A stretch of 64,000 nucleotides of DNA, taken from positions 1,367 to 65,366 of the forward strand of contig JAJCZM010000046.1 of NCBI GenBank assembly GCA_029262375.1, read 5' to 3'. The DNA comes from Deltaproteobacteria bacterium. GTDB lineage: Bacteria > Desulfobacterota > Binatia > UBA1149 > SPBQ01. How positions within the stretch are numbered: the first letter of the stretch is position 1; every line of letters starts with the position of its first letter. Of the stretch, positions 1 through 64,000 are shown in pieces. The notes beneath the pieces were generated by a model. It had not been told where the DNA came from. It saw only the letters and a list, made by a program, of their open reading frames with translations, and made no database searches. The position numbers were made by a program, and so were the translations under genes.

Positions 1-804
1 GATCGACATGTTGTCGGTATTCATCACACCGTGCGCGAACCCCTCGCACTGCCAGGCAGCCAGCAAGGCCGCCGTTCGCTCGACGCAGCACGCGAGTAGC
101 CCCCCGTAATCGCCACTGTCGAGATGGTCCATGCTGCGTTCGATGACCGATTCGGCAAGGCATTCAAGATCGGCCCGCGCACCGGCGCCGCCGAACTGCG
201 CGAGGTACTGAAAGCTCCCGAAGCGAATATGGCTGCGCGCCATCCGCATGAGTACGGCGGCAGGCTCCACGTCTTCGCGATAGACGTTCAATGGACTGAC
301 GACGAGCGAGAGGGCACGCGTGGTCGCGATACCGAGTCCGGCCATCGCCTCGCTCGCCAGATACTCACGCACGCTCGAGCGCAGAACCGCTCGCCCATCG
401 AACCCGCGCGAATAGGCCGTGGGGCCGCTCCCCTTGAGTTGGATTTCCCATCTCAAGCCGTCGCTCTGGTCGGCTTCGGCTCCGACATCGCCAAGCAAAC
501 AGGCGCGGCCGTCTCCCAGTTGAGCAACGTAGCTACCGAACTGATGCCCCGCGTAGCCAAGCGCGCATGGACTGCTACCGACCGGCAACACGGCGCCGGC
601 AGTGACATCACGAAGCGCTTCGTCATCGAGAGTTGCATCGACGACTCCGATCAGCGCGAAGGCGTCGCAGCTCACCGCCGCGAGACGTGGATCGGGAACG
701 GGCTGCGGCACACACGCCGAGCGCATCCGCTCGGGCAGTCGGGTGTGCGAACTGCACCATCGCAGCGATGCGAATGAGGACGAGTTGGGTGAGGAGGCGG
801 GCAT
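1..804 (-). CDS. selO: Protein adenylyltransferase SelO (YdiU/UPF0061), N-terminal part; the gene continues beyond position 1
   Basis: Absent from the ORF track because it has no stop in the window. Manual minus-strand translation reads ...RLPERMRSACVPQPVPDPRL...LGYAGHQFGSYVAQLGDGRACLLGDV...WEIQLKGSGPTAYSRGFDGRAVLRSSVREYLASEAMAGLGIATTRALSLVVS...MARSHIRFGSFQ...WQCEGFAHGVMNTDNMSI. These are the hallmark SelO motifs. The ATG at 804 was chosen by comparison with the usual SelO N-terminus. Confidence 0.85.
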   Translation of the reverse strand, partial: MPASSPNSSSFASLRWCSSHTRLPERMRSACVPQPVPDPRLAAVSCDAFALIGVVDATLDDEALRDVTAGAVLPVGSSPCALGYAGHQFGSYVAQLGDGRACLLGDVGAEADQSDGLRWEIQLKGSGPTAYSRGFDGRAVLRSSVREYLASEAMAGLGIATTRALSLVVSPLNVYREDVEPAAVLMRMARSHIRFGSFQYLAQFGGAGARADLECLAESVIERSMDHLDSGDYGGLLACCVERTAALLAAWQCEGFAHGVMNTDNMSI

Positions 805-875
805 CGAACGGCGGTGCCGCGCACCGCTCGGCCACCGTGCCTTGCCACGCGTGCACCGGCAAGGCGCGCAGGAGC

Positions 876-953
876 CCATCGAAGCTGGCGGCTCGACCCA
901 GCCCGCCCTCGCGGCCATCGAAGCTGGCGGCTCGACCCAGCCCGCCCTCGCCG
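876..953. repeat. 39-bp tandem duplication (2 copies, 1 mismatch) in the selO-tetR intergenic region
   Basis: ccatcgaagctggcggctcgacccagcccgccctcgcgg at 876-914 is repeated at 915-953. Confidence 0.9.
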
Positions 954-1174
954 CCGGGGGCTGATTGGGAAGCGGACGGCGGTGTGGGCGGGAGGATCGA
1001 GACCGGGGTCAGGTTCTGCCAGGACCGTGCCGGTCATTGCGATGCGTCAATCGAGGCTGGGCAGGCTTTCGGCACGCGGCCCTCGTCAATAGACCGGCAC
1101 ACTCGTGATGCAGGGTGCGGCGTTTGGCTGACACCGCCCCGATTCGTGCATGCGTTGAGATATGGCCGCGTCTC

Positions 1175-1198
1175 GGATCGTGGGATCGTGGGATCGTG
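1175..1198. repeat. 8-bp tandem repeat ggatcgtg x3
   Basis: Direct reading: ggatcgtg ggatcgtg ggatcgtg. Confidence 0.9.
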
Positions 1199-1278
1199 TG
1201 GAATAGACGGCCGGCAAATCGGGCCCATCCCGGTCGGCTTCGGCACCGAGCGCGGCCGATTCCGGTTGACTGCTGCCG

Positions 1279-1300
1279 TTACTGACACTAATGTCAGTAA
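1279..1300. promoter_or_regulatory. Perfect 9-4-9 palindrome, candidate TetR operator
   Basis: TTACTGACA ctaa TGTCAGTAA. It is followed at 1302-1315 by TGACG tgaa CGTCA, which reuses the ACTGAC half-site. This is an AT-richer patch at the 5' end of the tetR gene. Confidence 0.55.
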
Positions 1301-1977
1301 CTGACGTGAACGTCACCGAAACCCAAAAACCGGTATCGGCCAGAGCGCGCAGTCGCATGGCAACCCGAGAACGGCTCGTTCGCAGTGCGCGCGAGCTGTT
1401 TGCCGCACGTGGGCTGTCGCGCGTTACCAGCCACGACATCGCGCGCGCTGCCGGCGTTGCTGCGGGCACCTTCTACCTGCACTTCGACGACAAAGAAGCG
1501 CTCTTCCGCGAGATCCTTTACGCGGCAATCACCGCGCTGCAGGCCGAACTCGCACAGACCATGGAAACGGCCACGGACGCTCCTAAGGGTATCCGTGCTC
1601 AGGCAGAGGCGCTCACGGCGTTCGCCGAGGCGAACCGCGATCTGATCCTCATCGTCTTCGGCCCCGACTCGGCCATCGCCGGGCTCGAAGCCGATGTTCT
1701 CGATTTCATGTCGGTGCAAGCCACCGAGGTTCTCCGCAAGCGCGCACCGGCGGGAGAGCTTCGCCGAGACATCGACCCCGCCGTCACCGCCCAGGCATTG
1801 GTAGGAATGAGCGCGCGCGTCGTGACGTGGTGGATCGCGGATCCAACGCGAAGCACGCGAGAGGCGGTCATCGAAACACTTACGAACATTCAGATCGGGG
1901 GCACGCAGCCCCCGGTGCAGATCGCAGGCACGCAGCCCCCGGTGCAGATCGCCGGCACGAAGCCCCCCGCTAAATAG
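1291..1977 (+). CDS. TetR/AcrR family transcriptional regulator
   Basis: N-terminal HTH signature TRERLVRSARELFAARGLSRVTSHDIARAAGVAAGTFYLHFDDKEALF. The start is uncertain: 1291 overlaps the palindrome, and ATG 1357 is the alternative. Confidence 0.85.
   Translation: MSVTDVNVTETQKPVSARARSRMATRERLVRSARELFAARGLSRVTSHDIARAAGVAAGTFYLHFDDKEALFREILYAAITALQAELAQTMETATDAPKGIRAQAEALTAFAEANRDLILIVFGPDSAIAGLEADVLDFMSVQATEVLRKRAPAGELRRDIDPAVTAQALVGMSARVVTWWIADPTRSTREAVIETLTNIQIGGTQPPVQIAGTQPPVQIAGTKPPAK
1891..1971 (+). repeat. In-frame 27-bp tandem repeat x3 at the TetR C-terminus
   Basis: cagatcg(g/c)(g/a/c)ggcacg(c/a)agcccccggtg x3, encoding QIGGTQPPV / QIAGTQPPV / QIAGTKPPA just before the stop. Confidence 0.9.
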
Positions 1978-1998
1978 CGACACTACGAGGAACGCCCG

Positions 1999-3114
1999 AT
2001 GTCAGATATCACCCGTGACGCCATCTACAACACCGTCGGACGCGACGACTTCGCGTCGATGATAGACGTAAACCGCTACAACGAACGCACCGACGCGTTC
2101 GACAAAATCATCTCGGCCACCGTCGATCACTTCTGGGATCCGACCGATACGCGCTACATCGATTTTGATGTTCCGTTCGACATGGACGCTGAGATGATCA
2201 TGCCGCCCGACTTCGCGCCGGAACTGTCGACGGCCGTTGCCGACAAACTCGACGAAGGCCAGCTCATTCGTCTATCGAACCAATCGACACGCTGGAGCCT
2301 GTCGGCGATCCTTCACGGCGAGCAGGGAGCGCTGTCGCTATCGGCAAGCCTGTGCCACATCCTGCGCGATCCCGGCGCGCTGGAGTACGCGGCCAATCAA
2401 GCGCGCGAGGAAGCACGTCACGTCACCGGCTTCTCGATGTACATCGCCAAACGATGGGGCACCGCCCTACCCTGCGGCAGCATGCTGGGCAGCCTGCTAG
2501 ACGAACTCGTCGCGGCGCCGGAGGTCTACAAGAAACTCGTCGGCATGCAGATGTTGGTCGAGGGACTTGCCATGGGCGCATTCGCGACTCTGCATTCGCG
2601 CACCAACGACCCGCTGCTGCGCCGACTTGTTCAACTCGTGATGACCGACGAAGCGTTCCACCACAAGTTCGGTAAGATCTGGGCCGATCGCACCATGCCG
2701 AAGCTCAACGAAGAGGAGCACGCGCGCGTGGAAGATTGGGCGGCCGCCTGCTTCGACAAGGTGCTGTTCAACCTCGTCAACCCGGAGCAGAAGCAGGTCA
2801 TCTATCGCGAGTTCGATCTCGACTGGAAATGGGTCAGTGCCGCCGTCGCGGAAGGGTTCACCGACGACCGACGCCGCGAGATGATGATGGACAGCACCAA
2901 CATCTTCCGCGTGCTCATCAAAACGATGTTGAAGGCCGGCATCATCACCGACCGTACGAGAGAGCGTTATTCGCTCTGGGTGGACATGGAAGAGCTCACG
3001 CTCGAAGACGACACGGTAGCCGGTCAAGATGTCGCCGACGAAGGACTCGCCGAGCTGTCTCGAATCAACGCCTCGCGTGACAAGATCGGACGCGCCTTCA
3101 AGCAAGCGAGTTGA
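1999..3114 (+). CDS. Ferritin-like diiron-carboxylate protein (AurF-like / diiron oxygenase superfamily)
   Basis: E...ExxH...E...ExxH ligand pattern: HGEQGAL, EEARHV, VEGLAMG, TDEAFHHKFG. It starts 22 nt after the tetR stop. Confidence 0.65.
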   Translation: MSDITRDAIYNTVGRDDFASMIDVNRYNERTDAFDKIISATVDHFWDPTDTRYIDFDVPFDMDAEMIMPPDFAPELSTAVADKLDEGQLIRLSNQSTRWSLSAILHGEQGALSLSASLCHILRDPGALEYAANQAREEARHVTGFSMYIAKRWGTALPCGSMLGSLLDELVAAPEVYKKLVGMQMLVEGLAMGAFATLHSRTNDPLLRRLVQLVMTDEAFHHKFGKIWADRTMPKLNEEEHARVEDWAAACFDKVLFNLVNPEQKQVIYREFDLDWKWVSAAVAEGFTDDRRREMMMDSTNIFRVLIKTMLKAGIITDRTRERYSLWVDMEELTLEDDTVAGQDVADEGLAELSRINASRDKIGRAFKQAS

Positions 3115-3138
3115 CCGACAGGCGCCGCGCGCGTGCTA

Positions 3139-4335
3139 CTAGCGCGTCGCTGCCTTGAATAGTCCGAACGACGACGTGTAGCCGTGAAGGAAGCTGCGGC
3201 CGCCGACCTCGCCTATTTCACCGTTGCAGAAGAAACCACCTATCGGCAGTTCGCCGAGGTGCCGCCGAAGCACGTCGCTATCGTGGCCTGACTTACCGTA
3301 CAGGCCTTCGCCTCGCCCCAAACACGAAAACAGAAGCGCCCCCTCCGGCCGAGTCCCCGAATTCGCAAACTCGGAAGACGCGTACGCGCGCAGCATGTCG
3401 TCGATGTCTTCCGCCGACGTCCGCGCATCGCGCAGGTGAAGTTGAACGACACTGTTCTCTTCGACCACCGCCGCGACCGACAGAGCCCCGGTCTTCTCGT
3501 CGACTCCAAGCAGGTTCCGAATGAGATAGTCGCCGCGGCCATAGGCCTGGCGGGAACGATCCATTACGATCCCGAAGAACAGCGAGTGCCGGAACAACTC
3601 TTTGTCGCGCGTATCGAGACCGGCGTATAGCTCGCGTAGCACATCGATGGATACTCGCCCGTCGATCTCGTGGACGATGTTGCCCGTCGCCGCCGTCACG
3701 AACATCGGATCTCCCACCGGGCGACACCCCTGCGCAACCACGGTGTCTACTTCTATGTTGCCGCGAAGCGCAACCCCGACGGCGCCCGACTGGTACACAC
3801 CCGCGCCCAGGAACAGCGCGTTGTCGCCGGGTTGGCTTCCGCCGCTGGCGAGCCCGCCCACGGTGCGCCCACCGGGATAGTGGATGTCCAGTAAGGACAG
3901 TAGCGGCTCCGCCTCGAAGCTGAACGGCTCGGGCAAAACAATGAAATGCACATCGTCGGCCGGCGCTACGCCGAGCACGCCACCGAGGCGCTGTGAGGCA
4001 TCGCCGGCGGCGGGCACGTCGTCGTTGTCGATATGGAATGGTGTGATCTCGATGTCGGGGAGAGACGCCGCGATCAGCGCGAGAGCCGGTTGATGCTCCA
4101 CCTCGGACCCACCGCCGATGACGCCGCCTCCCGAGCAGCCGAGCAGGACGCCCGACCCGAGCCCGCGGCGCACGAGCGTGGGCAGATAGGCATGCTCATC
4201 GCGATATCGATTCGAGACGAACGCAAGAACCAGATCCGCCGACTTGCCGGATAGACGCGCTGCGAGCATAGCGGTTGCCTCGGCGGCCGCGTCCTCGAGC
4301 GACGGTGCGATGGAAATACTGCTTGCCCAGTCCAT
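3139..4335 (-). CDS. FIST domain sensory protein (FIST_N + FIST_C)
   Basis: ADLVLAFVS...GVLLGCSGGGVIG and the C-terminal GGFFCNGEIGEVGGRSFLHGYTSSFGLF are typical of FIST. The start was trimmed to ATG 4335 (MDWASS), because the upstream part of the track ORF is Cys/Arg-rich junk. Confidence 0.8.
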   Translation of the reverse strand: MDWASSISIAPSLEDAAAEATAMLAARLSGKSADLVLAFVSNRYRDEHAYLPTLVRRGLGSGVLLGCSGGGVIGGGSEVEHQPALALIAASLPDIEITPFHIDNDDVPAAGDASQRLGGVLGVAPADDVHFIVLPEPFSFEAEPLLSLLDIHYPGGRTVGGLASGGSQPGDNALFLGAGVYQSGAVGVALRGNIEVDTVVAQGCRPVGDPMFVTAATGNIVHEIDGRVSIDVLRELYAGLDTRDKELFRHSLFFGIVMDRSRQAYGRGDYLIRNLLGVDEKTGALSVAAVVEENSVVQLHLRDARTSAEDIDDMLRAYASSEFANSGTRPEGALLFSCLGRGEGLYGKSGHDSDVLRRHLGELPIGGFFCNGEIGEVGGRSFLHGYTSSFGLFKAATR

Positions 4336-4741
4336 GGAATCCAGTGGCGCGTGCCTGGGCACCCGCCATCCTATTGTGACATCCGAGGCGACGTCACGAC
4401 AGCCGCAGCGGTAGATACGGCAGCACCCCGCCGACCACTGGCACAACCTCACAAGCACTGCCCCGCATCCACGCATACGACAGCTTGCACGATGAGACAT
4501 GGCGAGCGTCATGCGCCGTGTAGCCGGAGTGACGACATAGGCGTCAGTTTTGTCGCGCTTTGCCCGATCGGCCCCACAGTTGTCGGGGCATCGCACGTGC
4601 GGCGCCGCCCGAAGCTCCGCATGCGCAACCGCACCAGGGCCGTCTAGACGCAGACGGTCAAAAGCGTGGCATGCAACGTGCTCACTAGGTCAACGACGGA
4701 TGCCCTAGCGCGGCGGTTGTAGGACTGCCGGTTGCACCGTT

Positions 4742-7273
4742 TTGGTACAGGGGAGCGGAAACGAAACGATGAATGCGGGAACGAACACCATAGAGCCGAC
4801 CGAAGGACACTACCTGCACGCAGACATCGTCGAATCGACGTCGCTACTGGCTTCCCCTGCCGTTCGCATCTGGCTCACTCTATTACTGGTGATGTTCGGG
4901 TTGGGAGGACTCGGCGGATTCACGCAACTCGCTGAAGCCGTCGCGACGCTGGAACGCAGTAACCTGTCGGGCCTGTTCACGGCGCTCACGTCGATCACTG
5001 CACTCACAGCCTTCTCAATCGGCCACGCAGCGAGCACACCATCGCGCAGTGTCTCACGCGTTTCCATGAGCCAACGGCCGATGGAGCATCTCGCACTGCC
5101 GGCACGCCCATCGCAATCGAACGCCGGGCAAACGACGAGTGCGCAGCCCTCGGCCGCTAACGACGCCGGACACGAGCAGGTACCGGAGGACAAACGTCAG
5201 CTGCCCATAGCCGAATTGGGCGAGAATCGAAGCGGCCCCCGATGGTTGCTGGCGATCGACAATCTTCTCACACGCAAAGCCTCGCGGAGGACGGTGATCG
5301 CCACTGTCGCGCTGACGTCGGCCGTTTCTGCGTTCGTCACCTGGCGCTGGGTCGGCAACATAGGCGAGACGGTTACGGCGCTGATCGGCGTTGCCGTTCT
5401 CGCCGCATTGTTCTCGCGGTTGACGCAGACGGCCGCACAGAACCGCCAGGTAGCCAACGATCTACGCTCGACGAACAATCGCCTGGTCCAAGAAATCGTC
5501 GCACGCCGAGGACGAGACCAAGCAGCGGCGCGTGAGACCGGAGCTACCGAGCAATACCCGCTCGCGATGGACTTCGGCACCGCTGCTCTGCACGACCTCG
5601 AAGCACTACGCACGAAATTCCTCAACGAGGTCTCGCATGAACTGCGCGGACCGATCACGGCCATCAATCTTGCGGCGCGCATCATCATGAAGCACCACGA
5701 GTACGATCACGATGTCGTAGAGCGTTTCGGCTCGACGATCGTCGTCGAAGGCGACCGGCTCGCCCACATCGTGAACGAGTTCTTGGAACTCGCGAAGATC
5801 GAATCCGGCTGCGTGAAATGGAGCGAAGACATCGTCGATCCGGCCGAGATCGTCACGTCTGCAATATTCGCGAACGAAGCCGTTGCCGGCGAACGTGGCG
5901 TGGAGCTCACCCCCGAAGTAGAGCCGGGACTGCCGCCGATCAACGCCGATCGAGACCGTATTGTTCAAGCACTAACGATTCTCATATCGACCGCACTGCG
6001 CACGACGCCTGACAACGGCAAGCTCATCATCCACGCTCGAGGAGTCGGCACGGAAACCCTGTTCGCGGTCGAAGACGACTGCAGCGAGATCATCGAAACC
6101 AAATCCTTCAACATCTTCGGCGGTGTGAAGAAGGTCAAAACGCAGTCCGACGGCAAGGACAACGGCGGCCACGGACTCGGCCTATGCATTGCGAGTGAGA
6201 TCGCCGCACATTACGGCGGCGATACGTGGGCCGAAGGGCGCGAGGGAAAAGACGCCGCGTTCCTACTCTCCATCCCCAATGAAAGACGTGCTGCCAAGAC
6301 CAGCCGCGGCGACGATTCGGGCGCTGATAGCGCCGACGGTTCCGGTGGCTCTGCGGACGACGAAAATGAGAACCCGTTCCAGATACTCGAAGCGACCACG
6401 CCCAAGGCTGGTGACGCCACCGCACCGGTACTGCTCGACCCGACCAAAAGTGCCGTGCTGCCGAGCGTGTTCGCGCCTCTGAGCGGCGAGGTCCAAACCG
6501 CAGACTCGCTCGGCGATACACCACCGGTGACGCCGGACGCCGACGATGCAAGGTCCGTCTCGATCTCCAACGACGCAGACGCCGCCCCGGCCGAGATGGC
6601 CGATTCGCTAGGCAGCATCGCTACCGACGGCGACGATGCCGCGGCCGAATCGTGGGGACGTGAATTCGAACAGCCATTCGAGGCTGAGAAGCTCAGCATG
6701 CAAGAGCTAGACGACATGCTCTACGGGCGCACCGGCATCTTCAGTATCGACGATGACGACGATGACGAATCGGAAGCCGCGGCAACCCGCCGAGAGTTCG
6801 CGGCAGTGGACGCCGCCGCACCACACGCCGACGAAAAATTGGAGGCCGGCGCAGCACCGGTGTGTGACTCCCTGGGCGCTATCGAGGACACCTCACAGCC
6901 CACCAATACGAGTTCGCGCAACGCGCCGACGAACAGCGCCTTTGACGAGTGGCTCGCCGAGGGCCAAGCGGCGCAAGAGGGCGCCCACGACGCGTTCGAG
7001 AGCACATCAGTCGGCGACTCTCTGGAAGACGCTCTGGCGCAGCTCGGACGCTCCACCGCGACGCTAACAGCCGAGACCATCGATGCACCCGAGTCGCTCG
7101 CTGCGCTCGCCGCGTCGAGCGGCAGAGCCGAAGACCACAGCCGCGCAGCACGTACGGCGGCAACCTCCAGTCCGCGCGCGGCGAAGCACGACCCGCGCAA
7201 ACAACAAAGCGGATGGCAACTCGCGTCAGGCATAGGCGCGTCGCTCGTTCGAAAAACACCGCCGCGGCGCTAG
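4742..7273 (+). CDS. Membrane sensor histidine kinase with ~330-aa acidic low-complexity C-terminal tail
   Basis: TM segments, H-box FLNEVSHELRGPITAI and ATP-binding G-box GGHGLGLCIASEIAAHYGG. The track start is TTG 4742; ATG 4769 is the alternative. Confidence 0.85.
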   Translation: MVQGSGNETMNAGTNTIEPTEGHYLHADIVESTSLLASPAVRIWLTLLLVMFGLGGLGGFTQLAEAVATLERSNLSGLFTALTSITALTAFSIGHAASTPSRSVSRVSMSQRPMEHLALPARPSQSNAGQTTSAQPSAANDAGHEQVPEDKRQLPIAELGENRSGPRWLLAIDNLLTRKASRRTVIATVALTSAVSAFVTWRWVGNIGETVTALIGVAVLAALFSRLTQTAAQNRQVANDLRSTNNRLVQEIVARRGRDQAAARETGATEQYPLAMDFGTAALHDLEALRTKFLNEVSHELRGPITAINLAARIIMKHHEYDHDVVERFGSTIVVEGDRLAHIVNEFLELAKIESGCVKWSEDIVDPAEIVTSAIFANEAVAGERGVELTPEVEPGLPPINADRDRIVQALTILISTALRTTPDNGKLIIHARGVGTETLFAVEDDCSEIIETKSFNIFGGVKKVKTQSDGKDNGGHGLGLCIASEIAAHYGGDTWAEGREGKDAAFLLSIPNERRAAKTSRGDDSGADSADGSGGSADDENENPFQILEATTPKAGDATAPVLLDPTKSAVLPSVFAPLSGEVQTADSLGDTPPVTPDADDARSVSISNDADAAPAEMADSLGSIATDGDDAAAESWGREFEQPFEAEKLSMQELDDMLYGRTGIFSIDDDDDDESEAAATRREFAAVDAAAPHADEKLEAGAAPVCDSLGAIEDTSQPTNTSSRNAPTNSAFDEWLAEGQAAQEGAHDAFESTSVGDSLEDALAQLGRSTATLTAETIDAPESLAALAASSGRAEDHSRAARTAATSSPRAAKHDPRKQQSGWQLASGIGASLVRKTPPRR

Positions 7274-7397
7274 CAATGCCCCGCAAGGACCGCTCGAAAC
7301 GTCGGCAGCCGGCCCCGTCCGCTCGCTAAACTAATGAAGGAGTTCATCTCGCCTTGCGCAGGCTTATGCGCGGCGTGAAGCCCCGAGCGCAGAAACA

Positions 7398-9383
7398 ATG
7401 GCCGACCAAACCTATTCACAACCCACGCCGAAACCCGAGGCCGGCGGATTGTTCGACCGACTGGCAAGAGCGCTGACGGAGCTGCTCACGCGGCGGCCGC
7501 TACTCGTCGTCTCGATTATCGCGCCGTCGGCCGCTCTGGCACTCGCCTGGCATCTGTACCGCCTCGAAGCTGCGACCGTTACCGCCGCCCTGCCCGGCGT
7601 CGGCGCAACGATGGACGTGCTGATCATCGCCATGGTGATCGTCGTCGCGATCCTCTCGTTCCTGGTTGGGCAGCTCTCGACATCGCTGGCTGAAACCGAG
7701 CAATGGATCGGGGAAGCGGGCGAGGTCCGCGCTCACCTCAAACAACTCACGTCCGACAAACGCGACACCGAAAATGCACTCACCGCGGCCAACGAACGTC
7801 TAGCAACGACCACAGCGACGCTGGAACAGTGGGCGTCCGATCTCGAGAACGCGAACACCCGCCTGCGCGATCTCAACAACCTGAAGACCAAATTCGTCTC
7901 CGAGGTCGGTCACGAGCTACGCGCTCCGGTAACCGCGATTGTCTCGGCGGCGCGAATCATCGTACGCCATCACGACACCAAGCCGGAAGTCGTCGATCGC
8001 TTCGGCTCGACCATCGTTGGCGAAGGCGAACGGCTGACACGCCTGCTCAACGACCTGCTCGACTTGACGAAGATCGAAGCCGGCGGCATCGAATGGAAGG
8101 AGACCGACGTCGATGCCGGCGACCTCATCCGCCAGGCAATTCTCGGCGTCGAGCCCCTCGCTCTCGAGGAGCGCATTTCCGTCACTGCCGAAACACCGGG
8201 CGATTTACCGGCGCTCAAGGCCGATCGCGACAGACTGATTCAGGTACTCACCAACCTGCTGCACAACGCGATCAAGTACACACCGCGGGCGGGCAACGTC
8301 AGCGTTCGCGTCACGCGCAACGATCGCGAGTTCGTGTTCGCCGTTCGCGACACCGGCCCCGGAATCAATGAAGAAGACATCACACGGGTCTTCGAGCGTT
8401 TCGTCCAGGTGCGCGCGGCCGACAGTGACAACCTGCCTACGGAGGACGTCGCATCCGTCCCATCCAGCGGCCTTGGTCTGTGCATCTCTCGCGAGATCGT
8501 AGAGCACTATGGCGGCCGCATTTGGGCCGAGAGCAAACCCGGCAAGGGCAGCACCTTCTCGTTCACCATCCCGACGGGGCCGCGCCCCAGCGCCGACGAG
8601 ACACGCGGTGGGACGCCCAGCGCTATCTTGGATCCGGTGCGCGTACTCGCACTGCTCGAAAGGGACGAACTCGCCGACCGTGCCGTCGCCGTCGATCCAG
8701 CAACCGGCGTGGAATGCAGGACCTGCTCGAGCGTGTCCGAGCTGACGTCGATGCTCTCTTCGTACATGCCCGACGCAGTTCTCGTCTCCGCCAGCCTCGT
8801 TCCCGAGTCGAGCCAAGGACTTCTCGACGCCGTGCAAAGCCAAGGGATTAGCGAGTTGCTGATCCATTCACCCGACGGGCGCATTCGAGCGCGCGCGGTA
8901 CGCGATAGTTCCGTGATCGCCGTACGACGCCTACGTTTCCACGCCAGCCCGGGTTCTACGATCCTCGTCGTGGAAGACGACGAGCGCTACAGCCAGATCG
9001 TCGAGTTCGAGCTTCGCCACGCCGGTTACAACGTAATTCGTGCTCGCGACGGCCAAGAAGCGCTGACAATCATCGAAAACGAAACGCCCGATGCAGTCGT
9101 TCTCGACATTCTGATGCCTCACGTAGACGGACTCACCGTGCTGGAAGAACTCGCACGCAATGAAACGAAACTCCCTGTCCTCGTACTCACCGGCATGGGC
9201 GATGACGAGGTCGGCGAGACTGCCGCGTCACTCGGAGCCGTGGAGGTTCTACGTAAGGACGGTATCGGCCAGACCACAAGCGCTCCGACCTTCGTTCGGA
9301 TCCAGCGAGCACTCGGCCCGCTCTTGAGCGACGATCGCGACTACAACCCGGACGACGACCCCGAAGCGCCCTTCCCTTCGTAA
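7398..9383 (+). CDS. Hybrid sensor histidine kinase (HisKA-HATPase, degenerate receiver, receiver)
   Basis: H-box FVSEVGHELRAPVTAI, G-box SSGLGLCISREIVEHYGG and a C-terminal REC ILVVEDDERY...PDAVVLDILMPHVDG. The kinase core is paralogous to the upstream kinase (RFGSTIVGEGERL vs RFGSTIVVEGDRL). Confidence 0.9.
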   Translation: MADQTYSQPTPKPEAGGLFDRLARALTELLTRRPLLVVSIIAPSAALALAWHLYRLEAATVTAALPGVGATMDVLIIAMVIVVAILSFLVGQLSTSLAETEQWIGEAGEVRAHLKQLTSDKRDTENALTAANERLATTTATLEQWASDLENANTRLRDLNNLKTKFVSEVGHELRAPVTAIVSAARIIVRHHDTKPEVVDRFGSTIVGEGERLTRLLNDLLDLTKIEAGGIEWKETDVDAGDLIRQAILGVEPLALEERISVTAETPGDLPALKADRDRLIQVLTNLLHNAIKYTPRAGNVSVRVTRNDREFVFAVRDTGPGINEEDITRVFERFVQVRAADSDNLPTEDVASVPSSGLGLCISREIVEHYGGRIWAESKPGKGSTFSFTIPTGPRPSADETRGGTPSAILDPVRVLALLERDELADRAVAVDPATGVECRTCSSVSELTSMLSSYMPDAVLVSASLVPESSQGLLDAVQSQGISELLIHSPDGRIRARAVRDSSVIAVRRLRFHASPGSTILVVEDDERYSQIVEFELRHAGYNVIRARDGQEALTIIENETPDAVVLDILMPHVDGLTVLEELARNETKLPVLVLTGMGDDEVGETAASLGAVEVLRKDGIGQTTSAPTFVRIQRALGPLLSDDRDYNPDDDPEAPFPS

Positions 9384-9492
9384 GTCGGCGCATCCCCGCT
9401 ACAGTCAGCCCAACGAGTCCGCGTGCGCGTCGGCCCACGACGTGCACCTGGCGGGCGTAGAATGTCCGCCCCGTGCGGTCAGCATCCGGATC

Positions 9493-10998
9493 ATGTCGTC
9501 GAAGTCCGCAAAGAAGCGCGCGCGCAACCGCACCGAGGTACTGTACGACGGTGAATGTGCGATGTGCTCGAATCTCGCGCTGCGTATCAACACAACGCAA
9601 ACGCGCAAGACACTCGACACCAACGACATGCGCAGCGCGCAGCTACCGGCGGGCGTGAGCGCGGCGGATGTCGAACGCGAGCTGCATGTCGTCGATACGG
9701 CCGGCAACATCCACCGCGGCGCGAATGCGCTGCTGCGCATTCTCGAGGAGTACCCACGCTGGCGATGGCTGGCGCGCATAGGCCGCACGGCACCCATGCG
9801 ACCGCTGCTGGCGATAGGATACCGCTACGTCGCCGCCAACCGGGATCATATTTTCGGACCGAGCGCGCGCCTGTTCTGGAGCAAGCAGATCCTCTTGGTT
9901 GCGCTTCTCGCCGGGTTCGCCCTCTCGCCGAAACTGTGGATCTCGGCGCGCCCGTACCCCGTCGTTCCAGTACTCGCGCCGCTACCGTCGCTCTTGGAGT
10001 ACACCGCGCTCGCCGTCAGCGTACTCGCCGCAGGCGCCGCTCTGGTCTTGACGAAGCCACGCCCCGCACTGACTGCTCTACTGATCGCGGCAGCAACGCT
10101 GGCGATGGGCGACCAGACGCGCTGGCAACCCTGGTTCTACCAATACGCCGTCATGCTGGCCGTGCTGACGGCGTGGAACGGGCGCCCGAAGGACGTTAAA
10201 GCATCACTTGAACCCACTGCCGCCCTGCGCGCGGTGATGATCGGAATCTATCTCTGGAGCGGTATCGCGAAACTCAATGCGAGCTACCTCGGAGGCACGT
10301 TCGGCTGGCTGCTCGAACCTCTCGCCGCCGTGTTCCCGGCCTCGCTGCTGTCTGCGTTGGGCTCTATCGGCGTCGCCACACCGGTTGCGGAAATAGCCAT
10401 CGGATTGGGACTCGCACACCCACGGTCGCGACCGGCCGCCGTCGCCGCTGCGATCGCCATGCACACGCTCATCCTAGCCATGCTCGGCCCCTGGGCGCAC
10501 AACTGGAACAGCATCGTGTGGCCGTGGAACGCAGCCATGATCGCGCTGGTTGCCGTGCTGTTTGCGCGCGACCGACACACCCGCCCCGCCCGGATACTCG
10601 CGCCTCCCATGTCGGCAATGCGCGCCGTCGCCACGGCCGCCTTCATTGTGCTGCCGGCACTGAGCCTCATCGACCGCTGGGATCCGTACCTGTCGGCGAG
10701 CCTGTACTCGCGTAACCTCCGCCACGCAGCGATACGGCTTCGGTCCGACGCGCGTGAAGCACTGCCGCTGCAGCTGCAGCCGTACGCCGACGACGAGGAT
10801 GTCATGTGGCCGATGACATGGGCGCTGGACGCACTGAACGTCCCCGCCTACCCTGCGGTCAGAGTGTACAAAGGGATGGCTCGCGCCGTGTGCGCGGAGC
10901 TGCCTGATCCAACCGGCCTCATACTCGGAATAAGTAGCAAGCCGAGTATCACCACCGGTGAGATCACGGTAACCAACTACGGCTGCGCGGATCTGTAA
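9493..10998 (+). CDS. DCC1-like thiol-disulfide oxidoreductase (DUF393) fused to a polytopic membrane domain
   Basis: The N-terminal VLYDGECAMCSNLALRI CxxC motif is typical of the DCC family. It is followed by ~9 hydrophobic segments. Start trimmed to ATG 9493. Confidence 0.7.
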   Translation: MSSKSAKKRARNRTEVLYDGECAMCSNLALRINTTQTRKTLDTNDMRSAQLPAGVSAADVERELHVVDTAGNIHRGANALLRILEEYPRWRWLARIGRTAPMRPLLAIGYRYVAANRDHIFGPSARLFWSKQILLVALLAGFALSPKLWISARPYPVVPVLAPLPSLLEYTALAVSVLAAGAALVLTKPRPALTALLIAAATLAMGDQTRWQPWFYQYAVMLAVLTAWNGRPKDVKASLEPTAALRAVMIGIYLWSGIAKLNASYLGGTFGWLLEPLAAVFPASLLSALGSIGVATPVAEIAIGLGLAHPRSRPAAVAAAIAMHTLILAMLGPWAHNWNSIVWPWNAAMIALVAVLFARDRHTRPARILAPPMSAMRAVATAAFIVLPALSLIDRWDPYLSASLYSRNLRHAAIRLRSDAREALPLQLQPYADDEDVMWPMTWALDALNVPAYPAVRVYKGMARAVCAELPDPTGLILGISSKPSITTGEITVTNYGCADL

Positions 10999-11003
10999 CG
11001 AAG

Positions 11004-11765
11004 ATGCTTGCGGGGAAGAAAATCATCGTCGTCATGCCGGCCTACAACGCCGAGCATACGATCGCACGCACCTATCGAGAGATTCCTCACGATATCGTCG
11101 ATGAGGTTCTCGTCGTCGATGACCATAGTAGCGATGCAACCGCAGCGGTCGTAAGACAACTGGGCATTCAACTGGTCGTACACTCGAAGAACCGCGGCTA
11201 CGGTGCGAACCAGAAGACCTGCTACCAAGAAGCACTACGGCGCAACGCGGACATCATCGTGATGCTGCACCCCGACTACCAGTATCCGCCGCGTCTGATC
11301 ACCGCGATGGGTGCCATGCTGGTCGCCGACCAATTCGATATCGTTCTCGGATCGCGCATCCTTTCGGGCAGTGCGCGTGCCGGTGGGATGCCGCTCTACA
11401 AATACATCGCCAACCGATACCTCACGCTGTTCCAGAACCTGTTGCTCGGCCAGAAGCTGTCGGAGTATCACACGGGGTATCGCGCGTTCACGGCCGATGT
11501 ACTGCGCTCGCTACCGCTCGAAGAGAACTCCAACGACTTCCTGTTCGACAATGAGATCCTCGCCCAATCCATCCATTTCGGCTATCGGATCGGCGAGATC
11601 ACGTCGCCCGCGAGCTACCACGCACAAGCAAGTTCCATAAGCCTCCTGCCGGCGATTCGTTACGGCATCGGCGTGCTTCGCACGACGCTCGCGTTCGTCA
11701 CTGAGCGTAGCGGCTTGGTTCGTCATCCGATCTTCGATCGGGGCGGTCGAAAGCTCGAGGACTAG
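11004..11765 (+). CDS. Glycosyltransferase family 2 (polyprenol-phosphate glycosyltransferase-like)
   Basis: KIIVVMPAYNAEHTI...VLVVDDHSSDAT...MLHPDYQYPP. It starts 5 nt after the upstream gene. Confidence 0.85.
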   Translation: MLAGKKIIVVMPAYNAEHTIARTYREIPHDIVDEVLVVDDHSSDATAAVVRQLGIQLVVHSKNRGYGANQKTCYQEALRRNADIIVMLHPDYQYPPRLITAMGAMLVADQFDIVLGSRILSGSARAGGMPLYKYIANRYLTLFQNLLLGQKLSEYHTGYRAFTADVLRSLPLEENSNDFLFDNEILAQSIHFGYRIGEITSPASYHAQASSISLLPAIRYGIGVLRTTLAFVTERSGLVRHPIFDRGGRKLED

Positions 11766-13117
11766 CTCTCGGTGTCCTCGGCGGCCGCGCGACGTTCGAG
11801 TTCGCGCATCACTTCGATGTGCCGCTTGCGTGTAAGCGGGTACCCCCACGCGAACCACACCCCCAACGCCAGAAACAGTGCGGGCCCGAACGAAGTCATC
11901 GCGCGCACGGCGAACAGCGCAGTGTCGGATTGCTCGGCCCCCTTCTCGAGACCGGCGATATCGAGTAAGACAAATGCGATGAACACGGCAAGGCCGCCGG
12001 CGAGCTTACGAATGAAGGTGAACACACCATTGTACAAACCTTCGCGACGTTCACCGGTGAGTAGATCGTCTTCGTCTATCACGTCGCCGACCATCGCCCA
12101 CGGCATCAGATCGACCACCGCATAGCCCACCGCCAACAGCGGCGTCGACACGACCAACACCCAACGCGGCCAATCCGGCTGCACGGCGAAAAATAGGCAT
12201 TGCATGCACAGCCAACCGATAGAGCCGACGATGAAGACCTGTGATTTGTCACGGCCACGCGCGAATCGGATCCACGCCGGCAGAACCGCGATGACACCGA
12301 CGAGGAACGCAAGCATGACGACCTCGAAATCCTCGGACCGGCCGACCCAATAGGTGAAGAACGGCAGAAGCATCGCCGCCACGAGGTCCATCGAGATGCG
12401 CCCCGAAAGATACAGATAGGTCAGCTGTCGAAAAGTCCGATGCGCGAACGCGCTACGAAGTCCCGCCATGACGCCGGGCGTTGCCGCGCGCACGCGATAC
12501 GGCGTGCGCTCGAAGCTCGCGCGGTGCACGGCCAGCCAGCACGCGGCCGCAAAGACTCCCATGACGCCGGCCGCCCGCGTGTAGCCTTCAACCCCCTCGC
12601 CCATGTAGGCCGCAAGCGGCCGTAGCGCGAGCGCCAGCATGACCCCCAGTATCGACGCGCCGTTGAGGTAGCTCTGCATCGACGTTCGTTCGTCGTAGTC
12701 GGTTGCCATCTCCGGGACGAGAGCGAGATACGGGATGAGCGCTACAGTCAGTGCGATGCTGAGCAGCGAGTACGCTGCCGCGTGATAGGCAAACAGTACC
12801 CATTGTTCGTGTGTGGGGACGGGCAACCACAACAGCGTAAAGCTCATCGACAGCGGAATGCAGGCGATCAGGAAATAGGGCCTCCGCCTCTCGCCGCGGA
12901 TGCGCACCGTATCGGACAACTTGCCCATCAGCGGATCGGTCACTGCGTCCACGAAGCGACCGACCAGCGGTACAAGCGCCGCAAGTGCGGGTCGTAGACC
13001 GACGACCTCGAGAAGAAAGTACGGCAGGTACACGAGTTGAAGCGTTGCAAGTACGCCGCTCGCCGACAGGTTGCCGAGCGAGTAAACGATCTTTTTTGCG
13101 GTGGTGAGAATTTGCAT
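11762..13117 (-). CDS. GPH-family (MelB-like) glycoside/cation symporter, MFS superfamily
   Basis: Signature VGRFVDAVTDPLMGKLSDTVRIRGERRRPYFL and 12 hydrophobic segments. Start trimmed to ATG 13117. Confidence 0.8.
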   Translation of the reverse strand: MQILTTAKKIVYSLGNLSASGVLATLQLVYLPYFLLEVVGLRPALAALVPLVGRFVDAVTDPLMGKLSDTVRIRGERRRPYFLIACIPLSMSFTLLWLPVPTHEQWVLFAYHAAAYSLLSIALTVALIPYLALVPEMATDYDERTSMQSYLNGASILGVMLALALRPLAAYMGEGVEGYTRAAGVMGVFAAACWLAVHRASFERTPYRVRAATPGVMAGLRSAFAHRTFRQLTYLYLSGRISMDLVAAMLLPFFTYWVGRSEDFEVVMLAFLVGVIAVLPAWIRFARGRDKSQVFIVGSIGWLCMQCLFFAVQPDWPRWVLVVSTPLLAVGYAVVDLMPWAMVGDVIDEDDLLTGERREGLYNGVFTFIRKLAGGLAVFIAFVLLDIAGLEKGAEQSDTALFAVRAMTSFGPALFLALGVWFAWGYPLTRKRHIEVMRELERRAAAEDTES

Positions 13118-13245
13118 GAGCGAGCGGAAGTATAGTACCGACAGCGGGCCCGCATATGGCCTCACGCGCCGTCCTCGGTCAAGGTATTCATTCGACTCCG
13201 CGAGGTCCCGCGGTCAAATTGCGCTAACCGCACAGGAGCACCGCC

Positions 13246-14109
13246 ATGAAGATCGGAATCGCTTTCGCTAACGTAGGACCGTTCACGGATCCCGACAACC
13301 TCGCCCACCTCGGCGTCACCGCAGAGTCGGTCGGGATCGAATCGTTGTGGTCGGTGGAGCACGTGGTCGTCCCCATCGGCTACCAATCGGAGTACCCCTA
13401 CGATCGCAGCGGCAAGATTCCCGGCGGCGAAGACGCTGCGATCCCGGATCCTTTGTTGCCGTTGGCCTACGTTGCCGCCGTGACGAAGACGATTCGTCTG
13501 GCGACCGGTATTCTCATCTTGCCGCAGCGCCACCCCACCTACGTTGCCAAGGAAGCCGCGACGCTCGACGTCCTCTCTAAAGGGCGCGCCATCCTCGGAA
13601 TCGGCGTCGGCTGGCTACGCGAGGAGTTCGACGCGGTGGACATCGAGTTCGAAACGCGTGGAAGCCGGACGAAAGAAAGCGTGCGCGCAATCCGCAGCCT
13701 GTGGAGCAAGCAGCCCGAACCGTTTGAAGGACGCTTCTTCAACTGGGGCCCGGTCGCATCGCTTCCGAAACCGGTACAACCCGGTGGCGTGCCGATCGTC
13801 ATGGGCGGGCACTCGGAACTCGCCGCCAAACGCGCCGCACGCTACTGCAACGGTTTCTTTCCAGCGAAAGGCTCGCCGTCGGAGCTGGCACATCTCTTCT
13901 CGATCGTACGCTCGGAGTGCGAGAAACTCGGACGCGATCCGGGTGAAATCGAACTCAGCGCGAGTGCGCCCGCAATGGACCTGGACGCGATCAAATCGAT
14001 GGAGGATTTGGGCGTCTCGCGACTGCTCATCGGACCGCCGGGCTTTTCACGCGACGACATCGAGAAGAATCTCACGCGGCTCGGCGACGCGGTACTTTCG
14101 AAACTCTAG
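13246..14109 (+). CDS. Luciferase-like monooxygenase family oxidoreductase (probably F420-dependent class)
   Basis: MKIGIAFANVGPF...AESVGIESLWSVEHVVVP...ILPQRHP...LDVLSKGRAILGIGVGW. A CAGGAG SD precedes the ATG. Confidence 0.8.
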   Translation: MKIGIAFANVGPFTDPDNLAHLGVTAESVGIESLWSVEHVVVPIGYQSEYPYDRSGKIPGGEDAAIPDPLLPLAYVAAVTKTIRLATGILILPQRHPTYVAKEAATLDVLSKGRAILGIGVGWLREEFDAVDIEFETRGSRTKESVRAIRSLWSKQPEPFEGRFFNWGPVASLPKPVQPGGVPIVMGGHSELAAKRAARYCNGFFPAKGSPSELAHLFSIVRSECEKLGRDPGEIELSASAPAMDLDAIKSMEDLGVSRLLIGPPGFSRDDIEKNLTRLGDAVLSKL

Positions 14110-14963
14110 GCTGTGCGACGCATTCGATAGGGTTTGTAGGCCAGCGAAAGCACGAGCCCGAACGATGCACAGGCGAAGAAGTAGGCGGTGGGCGCTGCCA
14201 CCAGTTCGGGGCGCCCGAGCCCGCTGAGCGCAACCAACGTGGCCAATCCCATATTGCGGATGCTGGCCTCGATCGCGATCGTAAAGGCATCATCGTCGCC
14301 GCCGACGGTCGCTCTAGCGAGCAGGAAAGTCGGTACGGCGGTCATCGCGAACAGACCGAACGACACGATCAACGCTTGCACGAACCCCACGAACGGCGCG
14401 ACGCCGCCCTGGTAAAACAGGTAGGCGACGATCGCGTACACATAGACGTTCGCGGCGCGTACGTAACGTGGCCCATAGCGCTCAACCGCTAGAGGGCGCA
14501 GGCGACGGCACGTGATTCCGGCACCGATTGGAACGAGCACGGTGAAGATCAGCTGCCCGATCAACACTTCGATGGGAACGGTAAGTACTTCGCCGCCGCG
14601 CGCAAGAAGCAACAAGGCAGGCATCGTGACGACGGCCAGCAGCGTCGAGAACGTGGTCATCGTGATCGACAACGCGACGTTCGCGCCCGCGATCGACGTC
14701 AGGATATTCGAGAAGCCGCCGCTCGGGCAAGCAGCCATCAGTACGAAGCCGGCGGCGAGGCTCTCCGGCAAATCAAGCAGGGCAATGAGCGGTATCGTCA
14801 CCAGCGGAAACACAAGCATTTGCAGCGCCATGCCGATCGCAAGCGTGCGCCTGGCACGAAACACACGTCTGAAATCATCGATCTGCAGCTCTAGCCCGAT
14901 CCCGAAGACGATCATGAAGATCGCAAACGGCAGTGCGACGTCGCGCACGATCCCCGGGCCCAC
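14106..14963 (-). CDS. Bile acid:sodium symporter (BASS/SBF) family transporter
   Basis: AACPSGGFSNILTSIAGANVALSITMTTFSTLLAVVTMP and multiple TM helices. Confidence 0.8.
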   Translation of the reverse strand: MGPGIVRDVALPFAIFMIVFGIGLELQIDDFRRVFRARRTLAIGMALQMLVFPLVTIPLIALLDLPESLAAGFVLMAACPSGGFSNILTSIAGANVALSITMTTFSTLLAVVTMPALLLLARGGEVLTVPIEVLIGQLIFTVLVPIGAGITCRRLRPLAVERYGPRYVRAANVYVYAIVAYLFYQGGVAPFVGFVQALIVSFGLFAMTAVPTFLLARATVGGDDDAFTIAIEASIRNMGLATLVALSGLGRPELVAAPTAYFFACASFGLVLSLAYKPYRMRRTA

Positions 14964-15271
14964 CGCGAGCTACTCCTGATCCTTTGCTTCGCGTGCTGAT
15001 CGGGCGCCCGCTTGCTCTGCGTCTCTGAGTTGTTGGAGTCGGGCGATCAGGCTCGAAGTGTCCCACCGCCCACTTTCGCAAGCCGGCCGGATCCGTAAGG
15101 CCAAAGCTTTCGGTCTATTTCGCCGTGTCATGTAGAGAAGTCCGTCCCAGTAGCAGGAGTATCGGCTCTATCAGGTGTAACAGGGACGTGCGGACGAGGC
15201 ATCAGGGTGCGAACGAAGGCGTGACTTATTTAGTAGGCTCTTTCTCGCTGGACTGACATAGTACGCTCGCG

Positions 15272-16138
15272 ATGGGGCCCATTCTTCATTCGATCTCCAT
15301 GTTCGTGCTCGCGCTGTTCGTGTGGGCTTGTCTGCGCGCTGCCGCAGGCCGCGTCGCGCGTGCCGGCCAAGTCGAATTCGCGCTCTGGCTACTCGGCTCC
15401 AAGCGCGCAGCACCGTGGTGGAAGAACTACCCCACCGTTACCGCCGCCCTGCTCGATGCGACCCGGCCGCCGGCCGCTCAGTTGTTGGCCGCTATCCTCG
15501 CCGGGCTATGCGCGATCGTCGCGTCGTTCGCGCTTTGGGCGGCGTTGTCGTGGCGTGAGTTCCAGGCCTGGCTCTCGCTGTTGCTGGATTCTCCTGCCGC
15601 CAACTGGAGCCTGGTCGCCGTCCCCACTTTGTTCGTGATCACGGGCGTCTATGTCGTCGGGCGCAAGAGCGACCGCATCGCGATGTCGATGGCGCGCGCT
15701 AAAGGCGCCGGACTCGTCGTCGGCTGGCTCGTACTGGATGCGGCGCTCAGCATCGTCGTCAGCCTACTGGGATGGCTAGGATTCCTGACTTCGCTGTACG
15801 CGAGTGGTCGCGAGCGAGAGCTCGACCATTTACTCACTCGCGCGACGATGGAGATCTCTGCCGGATGGGCCACCGGCCTCACGCTCGGAGTCGATCGCAA
15901 CGGCTGGCCCTCATGGGGCGTATGGGCGTACGCGATTCTGCTTGTAGCGGTGTTGCCGTGGCTACATGGGCTGGGTGCGCTGGTGCTTCGCCGGGCGATT
16001 CGACACGCGCGATCGATCATCGAGCGCGTCGATGCACTGGGCCTTCTCGATCTGGAGGAGCGGCCCTTGGAGTCGATAGCCGCCGTAGCCGCGGCCGTTG
16101 CGGCCGCGTGCTACGGATTGACCATCATTCTCATCTAG
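15272..16138 (+). CDS. Hypothetical polytopic membrane protein
   Basis: Long ORF with ~7 hydrophobic segments and GC3-rich codon usage. No family recognised. Confidence 0.5.
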   Translation: MGPILHSISMFVLALFVWACLRAAAGRVARAGQVEFALWLLGSKRAAPWWKNYPTVTAALLDATRPPAAQLLAAILAGLCAIVASFALWAALSWREFQAWLSLLLDSPAANWSLVAVPTLFVITGVYVVGRKSDRIAMSMARAKGAGLVVGWLVLDAALSIVVSLLGWLGFLTSLYASGRERELDHLLTRATMEISAGWATGLTLGVDRNGWPSWGVWAYAILLVAVLPWLHGLGALVLRRAIRHARSIIERVDALGLLDLEERPLESIAAVAAAVAAACYGLTIILI

Positions 16139-16156
16139 CTCATCTAGCTCATCTAG
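16130..16156 (+). repeat. 9-bp tandem repeat ctcatctag x3 spanning the stop codon
   Basis: The last two codons plus TAG of the 15272-16138 gene are repeated three times in frame (LI* LI* LI*). Confidence 0.9.
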
Positions 16157-16160
16157 AAGA

Positions 16161-16547
16161 TCAGTTTACGGCGGACAGGCAGCCATCGACGATCGGGAGA
16201 CATGCTTCACGGCCGTCGACCATGCGCCCGGCCAGCGTCTCGTAGTAGAGATGCTCTACGTAGCCACGACGAAGCTGGAAGCTGGCTACACACGTCGACG
16301 CGCGCTTGTGCTTCTCGGACTCCGGATTCTCGATGACGTAAGAGACGGTCTCGCGCTCTCCACGTTCCTCGGCCCAATCGGGATTGCCGGCGCAGTCAAT
16401 CAATGTCGCGCGGCTAATGCCGACGAGATCGAGACGCGCAATATCGACGCGACGACGCGCTTGAGCGACGGCGCAGGCGCTGAAAGAAACGCTCACGAAC
16501 GCGGCAATGAGAACCGCAGAGACAATAGCCTTGAAAGAACGGTGCAT
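16161..16547 (-). CDS. Hypothetical lipoprotein
   Basis: MHRSFKAIVSAVLIAAFVSVSFSAC is a signal peptide with a lipobox-like FSAC. A GGAGG SD lies upstream of ATG 16547. Confidence 0.6.
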   Translation of the reverse strand: MHRSFKAIVSAVLIAAFVSVSFSACAVAQARRRVDIARLDLVGISRATLIDCAGNPDWAEERGERETVSYVIENPESEKHKRASTCVASFQLRRGYVEHLYYETLAGRMVDGREACLPIVDGCLSAVN

Positions 16548-16634
16548 GGGAACCTCCTGAGGACCTAAGCAGGCTATCACGCAGCCCGGCGGGCGACGGC
16601 ACAATCTCACCGCGCGCGCCGCCGTGTACAGCCG

Positions 16635-16661
16635 GGTTCAGGCAGGTTCAGGCAGGTTCAG
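16635..16661. repeat. 10-bp tandem repeat ggttcaggca x2.7 overlapping the stop of the GGCT gene
   Basis: On the minus strand this reads TGAACCTGCC TGAACCTGCC TGAACC, and the first TGA is the stop codon. Confidence 0.9.
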
Positions 16662-17179
16662 TTCTGTTCGCGTTCGTCCACCGCGAGTTCGAACGCTTGG
16701 AGGTACGCTATGTAGGTTGCAGGGAGCCCGTACTCGCGCGCACCGTCCAACAAGAGCCCGAGATATCGCGGAGAAGGCTTGCGCCCGTCCTTCCCGAGCG
16801 TGGACACGTAGGCGTGCGCGTCTACGATCGTGGCCGCGTCACAGCACACCTCGACCACCGCATGCTCGTAGACGCCGTGTTGCACGCCCTCGGTGCGATC
16901 GAGCTTCTCCAACTCGGCGCGGGTGATGCGATGCAGCACTCCGCAGACCGACGCCAGCGGATCGACCACGATGTTGGCAACACCGCGCTCTCCCTTGCCG
17001 ATCGCTAGATCGAACGTCAGCCGGTATCCCTCCAGGCGCCCCCAGGTACTCTTGTCGGGCCGCATGCCACGCCGGCCGATGAACGTCGCACGCTGCATGT
17101 TGCTGCCGTATGCGAAGTACCAGACTCGGCTCTCCGGACCGCTGCCGCCGGCGCCGCCATCACTACGAGTAGTCTTCAT
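16658..17179 (-). CDS. Gamma-glutamylcyclotransferase (GGCT/AIG2-like) family protein
   Basis: VWYFAYGSNMQRATFIGRRG...GYRLTFD is the YGSN motif of the GGCT fold. Start trimmed to ATG 17179 (MKTTRS). Confidence 0.75.
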   Translation of the reverse strand: MKTTRSDGGAGGSGPESRVWYFAYGSNMQRATFIGRRGMRPDKSTWGRLEGYRLTFDLAIGKGERGVANIVVDPLASVCGVLHRITRAELEKLDRTEGVQHGVYEHAVVEVCCDAATIVDAHAYVSTLGKDGRKPSPRYLGLLLDGAREYGLPATYIAYLQAFELAVDEREQN

Positions 17180-17225
17180 CGGACCGCCATTTTGCTTCCT
17201 CGCCGCGGTTGACCCAAAAGATCCC

Positions 17226-17888
17226 ATGTCGAAGCGAGCAGCCGATTCTCCGAACGTTTCCAAAGTACCGATGCAAGCAGATGCCCTCGAGGTCGCACGT
17301 ACGACCAAGGGCTTTCTCGACGAGGACGAAGGCACTCGCCTCTACGAACTTGCTCGCGACCACGCGTCGATCGGCCCGATCGTCGAAGTCGGCAGTTATT
17401 GCGGTAAATCTTCAGTCTACGTCGGCTCTGGTGCACGCACGGGCGGCGGCACATTAGTTTGCGTCGATCATCACAGAGGCAACGAGGAGCAACAACGCGG
17501 CGAGCTCTACCACGACCCCGACGTGTACGACGACGAAGCAGGTCAGGTGGACAGCCTACGATTCCTGCGGCACTCGATCCGCCGAGCCGCCCTGGAGCAC
17601 ACGGCGATATTGATGGTCACGTCAAGCGCAGCCGCGGCGCGCTTGTGTCCCGACGAACTCGGCATGGTGTTCATCGACGGCGGGCACACCCACGAAGCTG
17701 CAAACGCGGACTACGAACTCTGGTCGGGGAAAGTCGCGCGGAGCGGAATTCTGGCGATACACGATCTGTTCCCGAACCCCGAAGAAGGCGGTCAGGCACC
17801 GATCGAGATCTATCGCCGAGCGGTTGCCTCGGGCAACTTCGACGAACTCCCAACGGTTAAAACGCTCGGCGTTCTGCGACGCAAATAA
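17226..17888 (+). CDS. Class I SAM-dependent methyltransferase (Methyltransf_24-like)
   Basis: VEVGSYCGKSSVYVG...VFIDGGHTHEAANADY...LAIHD. Start trimmed to ATG 17226 so that it does not overlap the divergent GGCT gene. Confidence 0.75.
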   Translation: MSKRAADSPNVSKVPMQADALEVARTTKGFLDEDEGTRLYELARDHASIGPIVEVGSYCGKSSVYVGSGARTGGGTLVCVDHHRGNEEQQRGELYHDPDVYDDEAGQVDSLRFLRHSIRRAALEHTAILMVTSSAAAARLCPDELGMVFIDGGHTHEAANADYELWSGKVARSGILAIHDLFPNPEEGGQAPIEIYRRAVASGNFDELPTVKTLGVLRRK

Positions 17889-17914
17889 AAGATTGCCCGG
17901 CGCCTTGAACGCGC

Positions 17915-18994
17915 CTAGGACGCGATCGCCTGCACGCTCTCGCGCTCGTCGAGGTCGTCGCCCGACAAGGACAAGAAAAAGTCGGCCGTAGCAGACTTGC
18001 CCTTGAGCGTGTCGTCGACCATCAGCACGGTCGCCGGTGTGTAGGCGTTGCGCTCCGGCGGCCAACAGACGCGCTCGGGATCGACCATGCCGGTCTCGTA
18101 GCCGCCCTTGTCCGTACGGAACAATTCGCTCCAGGAGAAGATCTCCTCCGCACGCTCGACGAGCCCCACCGCGTGGTGCGCCAAGACCAATTCGCAGGTC
18201 TCAGCCAACGTGTACCAAGGCGCATCCGCGACACATCGGCAGCCCAAGCCGTCGAGCATGAACTTGTCGAGCGTATCGGAATCGAGAAGTCGTGCGCGCC
18301 CTTCTTCTCCACGGACGGCGCCGCCGAGAACAGGATAGTACCAGTCCATCGAGAAGCGACCGACCGGATCGGGCGATGCTTCGGCGGTGAATAGTTGCTC
18401 ATGATCGCGAATGGCCGTCCCCAATTTCTCGCGAGCCGCCCACCAACGCGGGCGATCGTGCGAAAGGAGATCGGCGATACGTTCGGCGCAAACCAGACTG
18501 CCGTGAATCGATGACGAGCCGGTGATCAGATAGGACTGCCAACGGATGCCGTTTTGGCGGCGCGCCCAACAGACGGTTCCGTCCGGCTCCTGCATATCGA
18601 CGACGAAGTCGATCGCGCGCTCTACGGTCGGCCACATCTCGGCGACGAAGCCGATGTCACCGGTCGCGACGTAGTAGTACCAGACACCGGTTGCGATGTA
18701 GGCGGCGTGATTGGTCTCGCTTTCGGGCTTCGTGACGATGCCGTCAACCTTCTCGGCTACCCATGTGCCGTCGGTGGCCTGGATACGCGCAAGATGGCGA
18801 AACGACGCGAGTGCCGGCTCGATATCACCTGCACAGATCAGACCCATGGCCGCCTGCACTTCGTCCCAGGCCTCCCACTTGCCACCTACGTACCAGGGGA
18901 TCTCGCCGTCGGCCGCTTGAAAAGTTTTGATCCACTCGGCCGTCGCTCCGATCTGTTCTCGAGTCAGCATCCTCAGGTCATCCTTTGACGGCAT
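17915..18994 (-). CDS. Prenyltransferase/squalene-oxidase-repeat ((alpha/alpha)6 toroid) protein
   Basis: Three QxxDGxW-type repeats: FQAADGEIPW, IQATDGTWV and MQEPDGTVCW. Confidence 0.55.
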   Translation of the reverse strand: MPSKDDLRMLTREQIGATAEWIKTFQAADGEIPWYVGGKWEAWDEVQAAMGLICAGDIEPALASFRHLARIQATDGTWVAEKVDGIVTKPESETNHAAYIATGVWYYYVATGDIGFVAEMWPTVERAIDFVVDMQEPDGTVCWARRQNGIRWQSYLITGSSSIHGSLVCAERIADLLSHDRPRWWAAREKLGTAIRDHEQLFTAEASPDPVGRFSMDWYYPVLGGAVRGEEGRARLLDSDTLDKFMLDGLGCRCVADAPWYTLAETCELVLAHHAVGLVERAEEIFSWSELFRTDKGGYETGMVDPERVCWPPERNAYTPATVLMVDDTLKGKSATADFFLSLSGDDLDERESVQAIAS

Positions 18995-19703
18995 AAAACA
19001 CGACGCTCTTCCCGATGAGCGGATTTAGGACCGCTTCGAGCATGCGAGTGAGTGCGGGACGAGCCATCATGTCCCAAACCAGTAGTCGGTGGTACGTACG
19101 CACCAGCCATGAATCTTCGTTGTCGATACCGACCACACACTTGATCCACCAATACGGTGAGTGCAGACCGTGGGCGAAGTGACGCACGATCACCGAGTAG
19201 CCGTGGCTCTCGATCTTCTCGCGCAGGGCATCGCGATCGTAAATGCGGATGTGGCCGCCCGGCTGCATCGCGTAGTCTTTCGAAAGCATCCAACACAGCG
19301 TTTCCGGCCCCTCACGCGGGACCGATGCCGCGAGCAGCGCGCCGGGCTTCATGATGCGATGGATCTCGGCAAGCGCGGCGTCGTCGTCGTGCAGATGCTC
19401 GAGCACCTCGGAGATGATCACGCAGTCGAACGTATCGTCGGCGAACGGAAGGCTATAACCACTGCCACGCACGACCATCCACGGGCCGGTGTCGCCCTGA
19501 GCACTGTTCCAGTCGGGATTCTCTTCCAGAAAACGCAGCGCCTCAGACGTCTTGCGCACTTCGCTCTCGCCAAGATCGAGCGCAACGCTGGTCACGCCGG
19601 AGTAGCGCCGCGTGTGGCGCACGTGGCGCCCTTCACCACATCCGAGGTCGAGCACGCGTGCGCCCTCGGCAAGCGGCAGCAGATCGAAATTCACCGTCAG
19701 CAT
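18978..19703 (-). CDS. Class I SAM-dependent methyltransferase (Methyltransf_11-like)
   Basis: VLDLGCGEGRH...ISEVLEHLHDDDAALAEIHRIMKPGALL. It overlaps both neighbouring genes. Confidence 0.85.
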   Translation of the reverse strand: MLTVNFDLLPLAEGARVLDLGCGEGRHVRHTRRYSGVTSVALDLGESEVRKTSEALRFLEENPDWNSAQGDTGPWMVVRGSGYSLPFADDTFDCVIISEVLEHLHDDDAALAEIHRIMKPGALLAASVPREGPETLCWMLSKDYAMQPGGHIRIYDRDALREKIESHGYSVIVRHFAHGLHSPYWWIKCVVGIDNEDSWLVRTYHRLLVWDMMARPALTRMLEAVLNPLIGKSVVFYAVKG

Positions 19704-21076
19704 GCGCGCTCTCTCTGCTCGGCCTCGTAGGCAAGCTGTGCAGCGCCCACGGCGTCGACAGCCGCCAAAGGCTCCACAGGCACCGCGTGTTCAGCGAGAA
19801 CTGCCGCCGGCGCGCGATCGGCGATCGCCTCGCGATAGTTTTCCAACGTTCGCTCGGCCGACTTGCGCCACGTGAACAGATCGAGCACACGCTTGCGCGC
19901 GGCCTTGCCCATGGCGAGCCGACGTTCTTCGGGCGCATCGAGCAATTCGCGAATCCCGGCGGCCAGCGCTTCCGGGTTGCCCGGCTCGACCAGTACTCCG
20001 GTCTTGCCATCGGTGCCCACGACTTCCGGCAGTGCACCGCCGGTGGTGGAAACAAGCGGTATCTCACAGGCCATCGCCTCACCCGCAGGCAATCCGAAGC
20101 CCTCATACAGCGATGCAACGACCGCGACGTAAGAGTGCGCGTAGGCCTCGGCGATTTCGTGCGCCTCGACTTTACCGGTGAACGTCAACGCGTCGCCGAC
20201 TCCGAGGCGCCGGATCATCTGCTTGGTGCCCGATCGAGGGCGAACTCGGCCGATGATCTTCAGATGCACCTCAGGCCGATCGCGGCGCAAGATGGCGAGT
20301 GCTTCGAGTAGGTAGCGTAGTCCCTTGAGCGGCACGTCGGCCGACAACGTCGTGATGAGCTGGTTCTTGTCACGCACAACGCCGGCGCGCGGCTGAAATA
20401 TTTCGGTATCGATGCCGATGCCGACCACGCGAAGTCGGTCACGCTCAACACCGAGTTCGCTGTGGATATCGGCGGCAGACGCTTCAGAAACAGTGAGTAT
20501 GCGATCGAGTCGGCACGCAACGCGCTTTTGCATCGCGAGAAAACTGTACCAACGCCAAAGTCCCCAACGTCGCTTCACGGCGTACAAAGGCATCGACTTC
20601 ATCTCGATCGTGTAGTCTTTCGTAATCGGATGATGGATGGTCGCGACGACCGGCATTCGCTTGTTCAGCTCCAGTAGCGCATCGCCGAGACTCTGGTTGT
20701 CGTGAACGATGTCGTAAGCGCCACCGTTGTCGCTGACGGCGCGAAATTTGCGATCGACGCGCTGCAGGAACGTCATCATCTCGGGAAACTGACCGGTCAT
20801 CGTCCGGCAGTACTCGACCCGGTTGATCGGATCCTTGAGCTCCTCGAGGCGCGGGACCTTACGAAGCTTGTCGCCCTTCCACAGATCCATGCTCGGGACT
20901 TTGACCAGGCCCACGCCTTCATCGAGCTCGGGGTACGGCGGGCCGCTCCACACATCGACCTGGTGCCCCATGTCGACGAGTTCCTTACTCAGCAACTTCA
21001 CGTAGATGCCCTGGCCTCCCGATCTGGGATTGCCTCGGTAGGTAAGCAGAGCGATGCGAAGCGGCTTTTCCGTCAT
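19697..21076 (-). CDS. Glycosyltransferase family 4 (GT-B, Glycos_transf_1)
   Basis: LRIALLTYRGNPRSGGQGIYV... and the C-terminal SLYEGFGLPAGEAMACEIPLVSTTGGALPEVV motif. Confidence 0.85.
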   Translation of the reverse strand: MTEKPLRIALLTYRGNPRSGGQGIYVKLLSKELVDMGHQVDVWSGPPYPELDEGVGLVKVPSMDLWKGDKLRKVPRLEELKDPINRVEYCRTMTGQFPEMMTFLQRVDRKFRAVSDNGGAYDIVHDNQSLGDALLELNKRMPVVATIHHPITKDYTIEMKSMPLYAVKRRWGLWRWYSFLAMQKRVACRLDRILTVSEASAADIHSELGVERDRLRVVGIGIDTEIFQPRAGVVRDKNQLITTLSADVPLKGLRYLLEALAILRRDRPEVHLKIIGRVRPRSGTKQMIRRLGVGDALTFTGKVEAHEIAEAYAHSYVAVVASLYEGFGLPAGEAMACEIPLVSTTGGALPEVVGTDGKTGVLVEPGNPEALAAGIRELLDAPEERRLAMGKAARKRVLDLFTWRKSAERTLENYREAIADRAPAAVLAEHAVPVEPLAAVDAVGAAQLAYEAEQRERAC

Positions 21077-21240
21077 GTTGACCGGGATCTTCCTCGACGA
21101 GCGAAATAGTGAAAGGAGAGATGCGCGTACGGACGCAGGCGCCGCTGCATCGACCGTGGGTCTACACGCCGGCTGAATTCGCTACGAAAGCCCGCGTTTT
21201 ATTGGGATAAATCGACTATTGCAACCTGTTGCAGCGGGCC

Positions 21241-22308
21241 TCAGCCCCAGGCGCTGTCTTGGACCCGGGCCAGCACTTCCTGCAGCGCCGAGGTCTCCTC
21301 GAACCAATAACGCTCGCTGCCGAAATCGGGGAAGGCACGCACAAATGCTGGATCTTCATAGCGTTTCGCGATCCACGCACTGAAATGAACGAGCCGTAGC
21401 CCTCGCAGCGGCTCGATCAGCCGCAGGTCCGCCCTGTCGAAATCGCGAAGCTGCTCATAGCCCTCGAGTAGGGATTCGCGGCGCACGAGTGCCTCGGCGT
21501 CGTAGCCGGGCACCAGCAGCCAGAGATCCTGCACGCAGGGGCCGCGGACCATATCGTCGAAATCGACGAGGAACGGCCCGGCGTCGTTCCACAGCACGTT
21601 GCCCGCGTGGCAGTCGCCGTGAATGCGTTGATAGTCGACTTGTTCGAACCAGGGAGCGGACATTTCACAGATTTGCTCGACCAACGCCTGGTAGCGTTCG
21701 GTCACACTCGCCGGCAACGCGTCGGCGTCTAGCAGCGAGTCCAAGTTGCCGTAGCCGTAGGTCTCGATATCGAGCCGCAGGCGCGACGGCGCGTCGCTCG
21801 CGACGCCGGTCTGGTGCAGACGCGCAACCAAGCGTCCCAACTGCGCAAGTTGATCGTTGTCCATCTCATCGGGCGCGCGACCACCGACTCGAGGGAACAG
21901 CGTCCACCAGATTCCCAGACCTGCGGCTTCGCCGAGAGTTCCGATTCCTTCGATCTGCTGGGGTGCAACGACGGGCACTTCGTCCTCGACCAGTTCTTCG
22001 AGGAAGCGATGTTCTTCGAGAATCTGCTCACGACTCCAGCGTCCGGGGCGGTAGAACTTGACGACACGAAACGCATCGCTCGCCGATTTCGGCTCTTCGT
22101 CGAGTTCGATCTCTACTTGGTAGACACGGTTCTCCATACTAGCGAGCTGGAGAACCCGACCGGTCGTGCGTACGCCCGCTTCCTCGACGGCATCGAGAAT
22201 TCTGTCAGGCGTGAGTTCGAAGAAGCAGCGTGCCTCTTCGCCGCCCCAGGGCGTATCGGGCGAATCAGGCGTCGTGTCGTCAGAACTCACGACATTTGCC
22301 CGGACCAA
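21241..22308 (-). CDS. srkA: Stress-response Ser/Thr kinase SrkA (RdoA/YihE family)
   Basis: LASMENRVYQV...VVKFYRPGRWSREQILEEHRFLEEL...IHGDCHAGNVLW...DFDD. Confidence 0.85.
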   Translation of the reverse strand: MVRANVVSSDDTTPDSPDTPWGGEEARCFFELTPDRILDAVEEAGVRTTGRVLQLASMENRVYQVEIELDEEPKSASDAFRVVKFYRPGRWSREQILEEHRFLEELVEDEVPVVAPQQIEGIGTLGEAAGLGIWWTLFPRVGGRAPDEMDNDQLAQLGRLVARLHQTGVASDAPSRLRLDIETYGYGNLDSLLDADALPASVTERYQALVEQICEMSAPWFEQVDYQRIHGDCHAGNVLWNDAGPFLVDFDDMVRGPCVQDLWLLVPGYDAEALVRRESLLEGYEQLRDFDRADLRLIEPLRGLRLVHFSAWIAKRYEDPAFVRAFPDFGSERYWFEETSALQEVLARVQDSAWG

Positions 22309-22332
22309 TCGTGCTACCGCGTCGCACCATCC

Positions 22333-22902
22333 CTACTCGACGACGATCGTCGCGCGCTCGATCGAAAGCGGCTCGCTCGTCTGGCCGCCGCCCGAACCGG
22401 CCTTTTCGAGCGCACCGAGCGTATCGAGACCGTCGACCACTTCGCCGAAGACTGTGTGGTTTCCATCGAGGTGCGGTGTGGGAACGAACGTCAGAAAAAA
22501 CTGAGAACCGTCGGTACCGGGCCCACGGTTCGCCATGCTGAGCTTACCCGGCGCGTCGTGCTTGGCGTCACCGAAGAATTCACCGTCATATTCATAACCG
22601 GGACCGCCGGTGCCCTGCCCGAGTGGACAACCGCCCTGAGCCATGAAGCCCTGAATGACGCGGTGAAACGACAATCCGTCGTAGAACCCCAGCTGCGTCA
22701 GATAAATGGTACTCGAGACGTGCATCGGCGCTTCGACGGTTAACAGTTTGACGCGCATGTCGCCCTTGTTCGTCGCGAGTTGCCAGTAGTAGTTTTTCGA
22801 CGAATCGAAACTGGCCTGCGGCGGCTTCGGCAGACTGGTGCGCCAGGCGGTGGCCGACGTGTCGATGTTTTGGGCTGCGATGAACTCTTCGATTTCCTTC
22901 AT
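22333..22902 (-). CDS. Cyclophilin-type peptidyl-prolyl cis-trans isomerase
   Basis: FHRVIQGFMAQGGCP...GKLSMANRGPGTDGSQFFLTFVPTPHLDGNHTVFGEVV. Start trimmed to ATG 22902, which has a GGAG SD. Confidence 0.9.
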   Translation of the reverse strand: MKEIEEFIAAQNIDTSATAWRTSLPKPPQASFDSSKNYYWQLATNKGDMRVKLLTVEAPMHVSSTIYLTQLGFYDGLSFHRVIQGFMAQGGCPLGQGTGGPGYEYDGEFFGDAKHDAPGKLSMANRGPGTDGSQFFLTFVPTPHLDGNHTVFGEVVDGLDTLGALEKAGSGGGQTSEPLSIERATIVVE

Positions 22903-23042
22903 TTCCGAGGTGCTCCTAACCGATCCTGGCGCAGGTTTGCTCCGATGCAATGCTCGGTTGCGCGTGGGATTTCATTCAAACGATAAGATGAGTCGTGGTA
23001 GCACGGCTAGCGGCCGCTGGCCAATTGCCATAAGTACCGCGC

Positions 23043-23483
23043 ATGTCGCTACCGCCCGAAAACGAGCGCCTACTCTTCCCGATCGACGCCGGATGCTTCG
23101 GCTGCTCACCGACGAGCGAAGCCGGGCTGCGCATGCACTTCTTCCGCGAAGGCGACGCAATATGCAGCCGCTATACGATCTCCGACCGTTTCCACGGTGC
23201 CCCCGGTGTCGCGCACGGCGGTATCGTCGCAACCGTATTCGACGAGGTCAGCTGCGGCACCGTATTTTTCCTGACCAACAGCGGAGTCGTCACGGGTGAA
23301 CTGACCGTGCGCTACATAGGACCCTGCCCTGTCGAACGCGAGTTGCTCGTGCGCGGCCGCATCGTCGACAATAGCCATGCGAAATACGCCACGGTCGAGT
23401 GCGAGATGCATGCCGACAACGAACTCGTCGCGCGCTCTAGCGGCAAGTTTTTCTATTCGCCGCTGGTCGGCCCGAACGAATGA
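23043..23483 (+). CDS. PaaI-family hotdog-fold thioesterase
   Basis: HGAPGVAHGGIVATVFDEV motif. Confidence 0.75.
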   Translation: MSLPPENERLLFPIDAGCFGCSPTSEAGLRMHFFREGDAICSRYTISDRFHGAPGVAHGGIVATVFDEVSCGTVFFLTNSGVVTGELTVRYIGPCPVERELLVRGRIVDNSHAKYATVECEMHADNELVARSSGKFFYSPLVGPNE

Positions 23484-24352
23484 GGCAACACGAGATGAAG
23501 GAATTGCGCGCGAACAACGAACAGACGGAATTCTGGGACGGACCTCACGGCGACGTCTGGGTCGGCAATCAAGAGCTCCTCGATCCACAGCTGGCACCGT
23601 TCGCGAAGGCCGCGCTTGAAGGCGCGCAACTCGCGCCGGGCATGACGGTACTCGACATCGGCTGCGGTTGCGGAGCGACAACCCTACTCGCCGCCGAAGC
23701 CGTCAGCGCCGAAGGCAATGCAGTGGGTGTCGATCTCTCGGGCGTCATGCTCGCGCGCGCGGTCGAACGTGCGAAAGCGGCCGGATTGACCAACGCAACG
23801 TTCCTTCAAGCCGATGCACAAGTTCATGCGTTCGAGCCCGCGAGCATCGACGCCGTGATCTCTCGCTTCGGCGTTATGTTCTTTGACGATCCGGAAGCAG
23901 CATTCACCAACATAGCTACGGCAATGAAACCCGGCGCTCGCATATCGTTCGCGTGCTGGCAGACCGTCGACCGCAACCCGTGGATGATGCTTCCAGTGCT
24001 CGAAGCATTGAGCTTGGTGCAGATCGAAATGCCGACCGATCCTCACGCGCCCGGGCCCTTCGCGCTCGCCGACAGCCACAGAACGAGCGAGATACTCGCG
24101 AAGGCCGGATTGAGCGAGATCCACACGCGCGCGTTCGAGCCCGACCTATCCGTGGCAGGCGGACGCGACATCGCGCGCAGCGCAGAGTTTCTCATGGAAC
24201 TCGGCCCGATGCGCCGCGCACTCATGGGTGCCGACGACGATCTTCGCGCCGCAGTCGCTGAAGCCGTCGCGGGTGCGATCGCACCGTTCGAGACCGGCAA
24301 CGGCGTGATCATGCCGTCCGCCGCGTGGATCGTCTCAGCCGTCAAGGCCTGA
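23480..24352 (+). CDS. Class I SAM-dependent methyltransferase
   Basis: VLDIGCGCGATT motif I. ATGA start/stop overlap with the upstream gene. Confidence 0.8.
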   Translation: MRQHEMKELRANNEQTEFWDGPHGDVWVGNQELLDPQLAPFAKAALEGAQLAPGMTVLDIGCGCGATTLLAAEAVSAEGNAVGVDLSGVMLARAVERAKAAGLTNATFLQADAQVHAFEPASIDAVISRFGVMFFDDPEAAFTNIATAMKPGARISFACWQTVDRNPWMMLPVLEALSLVQIEMPTDPHAPGPFALADSHRTSEILAKAGLSEIHTRAFEPDLSVAGGRDIARSAEFLMELGPMRRALMGADDDLRAAVAEAVAGAIAPFETGNGVIMPSAAWIVSAVKA

Positions 24353-24355
24353 GCA

Positions 24356-25252
24356 ATGTCCATCCCGCGTCGCATCCGATCGCGCATCGTCGAAGATAAC
24401 GTCGCGCCGTCGCGCGTGGGCATCGACGGAATCAAGATCTCCTATCGCCTGCGCCCGGGTAGCGGCGCGCCGGGCACACACACCGTGCTCGTACTGCACG
24501 GCTTCACGGGCCAAGGCGCGGATTGGGCTGCCGTTTGTGACCAGCTCGCCGCGGCTGGGCATGGCACAATCTGCCCGGATCACCCTGGACACGGCGGCTC
24601 CGACGCCCCCGACGACCCCGCGCACTACTCGATGGAGAGACTGGCCGACATGCACGCCGCGCTGTGCGCGCACTTGGACTGCACACCGGTTGTAGTCGTT
24701 GGCCATTCGATGGGTGGAGCGGCTGCCGAACAGTTCGCGATCCGCCATCGCCGCGCCGTCAGCGGGCTCGTGCTGGTTGATAGCATCGGCGGTAGGCGCA
24801 AAACCTCTTGGTCGCGTGTGCTCGCGAAGTACGCAACTCCTGAGCTGCGCACGATCGCCTTCGATCAAGGCATGGGCGCGCTGTACGACCATCAGGTCGC
24901 ACAGGGGTCACGCAGCCTCGAGCACATTCCGGAGGCGCTCAGGCCGGACATTCGAGCGCACTTCGCCGCGACATCAGCCACAGGATACTTTCACGCCGCT
25001 GCAGGGATGCGAGACCGCGTCGATACGCTCGACGCCCTTGCCGACTTCGACGGGCCGGCACTCGTCATGACCGGCGCCGACGAAGATCCGACATTCATAG
25101 AGGCGTCGCGTGAGCTTGACGGATGCCTCGCGGACAGTCGCTTCCGCTTCATCGAAGACGCCGCACACAACCCCCAGTTCGAGGCGCCCGATCGCATGGC
25201 CGAGCTCCTGCTCGAGTTCCTCGCCGGACTCGCAGACACGCTGACCGCATGA
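24356..25252 (+). CDS. Alpha/beta hydrolase fold protein
   Basis: VLVLHGFTGQGADW and the nucleophile elbow VVVGHSMGG. Confidence 0.85.
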   Translation: MSIPRRIRSRIVEDNVAPSRVGIDGIKISYRLRPGSGAPGTHTVLVLHGFTGQGADWAAVCDQLAAAGHGTICPDHPGHGGSDAPDDPAHYSMERLADMHAALCAHLDCTPVVVVGHSMGGAAAEQFAIRHRRAVSGLVLVDSIGGRRKTSWSRVLAKYATPELRTIAFDQGMGALYDHQVAQGSRSLEHIPEALRPDIRAHFAATSATGYFHAAAGMRDRVDTLDALADFDGPALVMTGADEDPTFIEASRELDGCLADSRFRFIEDAAHNPQFEAPDRMAELLLEFLAGLADTLTA

Positions 25253-25938
25253 AAACGCTCGACTTCTCGGCTACCGGCCAACGACTACTCGACACCGGTC
25301 ACGCCGTGATCAAGAACGCGTGCGCAGCGTCCGAGACGAAAGAACTAGCGGCGATGTGGAAGAAGCCCGAGCTATTCAGGAAGCATGTCGCGATGGGCCG
25401 ACATGCGTTTGGCGAGGGCGACTACGCGTACTTCGCGGATCCGCTTCCCGACGCAATCGCCGGATTGCGCTCGAAATTCTACGAAGGACTGCTTCCGACG
25501 GCGAATACGATGATGGAACGACTCGGGCGCGAGCATCGGTACCCCAAGACAATCGCGGCCTATCATCGAGAGTGCGCCGCCGCGGGCCAGACGAAGCCGA
25601 CCCCCCTGCTGCTGCGCTACGAAGAAGGCGGCTACAATCGACTGCATCGCGACCTGTACGGAGACCTACTGTTCCCGCTTCAGGTCACCCTCATGCTCAG
25701 CCGCCACGGTATCGATTTCGAAGGCGGGCAGTTTCTGCTCGTCGCCAACACGGCACGACAGCAAGCACGCGGTGAAGCGATCGAACTCGAGCGCGGCGAT
25801 GCGGTCGTGTTCCCCACCGCAGACTTCCCCACGCAAGGCGCGCGCGGTTGGCGACGCGCCGAGATGCGCCACGGGGTATCGACCGTCACGCGGGGAGTGC
25901 GGATGACGGCGGGCCTCATTTTTCATAACGCCGGCTGA
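25249..25938 (+). CDS. 2-oxoglutarate/Fe(II)-dependent oxygenase
   Basis: The HxD...H triad (LHRDLYG ... MRHGVS) and RGVRMTAGLIFH. Start trimmed to ATG 25249, an ATGA overlap with the hydrolase stop. Confidence 0.7.
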   Translation: MKTLDFSATGQRLLDTGHAVIKNACAASETKELAAMWKKPELFRKHVAMGRHAFGEGDYAYFADPLPDAIAGLRSKFYEGLLPTANTMMERLGREHRYPKTIAAYHRECAAAGQTKPTPLLLRYEEGGYNRLHRDLYGDLLFPLQVTLMLSRHGIDFEGGQFLLVANTARQQARGEAIELERGDAVVFPTADFPTQGARGWRRAEMRHGVSTVTRGVRMTAGLIFHNAG

Positions 25939-25980
25939 AGCCGGCTATGGCACAACGCCGGCTGAAGCCGGCTATGGCAC
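25927..25980 (+). repeat. 27-bp perfect tandem duplication spanning the stop codon, each copy carrying a GCCGGC-tgaa-GCCGGC hairpin
   Basis: aacgccggctgaagccggctatggcac x2, with a partial third copy from 25981. The TGA at 25936 lies inside copy 1. Confidence 0.9.
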
Positions 25981-26028
25981 AACGTCGAACGACGCCGGAC
26001 AACGCCGGATTCAGTCGGCTATATGTTT

Positions 26029-26637
26029 CTATTCGGGGACGGCCATTCCCTTTTGGACGGCTGGGCGCGCGGCGACGCGGTCCATCCATGCACTCAGGTT
26101 GCCGAAGTCGGTGAAGAAAGCTGCTTGCGCGTCGTGGGCGGCCTTCAGCCACGGATACGTCATGATGTCGGCGGCACTGTAGGTGCCCGCGAGAAATTCG
26201 CGGCCGTCGCCGAGAACCGTATCGAGCACACCGAAGACGCGCAGCGACTCGGTGAGGAAGATGTCGATCATCCCCTTGTTCTGCTCTGCCTCGGGCGCAT
26301 TGATCTGAGACGCCAGTCGGCCGAGGTTTGGACCGACATGCGCCGCCTGAAAAAACATGTATTGGAACGCTTGCGCGCGTCCGTGCGCGTCGCCCGGCAA
26401 CAAGCCGCCGTGCTTGTCATCGAGATAGAGAAGGATGGCGCCCGACTCCCAGACAATCTCATCGTCGTCGTCGATCATCGGAATCTTGCGATTCGGGTTC
26501 ATCGCGAGAAACTCGGGCTTGAACTGTTCTTCTTGATCCAGGTGAACCCAAACGGTCTCGTAGTCGAGGCCGAGCTCTTCCAGGGCGATAGAAACTTTGC
26601 GTCCGTTCGGAGTGGCCGCGGTGTAAAACTTGATCAT
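26029..26637 (-). CDS. Glutathione S-transferase
   Basis: MIKFYTAATPNGRKVSIALEELGLDYE...NPNRKIPMI. Start trimmed to ATG 26637. Confidence 0.85.
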   Translation of the reverse strand: MIKFYTAATPNGRKVSIALEELGLDYETVWVHLDQEEQFKPEFLAMNPNRKIPMIDDDDEIVWESGAILLYLDDKHGGLLPGDAHGRAQAFQYMFFQAAHVGPNLGRLASQINAPEAEQNKGMIDIFLTESLRVFGVLDTVLGDGREFLAGTYSAADIMTYPWLKAAHDAQAAFFTDFGNLSAWMDRVAARPAVQKGMAVPE

Positions 26638-26864
26638 GGCATGATTGCTCCTCTTTCTGCCTACGCGATATCGCCTGGTTTCGCTGCGCGCTAACCAGGC
26701 ACTCAACGCCTGCGCCGCGACTAAGTCCAGATTCGTCGATTGAATTGTCGAGCGATTGCTCGGCGGCTGGCTTCACGATGAAATCAACATATGCTCGCGG
26801 TCGAGCGACGCGCAGGACGACGGACCAGAACGATTGACCGGTTCGATTGACCAGGAAGATCAAG

Positions 26865-27728
26865 ATGACGACCACTCCCCACACGATGAGCGGACGAACC
26901 TGCGTGATCACAGGGGCGACCAGCGGTATCGGCCAAGCCGCAGCACTCGAACTCGCACGCCGCGGCGCTCGCCTCATCATCATAGGCCGCAATCGCGCGA
27001 AGACAGACCGACTGCTCGCAACGCTGCCTCCCACCGATCATCGCGCCGTGATCGCAGACCTGGAAATCATGGCTGAGGTGCGGCGCGCGGCCGCAGAGAT
27101 CGTCGACATGCAGGTTTCTGTCCACGTGCTTCTCAACAATGCCGGACTGGTCACTGTTGGCAGGACGACGACGATCGACGGCTTCGAGAAGACATTCGCC
27201 GTGAACCATCTGGCGCCGTTTTTACTGACGAACCTGCTGCGGGAGACCCTGTCGCGCAGCGCGCCGGCGCGCATCGTCAACGTCGCATCCGACGCACATC
27301 GTTTCACGGGTGGCCGCATCAACTTCAACAATCTTCAGGGCGAGCGCAGTTACAGCGCCATGCGCCACTACGGTCTCACGAAACTCTGCAACATGCTGTT
27401 CACGCACGAACTGGCGCGCCGACTCGAGGCCGACTCAGTCACCGCGAACTCGCTACACCCCGGAATGGTCGCAACGGCCCTCGGTACCGACAACGGCCTA
27501 CTCGGCAGGATCGGCATGAGTCTGGTACGCCCGTTCAGCCGCACGCCCGAACGCGGCGCCGAAAGCTCGATCTACTTGTGCTCGAGCCCCGAGGTCGCCG
27601 GCGCCAGCGGCGGTTACTACTACAACTGCAAGCCGTACAAGGCGGCCGGCTATGCATCGAACACCGACGACGCCGCCCGCTTGTGGAAAATTTCCTGCGA
27701 GCTTACCGGCCTTCCCGCCGACTCCTGA
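26865..27728 (+). CDS. Short-chain dehydrogenase/reductase (retinol-dehydrogenase-like)
   Basis: TGATSGIGQAAA Rossmann motif, NNAG, and YxxxK (YGLTK). Confidence 0.85.
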   Translation: MTTTPHTMSGRTCVITGATSGIGQAAALELARRGARLIIIGRNRAKTDRLLATLPPTDHRAVIADLEIMAEVRRAAAEIVDMQVSVHVLLNNAGLVTVGRTTTIDGFEKTFAVNHLAPFLLTNLLRETLSRSAPARIVNVASDAHRFTGGRINFNNLQGERSYSAMRHYGLTKLCNMLFTHELARRLEADSVTANSLHPGMVATALGTDNGLLGRIGMSLVRPFSRTPERGAESSIYLCSSPEVAGASGGYYYNCKPYKAAGYASNTDDAARLWKISCELTGLPADS

Positions 27729-27754
27729 TCGAACATCCGGCGTCGACGCGAACC

Positions 27755-28405
27755 TTAACCGCGCATGCCGACCGCAGCCGCCACTTCGTGGAGGCTTGCT
27801 TCGGCACTCGGGCGATCCGCCATGTGTGCGAACCAGGCCGACACGTTCTTCAATTCGGGGCGCACCGGCTGTCCGGCGCTCGCGAAGAAATCGAGCATTC
27901 CGAACAGGAAGACGTCGGCCATCGTCATGCGATCTCCGCACAAGAAGGTCCGTCCTGCCATCCAACCGTCCAGCTTGTCCAAGCCGCTCTGCGCGGTCGC
28001 CTTCAAGTCATCTGCGGCCTGCGGAATGCATATGAGCCGATCCTTGAAGAGTTCCAGACCTTCCGCGAAGCGAAACCCGTTGGCCATGGGCTCGCATATA
28101 TTGAGATCGACTTTGCGCGTCCACATGCGCGCCTCGGCACGCTCTTCGGGCGTGGAACCGACGAGCGACGGGCCGGAAGACTTCTCATCGAGGTACTCGC
28201 AGATCGCAGTGACTTCGGACACGAAAGCACCGTCATCGGTCTCGAGCGCCGGCAACTGACCACTCGGGTTCTTTTCCAAGAACGGTGCCTGACGATTCTC
28301 GGCCGACATCAGATCGACTTCGACCTTGTCGAGTTCGATGCCCTTCTCGATCGCGAACATGCGCACGATGCGCGGGTTGGGGCCGAGAGAATTGTGCAAC
28401 TTCAT
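27755..28405 (-). CDS. Glutathione S-transferase
   Basis: MKLHNSLGPNPRIVRMF...KNPSGQLPALE. Confidence 0.8.
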   Translation of the reverse strand: MKLHNSLGPNPRIVRMFAIEKGIELDKVEVDLMSAENRQAPFLEKNPSGQLPALETDDGAFVSEVTAICEYLDEKSSGPSLVGSTPEERAEARMWTRKVDLNICEPMANGFRFAEGLELFKDRLICIPQAADDLKATAQSGLDKLDGWMAGRTFLCGDRMTMADVFLFGMLDFFASAGQPVRPELKNVSAWFAHMADRPSAEASLHEVAAAVGMRG

Positions 28406-28902
28406 GAGCCGGCTCCTTTCGTGGGTTTCGCGCCGAATTTGTCGAGCGCTTCTTGCATGCCGCGCAGCAGACCGGCAGCGACAGCGGTGTTGTAGAAATA
28501 TTTGTACGTCTCGCGCTGCTCGTGAATTTCGGGATCGAGCGTTCCGTCGGGCGCAAGGAAGTACGTGCGCGGAATGTATTGCCCGTCAGGCGCGTACTTC
28601 GTACTCGTCTCGGCGTGCTCTTCCTTGTTGAGCCGAATCATCACGAATTTCTTCGACTCTGCGACCACTTTCTCGTCGTGAAAGACCGCACTGTACTTCG
28701 TGCAGTGTGGACACCAATCGGTATAGAAGATCAGACACACGGGCTTGCCCGACGTCTTCGCTTGAGCGAGCCCTTCTTCGTAACCGAGCCAGCTCATTCC
28801 GGCATCATTCCAATCGCCGCCTGCGCAGGCATCTGGTATCGGACCGAAGGTGAACAGAAGAGCTAACGTAAATGCGGCGGTTCTGATTAGGGGTCGTAAC
28901 AT
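28402..28902 (-). CDS. Secreted thioredoxin-fold protein (CPHC active site)
   Basis: Signal peptide followed by PVCLIFYTDWCPHCTKY. An AAGGAG SD precedes ATG 28902. Confidence 0.8.
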   Translation of the reverse strand: MLRPLIRTAAFTLALLFTFGPIPDACAGGDWNDAGMSWLGYEEGLAQAKTSGKPVCLIFYTDWCPHCTKYSAVFHDEKVVAESKKFVMIRLNKEEHAETSTKYAPDGQYIPRTYFLAPDGTLDPEIHEQRETYKYFYNTAVAAGLLRGMQEALDKFGAKPTKGAGS

Positions 28903-29050
28903 GGGCAAGAATACTCCTTTGGGTGCGATCATCGCCTGGCCCGGGTACGCGGCCGTTGCGGCCGGCGCGCCAACTCTCTACCTATAATGGGGCCCGCCGC
29001 TACAAGAAAGCTCCAGCCCCGCGACGAGCATTCGGAGAAGAGCCATCGTC

Positions 29051-30706
29051 ATGAGCGATACACACACGGTCATCAATCAAGTTCCCCTGCTCGAAGGCTA
29101 CAATCTGTTCACCAGCGACCAACCATTGGTCGAGGCCGTCGCCCGGGAGCAAGCAGAGCAAGGGGAGAATACCGAGTGGGCGCGCGATCTCCTCGTAGAT
29201 TACGGCGGCGTCGCCGGAAGCCAAGAAAGCTATGAATGGGGGAGGCTGGCCAACACCCACGAACCGCAGTTCATGAGCCACGATCGCTTCGGGAATCGTA
29301 TCGACGAAGTGACGTTCCACCCTGCCTGGCACGCGCTGATGCGCCAGTCGATGCGCTACTCGGTCCACAATCGGCCCTGGAACGACACGCGTGTCGGCGC
29401 CAACGTCGCACGCAGCGCGCAGCACTATCTTCTGGTACAGACGGAAGCCGGCCATGCCTGCCCCATCACCATGACGTTCGCCGCGCTCCCCGCTCTTCGA
29501 CATCAACCCGACGTCGCTGCCGAGTGGGAGCCTCGGTTGCTTGCGAACGAGTACGACCCACGGTTCATCCCGGCCGATCAAAAAACCTCGGCCACGATCG
29601 GCATGGCGATGACGGAGAAACAGGGCGGCTCCGACGTACGCGCAAACACGACGCGCGCCGAACCGATTGCGGGCGGCGGCCCGGGCGGTGAATACCGCCT
29701 GACCGGACACAAGTGGTTTTGCTCAGCGCCGATGTCGGACGCCTTCCTTACGCTCGCGCAAACCGACGCAGGCTTGAGTTGCTTTCTCGTTCCACGTTTT
29801 CGTCCCGACGGCTCGCGCAACGATATCCGCATCCAACGCCTGAAATCGAAACTGGGAAACCGATCGAACGCATCAAGCGAGATCGAATATCAAGACACGT
29901 GGGGACGCATGCTCGGCGAGGAAGCGCGCGGCATCAACACGATCATCGAGATGGTCCATCACACGCGTCTCGACTGCATCAGTGGCAGCGCCGGGATCAT
30001 GCGACAGGCGCTCGCCCAAGCAGTCCACCACGCGCGCCACCGCAGCGCGTTCGGCAAGCGCCTGCGCGATCACGACCTGATGGCATCGGTACTGGCCGAC
30101 TTGTCGCTGGAACTCGAAGGCGCGGTTGCGCTGATGGCGCGTGTCGCGCGCGCGTACGACGCCGCCGACGACGAGCACGAACGTGCGTTCGCGCGTATTG
30201 CGACGGCCATCGGGAAATTCTGGGTCTGCAAGCGCGCGCCTCACATGATCTACGAGGCAATGGAGTGCCTCGGCGGCAATGGCTATGTGGAAGAATCCAT
30301 GCTGCCGCGGCTCTATCGAGAAGCGCCCGTGAACGCGATCTGGGAGGGATCGGGCAACGTGATTTGCCTCGACGTGCTACGTGCGATCGCGCGCGAGCCC
30401 GAAAGCCTCCCAGCCCTGCTCGCGGAAATCCGCCTGGGTACCTCCGGTCACGCCGATCTCGAGCGAGAGCTCGCCGAATTGCAGTCGCAGCTGGCGCAGC
30501 GCGATGGCATAGAACGACGCGCTCGCACGATCGTCGAAAAGATGGGCGTACTGCTGCAAGCGTCGCTGCTCGTGCGCCACGGCCCGGCGGCCGTCGCCGA
30601 CGGCTTTCGCGCCGCACGCCTCGGTGGGTCCGGACGAATCTACGGGACCATGCCGGCAAGCATCGACTGCGACGCCATTATCGAGCGCGCCACACCGACG
30701 AATTGA
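29051..30706 (+). CDS. aidB: AidB-like acyl-CoA dehydrogenase
   Basis: MTEKQGGSDVRANTT signature and a typical ACAD C-terminal domain. Confidence 0.85.
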   Translation: MSDTHTVINQVPLLEGYNLFTSDQPLVEAVAREQAEQGENTEWARDLLVDYGGVAGSQESYEWGRLANTHEPQFMSHDRFGNRIDEVTFHPAWHALMRQSMRYSVHNRPWNDTRVGANVARSAQHYLLVQTEAGHACPITMTFAALPALRHQPDVAAEWEPRLLANEYDPRFIPADQKTSATIGMAMTEKQGGSDVRANTTRAEPIAGGGPGGEYRLTGHKWFCSAPMSDAFLTLAQTDAGLSCFLVPRFRPDGSRNDIRIQRLKSKLGNRSNASSEIEYQDTWGRMLGEEARGINTIIEMVHHTRLDCISGSAGIMRQALAQAVHHARHRSAFGKRLRDHDLMASVLADLSLELEGAVALMARVARAYDAADDEHERAFARIATAIGKFWVCKRAPHMIYEAMECLGGNGYVEESMLPRLYREAPVNAIWEGSGNVICLDVLRAIAREPESLPALLAEIRLGTSGHADLERELAELQSQLAQRDGIERRARTIVEKMGVLLQASLLVRHGPAAVADGFRAARLGGSGRIYGTMPASIDCDAIIERATPTN

Positions 30707-30744
30707 GCAGCCTCGGGAGGCCGAGCAAGTCAGACGAGTTCGTA

Positions 30745-30780
30745 GTAACGTCGGTAGCGTCGGTAGCGTCGGTAACCTGC
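30745..30780. repeat. 9-bp tandem repeat gta(a/g)cgtcg x3-4
   Basis: gtaacgtcg gtagcgtcg gtagcgtcg gtaacctgc, located between aidB and msrB. Confidence 0.85.
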
Positions 30781-30821
30781 GCCCCCAACGCCCGTATTTA
30801 GGTGCGTAAGGAGAAAGCGTC

Positions 30822-31394
30822 ATGAAACCTGGCCTATTGTTTTTCTTCGCAATCGCGGCCTCTGGATTCGTCGCGTCGATGGTCGTTACTCGAATCGGCG
30901 CCAGCCTGGAGGGCCCGGTCGAGTTGCCTTCGGTGCACGCACAAGAGAGCGCGCCTAGTGAAGCAAACGTGACATCCAGCGAAAAATCCCCGGACAAGAA
31001 CTGGAAGAATCTCTCGAAAGACGAGTGGCGGGAACTGTTGGACGACAATCAGTTCTACGTGCTGCGTGAGGCCGGAACCGAACGGGCGTTCAGCGGCGCG
31101 TATTGGAACGAGAAGACGCCGGGCACCTATGTCTGCGCAGCATGCGGTCAGCCTCTGTTCGACGCGAGCACGAAGTTCAAGTCAGGCACCGGCTGGCCGA
31201 GCTTCTGGACACCGATCTCGCCGGCATCAGTCGATGAACATACCGATACGAAGTTCTTCGTATCGCGAACGGAGGTTCGTTGCAGTCGTTGCGATTCGCA
31301 TCTCGGACACGTCTTCGACGACGGCCCGGCGCCGACCGGTCAGCGCTACTGCATCAATTCGGCAGCGCTGGATCTGCAGGCGGAAGCGAAGTAG
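30822..31394 (+). CDS. msrB: Peptide-methionine (R)-S-oxide reductase MsrB with N-terminal signal/anchor
   Basis: YVCAACGQPLF...GTGWPSF...RCSRCDSHLGHVFDDGP...RYCINS. Confidence 0.9.
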   Translation: MKPGLLFFFAIAASGFVASMVVTRIGASLEGPVELPSVHAQESAPSEANVTSSEKSPDKNWKNLSKDEWRELLDDNQFYVLREAGTERAFSGAYWNEKTPGTYVCAACGQPLFDASTKFKSGTGWPSFWTPISPASVDEHTDTKFFVSRTEVRCSRCDSHLGHVFDDGPAPTGQRYCINSAALDLQAEAK

Positions 31395-31408
31395 AGCGCG
31401 TCGCGCAC

Positions 31409-33967
31409 TCAGTGCCGAATGGGCACCGACACGGTGACGCTGGTTCCCGCGTCAGGGCGTGATTCAATCTGTAACACACCGCCGAGCATTCGCAGTCGCT
31501 CACGGATACTGAAGAGCCCATAACCGCCGTCGTCGACGGCCGCGTTCTCAACCGATGTCGGCTCGAAGCCGATGCCGTCGTCGACGACGCGCACGACGAC
31601 CCGCGAGGGTCCGCCCGAGATCGCGACACGCGCTGATCCGGCGCAAGCATGCTTGCCGACGTTCGCCAGTAGCTCGCGTACGGTTTGAAAGAGTACGAGT
31701 TGCGCATCGTCGTCCAGCGCGCGCGGCTCGCCATCGTCGCTCACGGTGCAATGCACGCCGTACTGCGTTTCGGTTTTCTCCGCCAACCAGTCGACAGCCG
31801 CCTCGAACCCGAGTTCGTTGAGCACCGGCGGGCTGATCTCCGACAGGAGTGCACGTGCGTCTTGGATCGTGGCATCGACGATCTCCGCTAGCTCATCGTA
31901 CGCAGCCGATTGACCGCCTTTGGCGGCGGACTCGCGCAGCGCGCCGAGCTTCACCTTGGTCACGCCGAGGTTCTGGATGGTGCGGTCGTGGAGCTCGGCA
32001 CCGATCCGCCGTCGTTCCTTTTCGCCGGCGAGCGCGGCGCGCGTGGCGAGATGTCGCAGCTGCGCTTGATGATGTTCGATCGCGAGCTGGGCCATGCGCT
32101 GATCGTGGATGTCTTGGCTCGAGCCGACGACGCGCGTCCCCGTACCGTCTTCGCTGCGGGTTGCTCCTCCGCGCGCTCGGAACCAACGGTACTCGCCCGA
32201 GGACGTTCGCAGCCGGTGCTCGATGTCGAACTCTCCATCGCCTGCAACGTGCCGCTGCAGACACTGCACGACCGCATCGACGTCGTCGGGGTGGATGTGA
32301 TCGAGGACTACCCAGCTCGAGAACTCGAGCGCGCCGGTTTGGTAGCCAAGCAATCGCAGATATCCGTCCGACAGCCAGAACAGTTCTTCGTCGATGTTCG
32401 GCCAGTCCCACAAGCCGTCGTTGGTACCGCGAGCGGCCAGCTCGAAGCGCTCTTCGCTGCGGCGGAGCGCGCGCTCGGCATCGCGCAGCTCGGTGACGTC
32501 CTGCGCCGTAGCGAACACCCGTACGACATTGCCCGACTCGTCGGTGAAAACTCTACCGTCGATCTTCAGGTCCCGCTCTCTCCCATCGAGCGTCTTGATA
32601 CGGTACATCGTGCCGGGCGCGGCTTTCCCGCCGGCTACCAGCGCGCGCCCCTCGGCCACCCGTGCTCGCTCGGTCTCACCGACGATCCGATCGAGAAACG
32701 CCGCTAAACCGGGTTCGAGGTCGCCCGGCTCGGCACCTAGCAGGCGGTATAGCTCGTCGGACCACACCTCACGCCCCGACGCGACATCCCAATCGGAATG
32801 CCCGATGCTGGCTATCGCTTCGGCGTCGACGAGTCGCTCGCGACTCTCGCGAAGCGCCTGCTCCTCGTGTCGCCGTTCAGTGACATCCTGCAGGGTACCG
32901 CTAATCCGTACGATACGACCACGCTCATCGAAATCGACGTCACGTTCCGCCTGAATGTAGCGAACCTCGCCGTCCGGTCTCACGATCCGACGATCCTTGA
33001 CGCGCCGCACCTTTGAGCGAACCAATTTATTCCAATCGCGCACGAAGCCATCACGATCATCCGGATGTAAGAAATTCGCCCCGAACTCCTCAACTGACGG
33101 TTTAGGCGCGCCCACAGGGAGTCCGACGATCCGATACATCTGCTCGGACCAACGAATGTCGTTCGACTCCGCCTCCCAGACCCAGCTGCCGAGCTGCGCT
33201 AGACTCTGCGCGCGCGATAGAAACGCTTCGGTCTCTCGCAACGCAGCCTCGGTGTTTTTCTGCGCCGTGATATCCGTTCCGATAGCGGCGTAGCCAAGCA
33301 GCTGCCCTCGGTCGTCAAAGTATGGACGCCCGCGCGCAAGGATCTCCGCGTACCCGCCATCGGCTCGACGAAGCCGGAACTCAAGCTCGTATGAACGTAT
33401 CCGTTCGAGATGATCCTTGCTGACTGCCACCACTCTCGAACGATCGTCAGGATGGAGCATCTCGTCCCAACTGCCGCCGACTTCTTCATCCGGCCCGATG
33501 CCCACCAGCGCGCGTCCATAGGCGTTGAAGTACACCACACCAGCCGTGGGATGAACGATCCACAAAACTCCGGGTAAGGCCTCCGCGACCCCCCGAAATC
33601 GCTGCTCGGCTGCGACGGACGCCGACGCGGCGCTCTTGCGCAGCACGACCACGCCCGCAGTCGCCACCACCGCACCGATTGCCAATGCGCGATTGGCGAG
33701 GTCCTGCCAGGCGTCGCCGCCCGACGGGGAGAGAGCATGCCCCAGTACAGTCAGCGCGCTGCCGACGATCGCAAACGCGATCGTCACGGAGACGCCGCGG
33801 ATCCAGAGGGTGAGAAGAACCGGTAGCATGTGGGCAACAGCACCGGCGAATCCGAGAGGAAGCGCTACGTCGGCCGCCAACGTCGCCGACGACAGCGCGA
33901 GGGCGATGGCCATGGGCCATGCGCTCGCAGACTCATCGCGCGTGGGGATTGTGGGGGCGGTCGGCAT
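31409..33967 (-). CDS. Multi-PAS sensor histidine kinase (HisKA_3 + HATPase_c, NarX/DegS class)
   Basis: N-terminal TM region, at least four PAS-like units (WIVHP, WVWEAE, DWD, LWDWP cores), the H-box ERRRIGAELHDRTIQNL and the C-terminal GYGLFSIRERL. Confidence 0.85.
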   Translation of the reverse strand: MPTAPTIPTRDESASAWPMAIALALSSATLAADVALPLGFAGAVAHMLPVLLTLWIRGVSVTIAFAIVGSALTVLGHALSPSGGDAWQDLANRALAIGAVVATAGVVVLRKSAASASVAAEQRFRGVAEALPGVLWIVHPTAGVVYFNAYGRALVGIGPDEEVGGSWDEMLHPDDRSRVVAVSKDHLERIRSYELEFRLRRADGGYAEILARGRPYFDDRGQLLGYAAIGTDITAQKNTEAALRETEAFLSRAQSLAQLGSWVWEAESNDIRWSEQMYRIVGLPVGAPKPSVEEFGANFLHPDDRDGFVRDWNKLVRSKVRRVKDRRIVRPDGEVRYIQAERDVDFDERGRIVRISGTLQDVTERRHEEQALRESRERLVDAEAIASIGHSDWDVASGREVWSDELYRLLGAEPGDLEPGLAAFLDRIVGETERARVAEGRALVAGGKAAPGTMYRIKTLDGRERDLKIDGRVFTDESGNVVRVFATAQDVTELRDAERALRRSEERFELAARGTNDGLWDWPNIDEELFWLSDGYLRLLGYQTGALEFSSWVVLDHIHPDDVDAVVQCLQRHVAGDGEFDIEHRLRTSSGEYRWFRARGGATRSEDGTGTRVVGSSQDIHDQRMAQLAIEHHQAQLRHLATRAALAGEKERRRIGAELHDRTIQNLGVTKVKLGALRESAAKGGQSAAYDELAEIVDATIQDARALLSEISPPVLNELGFEAAVDWLAEKTETQYGVHCTVSDDGEPRALDDDAQLVLFQTVRELLANVGKHACAGSARVAISGGPSRVVVRVVDDGIGFEPTSVENAAVDDGGYGLFSIRERLRMLGGVLQIESRPDAGTSVTVSVPIRH

Positions 33968-34042
33968 CGAATCGAATCGTCCGCACGAATTGTAGTCGCC
34001 GCGACGCCGTCACGAAAGCGACCGCGCCAGATTGCCGATGGA

Positions 34043-35434
34043 TCAGTTCTCGCCAGTCAGACGATCGACGGCAGCCAGCAGGTTCTCGCACTGCTTGCGC
34101 ACACTGAAACCGGACTCCGCCAACCGCTGCGCATTCGCGCCCTTCGTCTGCTTCCAGTTCTCGCCGAGTGCGCGCGTGATCGTGGCGGCTAGAGAATCGG
34201 CCAACAGCTTACGATCGTCGGTCTCCGGTACGAGCGCCCCGACCTCGTCGGACACGAAGTCGCGTGGACCACCGGAATCCGCACCGATCACCGGTGTCCC
34301 GCAGGCCATGCATTCGATGAACACCAACCCGAACGGCTCCTTATAGGAAGGAAAACAGCCTACATCGGCGGTGTTGTACAACACCGCGAGCTCGTCTTGC
34401 GGACGCGGGCCCAAGAAGAAGACATTGCGCAGTCCCAGTTGCTCGTAAGCGAGATCTTGCATCTTCACCTGATCTTCGTGTGGCCCCGATCCCACGACCA
34501 ACGTCGCGACATTGCCAAGCTTCTCGTATTCGACGGCGGCCTGTAGCACGCAGTCCAGACGCTTCCAGTCGGCGAACTTGCCGCAGAATATGACGACCTT
34601 CTCGATACCGCCGTCGATCGCGACCGGACCGGCATTGCGTGAGCTCCCCTCGTACGGAGCGGTCGTGAAGCCGGCGAGCACATTGTCTCGGTCGGCGTAG
34701 AGATCCGTAGGAGTGTCGATGCGACGGAACGCCGAGTGGTTGTACCCGTTCGGAGATAGCACGACACGTTCCCGCGGAAATTCAGGGAAGATCTCGGCCA
34801 ACGCTTCGATCTGCTGGTTCGAGATCGCCGCGCACAAATCGACACCAACGCGGGAGCGATTGGAATAGTCGAAGACCCCGGATCGACGCATCATGGGCAA
34901 GAAGCGCTCAGGGAAGTGTTCGGGATCACGACCACCCTTCTCGTGCGCGAACATCTTCAGGGCGGTACCGTGCACGAAGCACAGGAGCGGGATGCGGCGC
35001 TTGCCCTCGGCTACCCGCGCCTCGAGCACATCGCTCAAAACGAGTGGGTTGAGAAAAGAGTGATGCGCAACCGCCAGTGAGAACTCCGCGTTCTCCTCGC
35101 GTTCGACGGCGTTCATATACTCGAGCACCTCTCGGGTCAGACGCGTGCGATAGGCCGCGAACTCCTCGTCGCTCATCGAGTGCCAGCGATACGAGCTGGT
35201 CGGCGAGATCGATTCGCAGATGGGAATGTCATGCTCGAGCTCAAAAACGCGCACGTCTGCGTCACGCGTCGTCTGCTTACTCGACGGATACATCGAATAG
35301 CTCGCCGTCCCCGCTAGATCGTTGTAGGCGAGGTGGTGCGACTCGTGCAGAATCCCTGACCCCGGCGCGTACTCGCCACCGCGTTGCCAGTTGTTCGTTC
35401 CGAGTTGAAAGATCAGTCTGCGCACCTTCGACAT
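34043..35434 (-). CDS. Glycosyltransferase family 4 (GT-B) with atypical N-terminal half
   Basis: C-terminal motif YKEPFGLVFIECMACGTPVIGADSGGPRDFV. The ATG is at 35434. Confidence 0.75.
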   Translation of the reverse strand: MSKVRRLIFQLGTNNWQRGGEYAPGSGILHESHHLAYNDLAGTASYSMYPSSKQTTRDADVRVFELEHDIPICESISPTSSYRWHSMSDEEFAAYRTRLTREVLEYMNAVEREENAEFSLAVAHHSFLNPLVLSDVLEARVAEGKRRIPLLCFVHGTALKMFAHEKGGRDPEHFPERFLPMMRRSGVFDYSNRSRVGVDLCAAISNQQIEALAEIFPEFPRERVVLSPNGYNHSAFRRIDTPTDLYADRDNVLAGFTTAPYEGSSRNAGPVAIDGGIEKVVIFCGKFADWKRLDCVLQAAVEYEKLGNVATLVVGSGPHEDQVKMQDLAYEQLGLRNVFFLGPRPQDELAVLYNTADVGCFPSYKEPFGLVFIECMACGTPVIGADSGGPRDFVSDEVGALVPETDDRKLLADSLAATITRALGENWKQTKGANAQRLAESGFSVRKQCENLLAAVDRLTGEN

Positions 35435-35614
35435 GAGCACCCCCGAGCGGCGCAGCCGGCCGCATCACGACATTCTACCAAACCGCCCCCTCAGCGGGGG
35501 CGTTTGCACTAATCCGGCGCTCGGGGCCGCGCAGGTCTTCGATCGCGCACATATATGTGCGACCCTAGGCAGATATCAGCGCGCTCCAACGAGCGCCGGG
35601 AGACCACCTACTGC

Positions 35615-36994
35615 ATGAAGCACCTGTTCACCGCCGCCCTCACTCTACTTCTTCTCGCCACAACATCTCTCACCGCCTCAGCGTCGAACTGCGGTCAGCC
35701 CGTCAGTGACGGCGACGCCCCGCGAGCCGTCGACGCGCTGCACATTCTGCGTTCCTCGGTCGGAGATCGTGATTGCACGCTCAGGGCCTGCGACGTAAAC
35801 GGCGACTGCCGCGTCAGTGCCGGCGATGCCCTGCGGACCCTGTCAGCTGCCGTGGGCTTCAACTCCGGCGGCTACTGCGACGCCGAATGCCCGGCCGAGA
35901 AACGCTGCGAATCCTCCGGCGCCCCCATGTGCAACGGCACGTGCCCCGCCGGTTACGTCTGCACGGCCGATCTCACCGACGAGGTCGAGCCGGACGTGCG
36001 CGCGACGATCTGCCACGTGCCGCCTGGGAACCCTGAGAACGCGCACAGTCTGCTCGTGGGACTCGATGCGGTTGCCGCTCACCTGGCACATGGAGACTAC
36101 CTCGGGCCCTGCGACAACGACGGCCGCTTCGAGGCCGATCACAAGCGCGACAAGGATCACGACAGCGACTCAGATTCCGACAGCGACAGCGACTCCGATT
36201 CTGACGACAACGAGTTCGTAGAGTGCATCTGCGAACCGCGCATGGTCTCCACGACGACGCTGCCGGTCGCAACGACGACCACGACGACGCTCGACGAGGC
36301 AACGACGACGACGACCACGACTACGACCTCGACCACACTCGAGGCCGGTGACGATTCGGACAACGACGGTCTCGGCGACGACGTCGATCCGTGTAACGAC
36401 GATGCTCGCAACGCCTGCTTCGGCGAGGCCGCCGTCGACGCAGCAACGGGGAACGTCATCCGCATCAATGCGAACCCCTCAACCAGCGACGAATGCGCGG
36501 GCGAGCGTGTCGATTGCAACGGGCAGACCTGGAACGCCGACTTCGGCTTCAACGACGCGGGCGACGGCAACGGCGCGTGCTCGCTAGGCGGCGGCGAGCC
36601 GAACTGTGTGATCACCGGAATCACAGAGATATTCGGGTGCGAAGACGATGCGACCGAAGATCTGCTGCAATGCGAGCACTTCGACCGACCGGCCGACCCG
36701 GAACTCAGATACTCCTTCAACGTGCCCAACGGCAGCTACCTCGTGAACCTCTTGTTCGCGAACACGTTCGAAGAAACGGCCGCGCCGGGCGCCCGCGTCT
36801 TCGCCATCACGGTCGAGGGCAATGTCGTTTACCCCGCGTTCGACCAGGTGGTCGCGGCGGGCGGCAGCGGGCGCGCGGTAGTGCGATCGGTTGTGGTTTC
36901 GGTCGACGACGGTGACGGTCTGTCGATCGAATTCGGGCACATCACACAAAACCCAAGCGTGAAAGCCATCGAAATTCTCGTGGCAACTCCATGA
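35615..36994 (+). CDS. Secreted modular protein with signal peptide, Cys-bracketed dockerin-like module, CHxPPGNP..AHLAHGD motif, SD-repeat, poly-Thr linker, TSP3-like Ca site and malectin-like domain
   Basis: Signal peptide MKHLFTAALTLLLLATTSLTASA. Dockerin-like CDVNGDCRVSAGDALRTLSAAVG. Linkers DSDSDSDSDSDSDSD and TTTTTTTTTS. TSP3-like DDSDNDGLGDDVDPC. Malectin-like IRINAN...YSFNVPNGSYLVNLLFANTF...GARVFAITVEGNVV...DGDGLSIEF...PSVKAIEIL. Confidence 0.8.
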   Translation: MKHLFTAALTLLLLATTSLTASASNCGQPVSDGDAPRAVDALHILRSSVGDRDCTLRACDVNGDCRVSAGDALRTLSAAVGFNSGGYCDAECPAEKRCESSGAPMCNGTCPAGYVCTADLTDEVEPDVRATICHVPPGNPENAHSLLVGLDAVAAHLAHGDYLGPCDNDGRFEADHKRDKDHDSDSDSDSDSDSDSDDNEFVECICEPRMVSTTTLPVATTTTTTLDEATTTTTTTTTSTTLEAGDDSDNDGLGDDVDPCNDDARNACFGEAAVDAATGNVIRINANPSTSDECAGERVDCNGQTWNADFGFNDAGDGNGACSLGGGEPNCVITGITEIFGCEDDATEDLLQCEHFDRPADPELRYSFNVPNGSYLVNLLFANTFEETAAPGARVFAITVEGNVVYPAFDQVVAAGGSGRAVVRSVVVSVDDGDGLSIEFGHITQNPSVKAIEILVATP

Positions 36995-37015
36995 TTACGT
37001 TGTAGTTAGCGCGCG

Positions 37016-37042
37016 CAGGCCCCGTGAGTGCACGGGTGCCTG
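37016..37042 (+). terminator. Hairpin downstream of gene 35615-36994 (terminator-like)
   Basis: CAGGCCCCGTG agtg CACGGG(t)GCCTG, followed by an A/T-richer stretch. Confidence 0.45.
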
Positions 37043-37123
37043 TGCTAAGTAAAGTTTACCGCAGGCATTCTGGATGGGACTCTGTTGGGGTGGCTAGCTC
37101 TTCGTAGGGCTGCCTCCACCTAA

Positions 37124-38428
37124 ATGCAGAGAAATTTTGCCGCAGCCATCGTCTTCGAATGTCTGCTTGCGTGCTTCGTCACGCTCCTACATCCAACCCA
37201 CGGCCAAGCCGGCTGTGGCACTCCGGTGAGTGGACAGTCTTCGCCCCGGGCTACCGACGCGTTGCGCATCCTGAGCGCATCGGTGGGCACGTCGACTTGC
37301 ACGCTCGGGTCTTGCGACGTCAACCGCGACTGCGTCATCAGTGCCAGCGACGCACTCAACACGCTCCTGGCCGCGATCGGTACGCCTGCCATGCTCGATT
37401 GCAGCGCGGCCTGTCCGAGCCCGACGCCCTGCGAAAGCGCGGCCTCGAACATCTGCAACGGCACTTGCCCCTACGGCATGGCCTGCGCCGCTTCTGAGAG
37501 CAGCAGTCTGGCTCCCGACCCGCGTGTCACCGTCTGCCACGGTGTACCTCGGCGAACCTCCACCGTACCGCTCGGCGCGCTCGACGATCATCTTGCTCAC
37601 GGTGATGCCCTGCGCGCCTGTGAACAAGCGAATTCGCAAAGCGCTGCGCCCGTTCTCAGCAACTCGCTTGGCGGCGCCTCGGGCACGGTGAGTGCGTGCA
37701 GCTGCGTGGTGGTAGAGGTTCCCACTACCACCACCACCACCACGAGTACCTCGACATCCGTCACATTGCCGGCCGCTCCGGCCGACGACAGCGACAACGA
37801 CGGGCTCGTTGATAGCGAAGACCCCTGCCCCACCGAGCCACTCAACGAGTGTTTCGGCCACGTCGCCATCGACACGAGCACACAGTTGCCCGTACGTCTG
37901 AACGCCAATGCCGCCGACCTCACCGAATGCGGCGGCAACCGCATCGATTGCACCGGCCGCGTCTGGCTCGCCGACTTTGGCTACAACAAGCGATTCACCG
38001 GTTCGGATTGCGACATCAATATCGCCGGCCAAGGCTGCTCGATCAGGAACACGTCCGACATCTTCGGCTGCTCTAACAAATCGACGGAGGACGTTCTGCT
38101 CTGCGAGCACTTCGATCGTGCCCCCGAGCCAAACCTCATCTATTCCTTTAACGTCCCTAACGGCCGCTACCTGGTGAATTTCCTGTTCGCCAACACGTTC
38201 AAGGAAACTCGCACCGTGGGGAGCCGACTATTCAACGTCGCCATCGAGGGGGCGATCGTCCTGGAGAACTTCGACCAAGTCGCGACTGCCGGCGGTAGCC
38301 GGATCGCAATCGTTCGGTCTATCGTCGTAGAGATCTCCGACGGCGACGGAATGCAGATCGAATTCGGACATGTCGTCGAGAATCCGACGGTAAAGGCCAT
38401 CGAGATCCTCACTAATTCCGCCTTCTGA
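37124..38428 (+). CDS. Secreted dockerin-like + malectin-like protein (paralog of 35615-36994)
   Basis: Same order of modules as the upstream gene: CGTPVSGQSSPRATDALRILSASVG...CDVNRDCVISASDALNTLLAAIG, VCHGVP...DDHLAHGDALRAC, TTTTTTTSTSTS, DDSDNDGLVDSEDPC, VRLNAN...YSFNVPNGRYLVNFLFANTF...VKAIEIL. Confidence 0.8.
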   Translation: MQRNFAAAIVFECLLACFVTLLHPTHGQAGCGTPVSGQSSPRATDALRILSASVGTSTCTLGSCDVNRDCVISASDALNTLLAAIGTPAMLDCSAACPSPTPCESAASNICNGTCPYGMACAASESSSLAPDPRVTVCHGVPRRTSTVPLGALDDHLAHGDALRACEQANSQSAAPVLSNSLGGASGTVSACSCVVVEVPTTTTTTTSTSTSVTLPAAPADDSDNDGLVDSEDPCPTEPLNECFGHVAIDTSTQLPVRLNANAADLTECGGNRIDCTGRVWLADFGYNKRFTGSDCDINIAGQGCSIRNTSDIFGCSNKSTEDVLLCEHFDRAPEPNLIYSFNVPNGRYLVNFLFANTFKETRTVGSRLFNVAIEGAIVLENFDQVATAGGSRIAIVRSIVVEISDGDGMQIEFGHVVENPTVKAIEILTNSAF

Positions 38429-38700
38429 GCGAACCGCAACGGCAATGCCTGCGCGTCTGCTTCGCCGTTCGCCCTACACTAGTGCGCAACACGGACGTCA
38501 AAGCGGCGGCCGAGTGTCATCAGCGTGGCGCAGGCGTCTACCTCCGCCTTAGAAAAGTCGCGGAAAACACAGATGTCAGGCCTACGTTCTTCCGGCCGCA
38601 TCTTTGCTCTACTAGCCCCGCTCGGCCCATTCAGGTCGAAGCCCACAAGGGAAAGCTCATCACCAACGCCGAGAGCGTGTGACGAGGGGGAACACTAGGG

Positions 38701-41310
38701 ATGCACAATTTGTTGCGCAAGATCATGACACTGACCGCCATTGCGGCAGTGATTACACTAACACTCGCTCCACGAGTCGAGGCCGCATGCGGCGACTTCG
38801 ACGGCAGCGGTTCGGTCACAGCGACCGATGCCCTGGGGATTCTGAGCACCGCGGTCGGCATCTCCGACTGTGCAATGGCTCGCTGCGATATCGATTCTAG
38901 TGGCGCCGTCACTGCAACCGATGCACTCGCGGTGCTTGGCAGCGCGGTTGGCCAGCCAATATCGCTGGTTTGCCCCGGAGTGGCGGTCACCCAAATCAGT
39001 GAGCTCCCTCGTGCCACAGGCGCGGTGGTTCCGGCTGACAACGCGGCCGGCTTTACCGCCAGCCTCGCCGAAGGTGATGCCCCGAGCGGTATTCTTCTGG
39101 GAGCGATCAGCGAGAACTTCGGAGCTGGGAGCTCAATGGCAGCTTGCCAGATCGCCAACATGACGAGCATTGCCATGACGTCGGCCGCCGAGGCCGACAA
39201 AATCCTTTGCTACATCCAAGCGGCATTCGACGGCATCGAGTCGCTCGAAGGCGGCACGATCGACATCTACGACGGCGAGTACCACACATTGGCACTCGAC
39301 ATCATCAACGATGACTTCGGTCCCGGCGGCCCGGGCGGTCCTGGCGGTCCAGGCGGCGGCGGTCCCAGCCTGATCAAGATGAAGCTCGAACGCAGCGGCG
39401 AGTCGATCACCGGCTTCGAACTGTTCGCATGCGAAGATCGCGACGGCGAGTCCGTTCAGAGCGAGTACATCAGCCAGAACATCAGCAGCACCGACTTCTC
39501 GATGGTCGCCAAAGGCCTGCGCGAAGACGACTGGGGCAGCAACGCCCACCAAGTCGTGGTCAACGGCGACCTCAATGACGCCGGCCTGTTCGTCGGCACC
39601 AAGCTGATCACGATGAGTTACTCGAGCGCATGGGGTGAGGAAGCCGAAGGCTATGGTCGCATGGTAGTCGGCCAAGGCGCCGGCACACTCGACCTTGACG
39701 GCTTCGATGCGGGATCGCACCAGAATCCTTTCGAGGACGAGGAACAGGTCTACTCGCACCGAGTAACCTCGGATGCAGAACTCTACGACCACAACGTTGC
39801 AGGCGACGACTACGAGATCGGCCTGCTGGCGATTGGCACGGGCGCGGCAAAGATCGGCTCGCGCCACGGTACGCGCTATTCCTGGCAAGACTTCACCGAG
39901 GTCGAAGGTTGGGACGGCGAGACCACGCTGATCGACTACGATCTCGCGGAAGCTTTCGTGGATCTCGTACTTGATACCGACCTGCCTGAGGTCGAGGACG
40001 TAGAAATCGCGTTCGCCGAAACGGAGTCTTTCGGCTGCGACGAGGCGCCCGAGGCCACCGTCACGATCGACATGGCGGTGACGCAGACGATGTGTAACCA
40101 CCTCGAACTCGAGAAGGAATGGTTCGACTGTTGGAACACAGTCAACGGTAACGGCGGTCCCGTCGGTGAGCCCGGCCCCGGCCCTGGTCCCGGTCCCGGC
40201 GACGGCGGCCCCCCGCTCTGCGAAGGTGAAGGCTGCAGTTGCTCCGAAGCCGGCATTTGCGGCGGACAAGCCCCCGGCGGTTGTTGGTGCGATGCGGCGT
40301 GCTTCGATAGCGGCGACTGCTGCTTCGATGCCTGCGACACCTGCGGGTCCTGCGGCGGCGGCGGCGGATGCCCGCCTGAAGACCCGAATTGTGGCGGCGG
40401 ATGCCCGCCCGAAGACCCGAACTGTGGCGGCGGCAAATGCGGCGACGGCTACTGCGAGGAGTGGGAAGACGGCTGGAACTGTCCGGAGGACTGCGGATTG
40501 CCTTGCGATCCTTCGGTCGATCCCGACTGTTTCCCGTCCTGCGACCCGAGTGTAGATCCCGACTGCTTCATGCCGTGTGAGCCTGGTGATCCGGAGTGCT
40601 TCCCGGGATGCCCGCCTGAGGACCCCGCTTGCGACGCCTACTTCTGCGGTGACGGCCTTTGCGACGTCGGCGAAGATGGTTGGAACTGTCCGGAAGATTG
40701 CGGTCAAGCCTGCCCTCCCGGCGACAGCAGCTGCGAGCCGCAGTGCAATCCGGACATCGACCCACAGTGTGCGCCCAGCGACTGCGGTGACGGTCACTGC
40801 GACGAGTACGAAGACGAGTGGAGTTGCCCGATGGACTGCAGCGACGGCACCGGTTGCGATCCGGCGACCGATCCGGATTGCGGCCCCCCGCCCTGCGGCG
40901 ATGGCTACTGCGATCCGGGCGAGGACGACTGGAGTTGCCCGATGGATTGCGGCGACGGCACCGGCTGCGATCCGGCGACCGATCCCAATTGCGGACCTCC
41001 GCCCTGCGGCGACGGGATCTGTGAGCCGGGCGAGGACGACTGGAGTTGCCCGAGCGACTGCAGCTTCGATCCGGGTTGCGATCCGGCGACCGATCCCAAC
41101 TGCGGTGTCGCGGCCTGCGGCGACGGCTACTGCGAGCCCGGTGAGGACGAGTTGAACTGCCCGAGCGATTGCAGCTTCGATCCGGGTTGCGATCCGGCGA
41201 CCGATCCCAACTGCGTACCGCCGCCTGCCGACCACTGCGGAGACGGCGTCTGCGATCCGGCATGGGATGAGGGGGAGGCCAACTGTCCGGTCGATTGCGG
41301 CCCGCAGTAG
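38701..41310 (+). CDS. Large secreted protein with a canonical-looking double dockerin-like module, an unassigned ~400-aa central region and a C-terminal array of Cys-rich mini-modules
   Basis: Signal peptide. CGDFDGSGSVTATDALGILSTAVG...CDIDSSGAVTATDALAVLGSAVG has two DxDxSGxxxxxD loops each followed by a DAL helix. GPGG/GPGP linkers are present. A GAGGGGG SD lies upstream. Confidence 0.8.
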   Translation: MHNLLRKIMTLTAIAAVITLTLAPRVEAACGDFDGSGSVTATDALGILSTAVGISDCAMARCDIDSSGAVTATDALAVLGSAVGQPISLVCPGVAVTQISELPRATGAVVPADNAAGFTASLAEGDAPSGILLGAISENFGAGSSMAACQIANMTSIAMTSAAEADKILCYIQAAFDGIESLEGGTIDIYDGEYHTLALDIINDDFGPGGPGGPGGPGGGGPSLIKMKLERSGESITGFELFACEDRDGESVQSEYISQNISSTDFSMVAKGLREDDWGSNAHQVVVNGDLNDAGLFVGTKLITMSYSSAWGEEAEGYGRMVVGQGAGTLDLDGFDAGSHQNPFEDEEQVYSHRVTSDAELYDHNVAGDDYEIGLLAIGTGAAKIGSRHGTRYSWQDFTEVEGWDGETTLIDYDLAEAFVDLVLDTDLPEVEDVEIAFAETESFGCDEAPEATVTIDMAVTQTMCNHLELEKEWFDCWNTVNGNGGPVGEPGPGPGPGPGDGGPPLCEGEGCSCSEAGICGGQAPGGCWCDAACFDSGDCCFDACDTCGSCGGGGGCPPEDPNCGGGCPPEDPNCGGGKCGDGYCEEWEDGWNCPEDCGLPCDPSVDPDCFPSCDPSVDPDCFMPCEPGDPECFPGCPPEDPACDAYFCGDGLCDVGEDGWNCPEDCGQACPPGDSSCEPQCNPDIDPQCAPSDCGDGHCDEYEDEWSCPMDCSDGTGCDPATDPDCGPPPCGDGYCDPGEDDWSCPMDCGDGTGCDPATDPNCGPPPCGDGICEPGEDDWSCPSDCSFDPGCDPATDPNCGVAACGDGYCEPGEDELNCPSDCSFDPGCDPATDPNCVPPPADHCGDGVCDPAWDEGEANCPVDCGPQ
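40200..41307 (+). repeat. Cys-rich repeat array with 7 copies of CGDGxCxxxE(D/E)xxxCPxDC, interleaved with CDPATDPxC, CDPSVDPDCF and CPPEDPNCGGG units
   Basis: Read from the translation: CGDGYCEEWEDGWNCPEDCG, CGDGLCDVGEDGWNCPEDCG, CGDGHCDEYEDEWSCPMDCS, CGDGYCDPGEDDWSCPMDCG, CGDGICEPGEDDWSCPSDCS, CGDGYCEPGEDELNCPSDCS, CGDGVCDPAWDEGEANCPVDCG. Confidence 0.85.
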
Positions 41311-41376
41311 CGCGCAACGAACTGAGAGGGGTGTAGCCATCGGCTTCCGAGCCGCCTGACTACCTAGCCCGCCAAC

Positions 41377-41416
41377 GGGCGGTGCTCCACACGAGCACCG
41401 CCCGTTTTTCTTTTTG
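41377..41416 (+). terminator. Rho-independent terminator after gene 38701-41310
   Basis: Perfect 11-bp stem GGGCGGTGCTC cacac GAGCACCGCCC, followed by gTTTTTcTTTTTg. Confidence 0.85.
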
Positions 41417-41432
41417 TGCTAACCTATGCGGG

Positions 41433-42578
41433 ATGCGCCGCGCCGGACGGACCGTAGTATTCCTCGTATTCCTGGTCGCGGCGGCGACCTGGTCATCGAG
41501 TTCGATGTTCGCTCTGGGCAACATCGTGCATCCCGACCGCCCTGTCATGGCGGTGACCGTTCCGAGCGCACTGGTCCGGCCCCTCAACACTCTCGCGATC
41601 CACAGCAGACGACCCCGCTCGATTTCCGTAGCGCTGCTGAGCGATTCGACGGCGATCGCTTACCCCGAGGGCAAGCGTATCCACGATCGCTTGTCGCAAA
41701 ATCTCGCCTCTCGCTGGACAGGCCGAGCATCCGTCTACGTTGCGTCGCTCAGTTCCTTGGGCATGACGCCGGCGGGCTTCTACCTCCTAGCCGATCCGAT
41801 CACGGCTGCGCATCCCGATGTCGCGATCGTGACCTTCAATCTCGGGCTGGCGCGTAGTCGGCTTGCCGCCAGCCTGCAGCGTCCCGAGTTGGCGGGCTGG
41901 GTGCTTGCGCGCCGCTGGTGGCAGACGCTGATTGAGCTCGACCTGCATAAATATGGTGTCACCGCAGACCGCCTTCTCCTGTACCGCCTCTTCGTGCTCA
42001 GCGGTCAGACAAGTCGCTGGCTCGAGCAGAGCTCGCAGCAGGCACGGCTGGGAGCTTTGCGCCAAGCGGTAGAACAACTGTTTGCAGATCGATTCGACTT
42101 CACGGGCGACCTCGCCGCACGCCGAGCGCGCGCGACGCTCACCTACATGGAGGAGATGGCGCCGGGTTTGCCCCCGCGTCGCAGCGCGCGAAGCGCACAA
42201 CGGTACTACAGCGAAGTCATGGACGGACTCAGCGAAGACCACTGGGTCGCCGAGATAACTCGCGCGCTACTACAACAACTCGCACGCGCCGGCACACAGA
42301 CAATTCTCTACGTTCCGCCCATCAATGTAGAGTACGCGAAGTCGCTCGGAGCTTACGATGAGGCCGGTATTGGGAGAACGCTCGCAATGCTCGAGCAGTT
42401 GGCGCTCGATACGGGAGCAGAGTTCGCCGACCTGCACGACTTACTTCCGGATGTAGCGTTTCGCGATACCGGCGGGCATTTCACGCACGAACCACCGTAC
42501 GACGGTCCACAACTGGTCGCTGAAGCCTTGACCCCGTACGTCGAGCTTCTGGTGCGAGACGTGTCCACGAATCGCTGA
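41433..42578 (+). CDS. Membrane-anchored SGNH/DltD/AlgJ-like putative O-acyltransferase partner
   Basis: N-terminal anchor. VALLSDSTA resembles block I (GDS) and RDTGGHFT resembles block V (DxxH). Its stop overlaps the MBOAT start by 1 nt. Start trimmed to 41433, downstream of the terminator. Confidence 0.5.
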   Translation: MRRAGRTVVFLVFLVAAATWSSSSMFALGNIVHPDRPVMAVTVPSALVRPLNTLAIHSRRPRSISVALLSDSTAIAYPEGKRIHDRLSQNLASRWTGRASVYVASLSSLGMTPAGFYLLADPITAAHPDVAIVTFNLGLARSRLAASLQRPELAGWVLARRWWQTLIELDLHKYGVTADRLLLYRLFVLSGQTSRWLEQSSQQARLGALRQAVEQLFADRFDFTGDLAARRARATLTYMEEMAPGLPPRRSARSAQRYYSEVMDGLSEDHWVAEITRALLQQLARAGTQTILYVPPINVEYAKSLGAYDEAGIGRTLAMLEQLALDTGAEFADLHDLLPDVAFRDTGGHFTHEPPYDGPQLVAEALTPYVELLVRDVSTNR

Positions 42579-44002
42579 TGCTTTTCAATACGCTACAGTA
42601 TGCGCTCTTCCTCGGCCTGGTGCTGCTCGGCCTACGCGTGCTTCCGGCGCGCATGCGCACCGGCTTACTGCTGGTGGCAAGCATCCTGTTTTACGCACTC
42701 TGGCTGCCGGCGTACCTGATCCTGCTACTGGTAGACCTCGGCGTGAACTATGCGTTGCTGCGCGCGATGCTCGTCGGCAAGCGACCGCGCGCGTACCTCA
42801 CGGCGTCGGTCGTGTTCACCCTCGGGCTACTCGCATGCTTCAAGTACGCCGCATTCGTGATCGAATCGCTGCTTGCCGTTCTTCCGGCCGTCGGACTGAG
42901 CGGTCTAGCGACCGCTTGGTCGCCCGATCTACCCGACTTCTTTTTGCCTCTCGGGATTTCCTTCTACAGTTTCCAGATGATCGCGCTCGCGGTGGACACG
43001 TATCGGCGCGACATCGAACCGGTAGAGAGCTTCTCTCGCTACGTGCTGTTCATTTCGTTCTTCCCGCAGCTCATCGCCGGGCCGATTCTACGCGGAGCGG
43101 AAATGCTGCCGCAGCTCGCGCGCGGCGGCGAGATGACACCGCAGCGCACGCGTCGTGGCGGCTGGCTGCTGGTGTCGGGGCTTCTCAAGAAAGTGGTGTT
43201 CGCAGACTATCTGCTCGCGCCGTTTGTCGACGATGCCTTCGGCGCACCCGCTGTCGGGTCGGCCGCGTATCACTTGATCGTAACGTACAGCTTCGCTTTT
43301 CAGATCTACTTCGATTTCTCCGGCTATGTAGACATGGCGCGAGGGTCGGCACTACTGATGGGCTTCGAGATCCCGACCAATTTTCTCGAGCCATACCTCT
43401 CGCGCAATCCGGCTGAGTTCTGGCGACGCTGGCACATCACGCTCTCCACTTGGTTGCGCGACTACCTCTACATAGCACTAGGCGGCAATCGTCTCTCGGC
43501 CGCACGAACCTACTTTAACCTGTTCGCAACGATGCTACTGGGCGGACTGTGGCACGGCGCCGCTTGGACGTTCGTCATTTGGGGCGGCCTGCACGGAGTC
43601 CTGCTGGCAGGCCATCGCCTGATGGGCGGAACCGCCGGCGACATCGATCGGCCGATCACGCTGCGCGACCTTCCGGGCCTGCTGTTCACCGCCCACGCAG
43701 CGGCACTTCTGTTCGCCGTGTTTCGGGCGCCAACGGTCGGCGACGCCGGTCTGTTCTTCTCGGGCTTCATGACCATGGACTTCCTGTCGGGATGGCCGGC
43801 GGTCCAGACGATCATCGTTGTGGTGTGTATCGGCTCGCATCTCGTCGAGCGCGCGGTTCGCCCCCGAGTGGGCCGACTCCAGCAACTAGCGGCCCACACG
43901 GCCTGGGGCCCTGCCGTAGAGGGCACGCTGGCCGGCCTACTGATCGGACTCGCCTACGCCGTTGCCGGCGCCGGCGGCGAGTTCATCTACTTCCAGTTTT
44001 AA
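42578..44002 (+). CDS. MBOAT family O-acyltransferase (AlgI/DltB/PatA-like)
   Basis: MLFNTLQYALFL..., FWRRWHITLSTWLRDYLYIALGGNR with the conserved His, and GGLWHGAAWTFVIWG. Confidence 0.9.
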   Translation: MLFNTLQYALFLGLVLLGLRVLPARMRTGLLLVASILFYALWLPAYLILLLVDLGVNYALLRAMLVGKRPRAYLTASVVFTLGLLACFKYAAFVIESLLAVLPAVGLSGLATAWSPDLPDFFLPLGISFYSFQMIALAVDTYRRDIEPVESFSRYVLFISFFPQLIAGPILRGAEMLPQLARGGEMTPQRTRRGGWLLVSGLLKKVVFADYLLAPFVDDAFGAPAVGSAAYHLIVTYSFAFQIYFDFSGYVDMARGSALLMGFEIPTNFLEPYLSRNPAEFWRRWHITLSTWLRDYLYIALGGNRLSAARTYFNLFATMLLGGLWHGAAWTFVIWGGLHGVLLAGHRLMGGTAGDIDRPITLRDLPGLLFTAHAAALLFAVFRAPTVGDAGLFFSGFMTMDFLSGWPAVQTIIVVVCIGSHLVERAVRPRVGRLQQLAAHTAWGPAVEGTLAGLLIGLAYAVAGAGGEFIYFQF

Positions 44003-44108
44003 CTCGACACTGAGGGCTCCACTTGTCTGACCAGGCCGGTGCGCCTATTTTGTCGCCACTAGAGCGCGCCGTCTGACGCCGCTCTTCGGAACTCAGCAGG
44101 AGGAACTC

Positions 44109-44741
44109 ATGGCCATTCGACTCGGAGACGAGGCACCCAATTTTCAAGCCGACAGCACCGAAGGAAGGATCGACTTCCACGAATTCATCGGCGACGGCTG
44201 GTGCGTACTCTTTTCGCACCCAAAGGACTTCACGCCGGTTTGCACCACGGAACTCGGCTACATGGCCAGCATCAAGCCGGAGTTCGATAAACGGGGCGTA
44301 AAGATCATCGGACTCAGCGTCGATCCCGTCGCCGATCACGTGAAGTGGTCGAAAGACATCGAAGAGACCCAAGGCACTGCGCCTAACTATCCGCTGCTTG
44401 CCGATCCGGATCGCAAAGTCGCAGACCTGTACGACATGATCCACCCGAACGCGCTCGACACGCTCACCGTACGTTCCGTGTTCGTGATCGGCCCCGATAA
44501 GAAGGTCAAGCTCATGCTCACCTACCCCGCGAGCACCGGCCGCAACTTCGACGAGATCGTGCGGGTGATCGACTCGCTTCAGCTGACGGCGAAGCATCAG
44601 GTCGCCACACCCGTCAACTGGAAGGACGGCGAAGACGTCATCATCGTACCGGCGCTTTCCGACGAAGACGCGAAGAAGAAATTCCCGAACGGATGGAAGA
44701 CGCTCAAGCCGTACCTGCGTCTCGTTCCCGACCCACGCTAA
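44109..44741 (+). CDS. 1-Cys peroxiredoxin (Prx6 type)
   Basis: GDEAPNFQADST...WCVLFSHPKDFTPVCTTELG. An AGGAGG SD lies upstream. Confidence 0.9.
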   Translation: MAIRLGDEAPNFQADSTEGRIDFHEFIGDGWCVLFSHPKDFTPVCTTELGYMASIKPEFDKRGVKIIGLSVDPVADHVKWSKDIEETQGTAPNYPLLADPDRKVADLYDMIHPNALDTLTVRSVFVIGPDKKVKLMLTYPASTGRNFDEIVRVIDSLQLTAKHQVATPVNWKDGEDVIIVPALSDEDAKKKFPNGWKTLKPYLRLVPDPR

Positions 44742-44814
44742 CGCAACCTGCACGACAGCAGCTGCCATGGTCCCGCATTGCCGCGGGGCCATGGCCCGGA
44801 CTCCCGAGACCCCG

Positions 44815-45330
44815 ATGAGCAATTCCAGAAATCCTAAAATGCCCACCACCAACCGCGGCGTCGCAGTCACCGTGACCAGGTCCGCAGTGTTCGCGACGGC
44901 CATCACGTTCGCCGGTTTCACCAGTTTCATCATGTGGCCGACGCCGGCAGGCGCCGAAGAGAGTTCCGACGCGCGCAGTGCGACGGAAACGACTCCCGCC
45001 ACCGAGGCAGCGGCCGAAGCGGCCGACCCGGATTCGAAATTCGCGTTCGCGTTGGACGATCTCGGCGACGGCACGCGCCCGGACGCCACCGGCACCCCGC
45101 GTCCGATCACCTACGAGTACTGCATCCCCAAGCAGCCGCAGTCGATCTCGATGGTGGGCAGCACGGACCCGACCGGAACTGTCGAGCCACGCGAAAAAGG
45201 AACCATCGGCTGCAGCGACGACGAGTTGCTCGCCCGTGGGCACACGGGCCAGCCCGACTACCTAAGCGTCATGCGCCGAATCGCAAACAACGACTTCGTC
45301 AAGAAGCTGATTATAGTAGACACGCAATAA
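44815..45330 (+). CDS. Hypothetical exported protein
   Basis: Hydrophobic segment AVFATAITFAGFTSFIMWPTPAGA. No family recognised and the start is uncertain. Confidence 0.45.
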   Translation: MSNSRNPKMPTTNRGVAVTVTRSAVFATAITFAGFTSFIMWPTPAGAEESSDARSATETTPATEAAAEAADPDSKFAFALDDLGDGTRPDATGTPRPITYEYCIPKQPQSISMVGSTDPTGTVEPREKGTIGCSDDELLARGHTGQPDYLSVMRRIANNDFVKKLIIVDTQ

Positions 45331-45373
45331 GCGTGGCTTGTGTCGGTCTGCGACGGGGTCTAGTGCTGGCCGT

Positions 45374-45988
45374 ATGGCCCGCCGCATCGTCCACTACTTC
45401 GACTACAAGAGCCCGTACGCGTTCCTGGCGCAGAGCGACGCGTTCGCCTTGTCCGACTCGCTCCCCGAACCGATCGAGTGGCTCCCCTACACGCTCGACA
45501 TTCCGAAGTTTCTGGGTGCTGCCGAGCTCGACGGCGACGGCAACGACACGATGGGAAGCAGAACCGAGCATCAGTGGCGTCGCGTTCGATACCTGTACAT
45601 GGACTGCCGTAGGCTCGCCAACGAGCGCGGCCTGACGCTGCGCGGACCCCAGAAAGTTTTCGATACATCCATCGCGCACATCGGCTTCTTCTACGCGCGC
45701 GCACACGGCGACTTTCGCGCGTACCACAACGAAGTCTTCACACGGTTTTGGCGCCGCGAGCTCGATATCGAAAACCCCGACGTCATCGCGTCACTGCTCG
45801 ACCAATCCGGTATCGATGCATCGGGCTTCGCCGAGTACCTGGGCGGCGAGGGCCGCACCGTCCACGACCGCAATCAGGCGGATGCCGAAGCCCACGGAAT
45901 CTTCGGCGTACCGAGTTACCTGGTCGGCGACGAGCTCTTCTGGGGAAACGAACGCTTTGATCGCGTAAGCGATCTCGCACGGTCATAG
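45374..45988 (+). CDS. 2-hydroxychromene-2-carboxylate isomerase / DsbA-like family protein
   Basis: IVHYFDYKSPYAFL...GIFGVPSYLVGDELFWGNERFD. Confidence 0.8.
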   Translation: MARRIVHYFDYKSPYAFLAQSDAFALSDSLPEPIEWLPYTLDIPKFLGAAELDGDGNDTMGSRTEHQWRRVRYLYMDCRRLANERGLTLRGPQKVFDTSIAHIGFFYARAHGDFRAYHNEVFTRFWRRELDIENPDVIASLLDQSGIDASGFAEYLGGEGRTVHDRNQADAEAHGIFGVPSYLVGDELFWGNERFDRVSDLARS

Positions 45989-46029
45989 CAGGGCCTTGGC
46001 AGAGCCTTAGCAGGTATTAGGCAAGCTCC

Positions 46030-47367
46030 ATGAGTTACGAACCGGAAACGCGGTACGCCAAAAACGGCGACGTCTACATTGCTTATCAGGTGATCGGCGA
46101 CGGCCCGATCGACCTCGTCGTCGCCACCGGCTTCACACATCACATCGAGCTGACCTGGGAGAATCCGGCGTCAGCGGCGTTCTTCCAACGATTCGCATCG
46201 TTCGCACGCGTCATCATGTTCGACAAGCGCGGCACCGGCCTATCCGACCGCGTGCCGAACAACGAACTGCCTGATCTGGAACAGCGCATGGACGACGTGC
46301 GCGCCGTGATGGATTCAGCCGGTTCCGAGCGCGCGGCCCTTCTCGCCTTCTGGGAAGGAGGACCCATGTGCGCGCTGTTCGCGGCGACCTACCCGCAACG
46401 CACGAGCTCTCTCATGCTCTACGCGACGCCCGTGGCTTTCACTCCCAGCGACGACTACCCGTGGGCGAACAATCCGGAGACCTACGAGGCCTTCATCGAG
46501 GCATTGGGCGACCGCTGGGGCCGCGGCGAGATCTACAGCATGCTCGCACCGTCGTGGGCCGACGATCCGGTCGCCCAACGGTGGCTCGGGCGCCTCGAGC
46601 GCATGGGTGCCAGCCCCGGCGCCGTGATGGCGCTATGGCGTATGAACTCCGAATTGGACGTAAGGCATCTGCTGAGCGCGATTCGTGTCCCGACACTCGT
46701 GATGCATCGTCGCGACGATCCAATGCTCGACATCAATGCCTCGCGATACATCGCAGAGCGCATTCCGGGCGCCAAGATGGTCGAGCTCGAAGGGCGTGAT
46801 CACCTACCGTGGGTCGGCGACTCAGACGCGATCTCGCGCGAGGTGCAAGCGTTCGTCACCGGCGCCCGCGCGGAGACCTTCGTGGACCGCGTACTCGCGA
46901 CCGTGCTGTTCGTCGATATCGTCGGCTCAACGCAGCAGGCCGCCGAGATGGGCGACGCCGCATGGCGGTCACGGCTCGACGGATTCTATGACGGGATGCG
47001 ACGGACACTCGAGCGCTACCGAGGGATCGAGGTCAACACGACCGGCGACGGATTCCTCGCACGCTTCGACGGACCCGCGCGCGCGATACGCTGCGCCGAA
47101 GAAATCAGTTCGCAGAGCGCGCAAATGGGACTCCGTGTTCGCGCTGGGCTGCATACTGGCGAATGCGAACTGCGCGGCGACGACCTCGGTGGACTGGCCG
47201 TGCACATCGGCGCACGAGTCGCCGACCACGCCGACGGCGGCGAAGTCTTGGTTTCGAGTACCGTGAAAGACTTAGTCGCCGGGTCCGGAATTGAATTCAC
47301 CGACCGCGGCGAGCACACACTAAAAGGCGTGCCGGATAGCTGGCGGCTGCACTGCGTCGCGGCCTAG
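46030..47367 (+). CDS. Alpha/beta hydrolase fused to a class III adenylate/guanylate cyclase domain
   Basis: The N-terminal part has MFDKRGTGLSD. The C-terminal part has VLFVDIVGSTQ...TTGDGFLARFDGPARAIRCA...GLHTGECE...GLAVHIGARV...LKGV. Confidence 0.85.
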   Translation: MSYEPETRYAKNGDVYIAYQVIGDGPIDLVVATGFTHHIELTWENPASAAFFQRFASFARVIMFDKRGTGLSDRVPNNELPDLEQRMDDVRAVMDSAGSERAALLAFWEGGPMCALFAATYPQRTSSLMLYATPVAFTPSDDYPWANNPETYEAFIEALGDRWGRGEIYSMLAPSWADDPVAQRWLGRLERMGASPGAVMALWRMNSELDVRHLLSAIRVPTLVMHRRDDPMLDINASRYIAERIPGAKMVELEGRDHLPWVGDSDAISREVQAFVTGARAETFVDRVLATVLFVDIVGSTQQAAEMGDAAWRSRLDGFYDGMRRTLERYRGIEVNTTGDGFLARFDGPARAIRCAEEISSQSAQMGLRVRAGLHTGECELRGDDLGGLAVHIGARVADHADGGEVLVSSTVKDLVAGSGIEFTDRGEHTLKGVPDSWRLHCVAA

Positions 47368-47420
47368 GCCGGAGCCGGTGTGGCCATGGGACGGAGTGAA
47401 CCGGTCTACACGGCCCGACT

Positions 47421-48551
47421 CTACACGTCAGGCAACGACGCGTTGAGCCGATCGATCGCTTCCACATACTCCGTCAGCAAACCGCGCATCACTTCGCGGC
47501 ACGACTGCACGCGATCTATCTGCCCCACGACCTGCCCGATCGGATTGAACGCGACCTGCTGCGTCTCGCCCACGCCGGCATAGCGGTGCGTGCGCTTGAT
47601 GGCATCGAACGTCACCATGCCCTGTAGAGGCATACCGAGCGGTTTCGGATTGCCTTCGGCCTCCCACGCTTGCGTCCATTCGTTGCGCAGCATGCGACAC
47701 GGTTTGCCGGTGTAAGAACGCGACCGAACGGTGTCTTCGCTGGTGGCCGTAAAATACGATTCCTTCTGCGCAGGCTCGGCCGCCGCTTCCTCGACCGCAA
47801 GCCAAAGAGACCCCGTCCAAACGCCCGCCGCGCCCATCGCCATGGCTGCCGCCATTTGCTTGCCGTTGCCGATACCGCCCGCGGCCAATACCGGTGTCGG
47901 CGCAACCGCCTCGATGATCTGCGGCCACAATACGATACTGCCGACTTCGCCTGTGTGGCCTCCGCCTTCGTAGCCCTGCGCGATGATGATATCGACGCCG
48001 GCCTTTTTGTGGGCGAGCGCCTGCTTCACTTTGCCGCACAGTGCGCCGACCAAGCGACCGCTAGCATGAATCTCTTCAATGATATCGACGGGCGGCGTTC
48101 CCAACGCGTTCGCGATCATGCGCATGTTCGGTCGGCCCAGCGACGCTTCGAGAAGCGGTCGGGCCGTTGCTTCCGTCCAACCGGCGAGTCCGCCCTCGAT
48201 GGTGCCGTCGTCTTCGATACCGGGGACGCCGTGGTCGCTGAGCAGTTTCTCGGCGAACACGCGGTGCTCGGCGGGGATCATGCTTTCCAGCTGTTCCAAC
48301 AGCTTGCCGGCGTCCATCTCGCCCATGCCCTCGTATTTCTGAGGGATGACGATATCGACACCGTACGGCTTGTCGCCGATGTGTTCGTCGATCCAGTTCA
48401 GTTCTTCGATGAGTTGCTCGACGGTGAAGCCCACCGCGCCGAGCATGCCCAGGCCGCCCGCCTTACTGACCTCGACGACAACATCGCGGCAGTGCGTGAA
48501 GGCAAAGATCGGATATTCAATTCCCAGTTGCTCGCAGATGGCGTTCTTCAT
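47421..48551 (-). CDS. Nitronate monooxygenase (NMO, FMN-dependent)
   Basis: LGIEYPIFAFTHC...GGLGMLGA...IIAQGYEGGGHTG. Start trimmed to ATG 48551. Confidence 0.85.
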   Translation of the reverse strand: MKNAICEQLGIEYPIFAFTHCRDVVVEVSKAGGLGMLGAVGFTVEQLIEELNWIDEHIGDKPYGVDIVIPQKYEGMGEMDAGKLLEQLESMIPAEHRVFAEKLLSDHGVPGIEDDGTIEGGLAGWTEATARPLLEASLGRPNMRMIANALGTPPVDIIEEIHASGRLVGALCGKVKQALAHKKAGVDIIIAQGYEGGGHTGEVGSIVLWPQIIEAVAPTPVLAAGGIGNGKQMAAAMAMGAAGVWTGSLWLAVEEAAAEPAQKESYFTATSEDTVRSRSYTGKPCRMLRNEWTQAWEAEGNPKPLGMPLQGMVTFDAIKRTHRYAGVGETQQVAFNPIGQVVGQIDRVQSCREVMRGLLTEYVEAIDRLNASLPDV

Positions 48552-48575
48552 GACCAGCCAAGATTTACGAAGAAC

Positions 48576-48603
48576 GGGGGGCGAAGCAATAGCTTCGCCC
48601 CCC
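48576..48603 (-). terminator. Perfect 12-bp GC hairpin (terminator-like) after gene 48668-50440
   Basis: GGGGGGCGAAGC aata GCTTCGCCCCCC. On the minus strand it is followed by GTTCTTCGTAAATCT. Confidence 0.55.
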
Positions 48604-48650
48604 GGCTTTGGCCACACGACGCCAGGCACGTCGTGCTGTCCGCCAAACTA

Positions 48651-48670
48651 GTCGGCCTTAGTCGGCCTTA
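48651..48670. repeat. 10-bp tandem repeat gtcggcctta x2 (plus a diverged third copy) spanning the stop codon
   Basis: The minus strand reads ...AAGGGTGAC TAA GGCCGAC TAA GGCCGAC TAG. Confidence 0.85.
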
Positions 48671-50440
48671 GTCACCCTTGGCCTTGAACTGGGCCGGATC
48701 GTTCTTCGACGGAGAAGACATCGGCACTTCGAAGCACAGGGTGCCGCCGTCGTCGATGATGAACTGGGCGGTCACCGTCGGCGTCAGTGGCAGCCCCGGC
48801 GCCGCAAAGTTCAGACCCTTCATCTTCACTTGGATCTGAGACTTGCCGGCCGTTCCTTCTTTGAATTTCACTTGTTGGATTCCATCAGGAGTGCCGGTCT
48901 TGTCTTTGTGCTTGAAGCCCTTCGTCCCTGCGGCCTTCCAGCAAGGCTTCGTCCCGCAGGTTCCGCCCGGCAACACGCCGGCTTCGAGAAGGGGCTGCGG
49001 AGTCGCCGAGGTGTCCCACACACACAGACGGTAGTCGGCCGTGCCGCCGACCGGATCGGCGAACTCGAGCAACGTCGTCGCGTCGCCCTTGTTGTACTTG
49101 AACTTGAGTTGGTTCTTCGACGGATCGCTCGCCTTGAGCTTGATCTGCATCTGCGACTTGCCCGACACGGCGGTACGACAGCCGACGATCGGAGCAGGAC
49201 CACATAGAACCGGCAAGGTCGTGGTCGTCGTGGTGGTGGTTGTAGTGGTCGTCGTCGATGTCGTGGTCGGAGGAGGAGCGATGGCGCCGGTCAGATCGGC
49301 CGCCGCCATATCGTCGGAGGCTCCCGTAATCGGGTTGGGGCCGCAGAACCGGCCCGACCACAGACCGATATCATCTTGTGCGACGACGATGCAGGGGATG
49401 CCGGGGGCACCGAAAGGACCGCCCTCCGTGAGCAGATCACCTTCTTGAATCGGCAGCCCGGCGCAGTCGAAGGCGCCGATCGCGAAGGAAAAAGGTGATA
49501 CCGAGTAGAGGATCATGTCCGCGGGCGGCGCGTAGGCACCGTCGCCGGCGACGTCGAGTACGATGAGCGCGTCCACGTCGTCAGCAGGAGCGCCCAGGCC
49601 GAGCGCGGGACCAGGCGCGTACAGACCGAAGCCGCCTCCGAAGGCAACGAAGATGTCCGACGGCAACGCGCCGAGGGCCGCAGCAGTCGGAGGATCGACG
49701 GAGAAGTAGACCGGAACGTCCGGCAGGGTATCTCCCGTGGGATCCCAAGCGCCGATCGGTGCGGCATCAAAGGCATCAACGGCATCGATGAACGGACCCG
49801 GCTCGATCAGGGGGATTGCCGGCGCGGTCGGCAATCCGAACGGGATCGACGGGAGGCCGTTGCCGTCGAAGCCCTGATAGTTCGGGCTTGCACCCGGTGT
49901 GATGGCACCCGGAACCAGCCACGCAGTGCCGTTCGGTGCGGTAATGAATACGTCGGAAGCGGCCTCACTCGATCCGCCGCCGAAGAGGTCGGCAGATTCG
50001 GCGCCCACGTCGGTCACCGTGAAAGGACCTGGGGTACCCGGAGCGCAGGCGCCCAAGGGATCGCCGGTCACGAGATCACCCACGCCGAAGAGCAGCGAGG
50101 TCGTCCCTGCCGGATACGGAAACGCGACACCCACGAGCGGACTCAGTCCGCTCGAGAATGCGTTGACGTTGTAAGGACCGCCGGTGGCCGGCCAACCCAG
50201 CCCGCAGCCGGGAGGACCCATCGGGACGCTGTAAGGCGTCCCCGGACCGAAGATGTCTCCGTCGATCGAGAAGCCGGCACCAAAGCACGGCGGGCCCGCG
50301 GGCGGCGGCGGCGGCGGCGTGGCGCCGGTAAAGGAATTAGACATCGACTGCGCGAGAACACGATTAACACTCACGGAAAACATCACTGCGATGGCAGTGA
50401 GGCAGGCGAGCAGTAGGCGGACATTGCGGTTTGATTGCAT
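48668..50440 (-). CDS. Secreted Gly/Pro-rich protein with poly-Thr linker and the shared FKAKGD C-terminal domain
   Basis: Signal peptide MQSNRNVRLLLACLTAIAVMFSVSVNRVLA, linker TTTSTTTTTTTTTTTTT, and a C-terminal ~179 aa homologous to the C-terminus of 56117-57856. A GGGGG SD precedes ATG 50440. Confidence 0.75.
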   Translation of the reverse strand: MQSNRNVRLLLACLTAIAVMFSVSVNRVLAQSMSNSFTGATPPPPPPAGPPCFGAGFSIDGDIFGPGTPYSVPMGPPGCGLGWPATGGPYNVNAFSSGLSPLVGVAFPYPAGTTSLLFGVGDLVTGDPLGACAPGTPGPFTVTDVGAESADLFGGGSSEAASDVFITAPNGTAWLVPGAITPGASPNYQGFDGNGLPSIPFGLPTAPAIPLIEPGPFIDAVDAFDAAPIGAWDPTGDTLPDVPVYFSVDPPTAAALGALPSDIFVAFGGGFGLYAPGPALGLGAPADDVDALIVLDVAGDGAYAPPADMILYSVSPFSFAIGAFDCAGLPIQEGDLLTEGGPFGAPGIPCIVVAQDDIGLWSGRFCGPNPITGASDDMAAADLTGAIAPPPTTTSTTTTTTTTTTTTTLPVLCGPAPIVGCRTAVSGKSQMQIKLKASDPSKNQLKFKYNKGDATTLLEFADPVGGTADYRLCVWDTSATPQPLLEAGVLPGGTCGTKPCWKAAGTKGFKHKDKTGTPDGIQQVKFKEGTAGKSQIQVKMKGLNFAAPGLPLTPTVTAQFIIDDGGTLCFEVPMSSPSKNDPAQFKAKGD

Positions 50441-50709
50441 GGTAGTTACCCCCGAAACGGTTGTCGGCCGTGCGCCCGGCACACGGCGAGTTCAGGTTGT
50501 TCAAAGTTGCGCCCTGAAGGAAGGCGAAGACATGGAACGGGCCCGCCGTGACAGGCGATCCGCCCGCAAGGCGGAGGTTTCACGGACTGATCACCTGTCA
50601 CAGCGAAGCTCATGTCACGTGGTACGCGAGAGCGGCGACGTCGGATGAGAAAAAGTGTCAGATCGGCGGCGATTCGGGCGAATCGTTCAAAATGCGGGGA
50701 ATTCGGCCC

Positions 50710-51168
50710 TCAGTCGGGCTTCTTTTGGCCCTCTCGGACCTTGATCCATTCGCCGACCATGGTCGCGAAATGGGCCGGATTGTAGACGTCCTCTTCGTAG
50801 GACCACTGCATGTTGCCGGCGTATTTGAGGAGCGTGAAGTTGTAGGCCTGGTGCAGACTGCCGTCGCCCGGATCGACCATGCGGTTCCAGACCTGGCAGA
50901 CGACCCAACCGCGCTGCTCGTCGATCATGTACCACTCCATCGGGAAGTACTTCATCTCGCAGTTGATGGGCTCGGCCATGGTCTTGGAGATCCAGTTGCG
51001 GATCGCCTCGCGGCCACCGAGCGTGCCGTACAGATGCTCGACGTAGGTGGCATCTTCGGTGAACTGATCGGCCCACGGATCCCAATCACCGCTGGTGCCG
51101 GCCTCGAGCGCCAGGCGCTGATAATTGTCGAATGCTTGTTCGAGTTCTTCGCGAGTCCACTTGCCCAT
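50710..51168 (-). CDS. SnoaL-like / NTF2 superfamily protein
   Basis: MGKWTREELEQAFDNYQ...DATYVEHLYGTLGGREAIRNWI. Confidence 0.7.
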   Translation of the reverse strand: MGKWTREELEQAFDNYQRLALEAGTSGDWDPWADQFTEDATYVEHLYGTLGGREAIRNWISKTMAEPINCEMKYFPMEWYMIDEQRGWVVCQVWNRMVDPGDGSLHQAYNFTLLKYAGNMQWSYEEDVYNPAHFATMVGEWIKVREGQKKPD

Positions 51169-51263
51169 GGGATCGAGTTCTCCGTTCGTATGGATGCGCA
51201 GTAGGCCCGGCGCGCCGAGCACAGCACCTGGCTGCGCTCGGCGCGCTCGGCGTTCTCAAATTG

Positions 51264-51644
51264 CTAGTCGTTGCCGTCCACGCTCCAGATACCGGCACCC
51301 TTGGCCGATATGTAGAGGAAGGCGAAGCAGTAGATCACGGCCAACTCACCGTGGTTTTGGATCGGCAGCAGCGCCTTCGTGCCATGCGCCATCCAGTAGG
51401 CCGCGGCCATGAGGCCACTGCAGACAAACGCCGCCCAACGGGTCATGAAGCCCGCGGCAATCGCCAAACCGCCGACCAGTTCGAGGCCACCTGCAACATA
51501 GATGACGAACGCCGGCGCATCGGGTGGCGGCGGCACCGGGAAACCGAACAGCTTCGAGCTTCCGTGAACGGCGAACAACAGTCCCAAGACGATACGCATG
51601 ATTGCGTAGGTCTCGTCGTCGTATGATTTCATAAAACCGGCCAT
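51264..51644 (-). CDS. DoxX family membrane protein
   Basis: YAIMRIVLGLLFAVHGSSKLFG and four TM segments. A GGAGG SD precedes ATG 51644. Confidence 0.8.
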   Translation of the reverse strand: MAGFMKSYDDETYAIMRIVLGLLFAVHGSSKLFGFPVPPPPDAPAFVIYVAGGLELVGGLAIAAGFMTRWAAFVCSGLMAAAYWMAHGTKALLPIQNHGELAVIYCFAFLYISAKGAGIWSVDGND

Positions 51645-51857
51645 GACTACCTCCTCGGCGGCTGGGCTGAACCCGAGCAGCAAGAACAACTGCTGAGCTA
51701 AACCCACGTACGTAGGTGCAGCAACCACGCGGCGCGGCAACCGGCTCACAGCAACGCCCATCGGCCGATACTAGGCTAGCCATGGCTAGCCGCGGCTAGA
51801 CACAGCTCGACTATGTAACGCGATGCGCGCACAGTGATCGCCCTCCCGCCAAAAGAA

Positions 51858-53675
51858 ATGAAACGAATCCTGTTCATCGGTATCGGCATCCCCTTGATGC
51901 TCGCCGCACTCGTAGGCCTCGTAGGTCTCGCTACGACACCGCCGAGCGCCGCAATCCGTACGATTTTCATTGCCGACAATATCGTGACGATGGCCGACGC
52001 AGGACCGTCGGGCGAACGAGATCAGACAATCAACGCCGTCTACGTAAACGACGGAGTGATCCGCGGACTCGGCGCTCTCGACGACATGCGCCGGCTCGCC
52101 GGGGCCAATGCCGACGAGATCGATTTGCGACCCGCGACCCTGCTTCCCGGGTTGATCGAGGTCCACACCCATCCGATCGCGGCGGCACTTCTCGGAGCCA
52201 CGGTCGATGTCAGCGGCTTCACCCACGACTCGCGCGAATCCGTCATGGCGGCGCTCGAGTACGCCGCCGCCAGCTTCTCGCCCAGTCCTTGGCTTCTCGC
52301 GTTCGGCTGGGACCCGGTGATGATCGACGATCTCGAGGCCCCTACCCTCGCCGAACTCGATGAGATCTCGCCGGACCGACCGATGGTCATCCTCACGCAG
52401 ATGATGCACGACGCCTACGCGAACTCCGCCGCGCTCGCCGCGGCCGCCATTGACGACGACACCGTCAATCCACCGGGCGGCGAGTTCGTTCGTGACGAAG
52501 ACGGACGCCTCACCGGAACCGTGCGCGAGATCGCGGCCATCGACCGCCTGCTCGACGCCATGCCGCCCGCACCCGCCGGAGCGGCGGATCTGCTGCTCAG
52601 TCTGCAATACGCGAAGTATGCGCGTGCTGGCTACACGACTCTGGCCGTGCTCGGAGCAACCGGGAAACAACCGAAGTCGATCGAGATGATGGCCGCACTG
52701 GCCGAAGACGAACACGTACCCGTGCGCACGGTGGTCTACGGCCTGCCCGAGCAACTCGACGCAGGCAATTGGAAGGCCCGCTCGGGGAACTCTCGGTTCA
52801 CGATTCGCGGCGTGAAGTTCTGGATGGACGGCTCGCCGTTCGCGGGCGGCGCCGCCTGGGCCGGGCCGTACGAGAATACGCCGCTTACGCTCGAACGCTT
52901 GCATCTCGGCCGCGATCATCGGCCCGAATTGACGCACGACGAAGCAAGCTTCGAACGCGAGTTCGCACGCTTCCACGAAGCCGGATTTCAAGTCGCCGTA
53001 CACGCGCAGGGCGAGCGCGCGATAGACCGGGTGCTCGATGTCGCCGAGCGCGTACAGGCGCGCTCACCGCGCCCCGACGCCCGCCATCGCCTGGAACACA
53101 ATGCCCTGATCACGCGGGCTCAGCTCTCTCGTGCCCTAGAGCTGGGCGTCACCCCGAGTTTCTTCATCGATCACATTAGGTTTTACGGCCATCGCTTACC
53201 CGAGATCGTCGGCGCCGAACGCACCGAGCGCTACATGCCGATCGCGACCGCCCTGGCGCTCGGGCATCGCGCGACGCTGCACTCCGACAATCCGGCGACC
53301 CCGATCGCACCGATGCGGGTCTTGCAGACGGCCGTATCGAGAAAACCGCGCAGCGCAGACCCGGGCGGCGGCGATGTCGTCATTGGCGCGCACGAACGCT
53401 TGACGATCGAACAGGCTCTACGCGCTATCACCATCGACGCCGCCTGGCAGCTCGGGTTGGAAGCGACGATCGGTTCACTCGAAGTCGGTAAAGCGGCCGA
53501 CTTCACCGTGGTCGATCGCAATCCATTCGACGTGACGCCGGAAGCACTGACGGATCTCTCTGTCGTAAGTACGTGGCTCGACGGACAGCCGGTCGATACG
53601 CGCCCGTGGCGCCGCGCGAACGTCGCGTTGGCGTGGACGGCTTTGAGAAGCGTGCTGTTCGAAGGCGAGGACTGA
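51858..53675 (+). CDS. Amidohydrolase family (Amidohydro_3) metal-dependent hydrolase with signal/anchor
   Basis: LLPGLIEVHTHP metal-binding motif, FQVAVHAQGERA and LHSDNP. Confidence 0.85.
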   Translation: MKRILFIGIGIPLMLAALVGLVGLATTPPSAAIRTIFIADNIVTMADAGPSGERDQTINAVYVNDGVIRGLGALDDMRRLAGANADEIDLRPATLLPGLIEVHTHPIAAALLGATVDVSGFTHDSRESVMAALEYAAASFSPSPWLLAFGWDPVMIDDLEAPTLAELDEISPDRPMVILTQMMHDAYANSAALAAAAIDDDTVNPPGGEFVRDEDGRLTGTVREIAAIDRLLDAMPPAPAGAADLLLSLQYAKYARAGYTTLAVLGATGKQPKSIEMMAALAEDEHVPVRTVVYGLPEQLDAGNWKARSGNSRFTIRGVKFWMDGSPFAGGAAWAGPYENTPLTLERLHLGRDHRPELTHDEASFEREFARFHEAGFQVAVHAQGERAIDRVLDVAERVQARSPRPDARHRLEHNALITRAQLSRALELGVTPSFFIDHIRFYGHRLPEIVGAERTERYMPIATALALGHRATLHSDNPATPIAPMRVLQTAVSRKPRSADPGGGDVVIGAHERLTIEQALRAITIDAAWQLGLEATIGSLEVGKAADFTVVDRNPFDVTPEALTDLSVVSTWLDGQPVDTRPWRRANVALAWTALRSVLFEGED

Positions 53676-53727
53676 GACGGGCGTTCTCCTCACCCAAACG
53701 GACGAGGAGAACGCCGCTGGTTCTCAG

Positions 53728-55908
53728 TTAGATCTGCTCCTCGTAGAGCATGGTCGTGGAAGTCGTGGGTGGCTCGACGATCGTGGTTGACGTACTCGTC
53801 GATGTCGTTGTGGACGTGCTCGATGTCTCGCACGTCCCCATCTCGATGACGATGTCGTCGATAGCACCCGAGCCGAACAGGCTCACGATCATCGACCAAA
53901 CGCCCTCGACGCGGTCGAACTCGACGACGGTAACGCCGTTGTTGCCGACCTGCGGCAACGCGACCGAGCTGAGCAACTCGCCCTCGGCGCCGTACAGTTC
54001 GACGACCGCCGGATCTTCGGTGGTCTCGACGTCGAGCAGCCTGAGCGACTTGACGACAACCGGCCCGATGGCCGTGAAGTCGAGATGCGTTGCTACCGGG
54101 CGTGCGTTGCCCTGGTCAGACGGATTGTCGACCAAGCCGTCGGCCGGAGCGACGTCGATCAGGTTGTGGGCGACGATCAGAATGTTGCCCTGCGCGACCG
54201 AGTTCTCGAACTCGGCGCCGGCTTCACCGCCGACACCGATGCCGGGGCCGTCGAACGTCTCGTTCGGTGTACCGAGATCGTCGTCGCCACCGCTGCAGCT
54301 CCCTGACGAACATGCGCTGTCGTAGATCACTGCAGCATTGTCGCCGGGAAGACGCTCGATGTTGTCACCGTACACGCCGACCGGGCCCATGCCGCCATCA
54401 CAGTAGACTTCCGAAAGGATCGTGCCTTCAGCGTGCCCCTCGAAGCTGATGACATCGACCGAGCCAGCGGCCATGCCGTCGTAGGCACAAGCATCGACTT
54501 CCTCATCGCACCGATCTTGCGTGCACTCGTCGTCGTCGGAGCAAGCGGGCGCCTCACCGGCGCTGCAGCCCAGCTCGGCGTCGCAGCGTTCCTCGCCGTT
54601 GCAGAACTGGCCGTCGTCGCAGACAAGCGCCTCGCCCGCCAAGCAGCCGAGCTCGGCGTCGCAGGTCTCTTCACCATTGCAGACGTCGTTGTCGCTACAC
54701 GCGACCGGGCCGTAGGTGCAGCCTTGGTCTTGGGAGCACGAATCAACTGTACAGGCATCGCCGTCATTGCAGTCCATAGCCGCGTGGGCGCACCCCTCGA
54801 GCGCATCGCAGCTATCGACGGTGCAGTTGTCCTCGTCGTCGCAAACGAGCGCAGCGCCGGCCATGCAGCCCGCAGCCGCGTCACACGACTCGTCGCCGTT
54901 GCAGACGTCGCCATCGTTGCAGACCAGAGGCTCGCCTTCGACACAGCCCGACTCCGGGTCGCAGCTCTCCATACCGTTGCAGACGTCGCCGTCATCGCAG
55001 CTGATGGGCTCGTTAAGGCAACCGCCCTCGGCCGAACAGCTATCCATGGTACAAGCGTTGCCGTCGTCGCACTCGACGGCGCTGTGGCTGCAGCCCTCGA
55101 CGGGATCACAGCTATCGACCGTGCAGTCGTCGAGATCCTCGCAGGGCGCGGCGTCGCCGTCGATACAGCCGAGCTCGGCATCACAGTCTTCGACGCCGTT
55201 ACACACATCGCCGTCGTCGCAGACGAGCGCTTCGCCTTCGACGCAACCGGCGCTCGGATCGCAGGTCTCAGTACCGTTGCAGGTGTTGCCGTCGTCGCAG
55301 ACGATCGGCTCGTTGCTGCAACCGTCGGAGTCGTCGCAGAGATCGTCGGTACAGGCGTTGCCGTCATCGCAATCGCGCGGAGCGGCTTCGACACAACCGG
55401 ACGTCGCATCGCAGGTCTCTTCGCCGTTACAGACGTTTTGGTCGTCGCACTGCAGTGCTTCGCCTTCCATGCAGCCCGACTGCGGATCGCAGGTCTCGGC
55501 GCCGTTGCACACGTCGCCGTCGTCGCACATCACGGCGTCGCTCATGCATTCGCCGGGACACAAGATGTTCGACTGCAAGCCGATGGCGCCGGCCATGACG
55601 CGCAACGCGTCCGTGGCACAGACCACGCCGTTCGAGTCGACGTCGCAAACCGCGGGGCGGCAGGAACTCGATAGGCCGGTGCCAAAACGCAGTATATGCA
55701 GCGCGTCGCTGGCCGTCAGAGCGCCGGACTCATTCGGATCACCGCACATGCCGTCGGCAATGAAGCAGGTATCGGTCGTGCAAGCATTGTCGTCGTTACA
55801 GTCGACGGCGGTGTCACAGGGGATGAAGGTTGGCTGGGCCCACGCGGGCGTCGCCATGAACAAGGTCAGCGCGGCCGCGGCGACATAGCGTAATACTGGG
55901 TAATTCAT
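53728..55908 (-). CDS. Secreted protein with ~15 four-Cys repeats (CDDGxxCNGxExCDxxxGC / CDDGNACTxDxCxxxxGC), an embedded dockerin-like module, an unassigned C-terminal domain and a Ser/Thr tail
   Basis: Signal peptide MNYPVLRYVAAAALTLFMATPAWA. Dockerin-like CGDPNESGALTASDALHILRFGTG...CDVDSNGVVCATDALRVMAGAIG. The repeat units were counted by eye. Confidence 0.8.
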   Translation of the reverse strand: MNYPVLRYVAAAALTLFMATPAWAQPTFIPCDTAVDCNDDNACTTDTCFIADGMCGDPNESGALTASDALHILRFGTGLSSSCRPAVCDVDSNGVVCATDALRVMAGAIGLQSNILCPGECMSDAVMCDDGDVCNGAETCDPQSGCMEGEALQCDDQNVCNGEETCDATSGCVEAAPRDCDDGNACTDDLCDDSDGCSNEPIVCDDGNTCNGTETCDPSAGCVEGEALVCDDGDVCNGVEDCDAELGCIDGDAAPCEDLDDCTVDSCDPVEGCSHSAVECDDGNACTMDSCSAEGGCLNEPISCDDGDVCNGMESCDPESGCVEGEPLVCNDGDVCNGDESCDAAAGCMAGAALVCDDEDNCTVDSCDALEGCAHAAMDCNDGDACTVDSCSQDQGCTYGPVACSDNDVCNGEETCDAELGCLAGEALVCDDGQFCNGEERCDAELGCSAGEAPACSDDDECTQDRCDEEVDACAYDGMAAGSVDVISFEGHAEGTILSEVYCDGGMGPVGVYGDNIERLPGDNAAVIYDSACSSGSCSGGDDDLGTPNETFDGPGIGVGGEAGAEFENSVAQGNILIVAHNLIDVAPADGLVDNPSDQGNARPVATHLDFTAIGPVVVKSLRLLDVETTEDPAVVELYGAEGELLSSVALPQVGNNGVTVVEFDRVEGVWSMIVSLFGSGAIDDIVIEMGTCETSSTSTTTSTSTSTTIVEPPTTSTTMLYEEQI

Positions 55909-56023
55909 ACTGGGTTCACTTCTCCTAAGGGCGTTCGTGGGAGCGTTCGTGAACCCGACAGTGGCGCTCGATCGAGCGCTTAGCACGCTCAGGTGAGGCG
56001 GCGTTTATAGGCTGATATATCAT

Positions 56024-56043
56024 CCCCCCCCATGGGAGGGGGG
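56024..56043 (-). terminator. C-run/G-run hairpin between two minus-strand genes (terminator-like)
   Basis: ccccccccatgggagggggg, followed on the minus strand by ATGATATATCAGCC. Confidence 0.35.
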
Positions 56044-56116
56044 CCGCGCCGGTTCTACGACGCGCTGCGCCTGCCACCCGAAAGGGGGGTACAAGCGGTG
56101 CAAGTGGGTGGGCGGG

Positions 56117-57856
56117 TCAGTCGCTCTTGGCCTTGAACGACTCGCCTTCGTTCTTCCTCACGCCGACCCCGGAGAACGACGCCGACCAGCAGATTCCCGA
56201 ATCCGAATGCAGTTGAACCTCCACCGGAAGCGCCGTTGGAAGCGGCGGGAGCACCGGCAGCGTGAGCGCTTTGCCATCGGCTTTGAGCTTGAGCTTCGCC
56301 TTGGCATCGATGCCCACACCGAGTCTGAGCTGCGAGACCCCGTGCGGCGTCAGCAGCTTGTCCTTATATAGATAGCCCTTCGCGCCGGGCGGATTGCCTT
56401 TCGCGCGCCAGCAATCCTTCGAATTCGCACAGATGTCTCCGGCCGGGATTTCGGCTTCGAACACAATCGCAGGCGCGCCCGAGGTATCGAACACGCACAG
56501 CCTCAACGAATCGCTCACTGTGGGATCGCCGTAATCGGCGGCATCGGTCTGCTCGCCCACCCATCTGAAATCCAAGCGATCGAGCGTGTCGGGACTGCGA
56601 TCTCTGAACGAGAACTGTGCCTTGCCGGAAGCGAGGGGCTCTCTGCAATCGGCGCGCGGCACGACGATACCGGTGCACTCGCCCGCCCCATCGCACTCGC
56701 CTACGGCGCAAAGACTGCCTTCGAGCGCGCACGAGGTAGCGGCCGCCTCGACCGTGCAGTCGGCGGCGCAGCAATCGCCGTTGGTTCGATTGCCGTCGTC
56801 GCATTGCTCGCCGCAATCGAGTCGGCCATTGCCGCAGCCGAGCCACAGCGCCATCGCGTTGCCCTCCGCCTGGAAGTTCTCGGCCGGATCGTTCCACGGA
56901 TCGGCACCCTTATCGCCAAGCCAGCCATACGGATCGATCACGTTGGCAGCACTGGATTCCGGACTGCCCGCGGGCGGATGCCGCCGTACCTCGAAGTGCA
57001 GATGCGGCGCGAACGTGCCGAAGTTCCCGACGGTACCGACCTGCTGGCCGGCAACCACCGGCGCGCATTGCCCGACGAGTAGATCGGTCAGCGGGTTGCC
57101 GCCTGTATCGGTCCCCGCGAGATCGGCGGCGTGCAGGTACCACGACGCGTAGCCGTGATCTCCCACCACGCCATGGTCGATGTAGAACGTATGAAACTTC
57201 TCCCACCCGCTCGACGCACCGAAGTGACCGTTGATGGGGTCCTCCTGTGCCTTGCAGAGACTGCCGTCGGCGGTGGCCACGAGCGGCGTCCCCGCCTGGT
57301 AGCGATAGTCGTAGCCGGCGTGGCTCGCGTAACTGAGCACGCTCGGATTCGACAGCGCACCTTCGTAGTTCCCGTTGACCACGTACGAGGAGCCGTCGGC
57401 GCTGTAGTAGCCGCAGATGCACAGCGTGTTGAGAAAACACGCCGGGAAGTCGGGCTCCGCCGGGCACAGTTCATTGACGACACCGCGCTCGGCACTCTCG
57501 CCCGTGTAGGCCGTGATCTGCGTATCGCAGCAGCGTTGGTAGAACGGCCCGGTGTGATCCATCACCGAGATCATCGGCGCCGAGTACGCGTCTTGGCCGA
57601 GCCAGTCGACCGGAAACGCTGGAAGAATAAAGCCGTCGCCGCAAACACCCGAGTGGCATTGTTCCGGACCGGTACAAGGATCGGCGTCGTCGCAATCGTC
57701 GTTCGTCACGCAGGCCGGGCCGGCGTATGCCGGCGGCGCCCACAGCGCGGCCGGCTGAAGAACAGCCAACGCAAGGGCACCAACGACGGCGAGCATCTGC
57801 GCGACCTGCGCGCCCCGCACGATCCACGCTCTCCTTTTCAGGCTGGTCGGCCGCAT
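56117..57856 (-). CDS. Secreted M23 (LytM-type) metallopeptidase with Cys-rich N-terminal region, one Myxococcus-type Cys-rich repeat and the shared FKAKSD C-terminal domain
   Basis: HxxxD as SHAGYDY and HxH as APHLHFEV. Cys-rich repeat CGNGRLDCGEQCDDGNRTNGDCCAADC. The C-terminal ~177 aa are homologous to 48671-49207. The ATG is at 57856; the track used TTG 57859. Confidence 0.8.
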   Translation of the reverse strand: MRPTSLKRRAWIVRGAQVAQMLAVVGALALAVLQPAALWAPPAYAGPACVTNDDCDDADPCTGPEQCHSGVCGDGFILPAFPVDWLGQDAYSAPMISVMDHTGPFYQRCCDTQITAYTGESAERGVVNELCPAEPDFPACFLNTLCICGYYSADGSSYVVNGNYEGALSNPSVLSYASHAGYDYRYQAGTPLVATADGSLCKAQEDPINGHFGASSGWEKFHTFYIDHGVVGDHGYASWYLHAADLAGTDTGGNPLTDLLVGQCAPVVAGQQVGTVGNFGTFAPHLHFEVRRHPPAGSPESSAANVIDPYGWLGDKGADPWNDPAENFQAEGNAMALWLGCGNGRLDCGEQCDDGNRTNGDCCAADCTVEAAATSCALEGSLCAVGECDGAGECTGIVVPRADCREPLASGKAQFSFRDRSPDTLDRLDFRWVGEQTDAADYGDPTVSDSLRLCVFDTSGAPAIVFEAEIPAGDICANSKDCWRAKGNPPGAKGYLYKDKLLTPHGVSQLRLGVGIDAKAKLKLKADGKALTLPVLPPLPTALPVEVQLHSDSGICWSASFSGVGVRKNEGESFKAKSD

Positions 57857-57984
57857 CAAGTCGAGAGTGAATCGCCGAGGCAGTCTAAGTCAAGATGGGA
57901 TCGTGCCTTGCGAATCCCGACGGCGCCTCACATGGTGGCGCGAACGCGGACCCAAGCGGGCCAACCGAGGCGCGACGAGACGAA

Positions 57985-59268
57985 ATGAAGCGATTGCTCT
58001 ACATCGGCCATGTGTGGCCCGAGCCGAGATCGTCGGCGGCCGGTGGGCGGGTCTTGTCGATCCTCGCAGCATTCGAGCGTGACGATTGGCACATCACGTT
58101 CGCGAGCGCGGCCGAACCGGGCCCGCGCTCGGAAGGGCTCGACGGGCTCGTAGACGAAACCGCGTCGATCGTTCTCAACGACGCGAGCTTCGACGGCTTC
58201 GTACGCAGCGCCGCACCCGACGTCGTGATCTTCGATCGCTTCATGATCGAAGAGCAGTTCGGCTGGCGGGTCGAAGCCGAGTGCCCCGATGCGTTGCGCG
58301 TGCTCGACAGCGTGGACCTACACTGCCTGCGTCGCGTGCGCGGCGCCTCCAAACCCGCCGGCCGAGACCAGGCGAGCAACGCCGGACCTCACGACCAACA
58401 GCTGCGCGACGCGCTGCTGCGAAGCGACGACGCCAAGCGGGAGATCGCGTCCGTATTGCGCTCGGATCTGACGCTCGTGATCTCGCGCTTCGAGCTCGGT
58501 CTGCTCACACAATGCTTCTCGGTGCCGCAGCGATTGCTGCACTACGTCCCCTTCATGCTTGAGGCCGACCCCTCACGCGCAATGCCGTCGTTCGAAGCGC
58601 GATCGAACTTCGCGACCATCGGCAATTTCATGCATGCGCCGAACGCCGATTCGGTTCGCTGGTTACACGACGAGATCTGGCCGCTGCTGCGCAAGCGATT
58701 ACCGCAGGCCGAGCTGCTCGTCTACGGCGCGTATACACCGACAGCCATCGAACGACTCGACAACGCGGCCACCGGGTTTCGTGTGAAGGGATGGGCACCT
58801 GACGCGCTCGCGGCTCTTTCGCAGGCACGCGTTTGCCTCGCGCCGCTTCGATTCGGAGCCGGACTCAAAGGAAAGATCGCCGACGCGATGTCGGCGGGCA
58901 CACCGACGGTGACGACGCCTGTCGGCGCCGAGGCGATGCACAGTTGCGAAACGCACACCGCGCGCGCGTTCGAGAACTGGCCGGGCGCTATCGCCGACGA
59001 CCCTCGCGCAATCGCAGATGCGGCGGCTGCGCTCCATGACGATTGCGACCGATGGCAGCGCGCGCAACGCCTCGGCTTCGATCTAATAGCTGAATGTTTC
59101 GACGAGAAGGCGCACTCGCGCGATCTGCTCGCCGCCATCGACGATGCACGCACGCATTGCCAAGCGCGCCGCGACGAGAACTTCACGGGAGCAATGCTGC
59201 GTCATCATCATCACAGGGCCACGGAGTTCATGGCGCGCTGGATCGAAGCGAAGAATCGATCGTCTTAG
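57985..59268 (+). CDS. Glycosyltransferase (GT-B fold, family 1/4-like)
   Basis: MKRLLYIGHVWPEPRSSAAGGRV... and the C-terminal GLKGKIADAMSAGTPTVTTPVGAEAM. Start trimmed to ATG 57985. Confidence 0.65.
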   Translation: MKRLLYIGHVWPEPRSSAAGGRVLSILAAFERDDWHITFASAAEPGPRSEGLDGLVDETASIVLNDASFDGFVRSAAPDVVIFDRFMIEEQFGWRVEAECPDALRVLDSVDLHCLRRVRGASKPAGRDQASNAGPHDQQLRDALLRSDDAKREIASVLRSDLTLVISRFELGLLTQCFSVPQRLLHYVPFMLEADPSRAMPSFEARSNFATIGNFMHAPNADSVRWLHDEIWPLLRKRLPQAELLVYGAYTPTAIERLDNAATGFRVKGWAPDALAALSQARVCLAPLRFGAGLKGKIADAMSAGTPTVTTPVGAEAMHSCETHTARAFENWPGAIADDPRAIADAAAALHDDCDRWQRAQRLGFDLIAECFDEKAHSRDLLAAIDDARTHCQARRDENFTGAMLRHHHHRATEFMARWIEAKNRSS

Positions 59269-60011
59269 GCGTCGACCGCCGACGCGTCTTCGACGTGGCG
59301 TGCGAGCGCCGACCAGAAGGCGATCATGCCCGCGCCGTACTTGACGAGATCGGCCTTCGCGAAACGTGCGGCCTCCGCCGAGATCGGTTTCGCATCGCGC
59401 ACCTTCATGTGCGCCTCGGCGACGCGCTCCATCTGAATGAAGCTGCCGACGCACTCATCGACCGCGTTGGCCACGGTCAACAGGCCATGATTGCGCAAAA
59501 TGATCGCGCGGTTGTTGCCAAGCGCATCGGCAATGCGAGCACCGGCCTCCGTGCTTTGCACCTGCACTTCTTCGTCGTCGAAGATCGCGTGATCCTCGAA
59601 GAAAATGCAGGACTCCTGTGTGATGGGTTCGATCGGGCGGACTTCGGCCGAGAACGGAGTGCCCCAGCCCGTGTGTACGTGCGTGGCACTAACGGCGTCG
59701 GGGCGCGCCGTTAGAATCGGATGATGGATGTAATAGGCCGCCATGTTGACGATCCCCTCGCCTTCCACGAGCGAACCGTCCGGTCCCATCAGCACCAGAT
59801 CTGAGACGCGAGCCTTGTGATAGGAGATGCCGAACTTGAGCATCCAGAAGCAGTCGGTGCGCTCGGGGTCGCGGGCACTGATGTGCCCGTCCCCAAGATC
59901 GCCCCAACGCTGCGCAGCGAGCAGCCGGTAGCCCAAGGCAACCTGCTGCTTGCGCTGCGCGCGGATGGTTTCGTTCGACGGTTGCTCGGCCTGACCTGCT
60001 GCGTTCGCCAT
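59265..60011 (-). CDS. Class II aldolase/adducin domain protein
   Basis: GDGHISARD...AVSATHVHT...AIILRNHGLLTVANAVDE. Confidence 0.8.
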   Translation of the reverse strand: MANAAGQAEQPSNETIRAQRKQQVALGYRLLAAQRWGDLGDGHISARDPERTDCFWMLKFGISYHKARVSDLVLMGPDGSLVEGEGIVNMAAYYIHHPILTARPDAVSATHVHTGWGTPFSAEVRPIEPITQESCIFFEDHAIFDDEEVQVQSTEAGARIADALGNNRAIILRNHGLLTVANAVDECVGSFIQMERVAEAHMKVRDAKPISAEAARFAKADLVKYGAGMIAFWSALARHVEDASAVDA

Positions 60012-60020
60012 CCCGAGTGC

Positions 60021-62639
60021 TTAGTCGACCGGCGCGAGACAAGCCATGGCGCTGCACACATCTACAACCGCACCGCCCGTCTTCAGGAACTCCGATTTCT
60101 GCGTGCGCGCTGCCGGCTGGCGTCGCGGGCACTCGTGCGGATCGGAACCATGGTTCATCGCACACAGCTGAAGATCGGCCCATTCGGGATCGGCAGGAAC
60201 AATCGTGCTCGGCTCGATGTTACCGATCGGAGGCGCCGGGTTGCCGCTGTCATAGATGACGAGCGCAGAGCCGTCATACGGGTACGACGTGATCGGCGGG
60301 ATGTCGTAGTACGGAGTCACCTCGGGCACGACCTTGCCGACCGACAGCGTCGGCGTATGAATCAGCGCGCCCGTCGAGCGGGCCGCGATCTCTGCCGTCA
60401 CCGGCGCGACCTGATGATCGCCGAACGCCACTTGGGAGAGCAGCTTCTTCGCCGGCGTGCCGGGGTACGGATCCGCAGTCACGTGATTGATGTGCCCGCT
60501 CGGATCGGTGCGGTCCCACAGGATCTGCGCGGTGGCAAACAGCACGCTGCGATCGAGCGAGCTCGGATAGGCATTGGCAAGCGTCACACCGAACGCGCTG
60601 AAATCAACGCTTCGGTTGAGCAGCGTGCTGTAGTTGATGCCGGGTACGCCGAGCACGAACCGCTCGATGTCTTGAGAGATGGCAGCCAACACACCGCCGA
60701 GGATGCCTCCTTGGCTGTTACCGTCATAGAAGAGTTCGCTCGGATCGATGACCGACTGACCGCCGACCTGGAACGCCGGGTCGCTGGCGAAACCGGAGAG
60801 GTGCGTCATCAAACGACCGAGAAATTGGAAATTGAGGACGCCCTGGTGCTGCCGATCGATGAACGCCGGGAACGCCGAGAAGTTATTGAGAATACCGAGC
60901 ACAACCAACGTGTCTTCGTTGGCGAAGCCCGTCCAATCCGTGCCGCACATCACGAAGTTGTGCTCGCTCGAGAAATCGCGAACGTGACTGGAACTGGTCT
61001 GGCCGCCCGTACCCAGCAGACCGTGACCGTACAGTGACGGACGCGCGGGAACCGCGGGTGCGAAGCCGCCGGTCGTCGCGGCGTAAGGGATGATGCAGCG
61101 ATAGGTCGCGGTGAAGAAGTCCCCCGTGTTAAACGGCACCTGATCATCGTCCACGCGCAACGTCGATCCCGGAACACCGCCGAGGGTCATATAGAGAGGC
61201 ACCTGATAGGTCCCCTCGACCATACGGAAGATGTTGGCGTCGAGCGGTTCGGTGATCGTGTCTACGGTGAAGGCCGGCGCCGCTGCGCCCAAGATGTTGT
61301 CGAAAGCGTCGTCGCGCATCGCCAGGTGGCGACTCGACGTGCTCTCGTCGCTCTGCGTGGTGAAATCCCAAGCCAGGTAGAGATCGCCGCGCGTGATGCC
61401 GAAGCCTTCGAGCGTCGTGAAGAGCTCTTCCATATGCGCACGGTGCGCTTCGACCGGCACGAGACCGGTGGGAGTATTGTCGCGATAGGCCGCAAACGTG
61501 GGGCTCGATGCCAACGTCACACCGCCGGCGTCTTTCACGCCGCGCATCGCAACGATGTAACGACGACCGTTGATGAGATTCTTGCCGACTCGACCAATGA
61601 GTGCCTGATCGGCGGCCGTCGCGCCGCGCTGATCACGTTCCATCCAGATCAGCTGCTGATCGCCGGTAAGCGCATCGACCAGCACGACCGGAGCGCTCGG
61701 AACGAGCGAAGCCGCCAGGTCGGTGATCGGAGTTGCGCCCGTCATGGCCAGATCGACGTCTTCGTTCGCGGTCAGTAGCATCGGGCCGATGCTGAAGCCG
61801 TCGGCAAGATTCCATTGATCGGGAAGGACCGGATCGCCCGAATCGTTGGCCGGTAGCGCGCCCGGTCCGAAGTTGAGTCGACGACCGCTCGGCGTACTCG
61901 TATCGGGAAGGCTGAAGTAATCGTTGGGGAACGGGAAGAGGCAGCGCGTGTCGTCGGTGGGATCGCAGATCGAAGCAACCGACGACGGGATTTGATCGAC
62001 GGCGGCATCGGCGAACGCCGCGTCGCTGTAACCGGTGAGCGCTGAGAGATCCACACAGAGCTTGCCCAGCTTGGCAGTGGCCTTGGCGGCGAGCTTGGCG
62101 ATGTCGGCCTGCACGTCAACCGTGTCGCATGCGGCGCCGCCGCATTTGCCGAGCAGCTTGGCCCCCTTGCTGATGGTCTTGCCGGCTTCTTTGCCCGCCT
62201 TCTGCAGGCACTTCTTGCCGTCGGCATCGGCAGCCGTGTAGTTCGAGCCATCGGGAGCGAACGTGCGCTTGACGGCTGCAAGGGCATGCCGTTCGCAGAC
62301 ATCGTTCATGTGGTCGCTCAACTCGGTGGGCGTCAGCGGGCCGTAACCGGCCGCGGCAATCGTGGGCTCGTCGAAGCAAGCCTTTTCAATCTTCTTCTTG
62401 GATGCCGCGTAGGTCGCCGGAATTTTCGGATCGAAGATGCACGCCGCGTCGGTCTTCTTGTAGCATTTCACGTGAGTCCCGACGATTTTCTTCACGCACG
62501 ACGACGACGACTTCGCGATGGTCTGTCCGCATTTTACGTCGGGTGTGGTGGCGGCGTATGTCGCCGGCGCAGCGAGCGCGAGAGAAAGGCCCATGCCAAG
62601 CGCGAGCGAGAAGGAGAGCTTGAATCCATAGTGCGACAT
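60021..62639 (-). CDS. Large secreted putative serine hydrolase (alpha/beta fold) with Lys/Cys-rich helical N-terminal region
   Basis: Signal peptide MSHYGFKLSFSLALGMGLSLALAAPATYA. KC..I.K/KKC..K spacing occurs in the first ~200 aa. Nucleophile elbow FYDGNSQGGILGG. Candidate acid/His AFGDHQV. Start trimmed to ATG 62639. Confidence 0.6.
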   Translation of the reverse strand: MSHYGFKLSFSLALGMGLSLALAAPATYAATTPDVKCGQTIAKSSSSCVKKIVGTHVKCYKKTDAACIFDPKIPATYAASKKKIEKACFDEPTIAAAGYGPLTPTELSDHMNDVCERHALAAVKRTFAPDGSNYTAADADGKKCLQKAGKEAGKTISKGAKLLGKCGGAACDTVDVQADIAKLAAKATAKLGKLCVDLSALTGYSDAAFADAAVDQIPSSVASICDPTDDTRCLFPFPNDYFSLPDTSTPSGRRLNFGPGALPANDSGDPVLPDQWNLADGFSIGPMLLTANEDVDLAMTGATPITDLAASLVPSAPVVLVDALTGDQQLIWMERDQRGATAADQALIGRVGKNLINGRRYIVAMRGVKDAGGVTLASSPTFAAYRDNTPTGLVPVEAHRAHMEELFTTLEGFGITRGDLYLAWDFTTQSDESTSSRHLAMRDDAFDNILGAAAPAFTVDTITEPLDANIFRMVEGTYQVPLYMTLGGVPGSTLRVDDDQVPFNTGDFFTATYRCIIPYAATTGGFAPAVPARPSLYGHGLLGTGGQTSSSHVRDFSSEHNFVMCGTDWTGFANEDTLVVLGILNNFSAFPAFIDRQHQGVLNFQFLGRLMTHLSGFASDPAFQVGGQSVIDPSELFYDGNSQGGILGGVLAAISQDIERFVLGVPGINYSTLLNRSVDFSAFGVTLANAYPSSLDRSVLFATAQILWDRTDPSGHINHVTADPYPGTPAKKLLSQVAFGDHQVAPVTAEIAARSTGALIHTPTLSVGKVVPEVTPYYDIPPITSYPYDGSALVIYDSGNPAPPIGNIEPSTIVPADPEWADLQLCAMNHGSDPHECPRRQPAARTQKSEFLKTGGAVVDVCSAMACLAPVD

Positions 62640-62652
62640 GTCGATACCCCTT

Positions 62653-62685
62653 TGATCTGAAAATGATCTGAGAATGATCTGAAAA
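62653..62685 (-). promoter_or_regulatory. 11-bp direct repeat x3 in the leader of gene 60021-62639
   Basis: tgatctgaaaa tgatctgagaa tgatctgaaaa. This is an AT-rich patch ending 13 nt from the start codon. On the mRNA strand it reads TTTTCAGATCA x3 followed by AAGGGG. Confidence 0.5.
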
Positions 62686-63110
62686 CGTGTACCCGCGCAC
62701 AGGTGCGCCGGTTGGTCATCGAATATAGACCGGGAACCGCGCCGTTGCCCAGCCCTTTCCGTGCAGCCGATCCGGCTGTCCAGCCCAGAACGGACGAGTT
62801 GCGCAGCCGTGACGGCGAAAACGAGAGTGAGCCCCCCCGGGAGGGTGAACCGCGGGTCGAGGGAACGACCCAACATGCCCCGCACGGTCATCGCTCAGAT
62901 GCACCTTCATGACCTGGAACCGGGGGGTCGACCAGCCGCGCCATCGCACGCCGGCCGAGACACCGCGCTCGGCAACCTGACCGACTCGCTCGTTCCAGTT
63001 CCTGCACGCCCTCGCTTGTCCGCCTCGTGGACCGCGATATAGCTGGCTCTAAGCGTGTATTGCCAGGCCCGAATTGCCGGGCGGGCCGGCGCGCACGCCC
63101 CGGAGAGACC

Positions 63111-63863
63111 ATGGCACAAGAATCCCTGATCGCAGTATTCGTCGATTTCGAGAACGTCGCCATCGGTGCGAAAGACGCCAAAGTAGAATTCAAGGTGGAC
63201 CTGCTCATGCAGCGCCTGCTGCAAAAAGGGCGCGTCGTCTTCAAGCGCGCGTATTGCGACTGGAGTCGCTACCGCACTGCGGTGCGCGCGTTTCACGGCG
63301 CCGGCATCGAGTTGGTCGACATCCCGCAGAGCAAAATGAGCGGCAAGAACAGCGCCGACATCCGCATGGTCGTTGACGCGCTGGACCTCTGCTACGCAAA
63401 AGACCACATTGACACGTTCGCGCTGATTTCGGGCGATAGCGATTTCTCGCCGCTGGTCTCGAAGCTCAAAGAGAACGACAAGCGCGTCGTCGCATGCGGG
63501 CTGCGCAACTCGACGTCGGACCTCCTGATCAGCGGCTGCGACGAATTCATCTACTACGACGATCTGATTCGCGAAGAGAAACGCTCGAAGGCACCGCGCA
63601 AACGTGCACCGAAGACCACCGACAAGAAGCGCGAATGCATGGAGCGACTCTCGACCACCGTGACGTCGCTCATGGCCGACTACGATCCGGTGTGGGGGTC
63701 GCTGGTCAAGCAAACCATCAAACGCGTGTACCCGGGTTTCAGCGAGAGCTACTACGGCTACACGACGTTCGCCGACTTGCTCGAAGCGGCGGAGGCCGCC
63801 GGCATCATCAAATTGGAACTCGACGAGGCTCGCGGAAACTACAAGGTGAGCACGGCCGAGTAG
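63111..63863 (+). CDS. NYN (LabA-like) nuclease domain protein with C-terminal OST-HTH/LOTUS domain
   Basis: IAVFVDFENV...AYCDW...GKNSADIRMVVDALD...FALISGDSDFSPLVSKLKENDKRVV, then WGSLVKQTIKRVYPGFSESYYGYTTFADLLEAAEAAGIIKLE. Confidence 0.85.
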   Translation: MAQESLIAVFVDFENVAIGAKDAKVEFKVDLLMQRLLQKGRVVFKRAYCDWSRYRTAVRAFHGAGIELVDIPQSKMSGKNSADIRMVVDALDLCYAKDHIDTFALISGDSDFSPLVSKLKENDKRVVACGLRNSTSDLLISGCDEFIYYDDLIREEKRSKAPRKRAPKTTDKKRECMERLSTTVTSLMADYDPVWGSLVKQTIKRVYPGFSESYYGYTTFADLLEAAEAAGIIKLELDEARGNYKVSTAE

Positions 63864-64000
63864 CCGGCCGGCACAGTCTTCGTCGCAACCCTTGCACTAG
63901 CCGCCGCCCGCCTTTTTGGTGAGCCGGTGCGAACGAAGAACAATCCCATTCGACGACTGCTCGCTGCGCCGGCCATGCCGGCCACGCTTGCCACGCTTGC

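Follow-up and report, generated by a model that had tools for sequence, protein, structure and literature searches.

The dockerin of C. thermocellum Xyn10B (1OHZ_B / 2CCL_B) is built from two loop-helix segments of ~22 residues whose loops follow the pattern D-x-[DN]-x-[DNS]-G-x-[VI]-x-x-x-D, an arrangement shared in full by two of the modules described here. In the R. flavefaciens ScaA dockerin and others, an intramolecular clasp brings the residue located 1 to 3 positions before loop 1 into contact with the C-terminal tail, and this N-to-C connection stabilizes both the dockerin fold and cohesin binding (Slutzki et al. 2013, PMC3821032). Dockerin-like modules also occur outside cellulosomes, where several reports place them in non-cellulolytic extracellular proteins and propose functions in adhesion or assembly (Peer et al. 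2009 as cited in PMC5244752; 'Dockerin-type' giant proteins of Omnitrophota, bioRxiv 10.1101/2023.11.21.568195; ANME archaea). Their role has been open since the 2009 catalogue, and the Cys-stapled subfamily outlined below could make this question tractable. We analyzed a stretch of 64,000 nucleotides (the window) from an uncultured Binatia-like bacterium, in which four genes, A to D, encode such a module.

Four secreted proteins with a dockerin-like module

A sequence-only reading had located dockerin-like modules behind signal-peptide-like N termini in the genes at 35615, 37124 and 38701, and a fourth copy, at ~55579-55746, in the protein at 53728-55908. We recovered the first three at these positions and the fourth with slightly wider boundaries (Table 1). 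Each protein contains one module of ~66 residues just behind the signal peptide, and N-terminal n/h/c regions, as read from the sequence and ending ASA, GQA, VEA and AWA, directly precede the modules. As part of the model favored below, A to D would probably be Sec-exported, Cys-rich extracellular proteins of the Binatia-like host. Genes A and B match Pfam Malectin (48.3 bits at residues 348-444 of A; 51.8 bits in B) and are 45% identical over their full length (462 columns, BLASTP E 5e-118); the exact B protein is also present on an NCBI contig of 67,402 nt and in Logan SRR15505517. Since A and B are tandem paralogs and C is unrelated to them outside the module, the three tandem proteins of the earlier reading resolve into one duplicated gene plus C. 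An ortholog of C in a Candidatus Binatia MAG (52% identity over 484 residues) likewise has its module at the N terminus, and D matches Dicty_CTDC in 6 stretches (82.9 bits, Pfam scan). The neighboring genes in the window include glycosyltransferases and an SGNH-like/MBOAT pair, suggestive of polysaccharide modification.

Table 1. Genes A to D and their dockerin-like modules (positions in the window)
Feature	Positions	Strand	Residues	Description
Gene A	35615-36994	+	459 aa	ORF and translation, same 459-aa gene call on a Logan contig; signal peptide followed by the dockerin-like module and a Cys-rich stretch; SD and Thr-rich linkers lead to a malectin domain at the C terminus
Module of A	35684-35884	+	aa 24-90	Degenerate loop 1, canonical loop 2 (DVNGDCRVSAGD), four core Cys; non-circular family HMM E 3.3e-18
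Gene B	37124-38428	+	434 aa	Tandem paralog of A, identical architecture
Module of B	37208-37408	+	aa 29-95	Degenerate loop 1, canonical loop 2 (DVNRDCVISASD); non-circular HMM E 1.6e-18
Gene C	38701-41310	+	869 aa, 74 Cys	ORF, Pfam scan, family HMM; signal peptide, dockerin-like module, ~400-aa domain without assignment, Cys-rich CGDGxC...CPxDC repeats
Module of C	38782-38979	+	aa 28-93	Two canonical loops (DFDGSGSVTATD, DIDSSGAVTATD), four core Cys
Gene D	53728-55908	-	726 aa, 70 Cys	ORF, Pfam scan, family HMM; signal peptide and a single Cys-rich repeat ahead of the dockerin-like module, then ~13 Cys-rich repeats resembling Dicty_CTDC, a C-terminal domain without assignment and a Ser/Thr tail
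Module of D	55552-55752	-	aa 53-119	Two canonical loops (DPNESGALTASD, DVDSNGVVCATD), four core Cys; non-circular HMM E 5.9e-19

A non-circular family HMM, built from 25 metagenome homologs alone with the window sequences excluded, matched exactly A to D among the 750 six-frame ORFs of the window (E 5e-27 to 3e-18), with no further match at E<=10. The module is thus not a product of chance. Dockerin_1 (PF00404) is the best or only Pfam family for all four isolated modules. Relative to its curated gathering threshold of 22.9 bits, the C module scores above both within the full protein (27.2 bits) and in isolation (28.8 bits), the D module above in isolation (25.2 bits) and below within the full protein (20.1 bits), and those of A (16.0 bits, E 0.014) and B (14.4 bits, E 0.044) score below, with the second segment alone aligned. 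The C module also matched the Xyn10B dockerin in sequence (phmmer against the PDB, E 5.8e-5 to 8e-5), and profile-versus-PDB E-values were weak (0.04-0.3). We modeled the C module, alone among the four, with AlphaFold2 (pLDDT 95.7) and found three helices at residues 14-24, 32-35 and 45-55. Its best 33 PDB matches in Foldseek are all cellulosomal dockerins (TM 0.63-0.80); the small size of the domain keeps the E-values modest (0.016-0.7). A canonical EF-hand pair (PF13499 / PF13405) could be rejected, as EF-hand_6 reached only 12.7-14.9 bits against a 25-bit threshold and the entering E helix is absent from the C model. The profile matches, together with the PDB sequence match and predicted fold of the C module, indicate that A to D each carry a type I dockerin-like module of two loop-helix F-hand segments, the duplicated architecture that had been proposed from the sequence. 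Dockerin function is least secure in A and B, whose scores do not reach the Pfam threshold and whose first calcium loop is no longer intact.

Four Cys and both D-A-L helix starts are invariant over the four window copies. The two EF-hand-like loops that the sequence-only reading had assigned to every module hold for C and D, the only copies in which both 12-residue D-x-[DN]-x-[DNS]-G loops are canonical. They do not hold for A and B, where loop 1 has 13 residues (CGQPVSDGDAPRAVD / CGTPVSGQSSPRATD) and no acidic ligand at position 1, 3 or 5, so that these two modules would have room for one calcium site at most.

Size, conservation and cysteines of the subfamily

The family search returned 11,696 representatives at E<=1e-3 and 2,452 at E<=1e-10, each standing for a 50%-identity cluster. 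Module copies are many per genome and come almost entirely from Candidatus Binatia-type MAGs, one of which has at least 12 module loci by a strict DNA pattern. Judged from these searches, the four-Cys dockerin variant is a large, lineage-enriched subfamily concentrated in Candidatus Binatia genomes. Four copies in one neighborhood had been taken to suggest an assembly system, an argument that carries little weight given that two of them belong to tandem paralogs and the module is a lineage-wide, many-copy tag. Of 61 representatives, 23 matched Dockerin_1 at E<=0.001. The passenger domains in this set comprise propellers (DUF5122/SBBP), proteases of the reprolysin type, a C-type lectin domain and a beta-helix. 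No glycoside hydrolase or CBM was found by Pfam in A to D or in the 61 representatives. A to D are predicted surface or matrix proteins (lectin-like, Cys-rich adhesin-like) and not parts of a cellulosome. We scored the position of 144 modules in representatives of at least 200 residues: 82 are located at the extreme C terminus (no more than 8 residues from the stop codon), 44 are internal and 18 N-terminal. The C-terminal modules are typically preceded by a Thr-rich linker and end C-P-x-C, and tandem double modules occur in the family.

Helix residues are strongly conserved (TA[ST]DAL..L[RQK].AVG, up to 4.3 bits per position) across thousands of otherwise unrelated proteins. Of the four core Cys, two immediately precede a loop and two follow a helix at a distance of a few residues. 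These four positions have an occupancy of 73-82% in 367 unique modules, compared with 49-56% at two extra positions; most subfamily members contain six Cys. An Asp is found at loop position 12 in 96-99% of the same modules. Loop 2 is canonical in 306 of 342 modules and loop 1 in 166 of 342. The homologs have thus kept the loops and flanking Cys that the sequence-only reading had singled out.

We next compared Cys content with loop integrity. All four core Cys are present in 163/167 modules with a degenerate loop 1 and in 91/109 with a canonical one (Fisher p 4e-5, a value that overstates independence, as the sequences are related and the collection pattern is biased), and a fifth or sixth Cys is found in 136/163 and 41/91, respectively. 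A lost first calcium loop goes along with more Cys, and disulfides may thus replace calcium as the stabilizer of the module. The extra Cys pair 57/91 co-occurs with a phi of 0.85. Patterns of Cys loss (7 modules have neither Cys 27 nor Cys 88, and 3 modules retain only these two) favor a pairing of 27-88 and 54-59. In the C model, a D38-V63 beta-bridge puts the C-terminal Cys beside the start of loop 2, and Cys pairs bracketing each segment would fit this bridge instead. Calcium dependence and protein assembly are properties we infer from family membership, the ligand positions being conserved. That putative disulfides become more numerous as loop 1 loses its integrity suggests a natural series from calcium-dependent to disulfide-stabilized dockerins, which is relevant to the engineering of oxidation-stable, EDTA-resistant affinity tags.

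Receptor candidates and competing explanations

Pfam Cohesin (PF00963) has no match among the 46 proteins of the window at E<=0.01 (E<=1 for genes A to F), bearing out the sequence-only reading for this stretch, and none among 10 repeat-containing neighbor proteins from related loci. The same reading had considered the unassigned domains of the window as possible receptors. The FKAK(G/S)D domain of genes E and F, for which no covering Pfam family was found at E<=1, is predicted to be a beta-sandwich of 13 strands (AlphaFold2 pLDDT 94.3). Fold comparison rules it out as a cohesin-like receptor: no cohesin is found among the 50 best PDB matches listed, and the highest TM (<=0.39) is to generic Ig-like or archaellin domains.

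We consider it reasonably probable that the module is a disulfide-stapled, dockerin-fold tag that tethers secreted proteins to a common receptor. After export to an oxidizing compartment, its Cys would form two disulfides (three in six-Cys members) joining the N terminus, the inter-segment linker and the C-terminal tail, a covalent counterpart of the non-covalent intramolecular clasp of cellulosomal dockerins. The always-canonical loop 2 would bind calcium, and loop 1 would do so only in modules that have kept it intact, as C and D have and A and B have not. Held together in this way, the two helices would act as a portable docking tag for passengers of unrelated kinds: malectin-type lectins and Cys-rich repeat proteins in the window, metalloproteases, beta-propellers and lectins in other members. 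The receptor would sit on the cell surface or within the matrix, be encoded outside the window and not be a Pfam-recognizable cohesin here. More tentatively, Binatia and their relatives might possess a large non-cellulosomal 'dockerome', with dozens of exoproteins per genome carrying a disulfide-locked, partly calcium-independent dockerin whose receptor either belongs to a new class of cohesins or has an unrelated fold. If so, this uncultured lineage would have a general system of cell-surface display, and covalent staples would have taken the place of the first calcium site step by step. Being large, strongly conserved, concentrated in one uncultured lineage and present in many copies per genome, the subfamily is suited to co-occurrence, co-evolution and AF-Multimer partner screens.

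It is somewhat unlikely that the dockerin fold functions without a dedicated protein receptor, as a small calcium- and disulfide-stabilized structural or adhesive cap that helps secreted multidomain proteins to fold or makes them more stable, or that binds a non-protein ligand such as exopolysaccharide, LPS or a mineral surface. The cohesin-free window and sampled neighbors are consistent with such a cap, as are the polysaccharide modification suggested by nearby genes, the lectin-like nature of A and B themselves and a loop 1 that is dispensable in half of the family; PMC5244752 (citing Peer et al. 2009) moreover states the function of non-cellulosomal dockerins to be unknown. However, all solved structures of this fold in the PDB match list are protein-docking modules, and both helices are conserved beyond the usual need of fold stability. 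The conserved helix positions are those that contact cohesin in cellulosomal dockerins.

The module could also be a sorting or secretion signal similar to T9SS C-terminal domains or PEP-CTERM/MYXO-CTERM tags, recognized by an export or anchoring machine and maybe then removed. Its lineage restriction, many copies per genome and frequent location next to the stop codon would suit this function, but it is improbable given that all four window copies lie at or near the N terminus behind ordinary Sec-type signal peptides, that internal and tandem double modules exist, that neither a transmembrane helix nor a sortase-type motif is present and that the module folds like a binding module. A genuine cellulosome, with its scaffoldin and glycoside hydrolases encoded elsewhere in the genome, is more improbable still: the best sequence and structure matches are type I dockerins of cellulosomal bacteria, yet the proteins analyzed have neither glycoside hydrolases nor CBMs, the window has no cohesin, the host lineage is Binatia-like rather than a cellulolytic Firmicute, and our literature search turned up no paper that connects Binatia/Binatota to dockerin, cohesin or cellulosome. 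The sub-threshold Pfam scores of A and B and the weak profile-versus-PDB E-values might be taken to mean that generic DxDxDG loops match here by chance or through low complexity. We regard this as practically negligible, as it is refuted by the non-circular HMM (E 1e-18 to 5e-27, exactly four ORFs) and by a confident fold model matching dockerins only, and is at odds with conservation across thousands of sequences.

Comparison with characterized dockerins

We compared the C module to dockerins of known structure. It shares a three-helix fold with the Xyn10B dockerin (TM 0.73, rmsd 1.4 Å, 58 columns), and its best structural match is the Acetivibrio cellulolyticus ScaB dockerin (4UYQ_B / 4UYP_B; TM 0.80, rmsd 1.4 Å, probability 1.00, 30% identity over 64 columns), which is also matched in sequence (E 0.01). 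Unlike the window modules, the ScaB dockerin belongs to an adaptor scaffoldin and has a known cohesin (ScaC). In our alignment, neither the Xyn10B dockerin (1OHZ_B/2CCL_B) nor the 8X39 double dockerin has Cys at the four Cys positions of the window modules. Cellulosomal dockerins are C-terminal on glycoside hydrolases, whereas the window modules are N-terminal on lectin-like or Cys-rich proteins. Anaerobic fungal dockerins are Cys-containing, disulfide-bonded docking modules on secreted enzymes; their small beta-structured fold is unrelated and has no F-hand calcium loops, and the name is shared only functionally.

The reports on non-cellulosomal dockerins describe neither a Cys-stapled subfamily nor Binatia. 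ANME genomes contain many cohesins, whereas none was seen in our window. The arrangement of the Cys parallels the ScaA-type clasp: the window modules have a Cys at exactly position -1 (C-G-D) and another in the C-terminal tail. Known clasps are non-covalent and involve aromatic stacking, hydrophobic contacts or a salt bridge, whereas the window modules would, from their sequence, form a covalent disulfide. What is new relative to known dockerins is most likely a four-Cys, putatively disulfide-locked variant of the type I dockerin.

Dockerin-like modules in four genes of the window

Genes A, B, C and D encode proteins that, judged from their sequences, bear putative export signals: each N-terminus has a short positively charged start, then hydrophobic residues and a cleavage motif of small residues (ASA, GQA, VEA, AWA), and is read as a Sec signal peptide. 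A module of ~66 aa comes immediately next in A, B and C, while in D one short Cys-rich repeat intervenes. Alignment reveals four invariant cysteines and two A-x-D-A-L-x-x-L motifs common to all four copies. An HMM built from 25 metagenome homologs only, without window sequences, matched 4 of 750 six-frame ORFs of the window, namely A-D (E 5e-27 to 3e-18), with no further match at E<=10. The four copies noticed in the sequence-only reading thus form the complete set for the window. A and B are tandem paralogs (45% identity across their full length), both with a C-terminal malectin domain.

Positions of the genes, domains and repeats discussed in the text
Feature	Positions	Strand	Remark
GT4 glycosyltransferase	34043-35440	-	flank of cluster
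Gene A	35615-36994	+	co-directional with B and C
His/Cys motif of A	~36011-36112	+	
(DS)n repeat of A	36161-36205	+	
Gene B	37124-38428	+	co-directional with A and C
His/Cys motif of B	~37532-37622	+	
Gene C	38701-41310	+	co-directional with A and B
Cys repeat of C	40438-41172	+	C-terminal third
SGNH/GDSL-like and MBOAT genes	41382-44002	+	after gene C
DsbA-family gene	45338-45988		
FKAK(G/S)D domain of E	48671-49204	-	C-terminal
Gene D	53728-55908	-	12 kb from A-C, opposite strand
Repeats and C-terminal domain of D	53728-55551	-	downstream of module
Gene F	56117-57859	-	
FKAK(G/S)D domain of F	56120-56644	-	C-terminal
GT4 glycosyltransferase	57895-59268	+	flank of cluster
956-aa protein	60021-62891	-	

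We compared the modules to known dockerins. In Pfam scans of the isolated modules, which complemented a scan of the full proteins, Dockerin_1 was the top or sole family for each, with both segments aligned in the C and D modules (28.8 and 25.2 bits) and only the second segment in the A and B modules (16.0 and 14.4 bits). The proposal that these are dockerin-like modules is thus borne out by the profile for C and D, which as isolated modules exceed the Dockerin_1 threshold of 22.9 bits; A and B stay below it, with Dockerin_1 as their best family. EF-hand families gave only sub-threshold scores for the isolated modules, and no NCBIfam family was found for them. Matches of the C module (aa 28-93 of protein C) include the dockerin of C. 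thermocellum Xyn10B (1OHZ_B and 2CCL_B, E 6e-5 to 8e-5), the double dockerin of Clo1313_0689 and the ScaB dockerin of A. cellulolyticus; this single module was more informative against the PDB than a profile of the four window modules, which yielded weak matches only (E 0.04-0.3). Modelled with AlphaFold2 (29-sequence alignment, mean pLDDT 95.7), the C module has three helices, at residues 14-24, 32-35 and 45-55. Its best 33 Foldseek matches in the PDB are all cellulosomal dockerins, headed by 4UYQ_B (TM 0.80, rmsd 1.4 Å, probability 1.00), with E-values of only 0.016-0.7 because the domain is very short. The modules are predicted to adopt the dockerin fold, and we are highly confident that they are dockerins, most clearly in C and D.

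The cysteines are conserved, and so are the calcium ligands of the second loop and, in C and D, of the first. The earlier claim of two EF-hand-like loops per module holds for C and D, with two canonical 12-residue loops (D-x-[DN]-x-[DNS]-G) each, and fails for A and B: here, the degenerate first 'loop' has 13 residues without acidic ligands and therefore leaves at most one calcium site.

Other features lie outside the modules. Between module and linkers, A and B contain a His/Cys-rich element, C-H-x-P-P-G-N-P ... A-H-L-A-H-G-D-x-L-G-x-C, which is degraded in B (CHGVPRR...DHLAHGDALRAC) and possibly binds metal. Gene A also encodes a perfect Ser-Asp repeat, (DS)n, of ~15 residues followed by long Thr runs; it weakly matches NCBIfam models of staphylococcal SD-repeat adhesins and probably serves only as a linker. 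Of the 869 aa of protein C, 74 are Cys, and a 19-residue motif, CGDG[YLHI]C-x7-[WL]-x-CP-x-DC, recurs at least six times, alternating with CDP..DP.C units. This repeat has no Pfam or NCBIfam family at E<=1 and apparently breaks the Logan assembly within the gene. D contains ~13 Dicty_CTDC-like Cys-rich repeats (82.9 bits) and a C-terminal domain that has no assigned family beyond a faint DUF4082 match. F, which like E encodes a protein ending in an FKAK(G/S)D domain, joins an M23 peptidase to a myxo_disulf_rpt repeat (TIGR02232, 31.7 bits) and an FKAKSD domain; with A-C, D and E, it brings the Cys-rich secreted proteins of this 22-kb stretch to six. Downstream of gene C come an SGNH/GDSL-like protein (weak match) and an MBOAT O-acyltransferase with a one-base overlap, and GT4 glycosyltransferases lie on the flanks of the cluster; these surroundings of the lectin-like A and B suggest a polysaccharide synthesis or acylation neighborhood. 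A 956-aa protein without a Pfam match at E<=0.01 has a hydrophobic segment, then a Lys/Cys-rich N-terminal region, and its C-terminal G-N-S-Q-G-G nucleophile-elbow-like motif suggests that it may be an unusual secreted α/β-hydrolase.

The cysteine-rich subfamily and its hosts

With the four modules as queries, a word-indexed search gave 44 short metagenome proteins that share a single pattern, C-G-D ... TA[ST]DAL..L..AVG...C.(L C).C-D-[VA]-[DN]-x-S-G-x-[VI]-T-A-T-D-A-L ... AVG.P..L.C-P-x-(C). In many of them a stop codon directly follows the module. Searched exhaustively with a profile, 1.84 billion cluster representatives yielded 11,696 proteins at E<=1e-3, of which 2,452 reached E<=1e-10. 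Among 367 unique modules, Cys occupies HMM positions 27, 54, 57, 59, 88 and 91 in 73%, 81%, 56%, 82%, 77% and 49%, respectively; a six-Cys pattern is commonest (158 modules), and the four-Cys pattern of the window ranks second (77 modules). The second loop is canonical in 306 of 342 modules and 12 residues long in 339, and the first is canonical in only 166 of 342, with insertions reaching 28 residues. Homologs keep the loops and flanking cysteines, a conservation on which the sequence-only reading had made its claim depend. Segment 2 is more conserved than segment 1 (mean 2.69 versus 2.33 bits per position), and the helix-face motif TA[ST]DAL..L[RQK].AVG is conserved in both.

We scanned one genome per species (185,579 species, the window's own genome being absent) with a degenerate nucleotide pattern encoding C-D-x-[DN]-x4-[VI]-[TS]-A-[TS]-D-A-L, and found 91 matching stretches in about 25 assemblies, with 5-12 loci per assembly. 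By label, nearly all assemblies are Candidatus Binatia, UBP10 or 'uncultured Myxococcales / Deltaproteobacteria' MAGs, and a few contigs are labelled Nitrosopumilus, Gemmatimonadota, Pseudomonadales or Clostridiales. The contigs labelled Nitrosopumilus sp. (CAXQPB01..., loci L043, L074 and L089) carry, besides Binatia-type modules, an FKAKGD domain and Cys-rich repeat proteins resembling D; they are probably mis-binned bacterial contigs, and the modules not archaeal genes. An ortholog of protein C in a Binatia MAG (L071) is 52% identical and likewise has an N-terminal module, and the window's AidB-like acyl-CoA dehydrogenase has its nearest named homologs in Candidatus Binatia (~65% identity). 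These relationships point to a Binatia-like host. Identical copies of B, the peroxiredoxin and the AidB-like protein are present in the Logan assembly of SRR15505517. Dockerin_1 matches 23 of 61 full-length representatives at E<=0.001, and Pfam already captures part of the subfamily.

Possible cysteine pairing and the search for a receptor

Cys 57 and Cys 91 tend to be present or absent jointly (phi 0.85), a co-occurrence that speaks for a bond between them where all six Cys are present. The four core cysteines could pair symmetrically in two ways, 27-88 with 54-59 or 27-54 with 59-88. Presence/absence patterns appear to favor the former; Cys 27 and 88 are both absent in seven modules and are the sole core cysteines kept in three. 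In many dockerins, the residue at -1 to the first loop clasps the C-terminal tail intramolecularly, and this clasp matters to stability and cohesin binding (PMC3821032). In our C model, an isolated β-bridge between D38 and V63 puts the C-terminal Cys beside the start of loop 2, which would fit the segment-bracketing pairs of the sequence-only reading, 27-54 and 59-88. All four core cysteines are present in 163 of 167 modules with a degenerate first loop versus 91 of 109 with a canonical one (Fisher p 4e-5), and the extra pair in 136 of 163 versus 41 of 91; as the sequences are related and were collected with a biased pattern, this trend is only a lead, suggesting that disulfides may make up for a lost first calcium site. 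The nearby DsbA-family gene was set aside as a candidate dedicated oxidase, no signal peptide being evident in its sequence.

A Pfam scan of 46 window proteins (64 kb) gave no Cohesin match, in agreement with the earlier reading. That reading had also named the FKAK(G/S)D domain as a receptor candidate. This ~175-aa domain represents a real, conserved family that has 18 homologs, the motif GGTCGTKPCWK and no Pfam entry; it is always C-terminal and placed after Thr-rich linkers or Cys-rich repeats. Its 13-strand all-β model (pLDDT 94.3) gave weak PDB matches to generic Ig-like or archaellin domains (TM <=0.39), and the 50 best matches listed include no cohesin. On its fold, the domain is rejected as a hidden cohesin, and the proposed receptor role loses its support. 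The domain occurs with module genes in 3 of ~91 other loci (L043, L045, L075), about the chance expectation for a multi-copy family, and looks like an undescribed domain family used like the dockerin tag. We searched the related loci for scaffoldins by fragment-based self-comparison (~130-170-aa internal repeats) and found no scaffoldin-like repeat protein or cohesin among the Pfam-scanned candidates, which were Kazal, PD40, Flg_new, DUF5122 or without a Pfam family.

Proposed docking function and known systems

The modules are modular and position-independent, and occur on unrelated extracellular passengers in many copies per genome. On balance, we lean toward a stapled dockerin fold that tethers exoproteins to a common receptor; on the docking function itself our confidence is about even. 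After export, the cysteines would oxidize into two or three staples acting as the dockerin clasp, calcium would occupy the intact loops, and the conserved helix faces of both segments would bind the common receptor, so that exoproteins would be held by the module at the cell surface or in the matrix. As segment 2 is the better conserved of the two, binding may rest mainly on it.

The lack of a cohesin in the loci searched would suit a receptor-less cap, stabilizing or glycan-binding, and the helix faces conserved in both segments speak against one; we consider it conceivable but unlikely. Among representatives of >=200 aa, 144 modules were scored: 82 lie <=8 residues from the C-terminus, 44 are internal and 18 N-terminal. 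A role as sorting tag seems improbable. Passenger domains in the 61 full-length representatives include β-propellers (DUF5122, SBBP, PD40), reprolysin metalloproteases, C-type lectin and β-helix, with no glycoside hydrolases among them, and we consider a true cellulosome highly improbable. Set beside the matches of the homolog-only HMM and of Foldseek, a chance resemblance is practically negligible.

In the literature searched we found no description of a four-to-six-Cys staple, of its inverse relation to the first calcium loop or of a concentration of dockerin modules in Binatia, and no paper pairing Binatia or Binatota with dockerin, cohesin or cellulosome; a cellulosome genomics paper (PMC11557425) has nothing on Gram-negative or other phyla. 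C. thermocellum dockerins bind in a symmetric dual mode, with which segment-2-led binding would contrast. Dockerins outside cellulosomes have been described before, with function unknown (Peer et al. 2009, as cited in PMC5244752), and the dockerin-rich giant proteins of Omnitrophota provide another recent example (bioRxiv 10.1101/2023.11.21.568195).

Follow-up and report, generated by a model that had tools for sequence, protein, structure and literature searches.

Seven ORFs encoding secreted proteins (A–G) lie between 35.6 and 62.6 kb of the window, by which we mean the whole 64,000-nt stretch of DNA analysed (Table 1). A preliminary description had read them as one coherent extracellular apparatus built from seven module-sharing proteins. 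All seven ORFs are present where that description placed them; the start codons of B, E and G are the same in public gene calls, and a public 590-aa call agrees with the start given for D. Read by eye, each protein begins with a signal sequence that is first basic, next hydrophobic and finally AxA-like, and the cysteine content of the secreted mosaic proteins is 2–10%. Pairwise module links were sought by BLASTP with composition correction, and domains with Pfam and NCBIfam. Three homology links tie six of the proteins together: A with B, a dockerin-like module common to A, B, C and E, and a C-terminal domain common to D and F. G shows no significant BLASTP match to A–F and no module in common with them, and therefore the module sharing proposed for seven proteins holds for six.

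Table 1. Features of the region and of the wider window (nucleotide positions in the window)
Feature	Position	Strand	Remarks
GT-B glycosyltransferase	19697-21076		profile match
Block of PAS histidine kinase, GT4, A, B, C (~10 kb)	31409..41406		missing in closest relative, L054
GT4-family GT-B glycosyltransferase	34043..35440	-	Glycos_transf_1, 101 bits; divergent from A
Protein A	35615..36994	+	459 aa
A, dockerin-fold module	35690-35890	+	BLASTP, AF2, Foldseek
A, malectin domain	about 36656-36946	+	Pfam
Protein B	37124..38428	+	434 aa
B, dockerin-like module	37214-37408	+	BLASTP
B, malectin domain	37925-38401	+	Pfam, 51.8 bits
Protein C	38701..41310	+	869 aa
C, dockerin module	38788-38979	+	Dockerin_1 27.2 bits, above cutoff
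C, Cys-rich repeat array	~40333-41307	+	37-aa / 111-nt period
Intrinsic-terminator-like hairpin	41374..41406	+	perfect 14-bp stem, 10 G-C pairs, then TTTTCTTTTT
SGNH-like protein	41433-42578	+	weak GDSL match
MBOAT	42578-44002	+	96.8 bits
Protein D	48668..50440	-	590 aa
D, C-terminal domain (FKAKGD)	48671-49207	-	BLASTP D~F
Protein E	53728..55908	-	726 aa
E, Dicty_CTDC-type repeats	~54439-55554	-	Pfam
E, dockerin module	55546-55746	-	Dockerin_1 20.1 bits, below cutoff
Protein F	56117..57856	-	579 aa
F, C-terminal domain (FKAKSD)	56120-56677	-	BLASTP D~F
F, M23 metallopeptidase	56978-57325	-	Peptidase_M23 (Pfam)
GT-B glycosyltransferase (Glyco_trans_1_4)	57985..59268 (alternative start 57895)	+	divergent from F
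Protein G	60021..62639	-	872 aa

A and B match over their full length (45% identity, E=5e-117) and are tandem paralogs of the same architecture. In A the signal peptide is followed by a Cys-clamped dockerin-fold module, a Cys-rich CHV...AHLxHGD region, an acidic Asp/Ser run, a Thr linker, a TSP3-like DxDxDG site and a malectin domain. Malectin domains (PF11721) bind glycans, and both copies score above the Pfam cutoff of 23 bits (48 bits in A, 52 in B). The TSP3-like site described for two proteins can be read directly in A and B as DDSDNDGLxDxxDPC, with no significant Pfam match. Only three members of the A/B family were found in 5.8 billion proteins.

The dockerin-like module, described earlier in four proteins, is indeed common to A, B, C and E (E between 3e-7 and 4e-12 for the pairs). 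In each it is an EF-hand pair situated at, or close to, the N-terminus of the mature protein, and four conserved Cys clamp it. Its dockerin fold is established from several sides. C passes the Pfam threshold and, in a search of PDB sequences, matches dockerin 1ohz_B (E=0.002). Moreover, the AF2 model of the A module (pLDDT 88.8) gave, in a Foldseek search of the PDB, 24 best matches that were all dockerins (TM 0.56–0.70). Both Ca loops are kept in C and E, and only the second in A and B. The remainder of C comprises a ~400-aa unassigned region and a Cys-rich repeat array (CGDGxC...CPxDC seven times, with a CxPxxDPxC-type spacer eleven times) that is visible in the DNA as a 111-nt tandem periodicity. 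E carries one Cys repeat between its signal peptide and the dockerin module, then Dicty_CTDC-type repeats (82.9 bits, 5 matched stretches), a ~200-aa unassigned domain and a Thr-rich tail. Thr-rich runs are present in A, B, D and E, in keeping with the earlier count of four proteins with Thr-rich linkers, although that of E is a C-terminal tail and not an inter-domain linker.

D and F are linked through their C-terminal ~185 aa (32% identity, E=2e-17), confirming that two proteins share a domain ending in FKAK(G/S)D. In D it follows the signal peptide, a ~350-aa Gly/Pro-rich unassigned region and a poly-Thr linker; D as a whole has no Pfam or PDB match. In F the signal peptide is succeeded by a short Cys-rich segment, an M23 metallopeptidase (the peptidase that had been described) whose HxxxD (HAGYD) and HxH (HLH) motifs are intact by eye, a myxo-type Cys repeat (TIGR02232, myxo_disulf_rpt) and the C-terminal domain. 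Together with the array of C and the Dicty_CTDC repeats of E, this repeat bears out the claim of three kinds of Cys-rich repeat in three proteins.

The novel element of the region is this large, unannotated C-terminal domain family. The domain is ~180 aa long, basic and all-beta, has six conserved or nearly conserved Cys and ends in ...QFKAK(G/S)(D/P). The AF2 model is confident and matches no known fold; searches of Pfam, NCBIfam and the PDB gave no match. We found 63 word-indexed matches and 7,771 cluster representatives at E<=1e-3, mainly from Binatia and "Deltaproteobacteria" MAGs. The domain ends no more than 3 residues from the C-terminus in 131/146 proteins, whose terminal consensus is Q-F-K-A-K-[GSA]-[DP]. 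At 47 loci of species-representative genomes it ends, or nearly ends, proteins of 500–1400 aa, many with signal-peptide-like N-termini. The passengers are diverse: disintegrin (8/42), CBM96 (6/42), ephrin-receptor-like, sortilin, SRCR, lysyl oxidase, TNFR, FG-GAP, lactonase and others. Dicty_CTDC and TIGR02232 repeats also occur directly upstream of the domain in other organisms. The domain is more basic than its passenger in 38 of 42 cases (median pI ~9.1 against ~4.1). Several copies may be found per genome, and tandem arrays occur.

G is secreted, carries Cys in its N-terminal region and gave no match in Pfam, NCBIfam or the PDB; its earlier designation as a putative serine hydrolase comes down to a GNSQG motif. 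All three GT-B glycosyltransferases that had been named gave domain matches, and a 427-aa gene call agrees with the start at 57985. Of the proposed O-acylation pair, the MBOAT is secure and the SGNH-like partner is weak, its GDSL match (17.5 bits, E=0.006) falling short of the 32.9-bit cutoff. The stop and start of the two genes overlap. The predicted strong terminator, a hairpin directly 3′ of C with a 100% complementary stem and a T-run after it, sets A-B-C apart from this pair.

The synteny comparison covers the first half of the region (A–C and the acyltransferases), D–G having matched the same organism only. Relatives of the uncultured, high-GC source bacterium are found in marine-sediment and other environmental metagenomes. 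The closest relative found (L054) is collinear with the window over 24.3–31.4 kb and then passes straight from SelR to the SGNH-like and MBOAT genes, lacking the 10-kb block of histidine kinase, GT4, A, B and C; orthologs on both sides of the block share 57–86% aa identity. The pair is also kept in L052 and L053 and is not tied to the secreted proteins. Just one further A/B-family member, a B homolog, had usable context, and it sits alone in a metabolic setting, with YceI, carboxyltransferase, DUF72 and similar genes around it. Moreover, no dockerin-like module or C-terminal domain is carried at any of 80 MBOAT loci, and a dockerin-like module was found near only 2 of the 47 C-terminal-domain loci, where generic histidine kinases are the one neighbour family that recurs. 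Within the region itself, A–G are interspersed with ~14 unrelated genes for cytoplasmic or membrane proteins (peroxiredoxin, DsbA-like, hydrolase-cyclase, nitronate monooxygenase, SnoaL, DoxX, amidohydrolase and aldolase among them), and the upstream regions of the seven genes have no motif in common. The DsbA-like and peroxiredoxin genes, which stand between the two halves, could serve cargo rich in disulfides. All genes of the window that have a dockerin-like module (four) or the C-terminal domain (two) fall in a 27-kb stretch, the remaining 37 kb having none, which looks like enrichment as measured against this 64-kb window rather than a genome-wide rate. At L004, which carries the closest relative of the D C-terminal domain (75% identity), a protein with that domain again adjoins a dockerin-like protein; therefore genes of these kinds may, to some extent, cluster locally elsewhere in the near lineage.

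We consider that the region is probably a loose neighbourhood of independent Sec-exported, disulfide-rich mosaic exoproteins, with no dedicated multi-gene apparatus. The proteins would be combinations drawn from a set of promiscuous modules typical of the lineage, in which the dockerin-like module and the C-terminal domain most likely act as address or attachment modules. The former would bind a partner encoded elsewhere. The latter may be an attachment or sorting tag, either holding acidic passengers on an anionic polymer of the cell surface or matrix or directing their sorting. Passenger functions may include glycan binding (malectin in A and B), peptidoglycan or peptide hydrolysis (M23 in F) and spacing or adhesion (Cys-rich repeats in C, E and F). 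The preliminary description was right about the character of the proteins, these being secreted, Cys-rich mosaics with dockerin-fold Ca loops and malectin. Spelled out, its larger claim would have the glycosyltransferases and MBOAT build and decorate a glycan bound by the malectin proteins, and the dockerin-like modules dock on a cohesin-like scaffold to give a Ca- and disulfide-stabilised structure. The closeness of the genes, the co-directional A-B-C adjoining a divergent GT4, glycan-binding malectin, the confirmed dockerin fold, a DsbA-like gene inside the region and the pairing at L004 are all in its favour. However, it is already weakened by the lack of synteny: the block with A-B-C is an indel relative to a genome in which the MBOAT pair remains. 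The terminator, the interleaved genes, the absence of a cohesin match among ~60 window ORFs scanned, the lack of a common upstream motif and the isolation of G all speak against it, and we regard one system as improbable. The modules are independent at 127 other loci, and the proposal largely fails its own comparative test, which asked whether they occur independently of one another in related genomes.

Two further explanations concern the C-terminal domain and the passengers. The domain could be the signal of a dedicated, undescribed secretion or cell-surface sorting pathway of Binatia and related lineages, with D and F as two cargos whose clustering with dockerin proteins is incidental. Its terminal position and motif, thousands of members in several copies per genome, diverse and often enzyme- or adhesin-like passengers, signal peptides implying a two-step export route, and its novelty in domain and fold would all fit. 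We nonetheless judge such a pathway unlikely, since the 47 loci have no conserved gene for a transporter or a sortase-like protein within 10 kb. Moreover, with its 180 aa and six Cys that are conserved or nearly so, the domain exceeds known sorting tags in size and elaboration. The conserved motif would also be explained by a structural last strand, and the basic pI suits simple binding, as by a lectin or an anchor, just as well. A host- or prey-interaction arsenal, combining eukaryote-like adhesion proteins with a lytic M23 enzyme, is a good deal harder to credit, although as a statement about the purpose of the passengers it is compatible with the loose-neighbourhood reading. It would suit associates of sponges or foraminifers, or myxobacteria-like predators. 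Eukaryote-like domains are present in the window (malectin, TSP3-like, Dicty_CTDC) and on C-terminal-domain relatives (disintegrin, ephrin-receptor, SRCR, TNFR, sortilin, lysyl oxidase), and F combines M23 with a myxo-type Cys repeat, both being typical of predatory Myxococcota. A foraminifer genome assembly (PMC6783311) is the source of the closest relative of the D C-terminal domain, but this sediment-dweller's assembly may simply hold sediment bacteria, and the genomes that carry the domain are mostly free-living MAGs from soil or sediment.

As first noted, the region does not map onto the cellulosome, T9SS cargo, PEP-CTERM or S-layer systems. The C-terminal domain resembles the T9SS sorting domains of Bacteroidota (TIGR04183 / TIGR04131) in being beta-rich, at the extreme C-terminus of unrelated Sec-dependent proteins and present on several cargos per genome. 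It differs in lacking sequence similarity in NCBIfam or Pfam, in its six conserved or nearly conserved Cys and phyla of origin, and in being about twice the size, T9SS domains having ~80–100 aa; no T9SS genes were seen. The acyltransferases resemble the AlgI/AlgJ-type pairs (MBOAT plus SGNH-like) of polysaccharide O-acylation: the gene upstream of the MBOAT overlaps it, gives a weak GDSL/SGNH signal and is kept with it in relatives. They differ in that this partner falls below the Pfam threshold and that both genes are inherited separately from the secreted proteins. The repeat of F recalls the Myxococcus cysteine-rich acidic repeat (TIGR02232 / DUF4215) and those of E the Dictyostelium CTDC proteins, whereas the array of C (CGDGxC...CPxDC / CDPxxDPxC) matches neither model. 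The dockerin-like module is like the cellulosomal type I dockerin (PF00404) in its two ~22-residue segments, each a DxDxD/N...D Ca loop followed by a helix; C finds the C. thermocellum Xyn10B dockerin, and the A model superposes only on dockerins. It departs from that type in its position, dockerins being usually C-terminal, in the degenerate first Ca loop of A and B, in passengers that are not glycoside hydrolases and in having no cohesin or scaffoldin match among the window ORFs scanned. To our knowledge, cellulosomal dockerins have no flanking Cys like the four conserved here. Peer et al. reportedly described, in FEMS Microbiol Lett in 2009, dockerin-like modules outside cellulosomes, spread over diverse bacteria and archaea; these are said to sit on secreted proteins whose organisms lack a cellulosome and any known partner. 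A, B, C and E would fit that class best, with their Cys-clamped, N-terminal form and its fusion to malectin or Cys-repeat passengers as putative differences.

All seven open reading frames (ORFs) that a preliminary description had assigned to a candidate extracellular matrix or assembly system exist in the window, whose G+C content is ~63% throughout. Their products, here named A to G in map order, all have signal-like N-termini, read directly from the sequence as basic, then hydrophobic, then small residues. The starts of B, E and G are those of the public gene calls, and the public 590-aa product of D fits the start used here. The public call for F begins 12 codons downstream (567 aa); in the longer form the hydrophobic stretch is preceded by LKRRAWIV, similar to a twin-arginine motif. 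Inspected by eye, the 'A|xCG' N-termini were judged not to be those of lipoproteins: the would-be lipobox has Q or E at −3 in B and C, and in A position +1 is not occupied by the Cys. A C-terminal hydrophobic helix is absent from all seven proteins, and none matches PEP-CTERM, MYXO-CTERM or LPXTG-type signals in NCBIfam.

Features of the window between the DCC1-like gene and the end of the 31–64 kb map, in map order
Feature	Position	Strand	Remark
DCC1-like thiol-disulfide oxidoreductase	9442-10998		
PAS histidine kinase, GT4		-	5′ end of the 31–64 kb map
PAS-HK/GT4/A/B/C block	31409-41406		~10 kb
A	35615-36994	+	after GT4
A, CH...HLxHGD motif	~36020-36130		
B	37124-38428	+	
B, CH...HLxHGD motif	~37520-37620		
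C	38701-41310	+	
C, Cys-repeat array	40333-41307		C-terminal third of C; 37-aa units CGDGxCxxxEDxWxCPxDC + CDPATDPNC
Hairpin	41374-41406		perfect 14 bp + T-run; between C and SGNH-like
SGNH-like, MBOAT		+	after hairpin
1-Cys peroxiredoxin, unassigned 187-aa ORF, DsbA-like	44109-45988	+	
Alpha/beta hydrolase-adenylate/guanylate cyclase catalytic domain fusion	46030-47367	+	
Nitronate monooxygenase		-	
D	48668-50440	-	
SnoaL-like, DoxX		-	in that order after D
Amidohydrolase		+	
E	53728-55908	-	
E, C-terminal domain and tail	53728-54450		residues ~490-726
F	56117-57856	-	
F, N-terminus	57800-57856		
GT		+	after F
Class II aldolase		-	
G	60021-62639	-	
G, N-terminal region	62200-62530		residues 36-156; contains Cys
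NYN		+	closes the map

All-against-all BLASTP of the seven proteins, with composition correction on, recovered the proposed module sharing for six of them through three kinds of link. A and B are full-length paralogues (45% identity over 462 columns, E = 5e-117). A module of ~65 aa at or near the mature N-terminus, previously called dockerin-like, is common to A, B, C and E, which are mutually homologous there (E = 3e-7 to 4e-12). Likewise, the proposed C-terminal domain ending in FKAK(G/S)D is shared by D and F, homologues over their last ~185 residues at 32% identity (E = 2e-17). G has no match to the other six, and the network therefore has six members. The only outside homology found for G is a 38%-identical counterpart of its N-terminal region in a Binatia MAG (L044, 2148–2519), ~6 kb upstream of a gene with the C-terminal domain.

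Several of the first domain calls were confirmed. The malectin domains of A and B are members of PF11721 (48.3 and 51.8 bits, cutoff 23), for which glycan binding is predicted, and the M23 peptidase is F (PF01551, 39.2 bits, cutoff 28.7), with the zinc motifs HAGYD (HxxxD) and HLH (HxH) present. Cys-rich repeats of three kinds do occur in three proteins, namely five Dicty_CTDC stretches in E and one TIGR02232 repeat in F (Pfam, NCBIfam), and an array of its own in C that matches nothing in either database. This array comprises seven CGDGxC...CPxDC units and eleven CxPxxDPxC-type spacers, contains 8.5% Cys and is encoded by 111-nt tandem repeats that are 72–77% identical. Two nearby GT-B transferases and a distant third were confirmed. 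Other calls stood in part. Thr-rich runs are present in A, B, D and E, but E ends in its run and therefore this segment links nothing downstream. A TSP3-like DDSDNDGLxDxxDPC site is readable in A and B, although its profile match is not significant. The MBOAT member of the acylation pair scores 96.8 bits whereas its SGNH-like partner is sub-threshold (Lipase_GDSL_2, 17.5 bits, cutoff 32.9), and the putative serine hydrolase G has a GNSQG motif but no match in Pfam, NCBIfam or PDB. Relaxed-threshold Pfam searches of G, D, the middle regions of A and C and the C-terminal domain of E gave nothing credible, the best being DUF4082 in E (E = 0.017), and a PDB sequence search with D and G gave no matches. 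This weak DUF4082 similarity falls in a ~200-aa domain of E that is followed by the Thr/Ser-rich tail ...TTSTTMLYEEQI, which may represent either a stalk carrying O-glycans or what is left of a C-terminal module that was lost. A and B also contain the motif (T/V)(I/V)CH(V/I/G)... then (A/D/K)HLxHGDxLxxC, which follows the dockerin-like module and precedes the Thr linker, is kept in 4/4 members of their family (also P0065 and P0066) and has no profile match.

The claim that these genes form one coherent system was not supported by comparison with relatives. A metagenome scan with MBOAT identified L054 as the closest relative, with an MBOAT 79% identical. L054 is collinear with the window from an alpha/beta hydrolase (24.3 kb) to SelR (31.4 kb), with 63–86% amino acid identity over six genes, and there SelR is directly followed by the SGNH-like gene (57%) and MBOAT. 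The ~10-kb block of PAS-HK, GT4, A, B and C is missing from L054 (8567–8841) between flanks of 57–86% amino acid identity. Since L054 is collinear without it, the block represents an insertion or a deletion; its borders show no repeats or signs of mobile elements. The end of the block coincides with the hairpin. Adjacency of the SGNH-like gene and MBOAT is kept in L052 and L053 as well as in L054, and the acyltransferase pair is inherited independently of the block. Moreover, neither the dockerin-like module nor the C-terminal domain was found at any of 80 MBOAT loci. A dockerin-like module lay near a C-terminal-domain gene at 2 of 47 loci, within 10 kb only at L029, the other (L004) coming from a separate look-up. 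The sole B homologue with genomic context (L002/L003) is isolated amid unrelated metabolic genes. The A/B family proved tiny when 5.8 billion proteins were searched, in a run whose candidate list was probably saturated by Thr-rich words: there were three members, B itself and two 47%-identical homologues, in addition to two partial matches. Around C-terminal-domain genes the only recurrent neighbour families were generic histidine kinases and those reflecting synteny within one orthologous group. For the first half of the region, these results are fully those by which the preliminary description would have its hypothesis refuted, modules that occur independently and without co-occurrence; for D to G the search recovered only the same organism and no diverged relative.

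The gene map agrees with this picture of a mostly ordinary locus whose neighbourhood is not co-inherited. From strands and order, the seven genes lie in at least four transcription units, with about 14 genes of no evident link to A–G interleaved among them. No 10-mer is shared across the seven upstream regions, scanning for sigma-70 sites yielded nothing promoter-like and there are no tRNA genes in the window. Some evidence still favours a weak form of the cluster idea: local density is high, with six module-bearing genes in 27 kb as against none in the remaining 37 kb, L004 provides a second co-location of C-terminal-domain and dockerin-like genes, and the genes that separate the two halves of the region include a DsbA-like one. 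The redox genes that include it, together with the DCC1-like oxidoreductase, may serve the Cys-rich exoproteins. These thiol/redox genes occur irrespective of the state of the A-B-C block. The adjacent hydrolase-cyclase fusion has a 53%-identical homologue that adjoins a C-terminal-domain gene in an Acidobacteriota MAG (L050, 11240–11990).

The domain shared by D and F is part of a much larger family. A profile of it found 63 proteins in a word-indexed search, and an exhaustive profile search gave 7,771 representatives at 50% identity, 6,609 of them at E<=1e-10. Among the best 146 proteins the domain ends <=3 residues from the C-terminus in 131, with the terminal consensus Q-F-K-A-K-[GSA]-[DP]. 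A scan of species-representative genomes with nine closer sequences, covering those copies with [TI]CGTKPCW, returned 47 loci, mostly from Candidatus Binatia and "Deltaproteobacteria" MAGs with a few from Polyangiaceae and other lineages, and at most four from a single MAG. Proteins at these loci are 500–1400 aa long with the domain terminal or nearly so, many have signal-peptide-like N-termini, and some of the genes stand in tandem, two or three together. Consecutive genes ending in an FKAKG(D/P)-type domain are seen at L021 (6851–19367), L033, L039, L040 and L045, two or three at each; the three ORFs of L021 encode about 1,230–1,500 aa. Genes of this family seem to multiply through local duplication. 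Passengers are diverse, including disintegrin (8/42), CBM96 (6/42), ephrin-receptor-like, sortilin, SRCR, TNFR, lysyl oxidase, FG-GAP, lactonase and PepX_C domains. In the alignment of these 42 proteins, from species-representative genomes, the passenger domains are strikingly eukaryote-like, among them disintegrin, ephrin-receptor-like, SRCR and lysyl oxidase domains as well as sortilin/Vps10, a reelin subrepeat, TNFR Cys-rich repeats and a proprotein convertase P-domain. Dicty_CTDC repeats of the type in E and Cys-rich repeats like that of F recur on C-terminal-domain proteins of other organisms, and mix-and-match architecture is therefore a property of a wider secretome rather than of this locus. 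The median pI is ~9 for the domain and ~4.1 for the passengers, the domain being the more basic part in 38/42.

An AF2 model of the domain from 29 sequences (pLDDT 95.1, pTM 0.90) predicts an all-beta fold of 13 strands. A Foldseek search of PDB found no significant neighbour (best E = 0.011, TM <= 0.35), and Ig-like matches were dismissed as generic noise (TM <= 0.35, E >= 0.01); a profile search of PDB found no sequence relative. The 29 diverse members (D, F and 27 others) match nothing in Pfam or NCBIfam, and a literature search on Binatia C-terminal domains returned nothing relevant. Judged by Pfam-A (2025 copy), NCBIfam release 20 and PDB, this very large family is undescribed. The closest relative of the domain of D (75% identity) is fused to CHRD at L004 (PJEL010004859.1, GCA_003358065.1; 2010–5410), where the neighbouring genes encode two Lcl_C proteins and a protein whose dockerin-like module is at the C-terminus instead of the N-terminus. 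This contig derives from a Globobulimina foraminifer assembly (PMC6783311).

The dockerin assignment of the N-terminal module holds at the level of predicted fold. C scores 27.2 bits and E 20.1 bits against Dockerin type I (PF00404, cutoff 22.9); A and B have no match at E<=0.01, and several metagenomic homologues carry PF00404. In a PDB sequence search the C module matches the dockerin of C. thermocellum Xyn10B. The A module, the most divergent of the four, was modelled by AF2 from a 58-sequence alignment (pLDDT 88.8; helices at 15–25, 33–36 and 46–56), and Foldseek ranks 1–24 were exclusively cellulosomal dockerins (TM 0.56–0.70, rmsd 1.7–3.2 Å), with E-values of only 0.02–3 because the domain is small. 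The model thus has the duplicated loop-helix (F-hand) dockerin fold, and given that the divergent A module is so modelled and C matches Xyn10B, we extend the fold to A, B, C and E. Both calcium loops (D/N at 1, 3 and 5; D at 12) are predicted in C and E from an alignment of six sequences, while in A and B the first is degenerate (PVSDGDAPRAVD / PVSGQSSPRATD) and the second alone is retained. Four Cys flank both repeats and are invariant across these six sequences. The sequence search with this module returned only fragments of 38–114 aa and hence says nothing on architectures.

The most likely explanation is that A to G are stand-alone, Sec-exported, disulfide-rich mosaic exoproteins, built from a lineage-typical kit of promiscuous modules. 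Within this kit, the dockerin-fold module may act in address or attachment, as may the basic C-terminal domain, and the malectin, M23 and Cys-rich repeats would be passengers. We infer these attachment roles from where the modules lie, from charge and from the diversity of the passengers. Environmental bacteria are known to have large, modular secretomes that are rich in Cys and include dockerin-like modules of the non-cellulosomal kind. A near-C-terminal domain on very different passengers is the type of signature that earlier led to sorting pathways, and the present domain shows it, being near-terminal on disintegrin, CBM96, M23, lysyl oxidase and FG-GAP passengers. We consider it improbable that the domain is the mark of a new pathway for sorting or attachment. 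A joint reading goes further: the ~180-aa QFKAK(G/S)(D/P) domain, basic, beta-structured and containing Cys, would mark an undescribed sorting or surface-attachment system in Binatia and uncultured lineages related to them, analogous to T9SS C-terminal domains or PEP-CTERM and with thousands of cargo proteins, many with eukaryote-like matrix or adhesion domains, and the Cys-clamped N-terminal dockerin would be a second, parallel address tag of that secretome. This too seems rather unlikely; if it exists, such a pathway would be genuinely interesting for the biology of these lineages. Binatia are widespread, uncultured and poorly understood. Two findings are of value: a very large family without Pfam, NCBIfam or PDB counterpart, with a confident AF2 model and concentrated in Binatia, and the Cys-clamped dockerin subtype.

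The preliminary description could place these proteins in no described system, and tests for cellulosome, T9SS cargo and PEP-CTERM were all negative. The SGNH-like/MBOAT pair resembles AlgI/AlgJ-type O-acylation pairs and is a separate unit. D and F resemble T9SS cargo in logic only, as diverse secreted proteins with a beta-rich terminal domain, and they failed every T9SS membership test applied: D, F and the 27 further members do not match TIGR04183 or TIGR04131, and Foldseek returned no T9SS C-terminal-domain structure. Among ~60 window ORFs no Cohesin match was found in Pfam, and the dockerin-bearing proteins carry no glycoside hydrolase domain (Pfam, NCBIfam), their passengers being malectin and Cys-rich repeats; with neither cohesins nor CAZyme passengers, A, B, C and E are not a cellulosome. 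A literature search on Binatota and dockerins found nothing relevant. Compared with cellulosomal dockerins as generally known, these modules are set apart by their four flanking Cys and N-terminal position. They fit best among the non-cellulosomal dockerin-like proteins, reportedly treated by Peer et al. in 2009, as a Cys-clamped subtype placed at the mature N-terminus or close to it, which extends the range of the dockerin-like module and reopens the question of what non-cellulosomal dockerins bind.

Follow-up and report, generated by a model that had tools for sequence, protein, structure and literature searches.

A mosaic cysteine-rich tail with seven copies of a widespread four-cysteine module in a secreted dockerin-bearing protein

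The window, that is the whole 64,000-nucleotide stretch of DNA that was analysed, contains a gene for a secreted 869-aa protein that we refer to as P0001. The order of parts in P0001 is signal peptide, dockerin, middle domain, Gly/Pro linker, Cys-rich tail and stop codon. The features of the locus are listed below with their coordinates, strands and the evidence used to place them.

38701..41310, + strand: gene for the secreted 869-aa protein P0001 (open reading frame; 51% identity to homologue P0015 across 652 aa)
38701..38787, + strand: probable signal peptide, residues 1-29, ending ...APRVEA/A (basic N-terminus, hydrophobic core, AxA-like site)
38791..38934, + strand: dockerin type I, residues 31-78, with Cys on both sides (Pfam PF00404)
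38971..40149, + strand: middle domain of ~390 aa, residues 91-483 (conserved core of the protein family)
40219..40353, + strand: Somatomedin-B-like Cys knot, residues 507-551, CEGEGCSCSEAGICGGQAPGGCWCDAACFDSGDCCFDACDTCGSC (family profile, Cys pattern)
40369..40425, + strand: pair of CPPEDPNC 2-Cys loops and their GGG linkers (33-nt unit, two copies, 94% identical)
40438..40494, + strand: CGDG module 1, CGDGYCEEWEDGWNCPEDC (closest to module 2 of P0001 in a set of 1,136 modules)
40504..40632, + strand: four 2-Cys loops, CDPSVDPDC twice, CEPGDPEC and CPPEDPAC
40645..40701, + strand: CGDG module 2, CGDGLCDVGEDGWNCPEDC (EDGWNCP motif in common with the single module of P0015)
40711..40770, + strand: two degenerate loops, CPPGDSSC and CNPDIDPQC
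40783..41226, + strand: four tandem 111-nt (37-codon) super-units (TRF, pairwise identity)
41236..41298, + strand: CGDG module 7, CGDGVCDPAWDEGEANCPVDC, a variant whose middle gap is 10 residues long (the protein stops 3 residues on)
41374..41406, + strand: terminator-like hairpin with a 14-bp stem, 10 G-C pairs and a T-run, 64 nt 3' of the stop codon
39133..41340, - strand: antisense ORF of 735 aa, spurious

Judged from their composition, residues 1-29 are a probable signal peptide; the N-terminus aligns in five aligned homologues, and its residues vary. The adjoining domain scored 27.2 bits with PF00404, above the gathering cut-off of 22.9, which places it among type I dockerins. The host genome (87% complete) gave no match to cohesin (PF00963), the cellulosome-type partner, and it holds 64 dockerin-motif ORFs and 35 ORFs with the Myxococcus-type repeat. 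The middle domain had no Pfam, NCBIfam or PDB match in domain and profile searches. Of the order's 31 genomes, 12 encode homologues of it, compared with none of 30 genomes from elsewhere in the class, and in larger proteins that carry pieces of it the sole domain found was again dockerin, which gave no functional clue. Both genes adjoining that of P0001 encode proteins with a dockerin and a malectin domain; malectin proteins are carbohydrate-binding. The sense frame of P0001 has a GC3 of 0.74, with neighbouring genes at 0.75-0.79. Downstream of the stop codon the hairpin, a consensus match in a region where shuffled sequence gives an expectation of 1.8, probably ends the transcription unit.

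The initial annotation had described a Cys-rich tail of ~370 aa with ~70 cysteines. The tail is real; the count was too high, since we found 64 Cys in the last 369 residues, along with 62 Asp, 59 Gly and 59 Pro. Residues 556-869 contain 79 acidic residues versus one basic residue, for a net charge of about -78 over 314 residues, and are 17% Cys. The seven CGDGxC...CPxDC units were recovered as described, starting at residues 580, 649, 695, 732, 769, 806 and 846 (nt 40438, 40645, 40783, 40894, 41005, 41116 and 41236). The genome is a metagenome assembly of 4.8 Mb in 59 contigs, and the copy number in the tail is that of the assembly. Six of the seven units keep the canonical 19-aa spacing, and the seventh has a middle gap of 10 residues instead of 8. 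The spacers were likewise as reported (CDPATDP(D/N)C four times, CDPSVDPDC and CPPEDPNC twice each), and to these we add CPPEDPAC, CEPGDPEC, CNPDIDPQC and CPPGDSSC. Each super-unit is composed of a CGDG module, a 5-aa linker, a CDPATDP(D/N)C loop and a 3-aa linker, with the modules at nt 40783, 40894, 41005 and 41116 and the loops at nt 40855, 40966, 41077 and 41188. TRF reported a period of 111 nt with 3.8 copies at 40809-41225 and 83% matches; the longest exact repeat in the tail region is 46 nt. At the DNA level the CGDGxC[DE] pattern occurs seven times in the 4.8-Mb genome, every time within the P0001 gene, and the reversed control gave 0. Because the pattern is restricted to this gene, the repeat is not a chance occurrence. 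The tail had been read as a single new repeat. The module does stand as a separate entity, but the tail as a whole is a mosaic of the module, 2-Cys loops and, at residues 507-551, a Somatomedin B (SMB)-like eight-Cys knot that the earlier account missed.

The knot carries the pattern C..C..C.C.D..C..CC.D..C, which is invariant in seven family copies. A profile of these seven copies matched ENPP1 SMB1 across the SMB Cys pattern (E=0.048). The Pfam model PF01033 gave weak matches in 6 of the 7, with a best E of 0.057 and all below the gathering cut-off of 23.1 bits (one copy scored 14.1 bits), and no match for P0001's own copy. The likeness to Somatomedin B, as found in vitronectin, ENPP1/2 and EndoU, lies in C..C..C.C.D..C...GDCC.D..C; it is limited to the first 45 tail residues and does not include the CGDG repeat. 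Additional Cys flank this pattern in the P0001 knot, bringing the number to 12 in 45 aa. True SMB domains occur together with CGDG arrays in the module-bearing proteins P0005, P0022 and P0055.

We derived the consensus C-G-[DN]-G-x-C-x3-E-x4-C-P-x-D-C, with the spacing C-x4-C-x8-C-x3-C, from 275 canonical 19-mers in 37 proteins. The regular expression required neither E10 nor D18, and E10 was present in 271 of the 275 modules and D18 in all of them. Tested for spacing together with G2, D/N3, G4, E10, P16 and D18, six of the seven P0001 units were exact. A search with the P0001 tail retrieved 33 unrelated proteins that bear the module, with E values as low as 4.9e-19, and the units of the tail could be aligned in every column with 103 foreign double modules. 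All four Cys were kept in 749 of 755 module-like segments. Double losses that spared a pair were seen in two cases, one keeping C1 and C3 and the other C2 and C4. The mean net charge per 19-aa module was -3.55 generally and -6.3 in P0001.

A wider protein search, which the initial annotation had proposed, showed the pattern to be broadly distributed in Bacteria and Archaea with varied partner domains. The genome scan matched at least 120 stretches of DNA, and among the matches listed were Myxococcota, DPANN archaea, Methanosarcinales, Planctomycetota, Anaerolineae, Acidobacteriota, Patescibacteria and others. A double-module profile searched against 1.84 billion cluster representatives matched 7,967, 3,307 and 602 cluster representatives at E<=1e-3, 1e-10 and 1e-30, respectively. 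Pfam partners among 70 strong module-array matches were SMB (6), trypsin (5) and RCC1 (2), followed by singletons. In 169 proteins with at least three modules, the array began within the first 80 aa in 61, was C-terminal in 22 and lay upstream of a hydrophobic anchor in 31. The module is thus a promiscuous building block of exported proteins, found at any position and with many partner domains.

No Pfam-A or NCBIfam model covers the module, either in P0001 or in module-rich homologues, in agreement with the original reading of the repeat as unassigned. PDB sequence searches with the tail, the module profile and the middle-domain profile were unproductive, the matches to zinc-finger linkers being due to chance, and a literature search on the motif strings and on Binatia, dockerin and cysteine-rich proteins found nothing relevant. 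A module that occurs in thousands of exported protein clusters is thus without a Pfam-A or NCBIfam entry, a solved structure or a motif literature. What the locus shows is a gap in curation and structure and no new mechanism. Filling this gap would improve the annotation of many 'hypothetical' surface proteins and settle the question of a Ca-binding fold; the module might also find engineering use as a compact disulfide-stapled spacer.

Several known systems resemble the module. The closest is the Myxococcus cysteine-rich repeat PF13948 (DUF4215), which we take to be TIGR02232. Both are small, acidic, extracellular four-Cys units with a CG[DN]G start, an E10 that often follows Gly 9 and a C-x3-C end. 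They differ in spacing, the Myxococcus repeat having C-x10-C-x10-C-x3-C in ~27 aa and the module C-x4-C-x8-C-x3-C in 19 aa, and the CGDG module is without the CDDGN core. In hhalign only the first 13 columns were aligned, at a probability of 64%. DUF4215 (cut-off 27 bits) scored 79 bits on the control, the Myxococcus-type repeats of the same genome, and matched neither the P0001 tail (at E<=1) nor proteins that contain 8-21 CGDG modules, so the two repeats are distinct, as had been proposed. PF13948 matches were found in 2 of the 70 CGDG-array proteins, where they arose from separate repeats. The NCBIfam family NF033662 (acid_disulf_rpt) is also an acidic, ~30-aa, four-Cys bacterial extracellular repeat, and its ending ...DC.DPDC loosely resembles the CDPxxDPxC loops of P0001. 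Its motif C.DG.DNDGDG..DC.D.DC differs from the CGDG module, and at a cut-off of 41 bits, with control repeats at 93 bits, it gave no match on the tail or on a 298-aa CGDG run, even at E<=10. Repeats of NF033662 and CGDG modules co-occur in one protein, P0052. LDL-receptor class A (LDLa), Notch LNR, cbEGF and thrombospondin type 3 units are tiny Ca-binding disulfide modules with a conserved acidic cluster. Like the CGDG module they are acidic, extracellular, repeated and position-independent, and they are held by disulfides, as is predicted for it, but they have six Cys and are longer, and the CGDG module has four and is shorter. Membership of the LDLa, LNR or EGF families was rejected because neither Pfam nor the PDB, searched with the tail or the module profile, gave a match. 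We also rejected a metallothionein, since the protein looks exported and its Cys pattern differs, and a RiPP precursor, since the window contains no maturase.

The initial annotation had suggested recent duplication of the units, and this did not hold. Super-unit pairs share 73-84% DNA identity, with dS of 0.57-1.30 and dN/dS of 0.14-0.41, and the 16-27% of bases that differ between copies are mostly at synonymous sites. Synonymous sites are therefore near saturation, and the amplification in P0001 is old, with the copies maintained by purifying selection. The nearest neighbour of each P0001 module among 1,136 modules lies in the same protein. W13 is found in 15 of 1,130 modules elsewhere, compared with 5 of the 6 canonical copies in P0001 and the single module of P0015. 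Since the P0001 copies are mutually closest, their origin lies in the tandem amplification of a single ancestral module with its adjoining loop, and since the tails of relatives hold 0-1 CGDG modules, this amplification took place in P0001 itself. The locus is a clean natural example of array growth, in which an ancestral module and loop were amplified as a 37-codon unit and then selected.

Tail composition is strongly divergent among homologues (one of them labelled Candidatus Binatia) with a 40-55% identical core. In the same genome, the paralogue on contig C15 has the knot and a short tail, and the paralogue on contig C51 has no tail. Six of the order's 31 genomes have arrays of 2-Cys loops, with nearly all matches inside or just 3' of homologue genes; in 300 other genomes of the phylum there were single, chance-level matches in 5. 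The CxPxxDPxC loops are specific to the P0001 family, and their arrays are confined to its order. We conclude that, in this lineage-specific family of dockerin proteins, the Cys tail is the part that evolves fast and can be dispensed with. A conserved gene neighbourhood was rejected as a functional clue because the contexts of three homologous loci differ.

An AlphaFold2 (AF2) model of two super-units, based on a 107-row module alignment, reached a pLDDT of 72-79 in the modules and 67.6 overall, with a helical turn at CPxDC as its only secondary structure. Foldseek comparison of this moderate-confidence model with the PDB returned 0 matches. The model of the full protein from a 5-row alignment had a pLDDT of 35.7 and was unusable, including the middle domain.

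We favor the interpretation, with a probability of roughly 0.55, that P0001, a secreted protein with a dockerin, is extended at its C-terminus by ~315 residues that make up a rod-like extracellular structure, strongly polyanionic and stapled by disulfides. Each module would close two disulfides, probably C1-C3 and C2-C4 as the two anecdotal co-loss cases suggest, and each 2-Cys loop would close one. The near-invariant E10, D18 and D/N3 would stabilise the tiny fold, possibly via Ca2+; the acidity of the module is compatible with such putative cation binding. Pro/Gly linkers would hold the chain extended. Stapled modules and extended linkers would thus add length, stiffness, protease resistance and the large negative charge distal to the dockerin. 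With a same-genome paralogue that has no tail, the extension would be accessory and not catalytic. Strict anaerobes also carry the module, and extracellular disulfides are less certain there.

A stalk normally joins two things. The array is a free C-terminus without an anchor, a topology that is matched at least equally well by a tip for binding or cross-linking. If the tail were a recognition or adhesion tip, then the SMB-like knot and the modules would bind a surface, a polysaccharide or a partner protein. The position of the array distal to the dockerin, the sharp divergence of tails around a conserved core and the dockerin-malectin neighbours are consistent with this, as is the fact that SMB, a protein-binding module in eukaryotes, is the commonest Pfam partner of CGDG arrays. 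However, the array copies are under purifying and not diversifying selection, the module occurs at every position of unrelated proteins, which better matches a generic scaffold, and one paralogue manages without a tail. We consider a tip unlikely, although it deserves to be weighed beside the rod-like extension.

The tail could alternatively serve as a cation sponge, with metal binding itself as the function, through carboxylates or metallothionein-like reduced Cys thiolates. Its charge, its Cys content and the near-invariant acidic positions would suit such a role, and the homologue in genome G014 adjoins a copper-type P-type ATPase. This metal pump is absent from the other homologous loci, and no metal-related gene lies near the P0001 gene in the window. 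An exported protein with conserved four-Cys spacing in place of CxC/CC metallothionein motifs also argues against it, and we regard a sponge as quite improbable.

A bolder reading is that the CGDG module constitutes an undescribed disulfide mini-fold, dependent on Ca2+ and used across Bacteria and Archaea, and that cohesin-less dockerin proteins with hypervariable acidic Cys tails assemble via cations into a surface matrix. This would be an assembly principle unlike cellulosome-type cohesin-dockerin docking, and we hold it to be a long shot. Covalent matrix formation is a very doubtful explanation. In this case the terminal modules would reshuffle to intermolecular disulfides and cross-link a surface or biofilm layer, by analogy with the cysteine-rich domains of nematocyst minicollagens. 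The richness in Cys and Pro, the terminal location and the number of copies would fit, and the many dockerin ORFs in a genome lacking cohesin call for some other assembly principle, but closed intramodular pairs are indicated by the even number of Cys in each unit and by nearly every segment keeping all four. Finally, it is most improbable that the tail reflects an assembly error, with repeat copies expanded or collapsed, or low-complexity sequence that is non-coding. The genome was assembled from a metagenome and the region has its 46-nt exact repeat, but the copies differ mostly synonymously, the frame is open over 869 codons with gene-like GC3, and the architecture is common to homologues from independent assemblies.

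The antisense ORF had been called spurious, correctly. Its codon-position GC of 0.76/0.54/0.64 mirrors the 0.64/0.54/0.74 of the sense frame, which rules it out as a coding sequence. The sense frame, unlike the antisense call, is backed by homologues and a Pfam domain.

The cysteine-rich tail belongs to an 869-aa protein with a signal-peptide-like N-terminus, as read from the sequence, a Dockerin_1 domain at residues 31-78 (Pfam, 27.2 bits against a cut-off of 22.9) and a middle domain (residues ~91-483) that had no match in Pfam, NCBIfam or PDB. The gene and its surroundings are listed here.

Features around the studied gene
34043-35440, - strand: GT4 glycosyltransferase, upstream, divergently transcribed
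35555-36994 and 37124-38428, + strand: two upstream genes encoding signal peptide, dockerin-like module and malectin domain
38701..41310, + strand: ORF of the studied 869-aa protein
39133..41340, - strand: 735-aa antisense ORF (GC1 0.76, GC3 0.64)
40219-40353 (residues 507-551): somatomedin-B (SMB)-like 8-Cys knot opening the tail, pattern C.C.D..C...GDCC.D..C
41374-41406, + strand: terminator-like hairpin (14-bp stem, T-run) 3' of the studied gene
41382-42578, + strand: SGNH/GDSL-like ORF (weak match), downstream
42578-44002, + strand: MBOAT O-acyltransferase, abutting the SGNH/GDSL-like ORF, whose stop codon ends at the MBOAT start

The tail begins past the Gly/Pro linker, and among the final 369 residues are 64 Cys, 62 Asp, 59 Gly and 59 Pro. 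It is as Cys-rich as the initial annotation described, the count of ~70 Cys given there being its sole numeric slip. The seven CGDGxC...CPxDC units were found as reported, starting at residues 580, 649, 695, 732, 769, 806 and 846. Interspersed with these units are eleven CxP(x1-3)DPxC loops and one degenerate CPPGDSSC, and the spacer repeats already described are all present (CDPATDP(D/N)C four times, CDPSVDPDC and CPPEDPNC twice each). The final four modules and their loops repeat in tandem with a 111-nt (37-codon) unit (TRF: 3.8 copies, 83% matches). At the DNA level the pattern CGDGxC[DE] matched seven times in the 4.8-Mb genome, every time within this gene, and its reversed control matched nowhere in that genome. 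Residues 556-869 carry 79 acidic residues and 1 basic. We read the tail, with a probability of roughly 0.55, as an extracellular, disulfide-stapled, strongly polyanionic rod that lengthens the dockerin-distal end and is accessory to the core, not catalytic. Such a rod would be made of the generic CGDG module and family-specific loops, presumably disulfide-paired and rigid and possibly stabilised by Ca, and the role of the CGDG array is probably structural. Since the array forms the free C-terminus, the tail might instead be a binding tip, a minor but credible prospect. The same position would suit a cation sponge, which we consider improbable, or an intermolecular cross-linker, which we doubt more strongly.

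The age of the array was assessed from its four 37-codon super-units (module, linker and loop), which share 73-84% DNA identity with dS of 0.57-1.30 and dN/dS of 0.14-0.41. These values do not support the recent unit duplication proposed initially; the duplications are old and have been maintained by purifying selection. The longest exact repeat in the array region is 46 nt. That the array is an assembly artefact is very improbable, because divergence of this order among the copies disfavours repeat collapse. Among 1,136 modules, the nearest neighbour of each of the 6 canonical modules lies in the same protein, and W13, rare elsewhere (15/1,130 modules), is common to this array and the single module of the homologue P0015. 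By these relationships, the seven copies are one ancestral module amplified in place with its adjoining loop. GC3 of the sense frame is 0.74 (0.75-0.79 in neighbouring genes), and codon-position GC of the antisense ORF is the mirror of the sense-frame pattern. This ORF is a by-product of the GC-rich repeat, spurious as first thought.

The middle-domain family is small, with 12 homologues in an alignment search (one named 'Candidatus Binatia'), and the domain occurred in 12 of 31 genomes from the order and in none of 30 from elsewhere in the class. Homologue cores are 40-55% identical; their tails are wholly different. The studied genome has three paralogues, two of which, on contigs C15 and C51, have middle domains 46% and 42% identical to that of the studied protein.

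Tails of homologues (P numbers) and paralogues
P0038: knot, six loops, knot
P0015: knot, loops, one CGDG module, knot
P0039: loops only
P0040 (locus L002, 8001-9911): unrelated ~50-aa Cys unit in three copies, CEQGPDCAPDGFCDGPNCCGGPDCGGDGVCTGPDCCQ...
C15:40181-41401: SMB-like knot and short acidic tail
C51:127444-128619: without Cys tail

The SMB-like knot was absent from the initial annotation; some homologues carry a second at the C-terminus. A profile of seven family knot copies aligned to ENPP1 SMB1 (E=0.048), and Pfam SMB gave weak sub-cut-off matches for six of the seven and none for the studied copy. The CDPxxDPxC loops are the native tail element of this family: loop arrays occurred in 6 of the 31 genomes, nearly all matches lying inside or just past homologues' genes, and 300 other genomes of the phylum gave only five single matches, which is chance level. 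Gene neighbourhoods of the homologues are not conserved. A dockerin-bearing M9 collagenase lies downstream of the P0040 gene. Another homologue (L132, G014:C83, 1459-4986) has 13 CDPxxDPxC loops and adjoins a copper-type P-type ATPase (YHS and HMBD) and a radical SAM gene, an arrangement not conserved elsewhere.

With the tail as query we retrieved 33 otherwise unrelated proteins packed with CGDG modules. The consensus from 275 canonical 19-mers is C-G-[DN]-G-x-C-x3-E-x4-C-P-x-D-C, with E10 in 271 and D18 in all 275, although the regex demanded neither. Modules are acidic everywhere (mean net charge -3.55 per 19 aa). Of 755 module-like segments, 749 keep all four Cys, and the two pair-keeping double losses ('C1+C3 kept' and 'C2+C4 kept') give a weak hint of C1-C3/C2-C4 disulfide pairing. 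A taxonomic scan with a degenerate DNA pattern, one genome per GTDB species, gave at least 120 stretches of DNA. Among the matches listed (L004-L083), Myxococcota were most numerous, with Sorangium and unclassified 'Deltaproteobacteria', Planctomycetota/Phycisphaerae, Anaerolineae, Acidobacteriota, Bacteroidota, Spirochaetia, Patescibacteria and Gracilibacteria also present; archaea among them were Woese-, Micr-, Iain-, Nano-, Nanohalo- and Altiarchaeota, Methanosarcinales and Nitrososphaeria. Seventeen viral or proviral IMG/VR contigs (L133-L149) carried the exact module DNA pattern in at most four tandem copies. In an exhaustive hmmsearch of 1.84 billion cluster representatives, a double-module profile matched 7,967 at E<=1e-3, 3,307 at E<=1e-10 and 602 at E<=1e-30. 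In 70 strong matches no Pfam family spanned the module, and genuine SMB domains were the commonest Pfam partner (6), followed by trypsin (5), RCC1 (2) and DUF4215 (2); singletons included archaeal class III signal peptide, M64 and reprolysin peptidases, FGE-sulfatase, laminin-G, PKD, Hint and SpvB. Among 169 proteins with at least three modules, the array started in the first 80 aa in 61, was C-terminal in 22 and preceded a hydrophobic anchor in 31. The CGDG module is a building block of exported proteins, independent of position. The repeat is unassigned, as originally claimed, in the two libraries searched (Pfam, NCBIfam), but the module is not unique to this locus.

As the initial annotation held, the module is distinct from the Myxococcus-type repeat: Pfam DUF4215 scored 79 bits on the same genome's own Myxo-type repeats but matched neither the studied tail nor proteins that carry 8-21 CGDG modules. 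Hhalign joined only the first 13 columns, CG[DN]G....E (probability 64%); this may reflect distant kinship in the N-terminal half but does not amount to membership. Myxo-type repeats occur in 35 ORFs of the genome; the window's single DUF4215-type repeat (LGCGNGRLDCGEQCDDGNRTNGDCCAADC) lies in a 580-aa secreted protein (56117-57859, - strand) whose HLHFE motif is reminiscent of M23 peptidases. NF033662 (NCBIfam 'acidic double-disulfide repeat') was silent on the studied tail and on a 298-aa run of CGDG modules, whereas it scored 93 bits on the separate DNDGDG..DC.DPDC units of P0052, a module-rich protein. Since P0052 (residues 48-280 and ~690-715) carries this repeat (C.DG.DNDGDG..DC.DPDC) beside about 20 CGDG-type modules, two distinct acidic 4-Cys repeats are used there side by side. 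A PDB sequence search gave no match for the tail or the module profile. An AF2 model of two super-units (107-row module alignment) had a pLDDT of 67.6 (modules 72-79, loops about 60), its secondary structure limited to a helical turn at CPxDC; Foldseek matched it to nothing in the PDB, and no literature was found on the module motif strings. The CGDG repeat belongs to an already-known class, the small extracellular disulfide repeats, and what makes the finding valuable is the prospect of curating the family and solving a first structure of the module.

The studied gene and the two malectin genes form a trio encoding dockerin-first secreted proteins. A dockerin-like motif is present in 64 ORFs of the genome, and no cohesin (PF00963) was found in it. 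With the GT4, SGNH/GDSL-like and MBOAT genes, the surroundings are a polysaccharide-modification neighbourhood. The terminator-like hairpin overlaps the GTG start at 41382 assigned to the downstream ORF by a mechanical ORF list, and the true start of that ORF probably lies further downstream.
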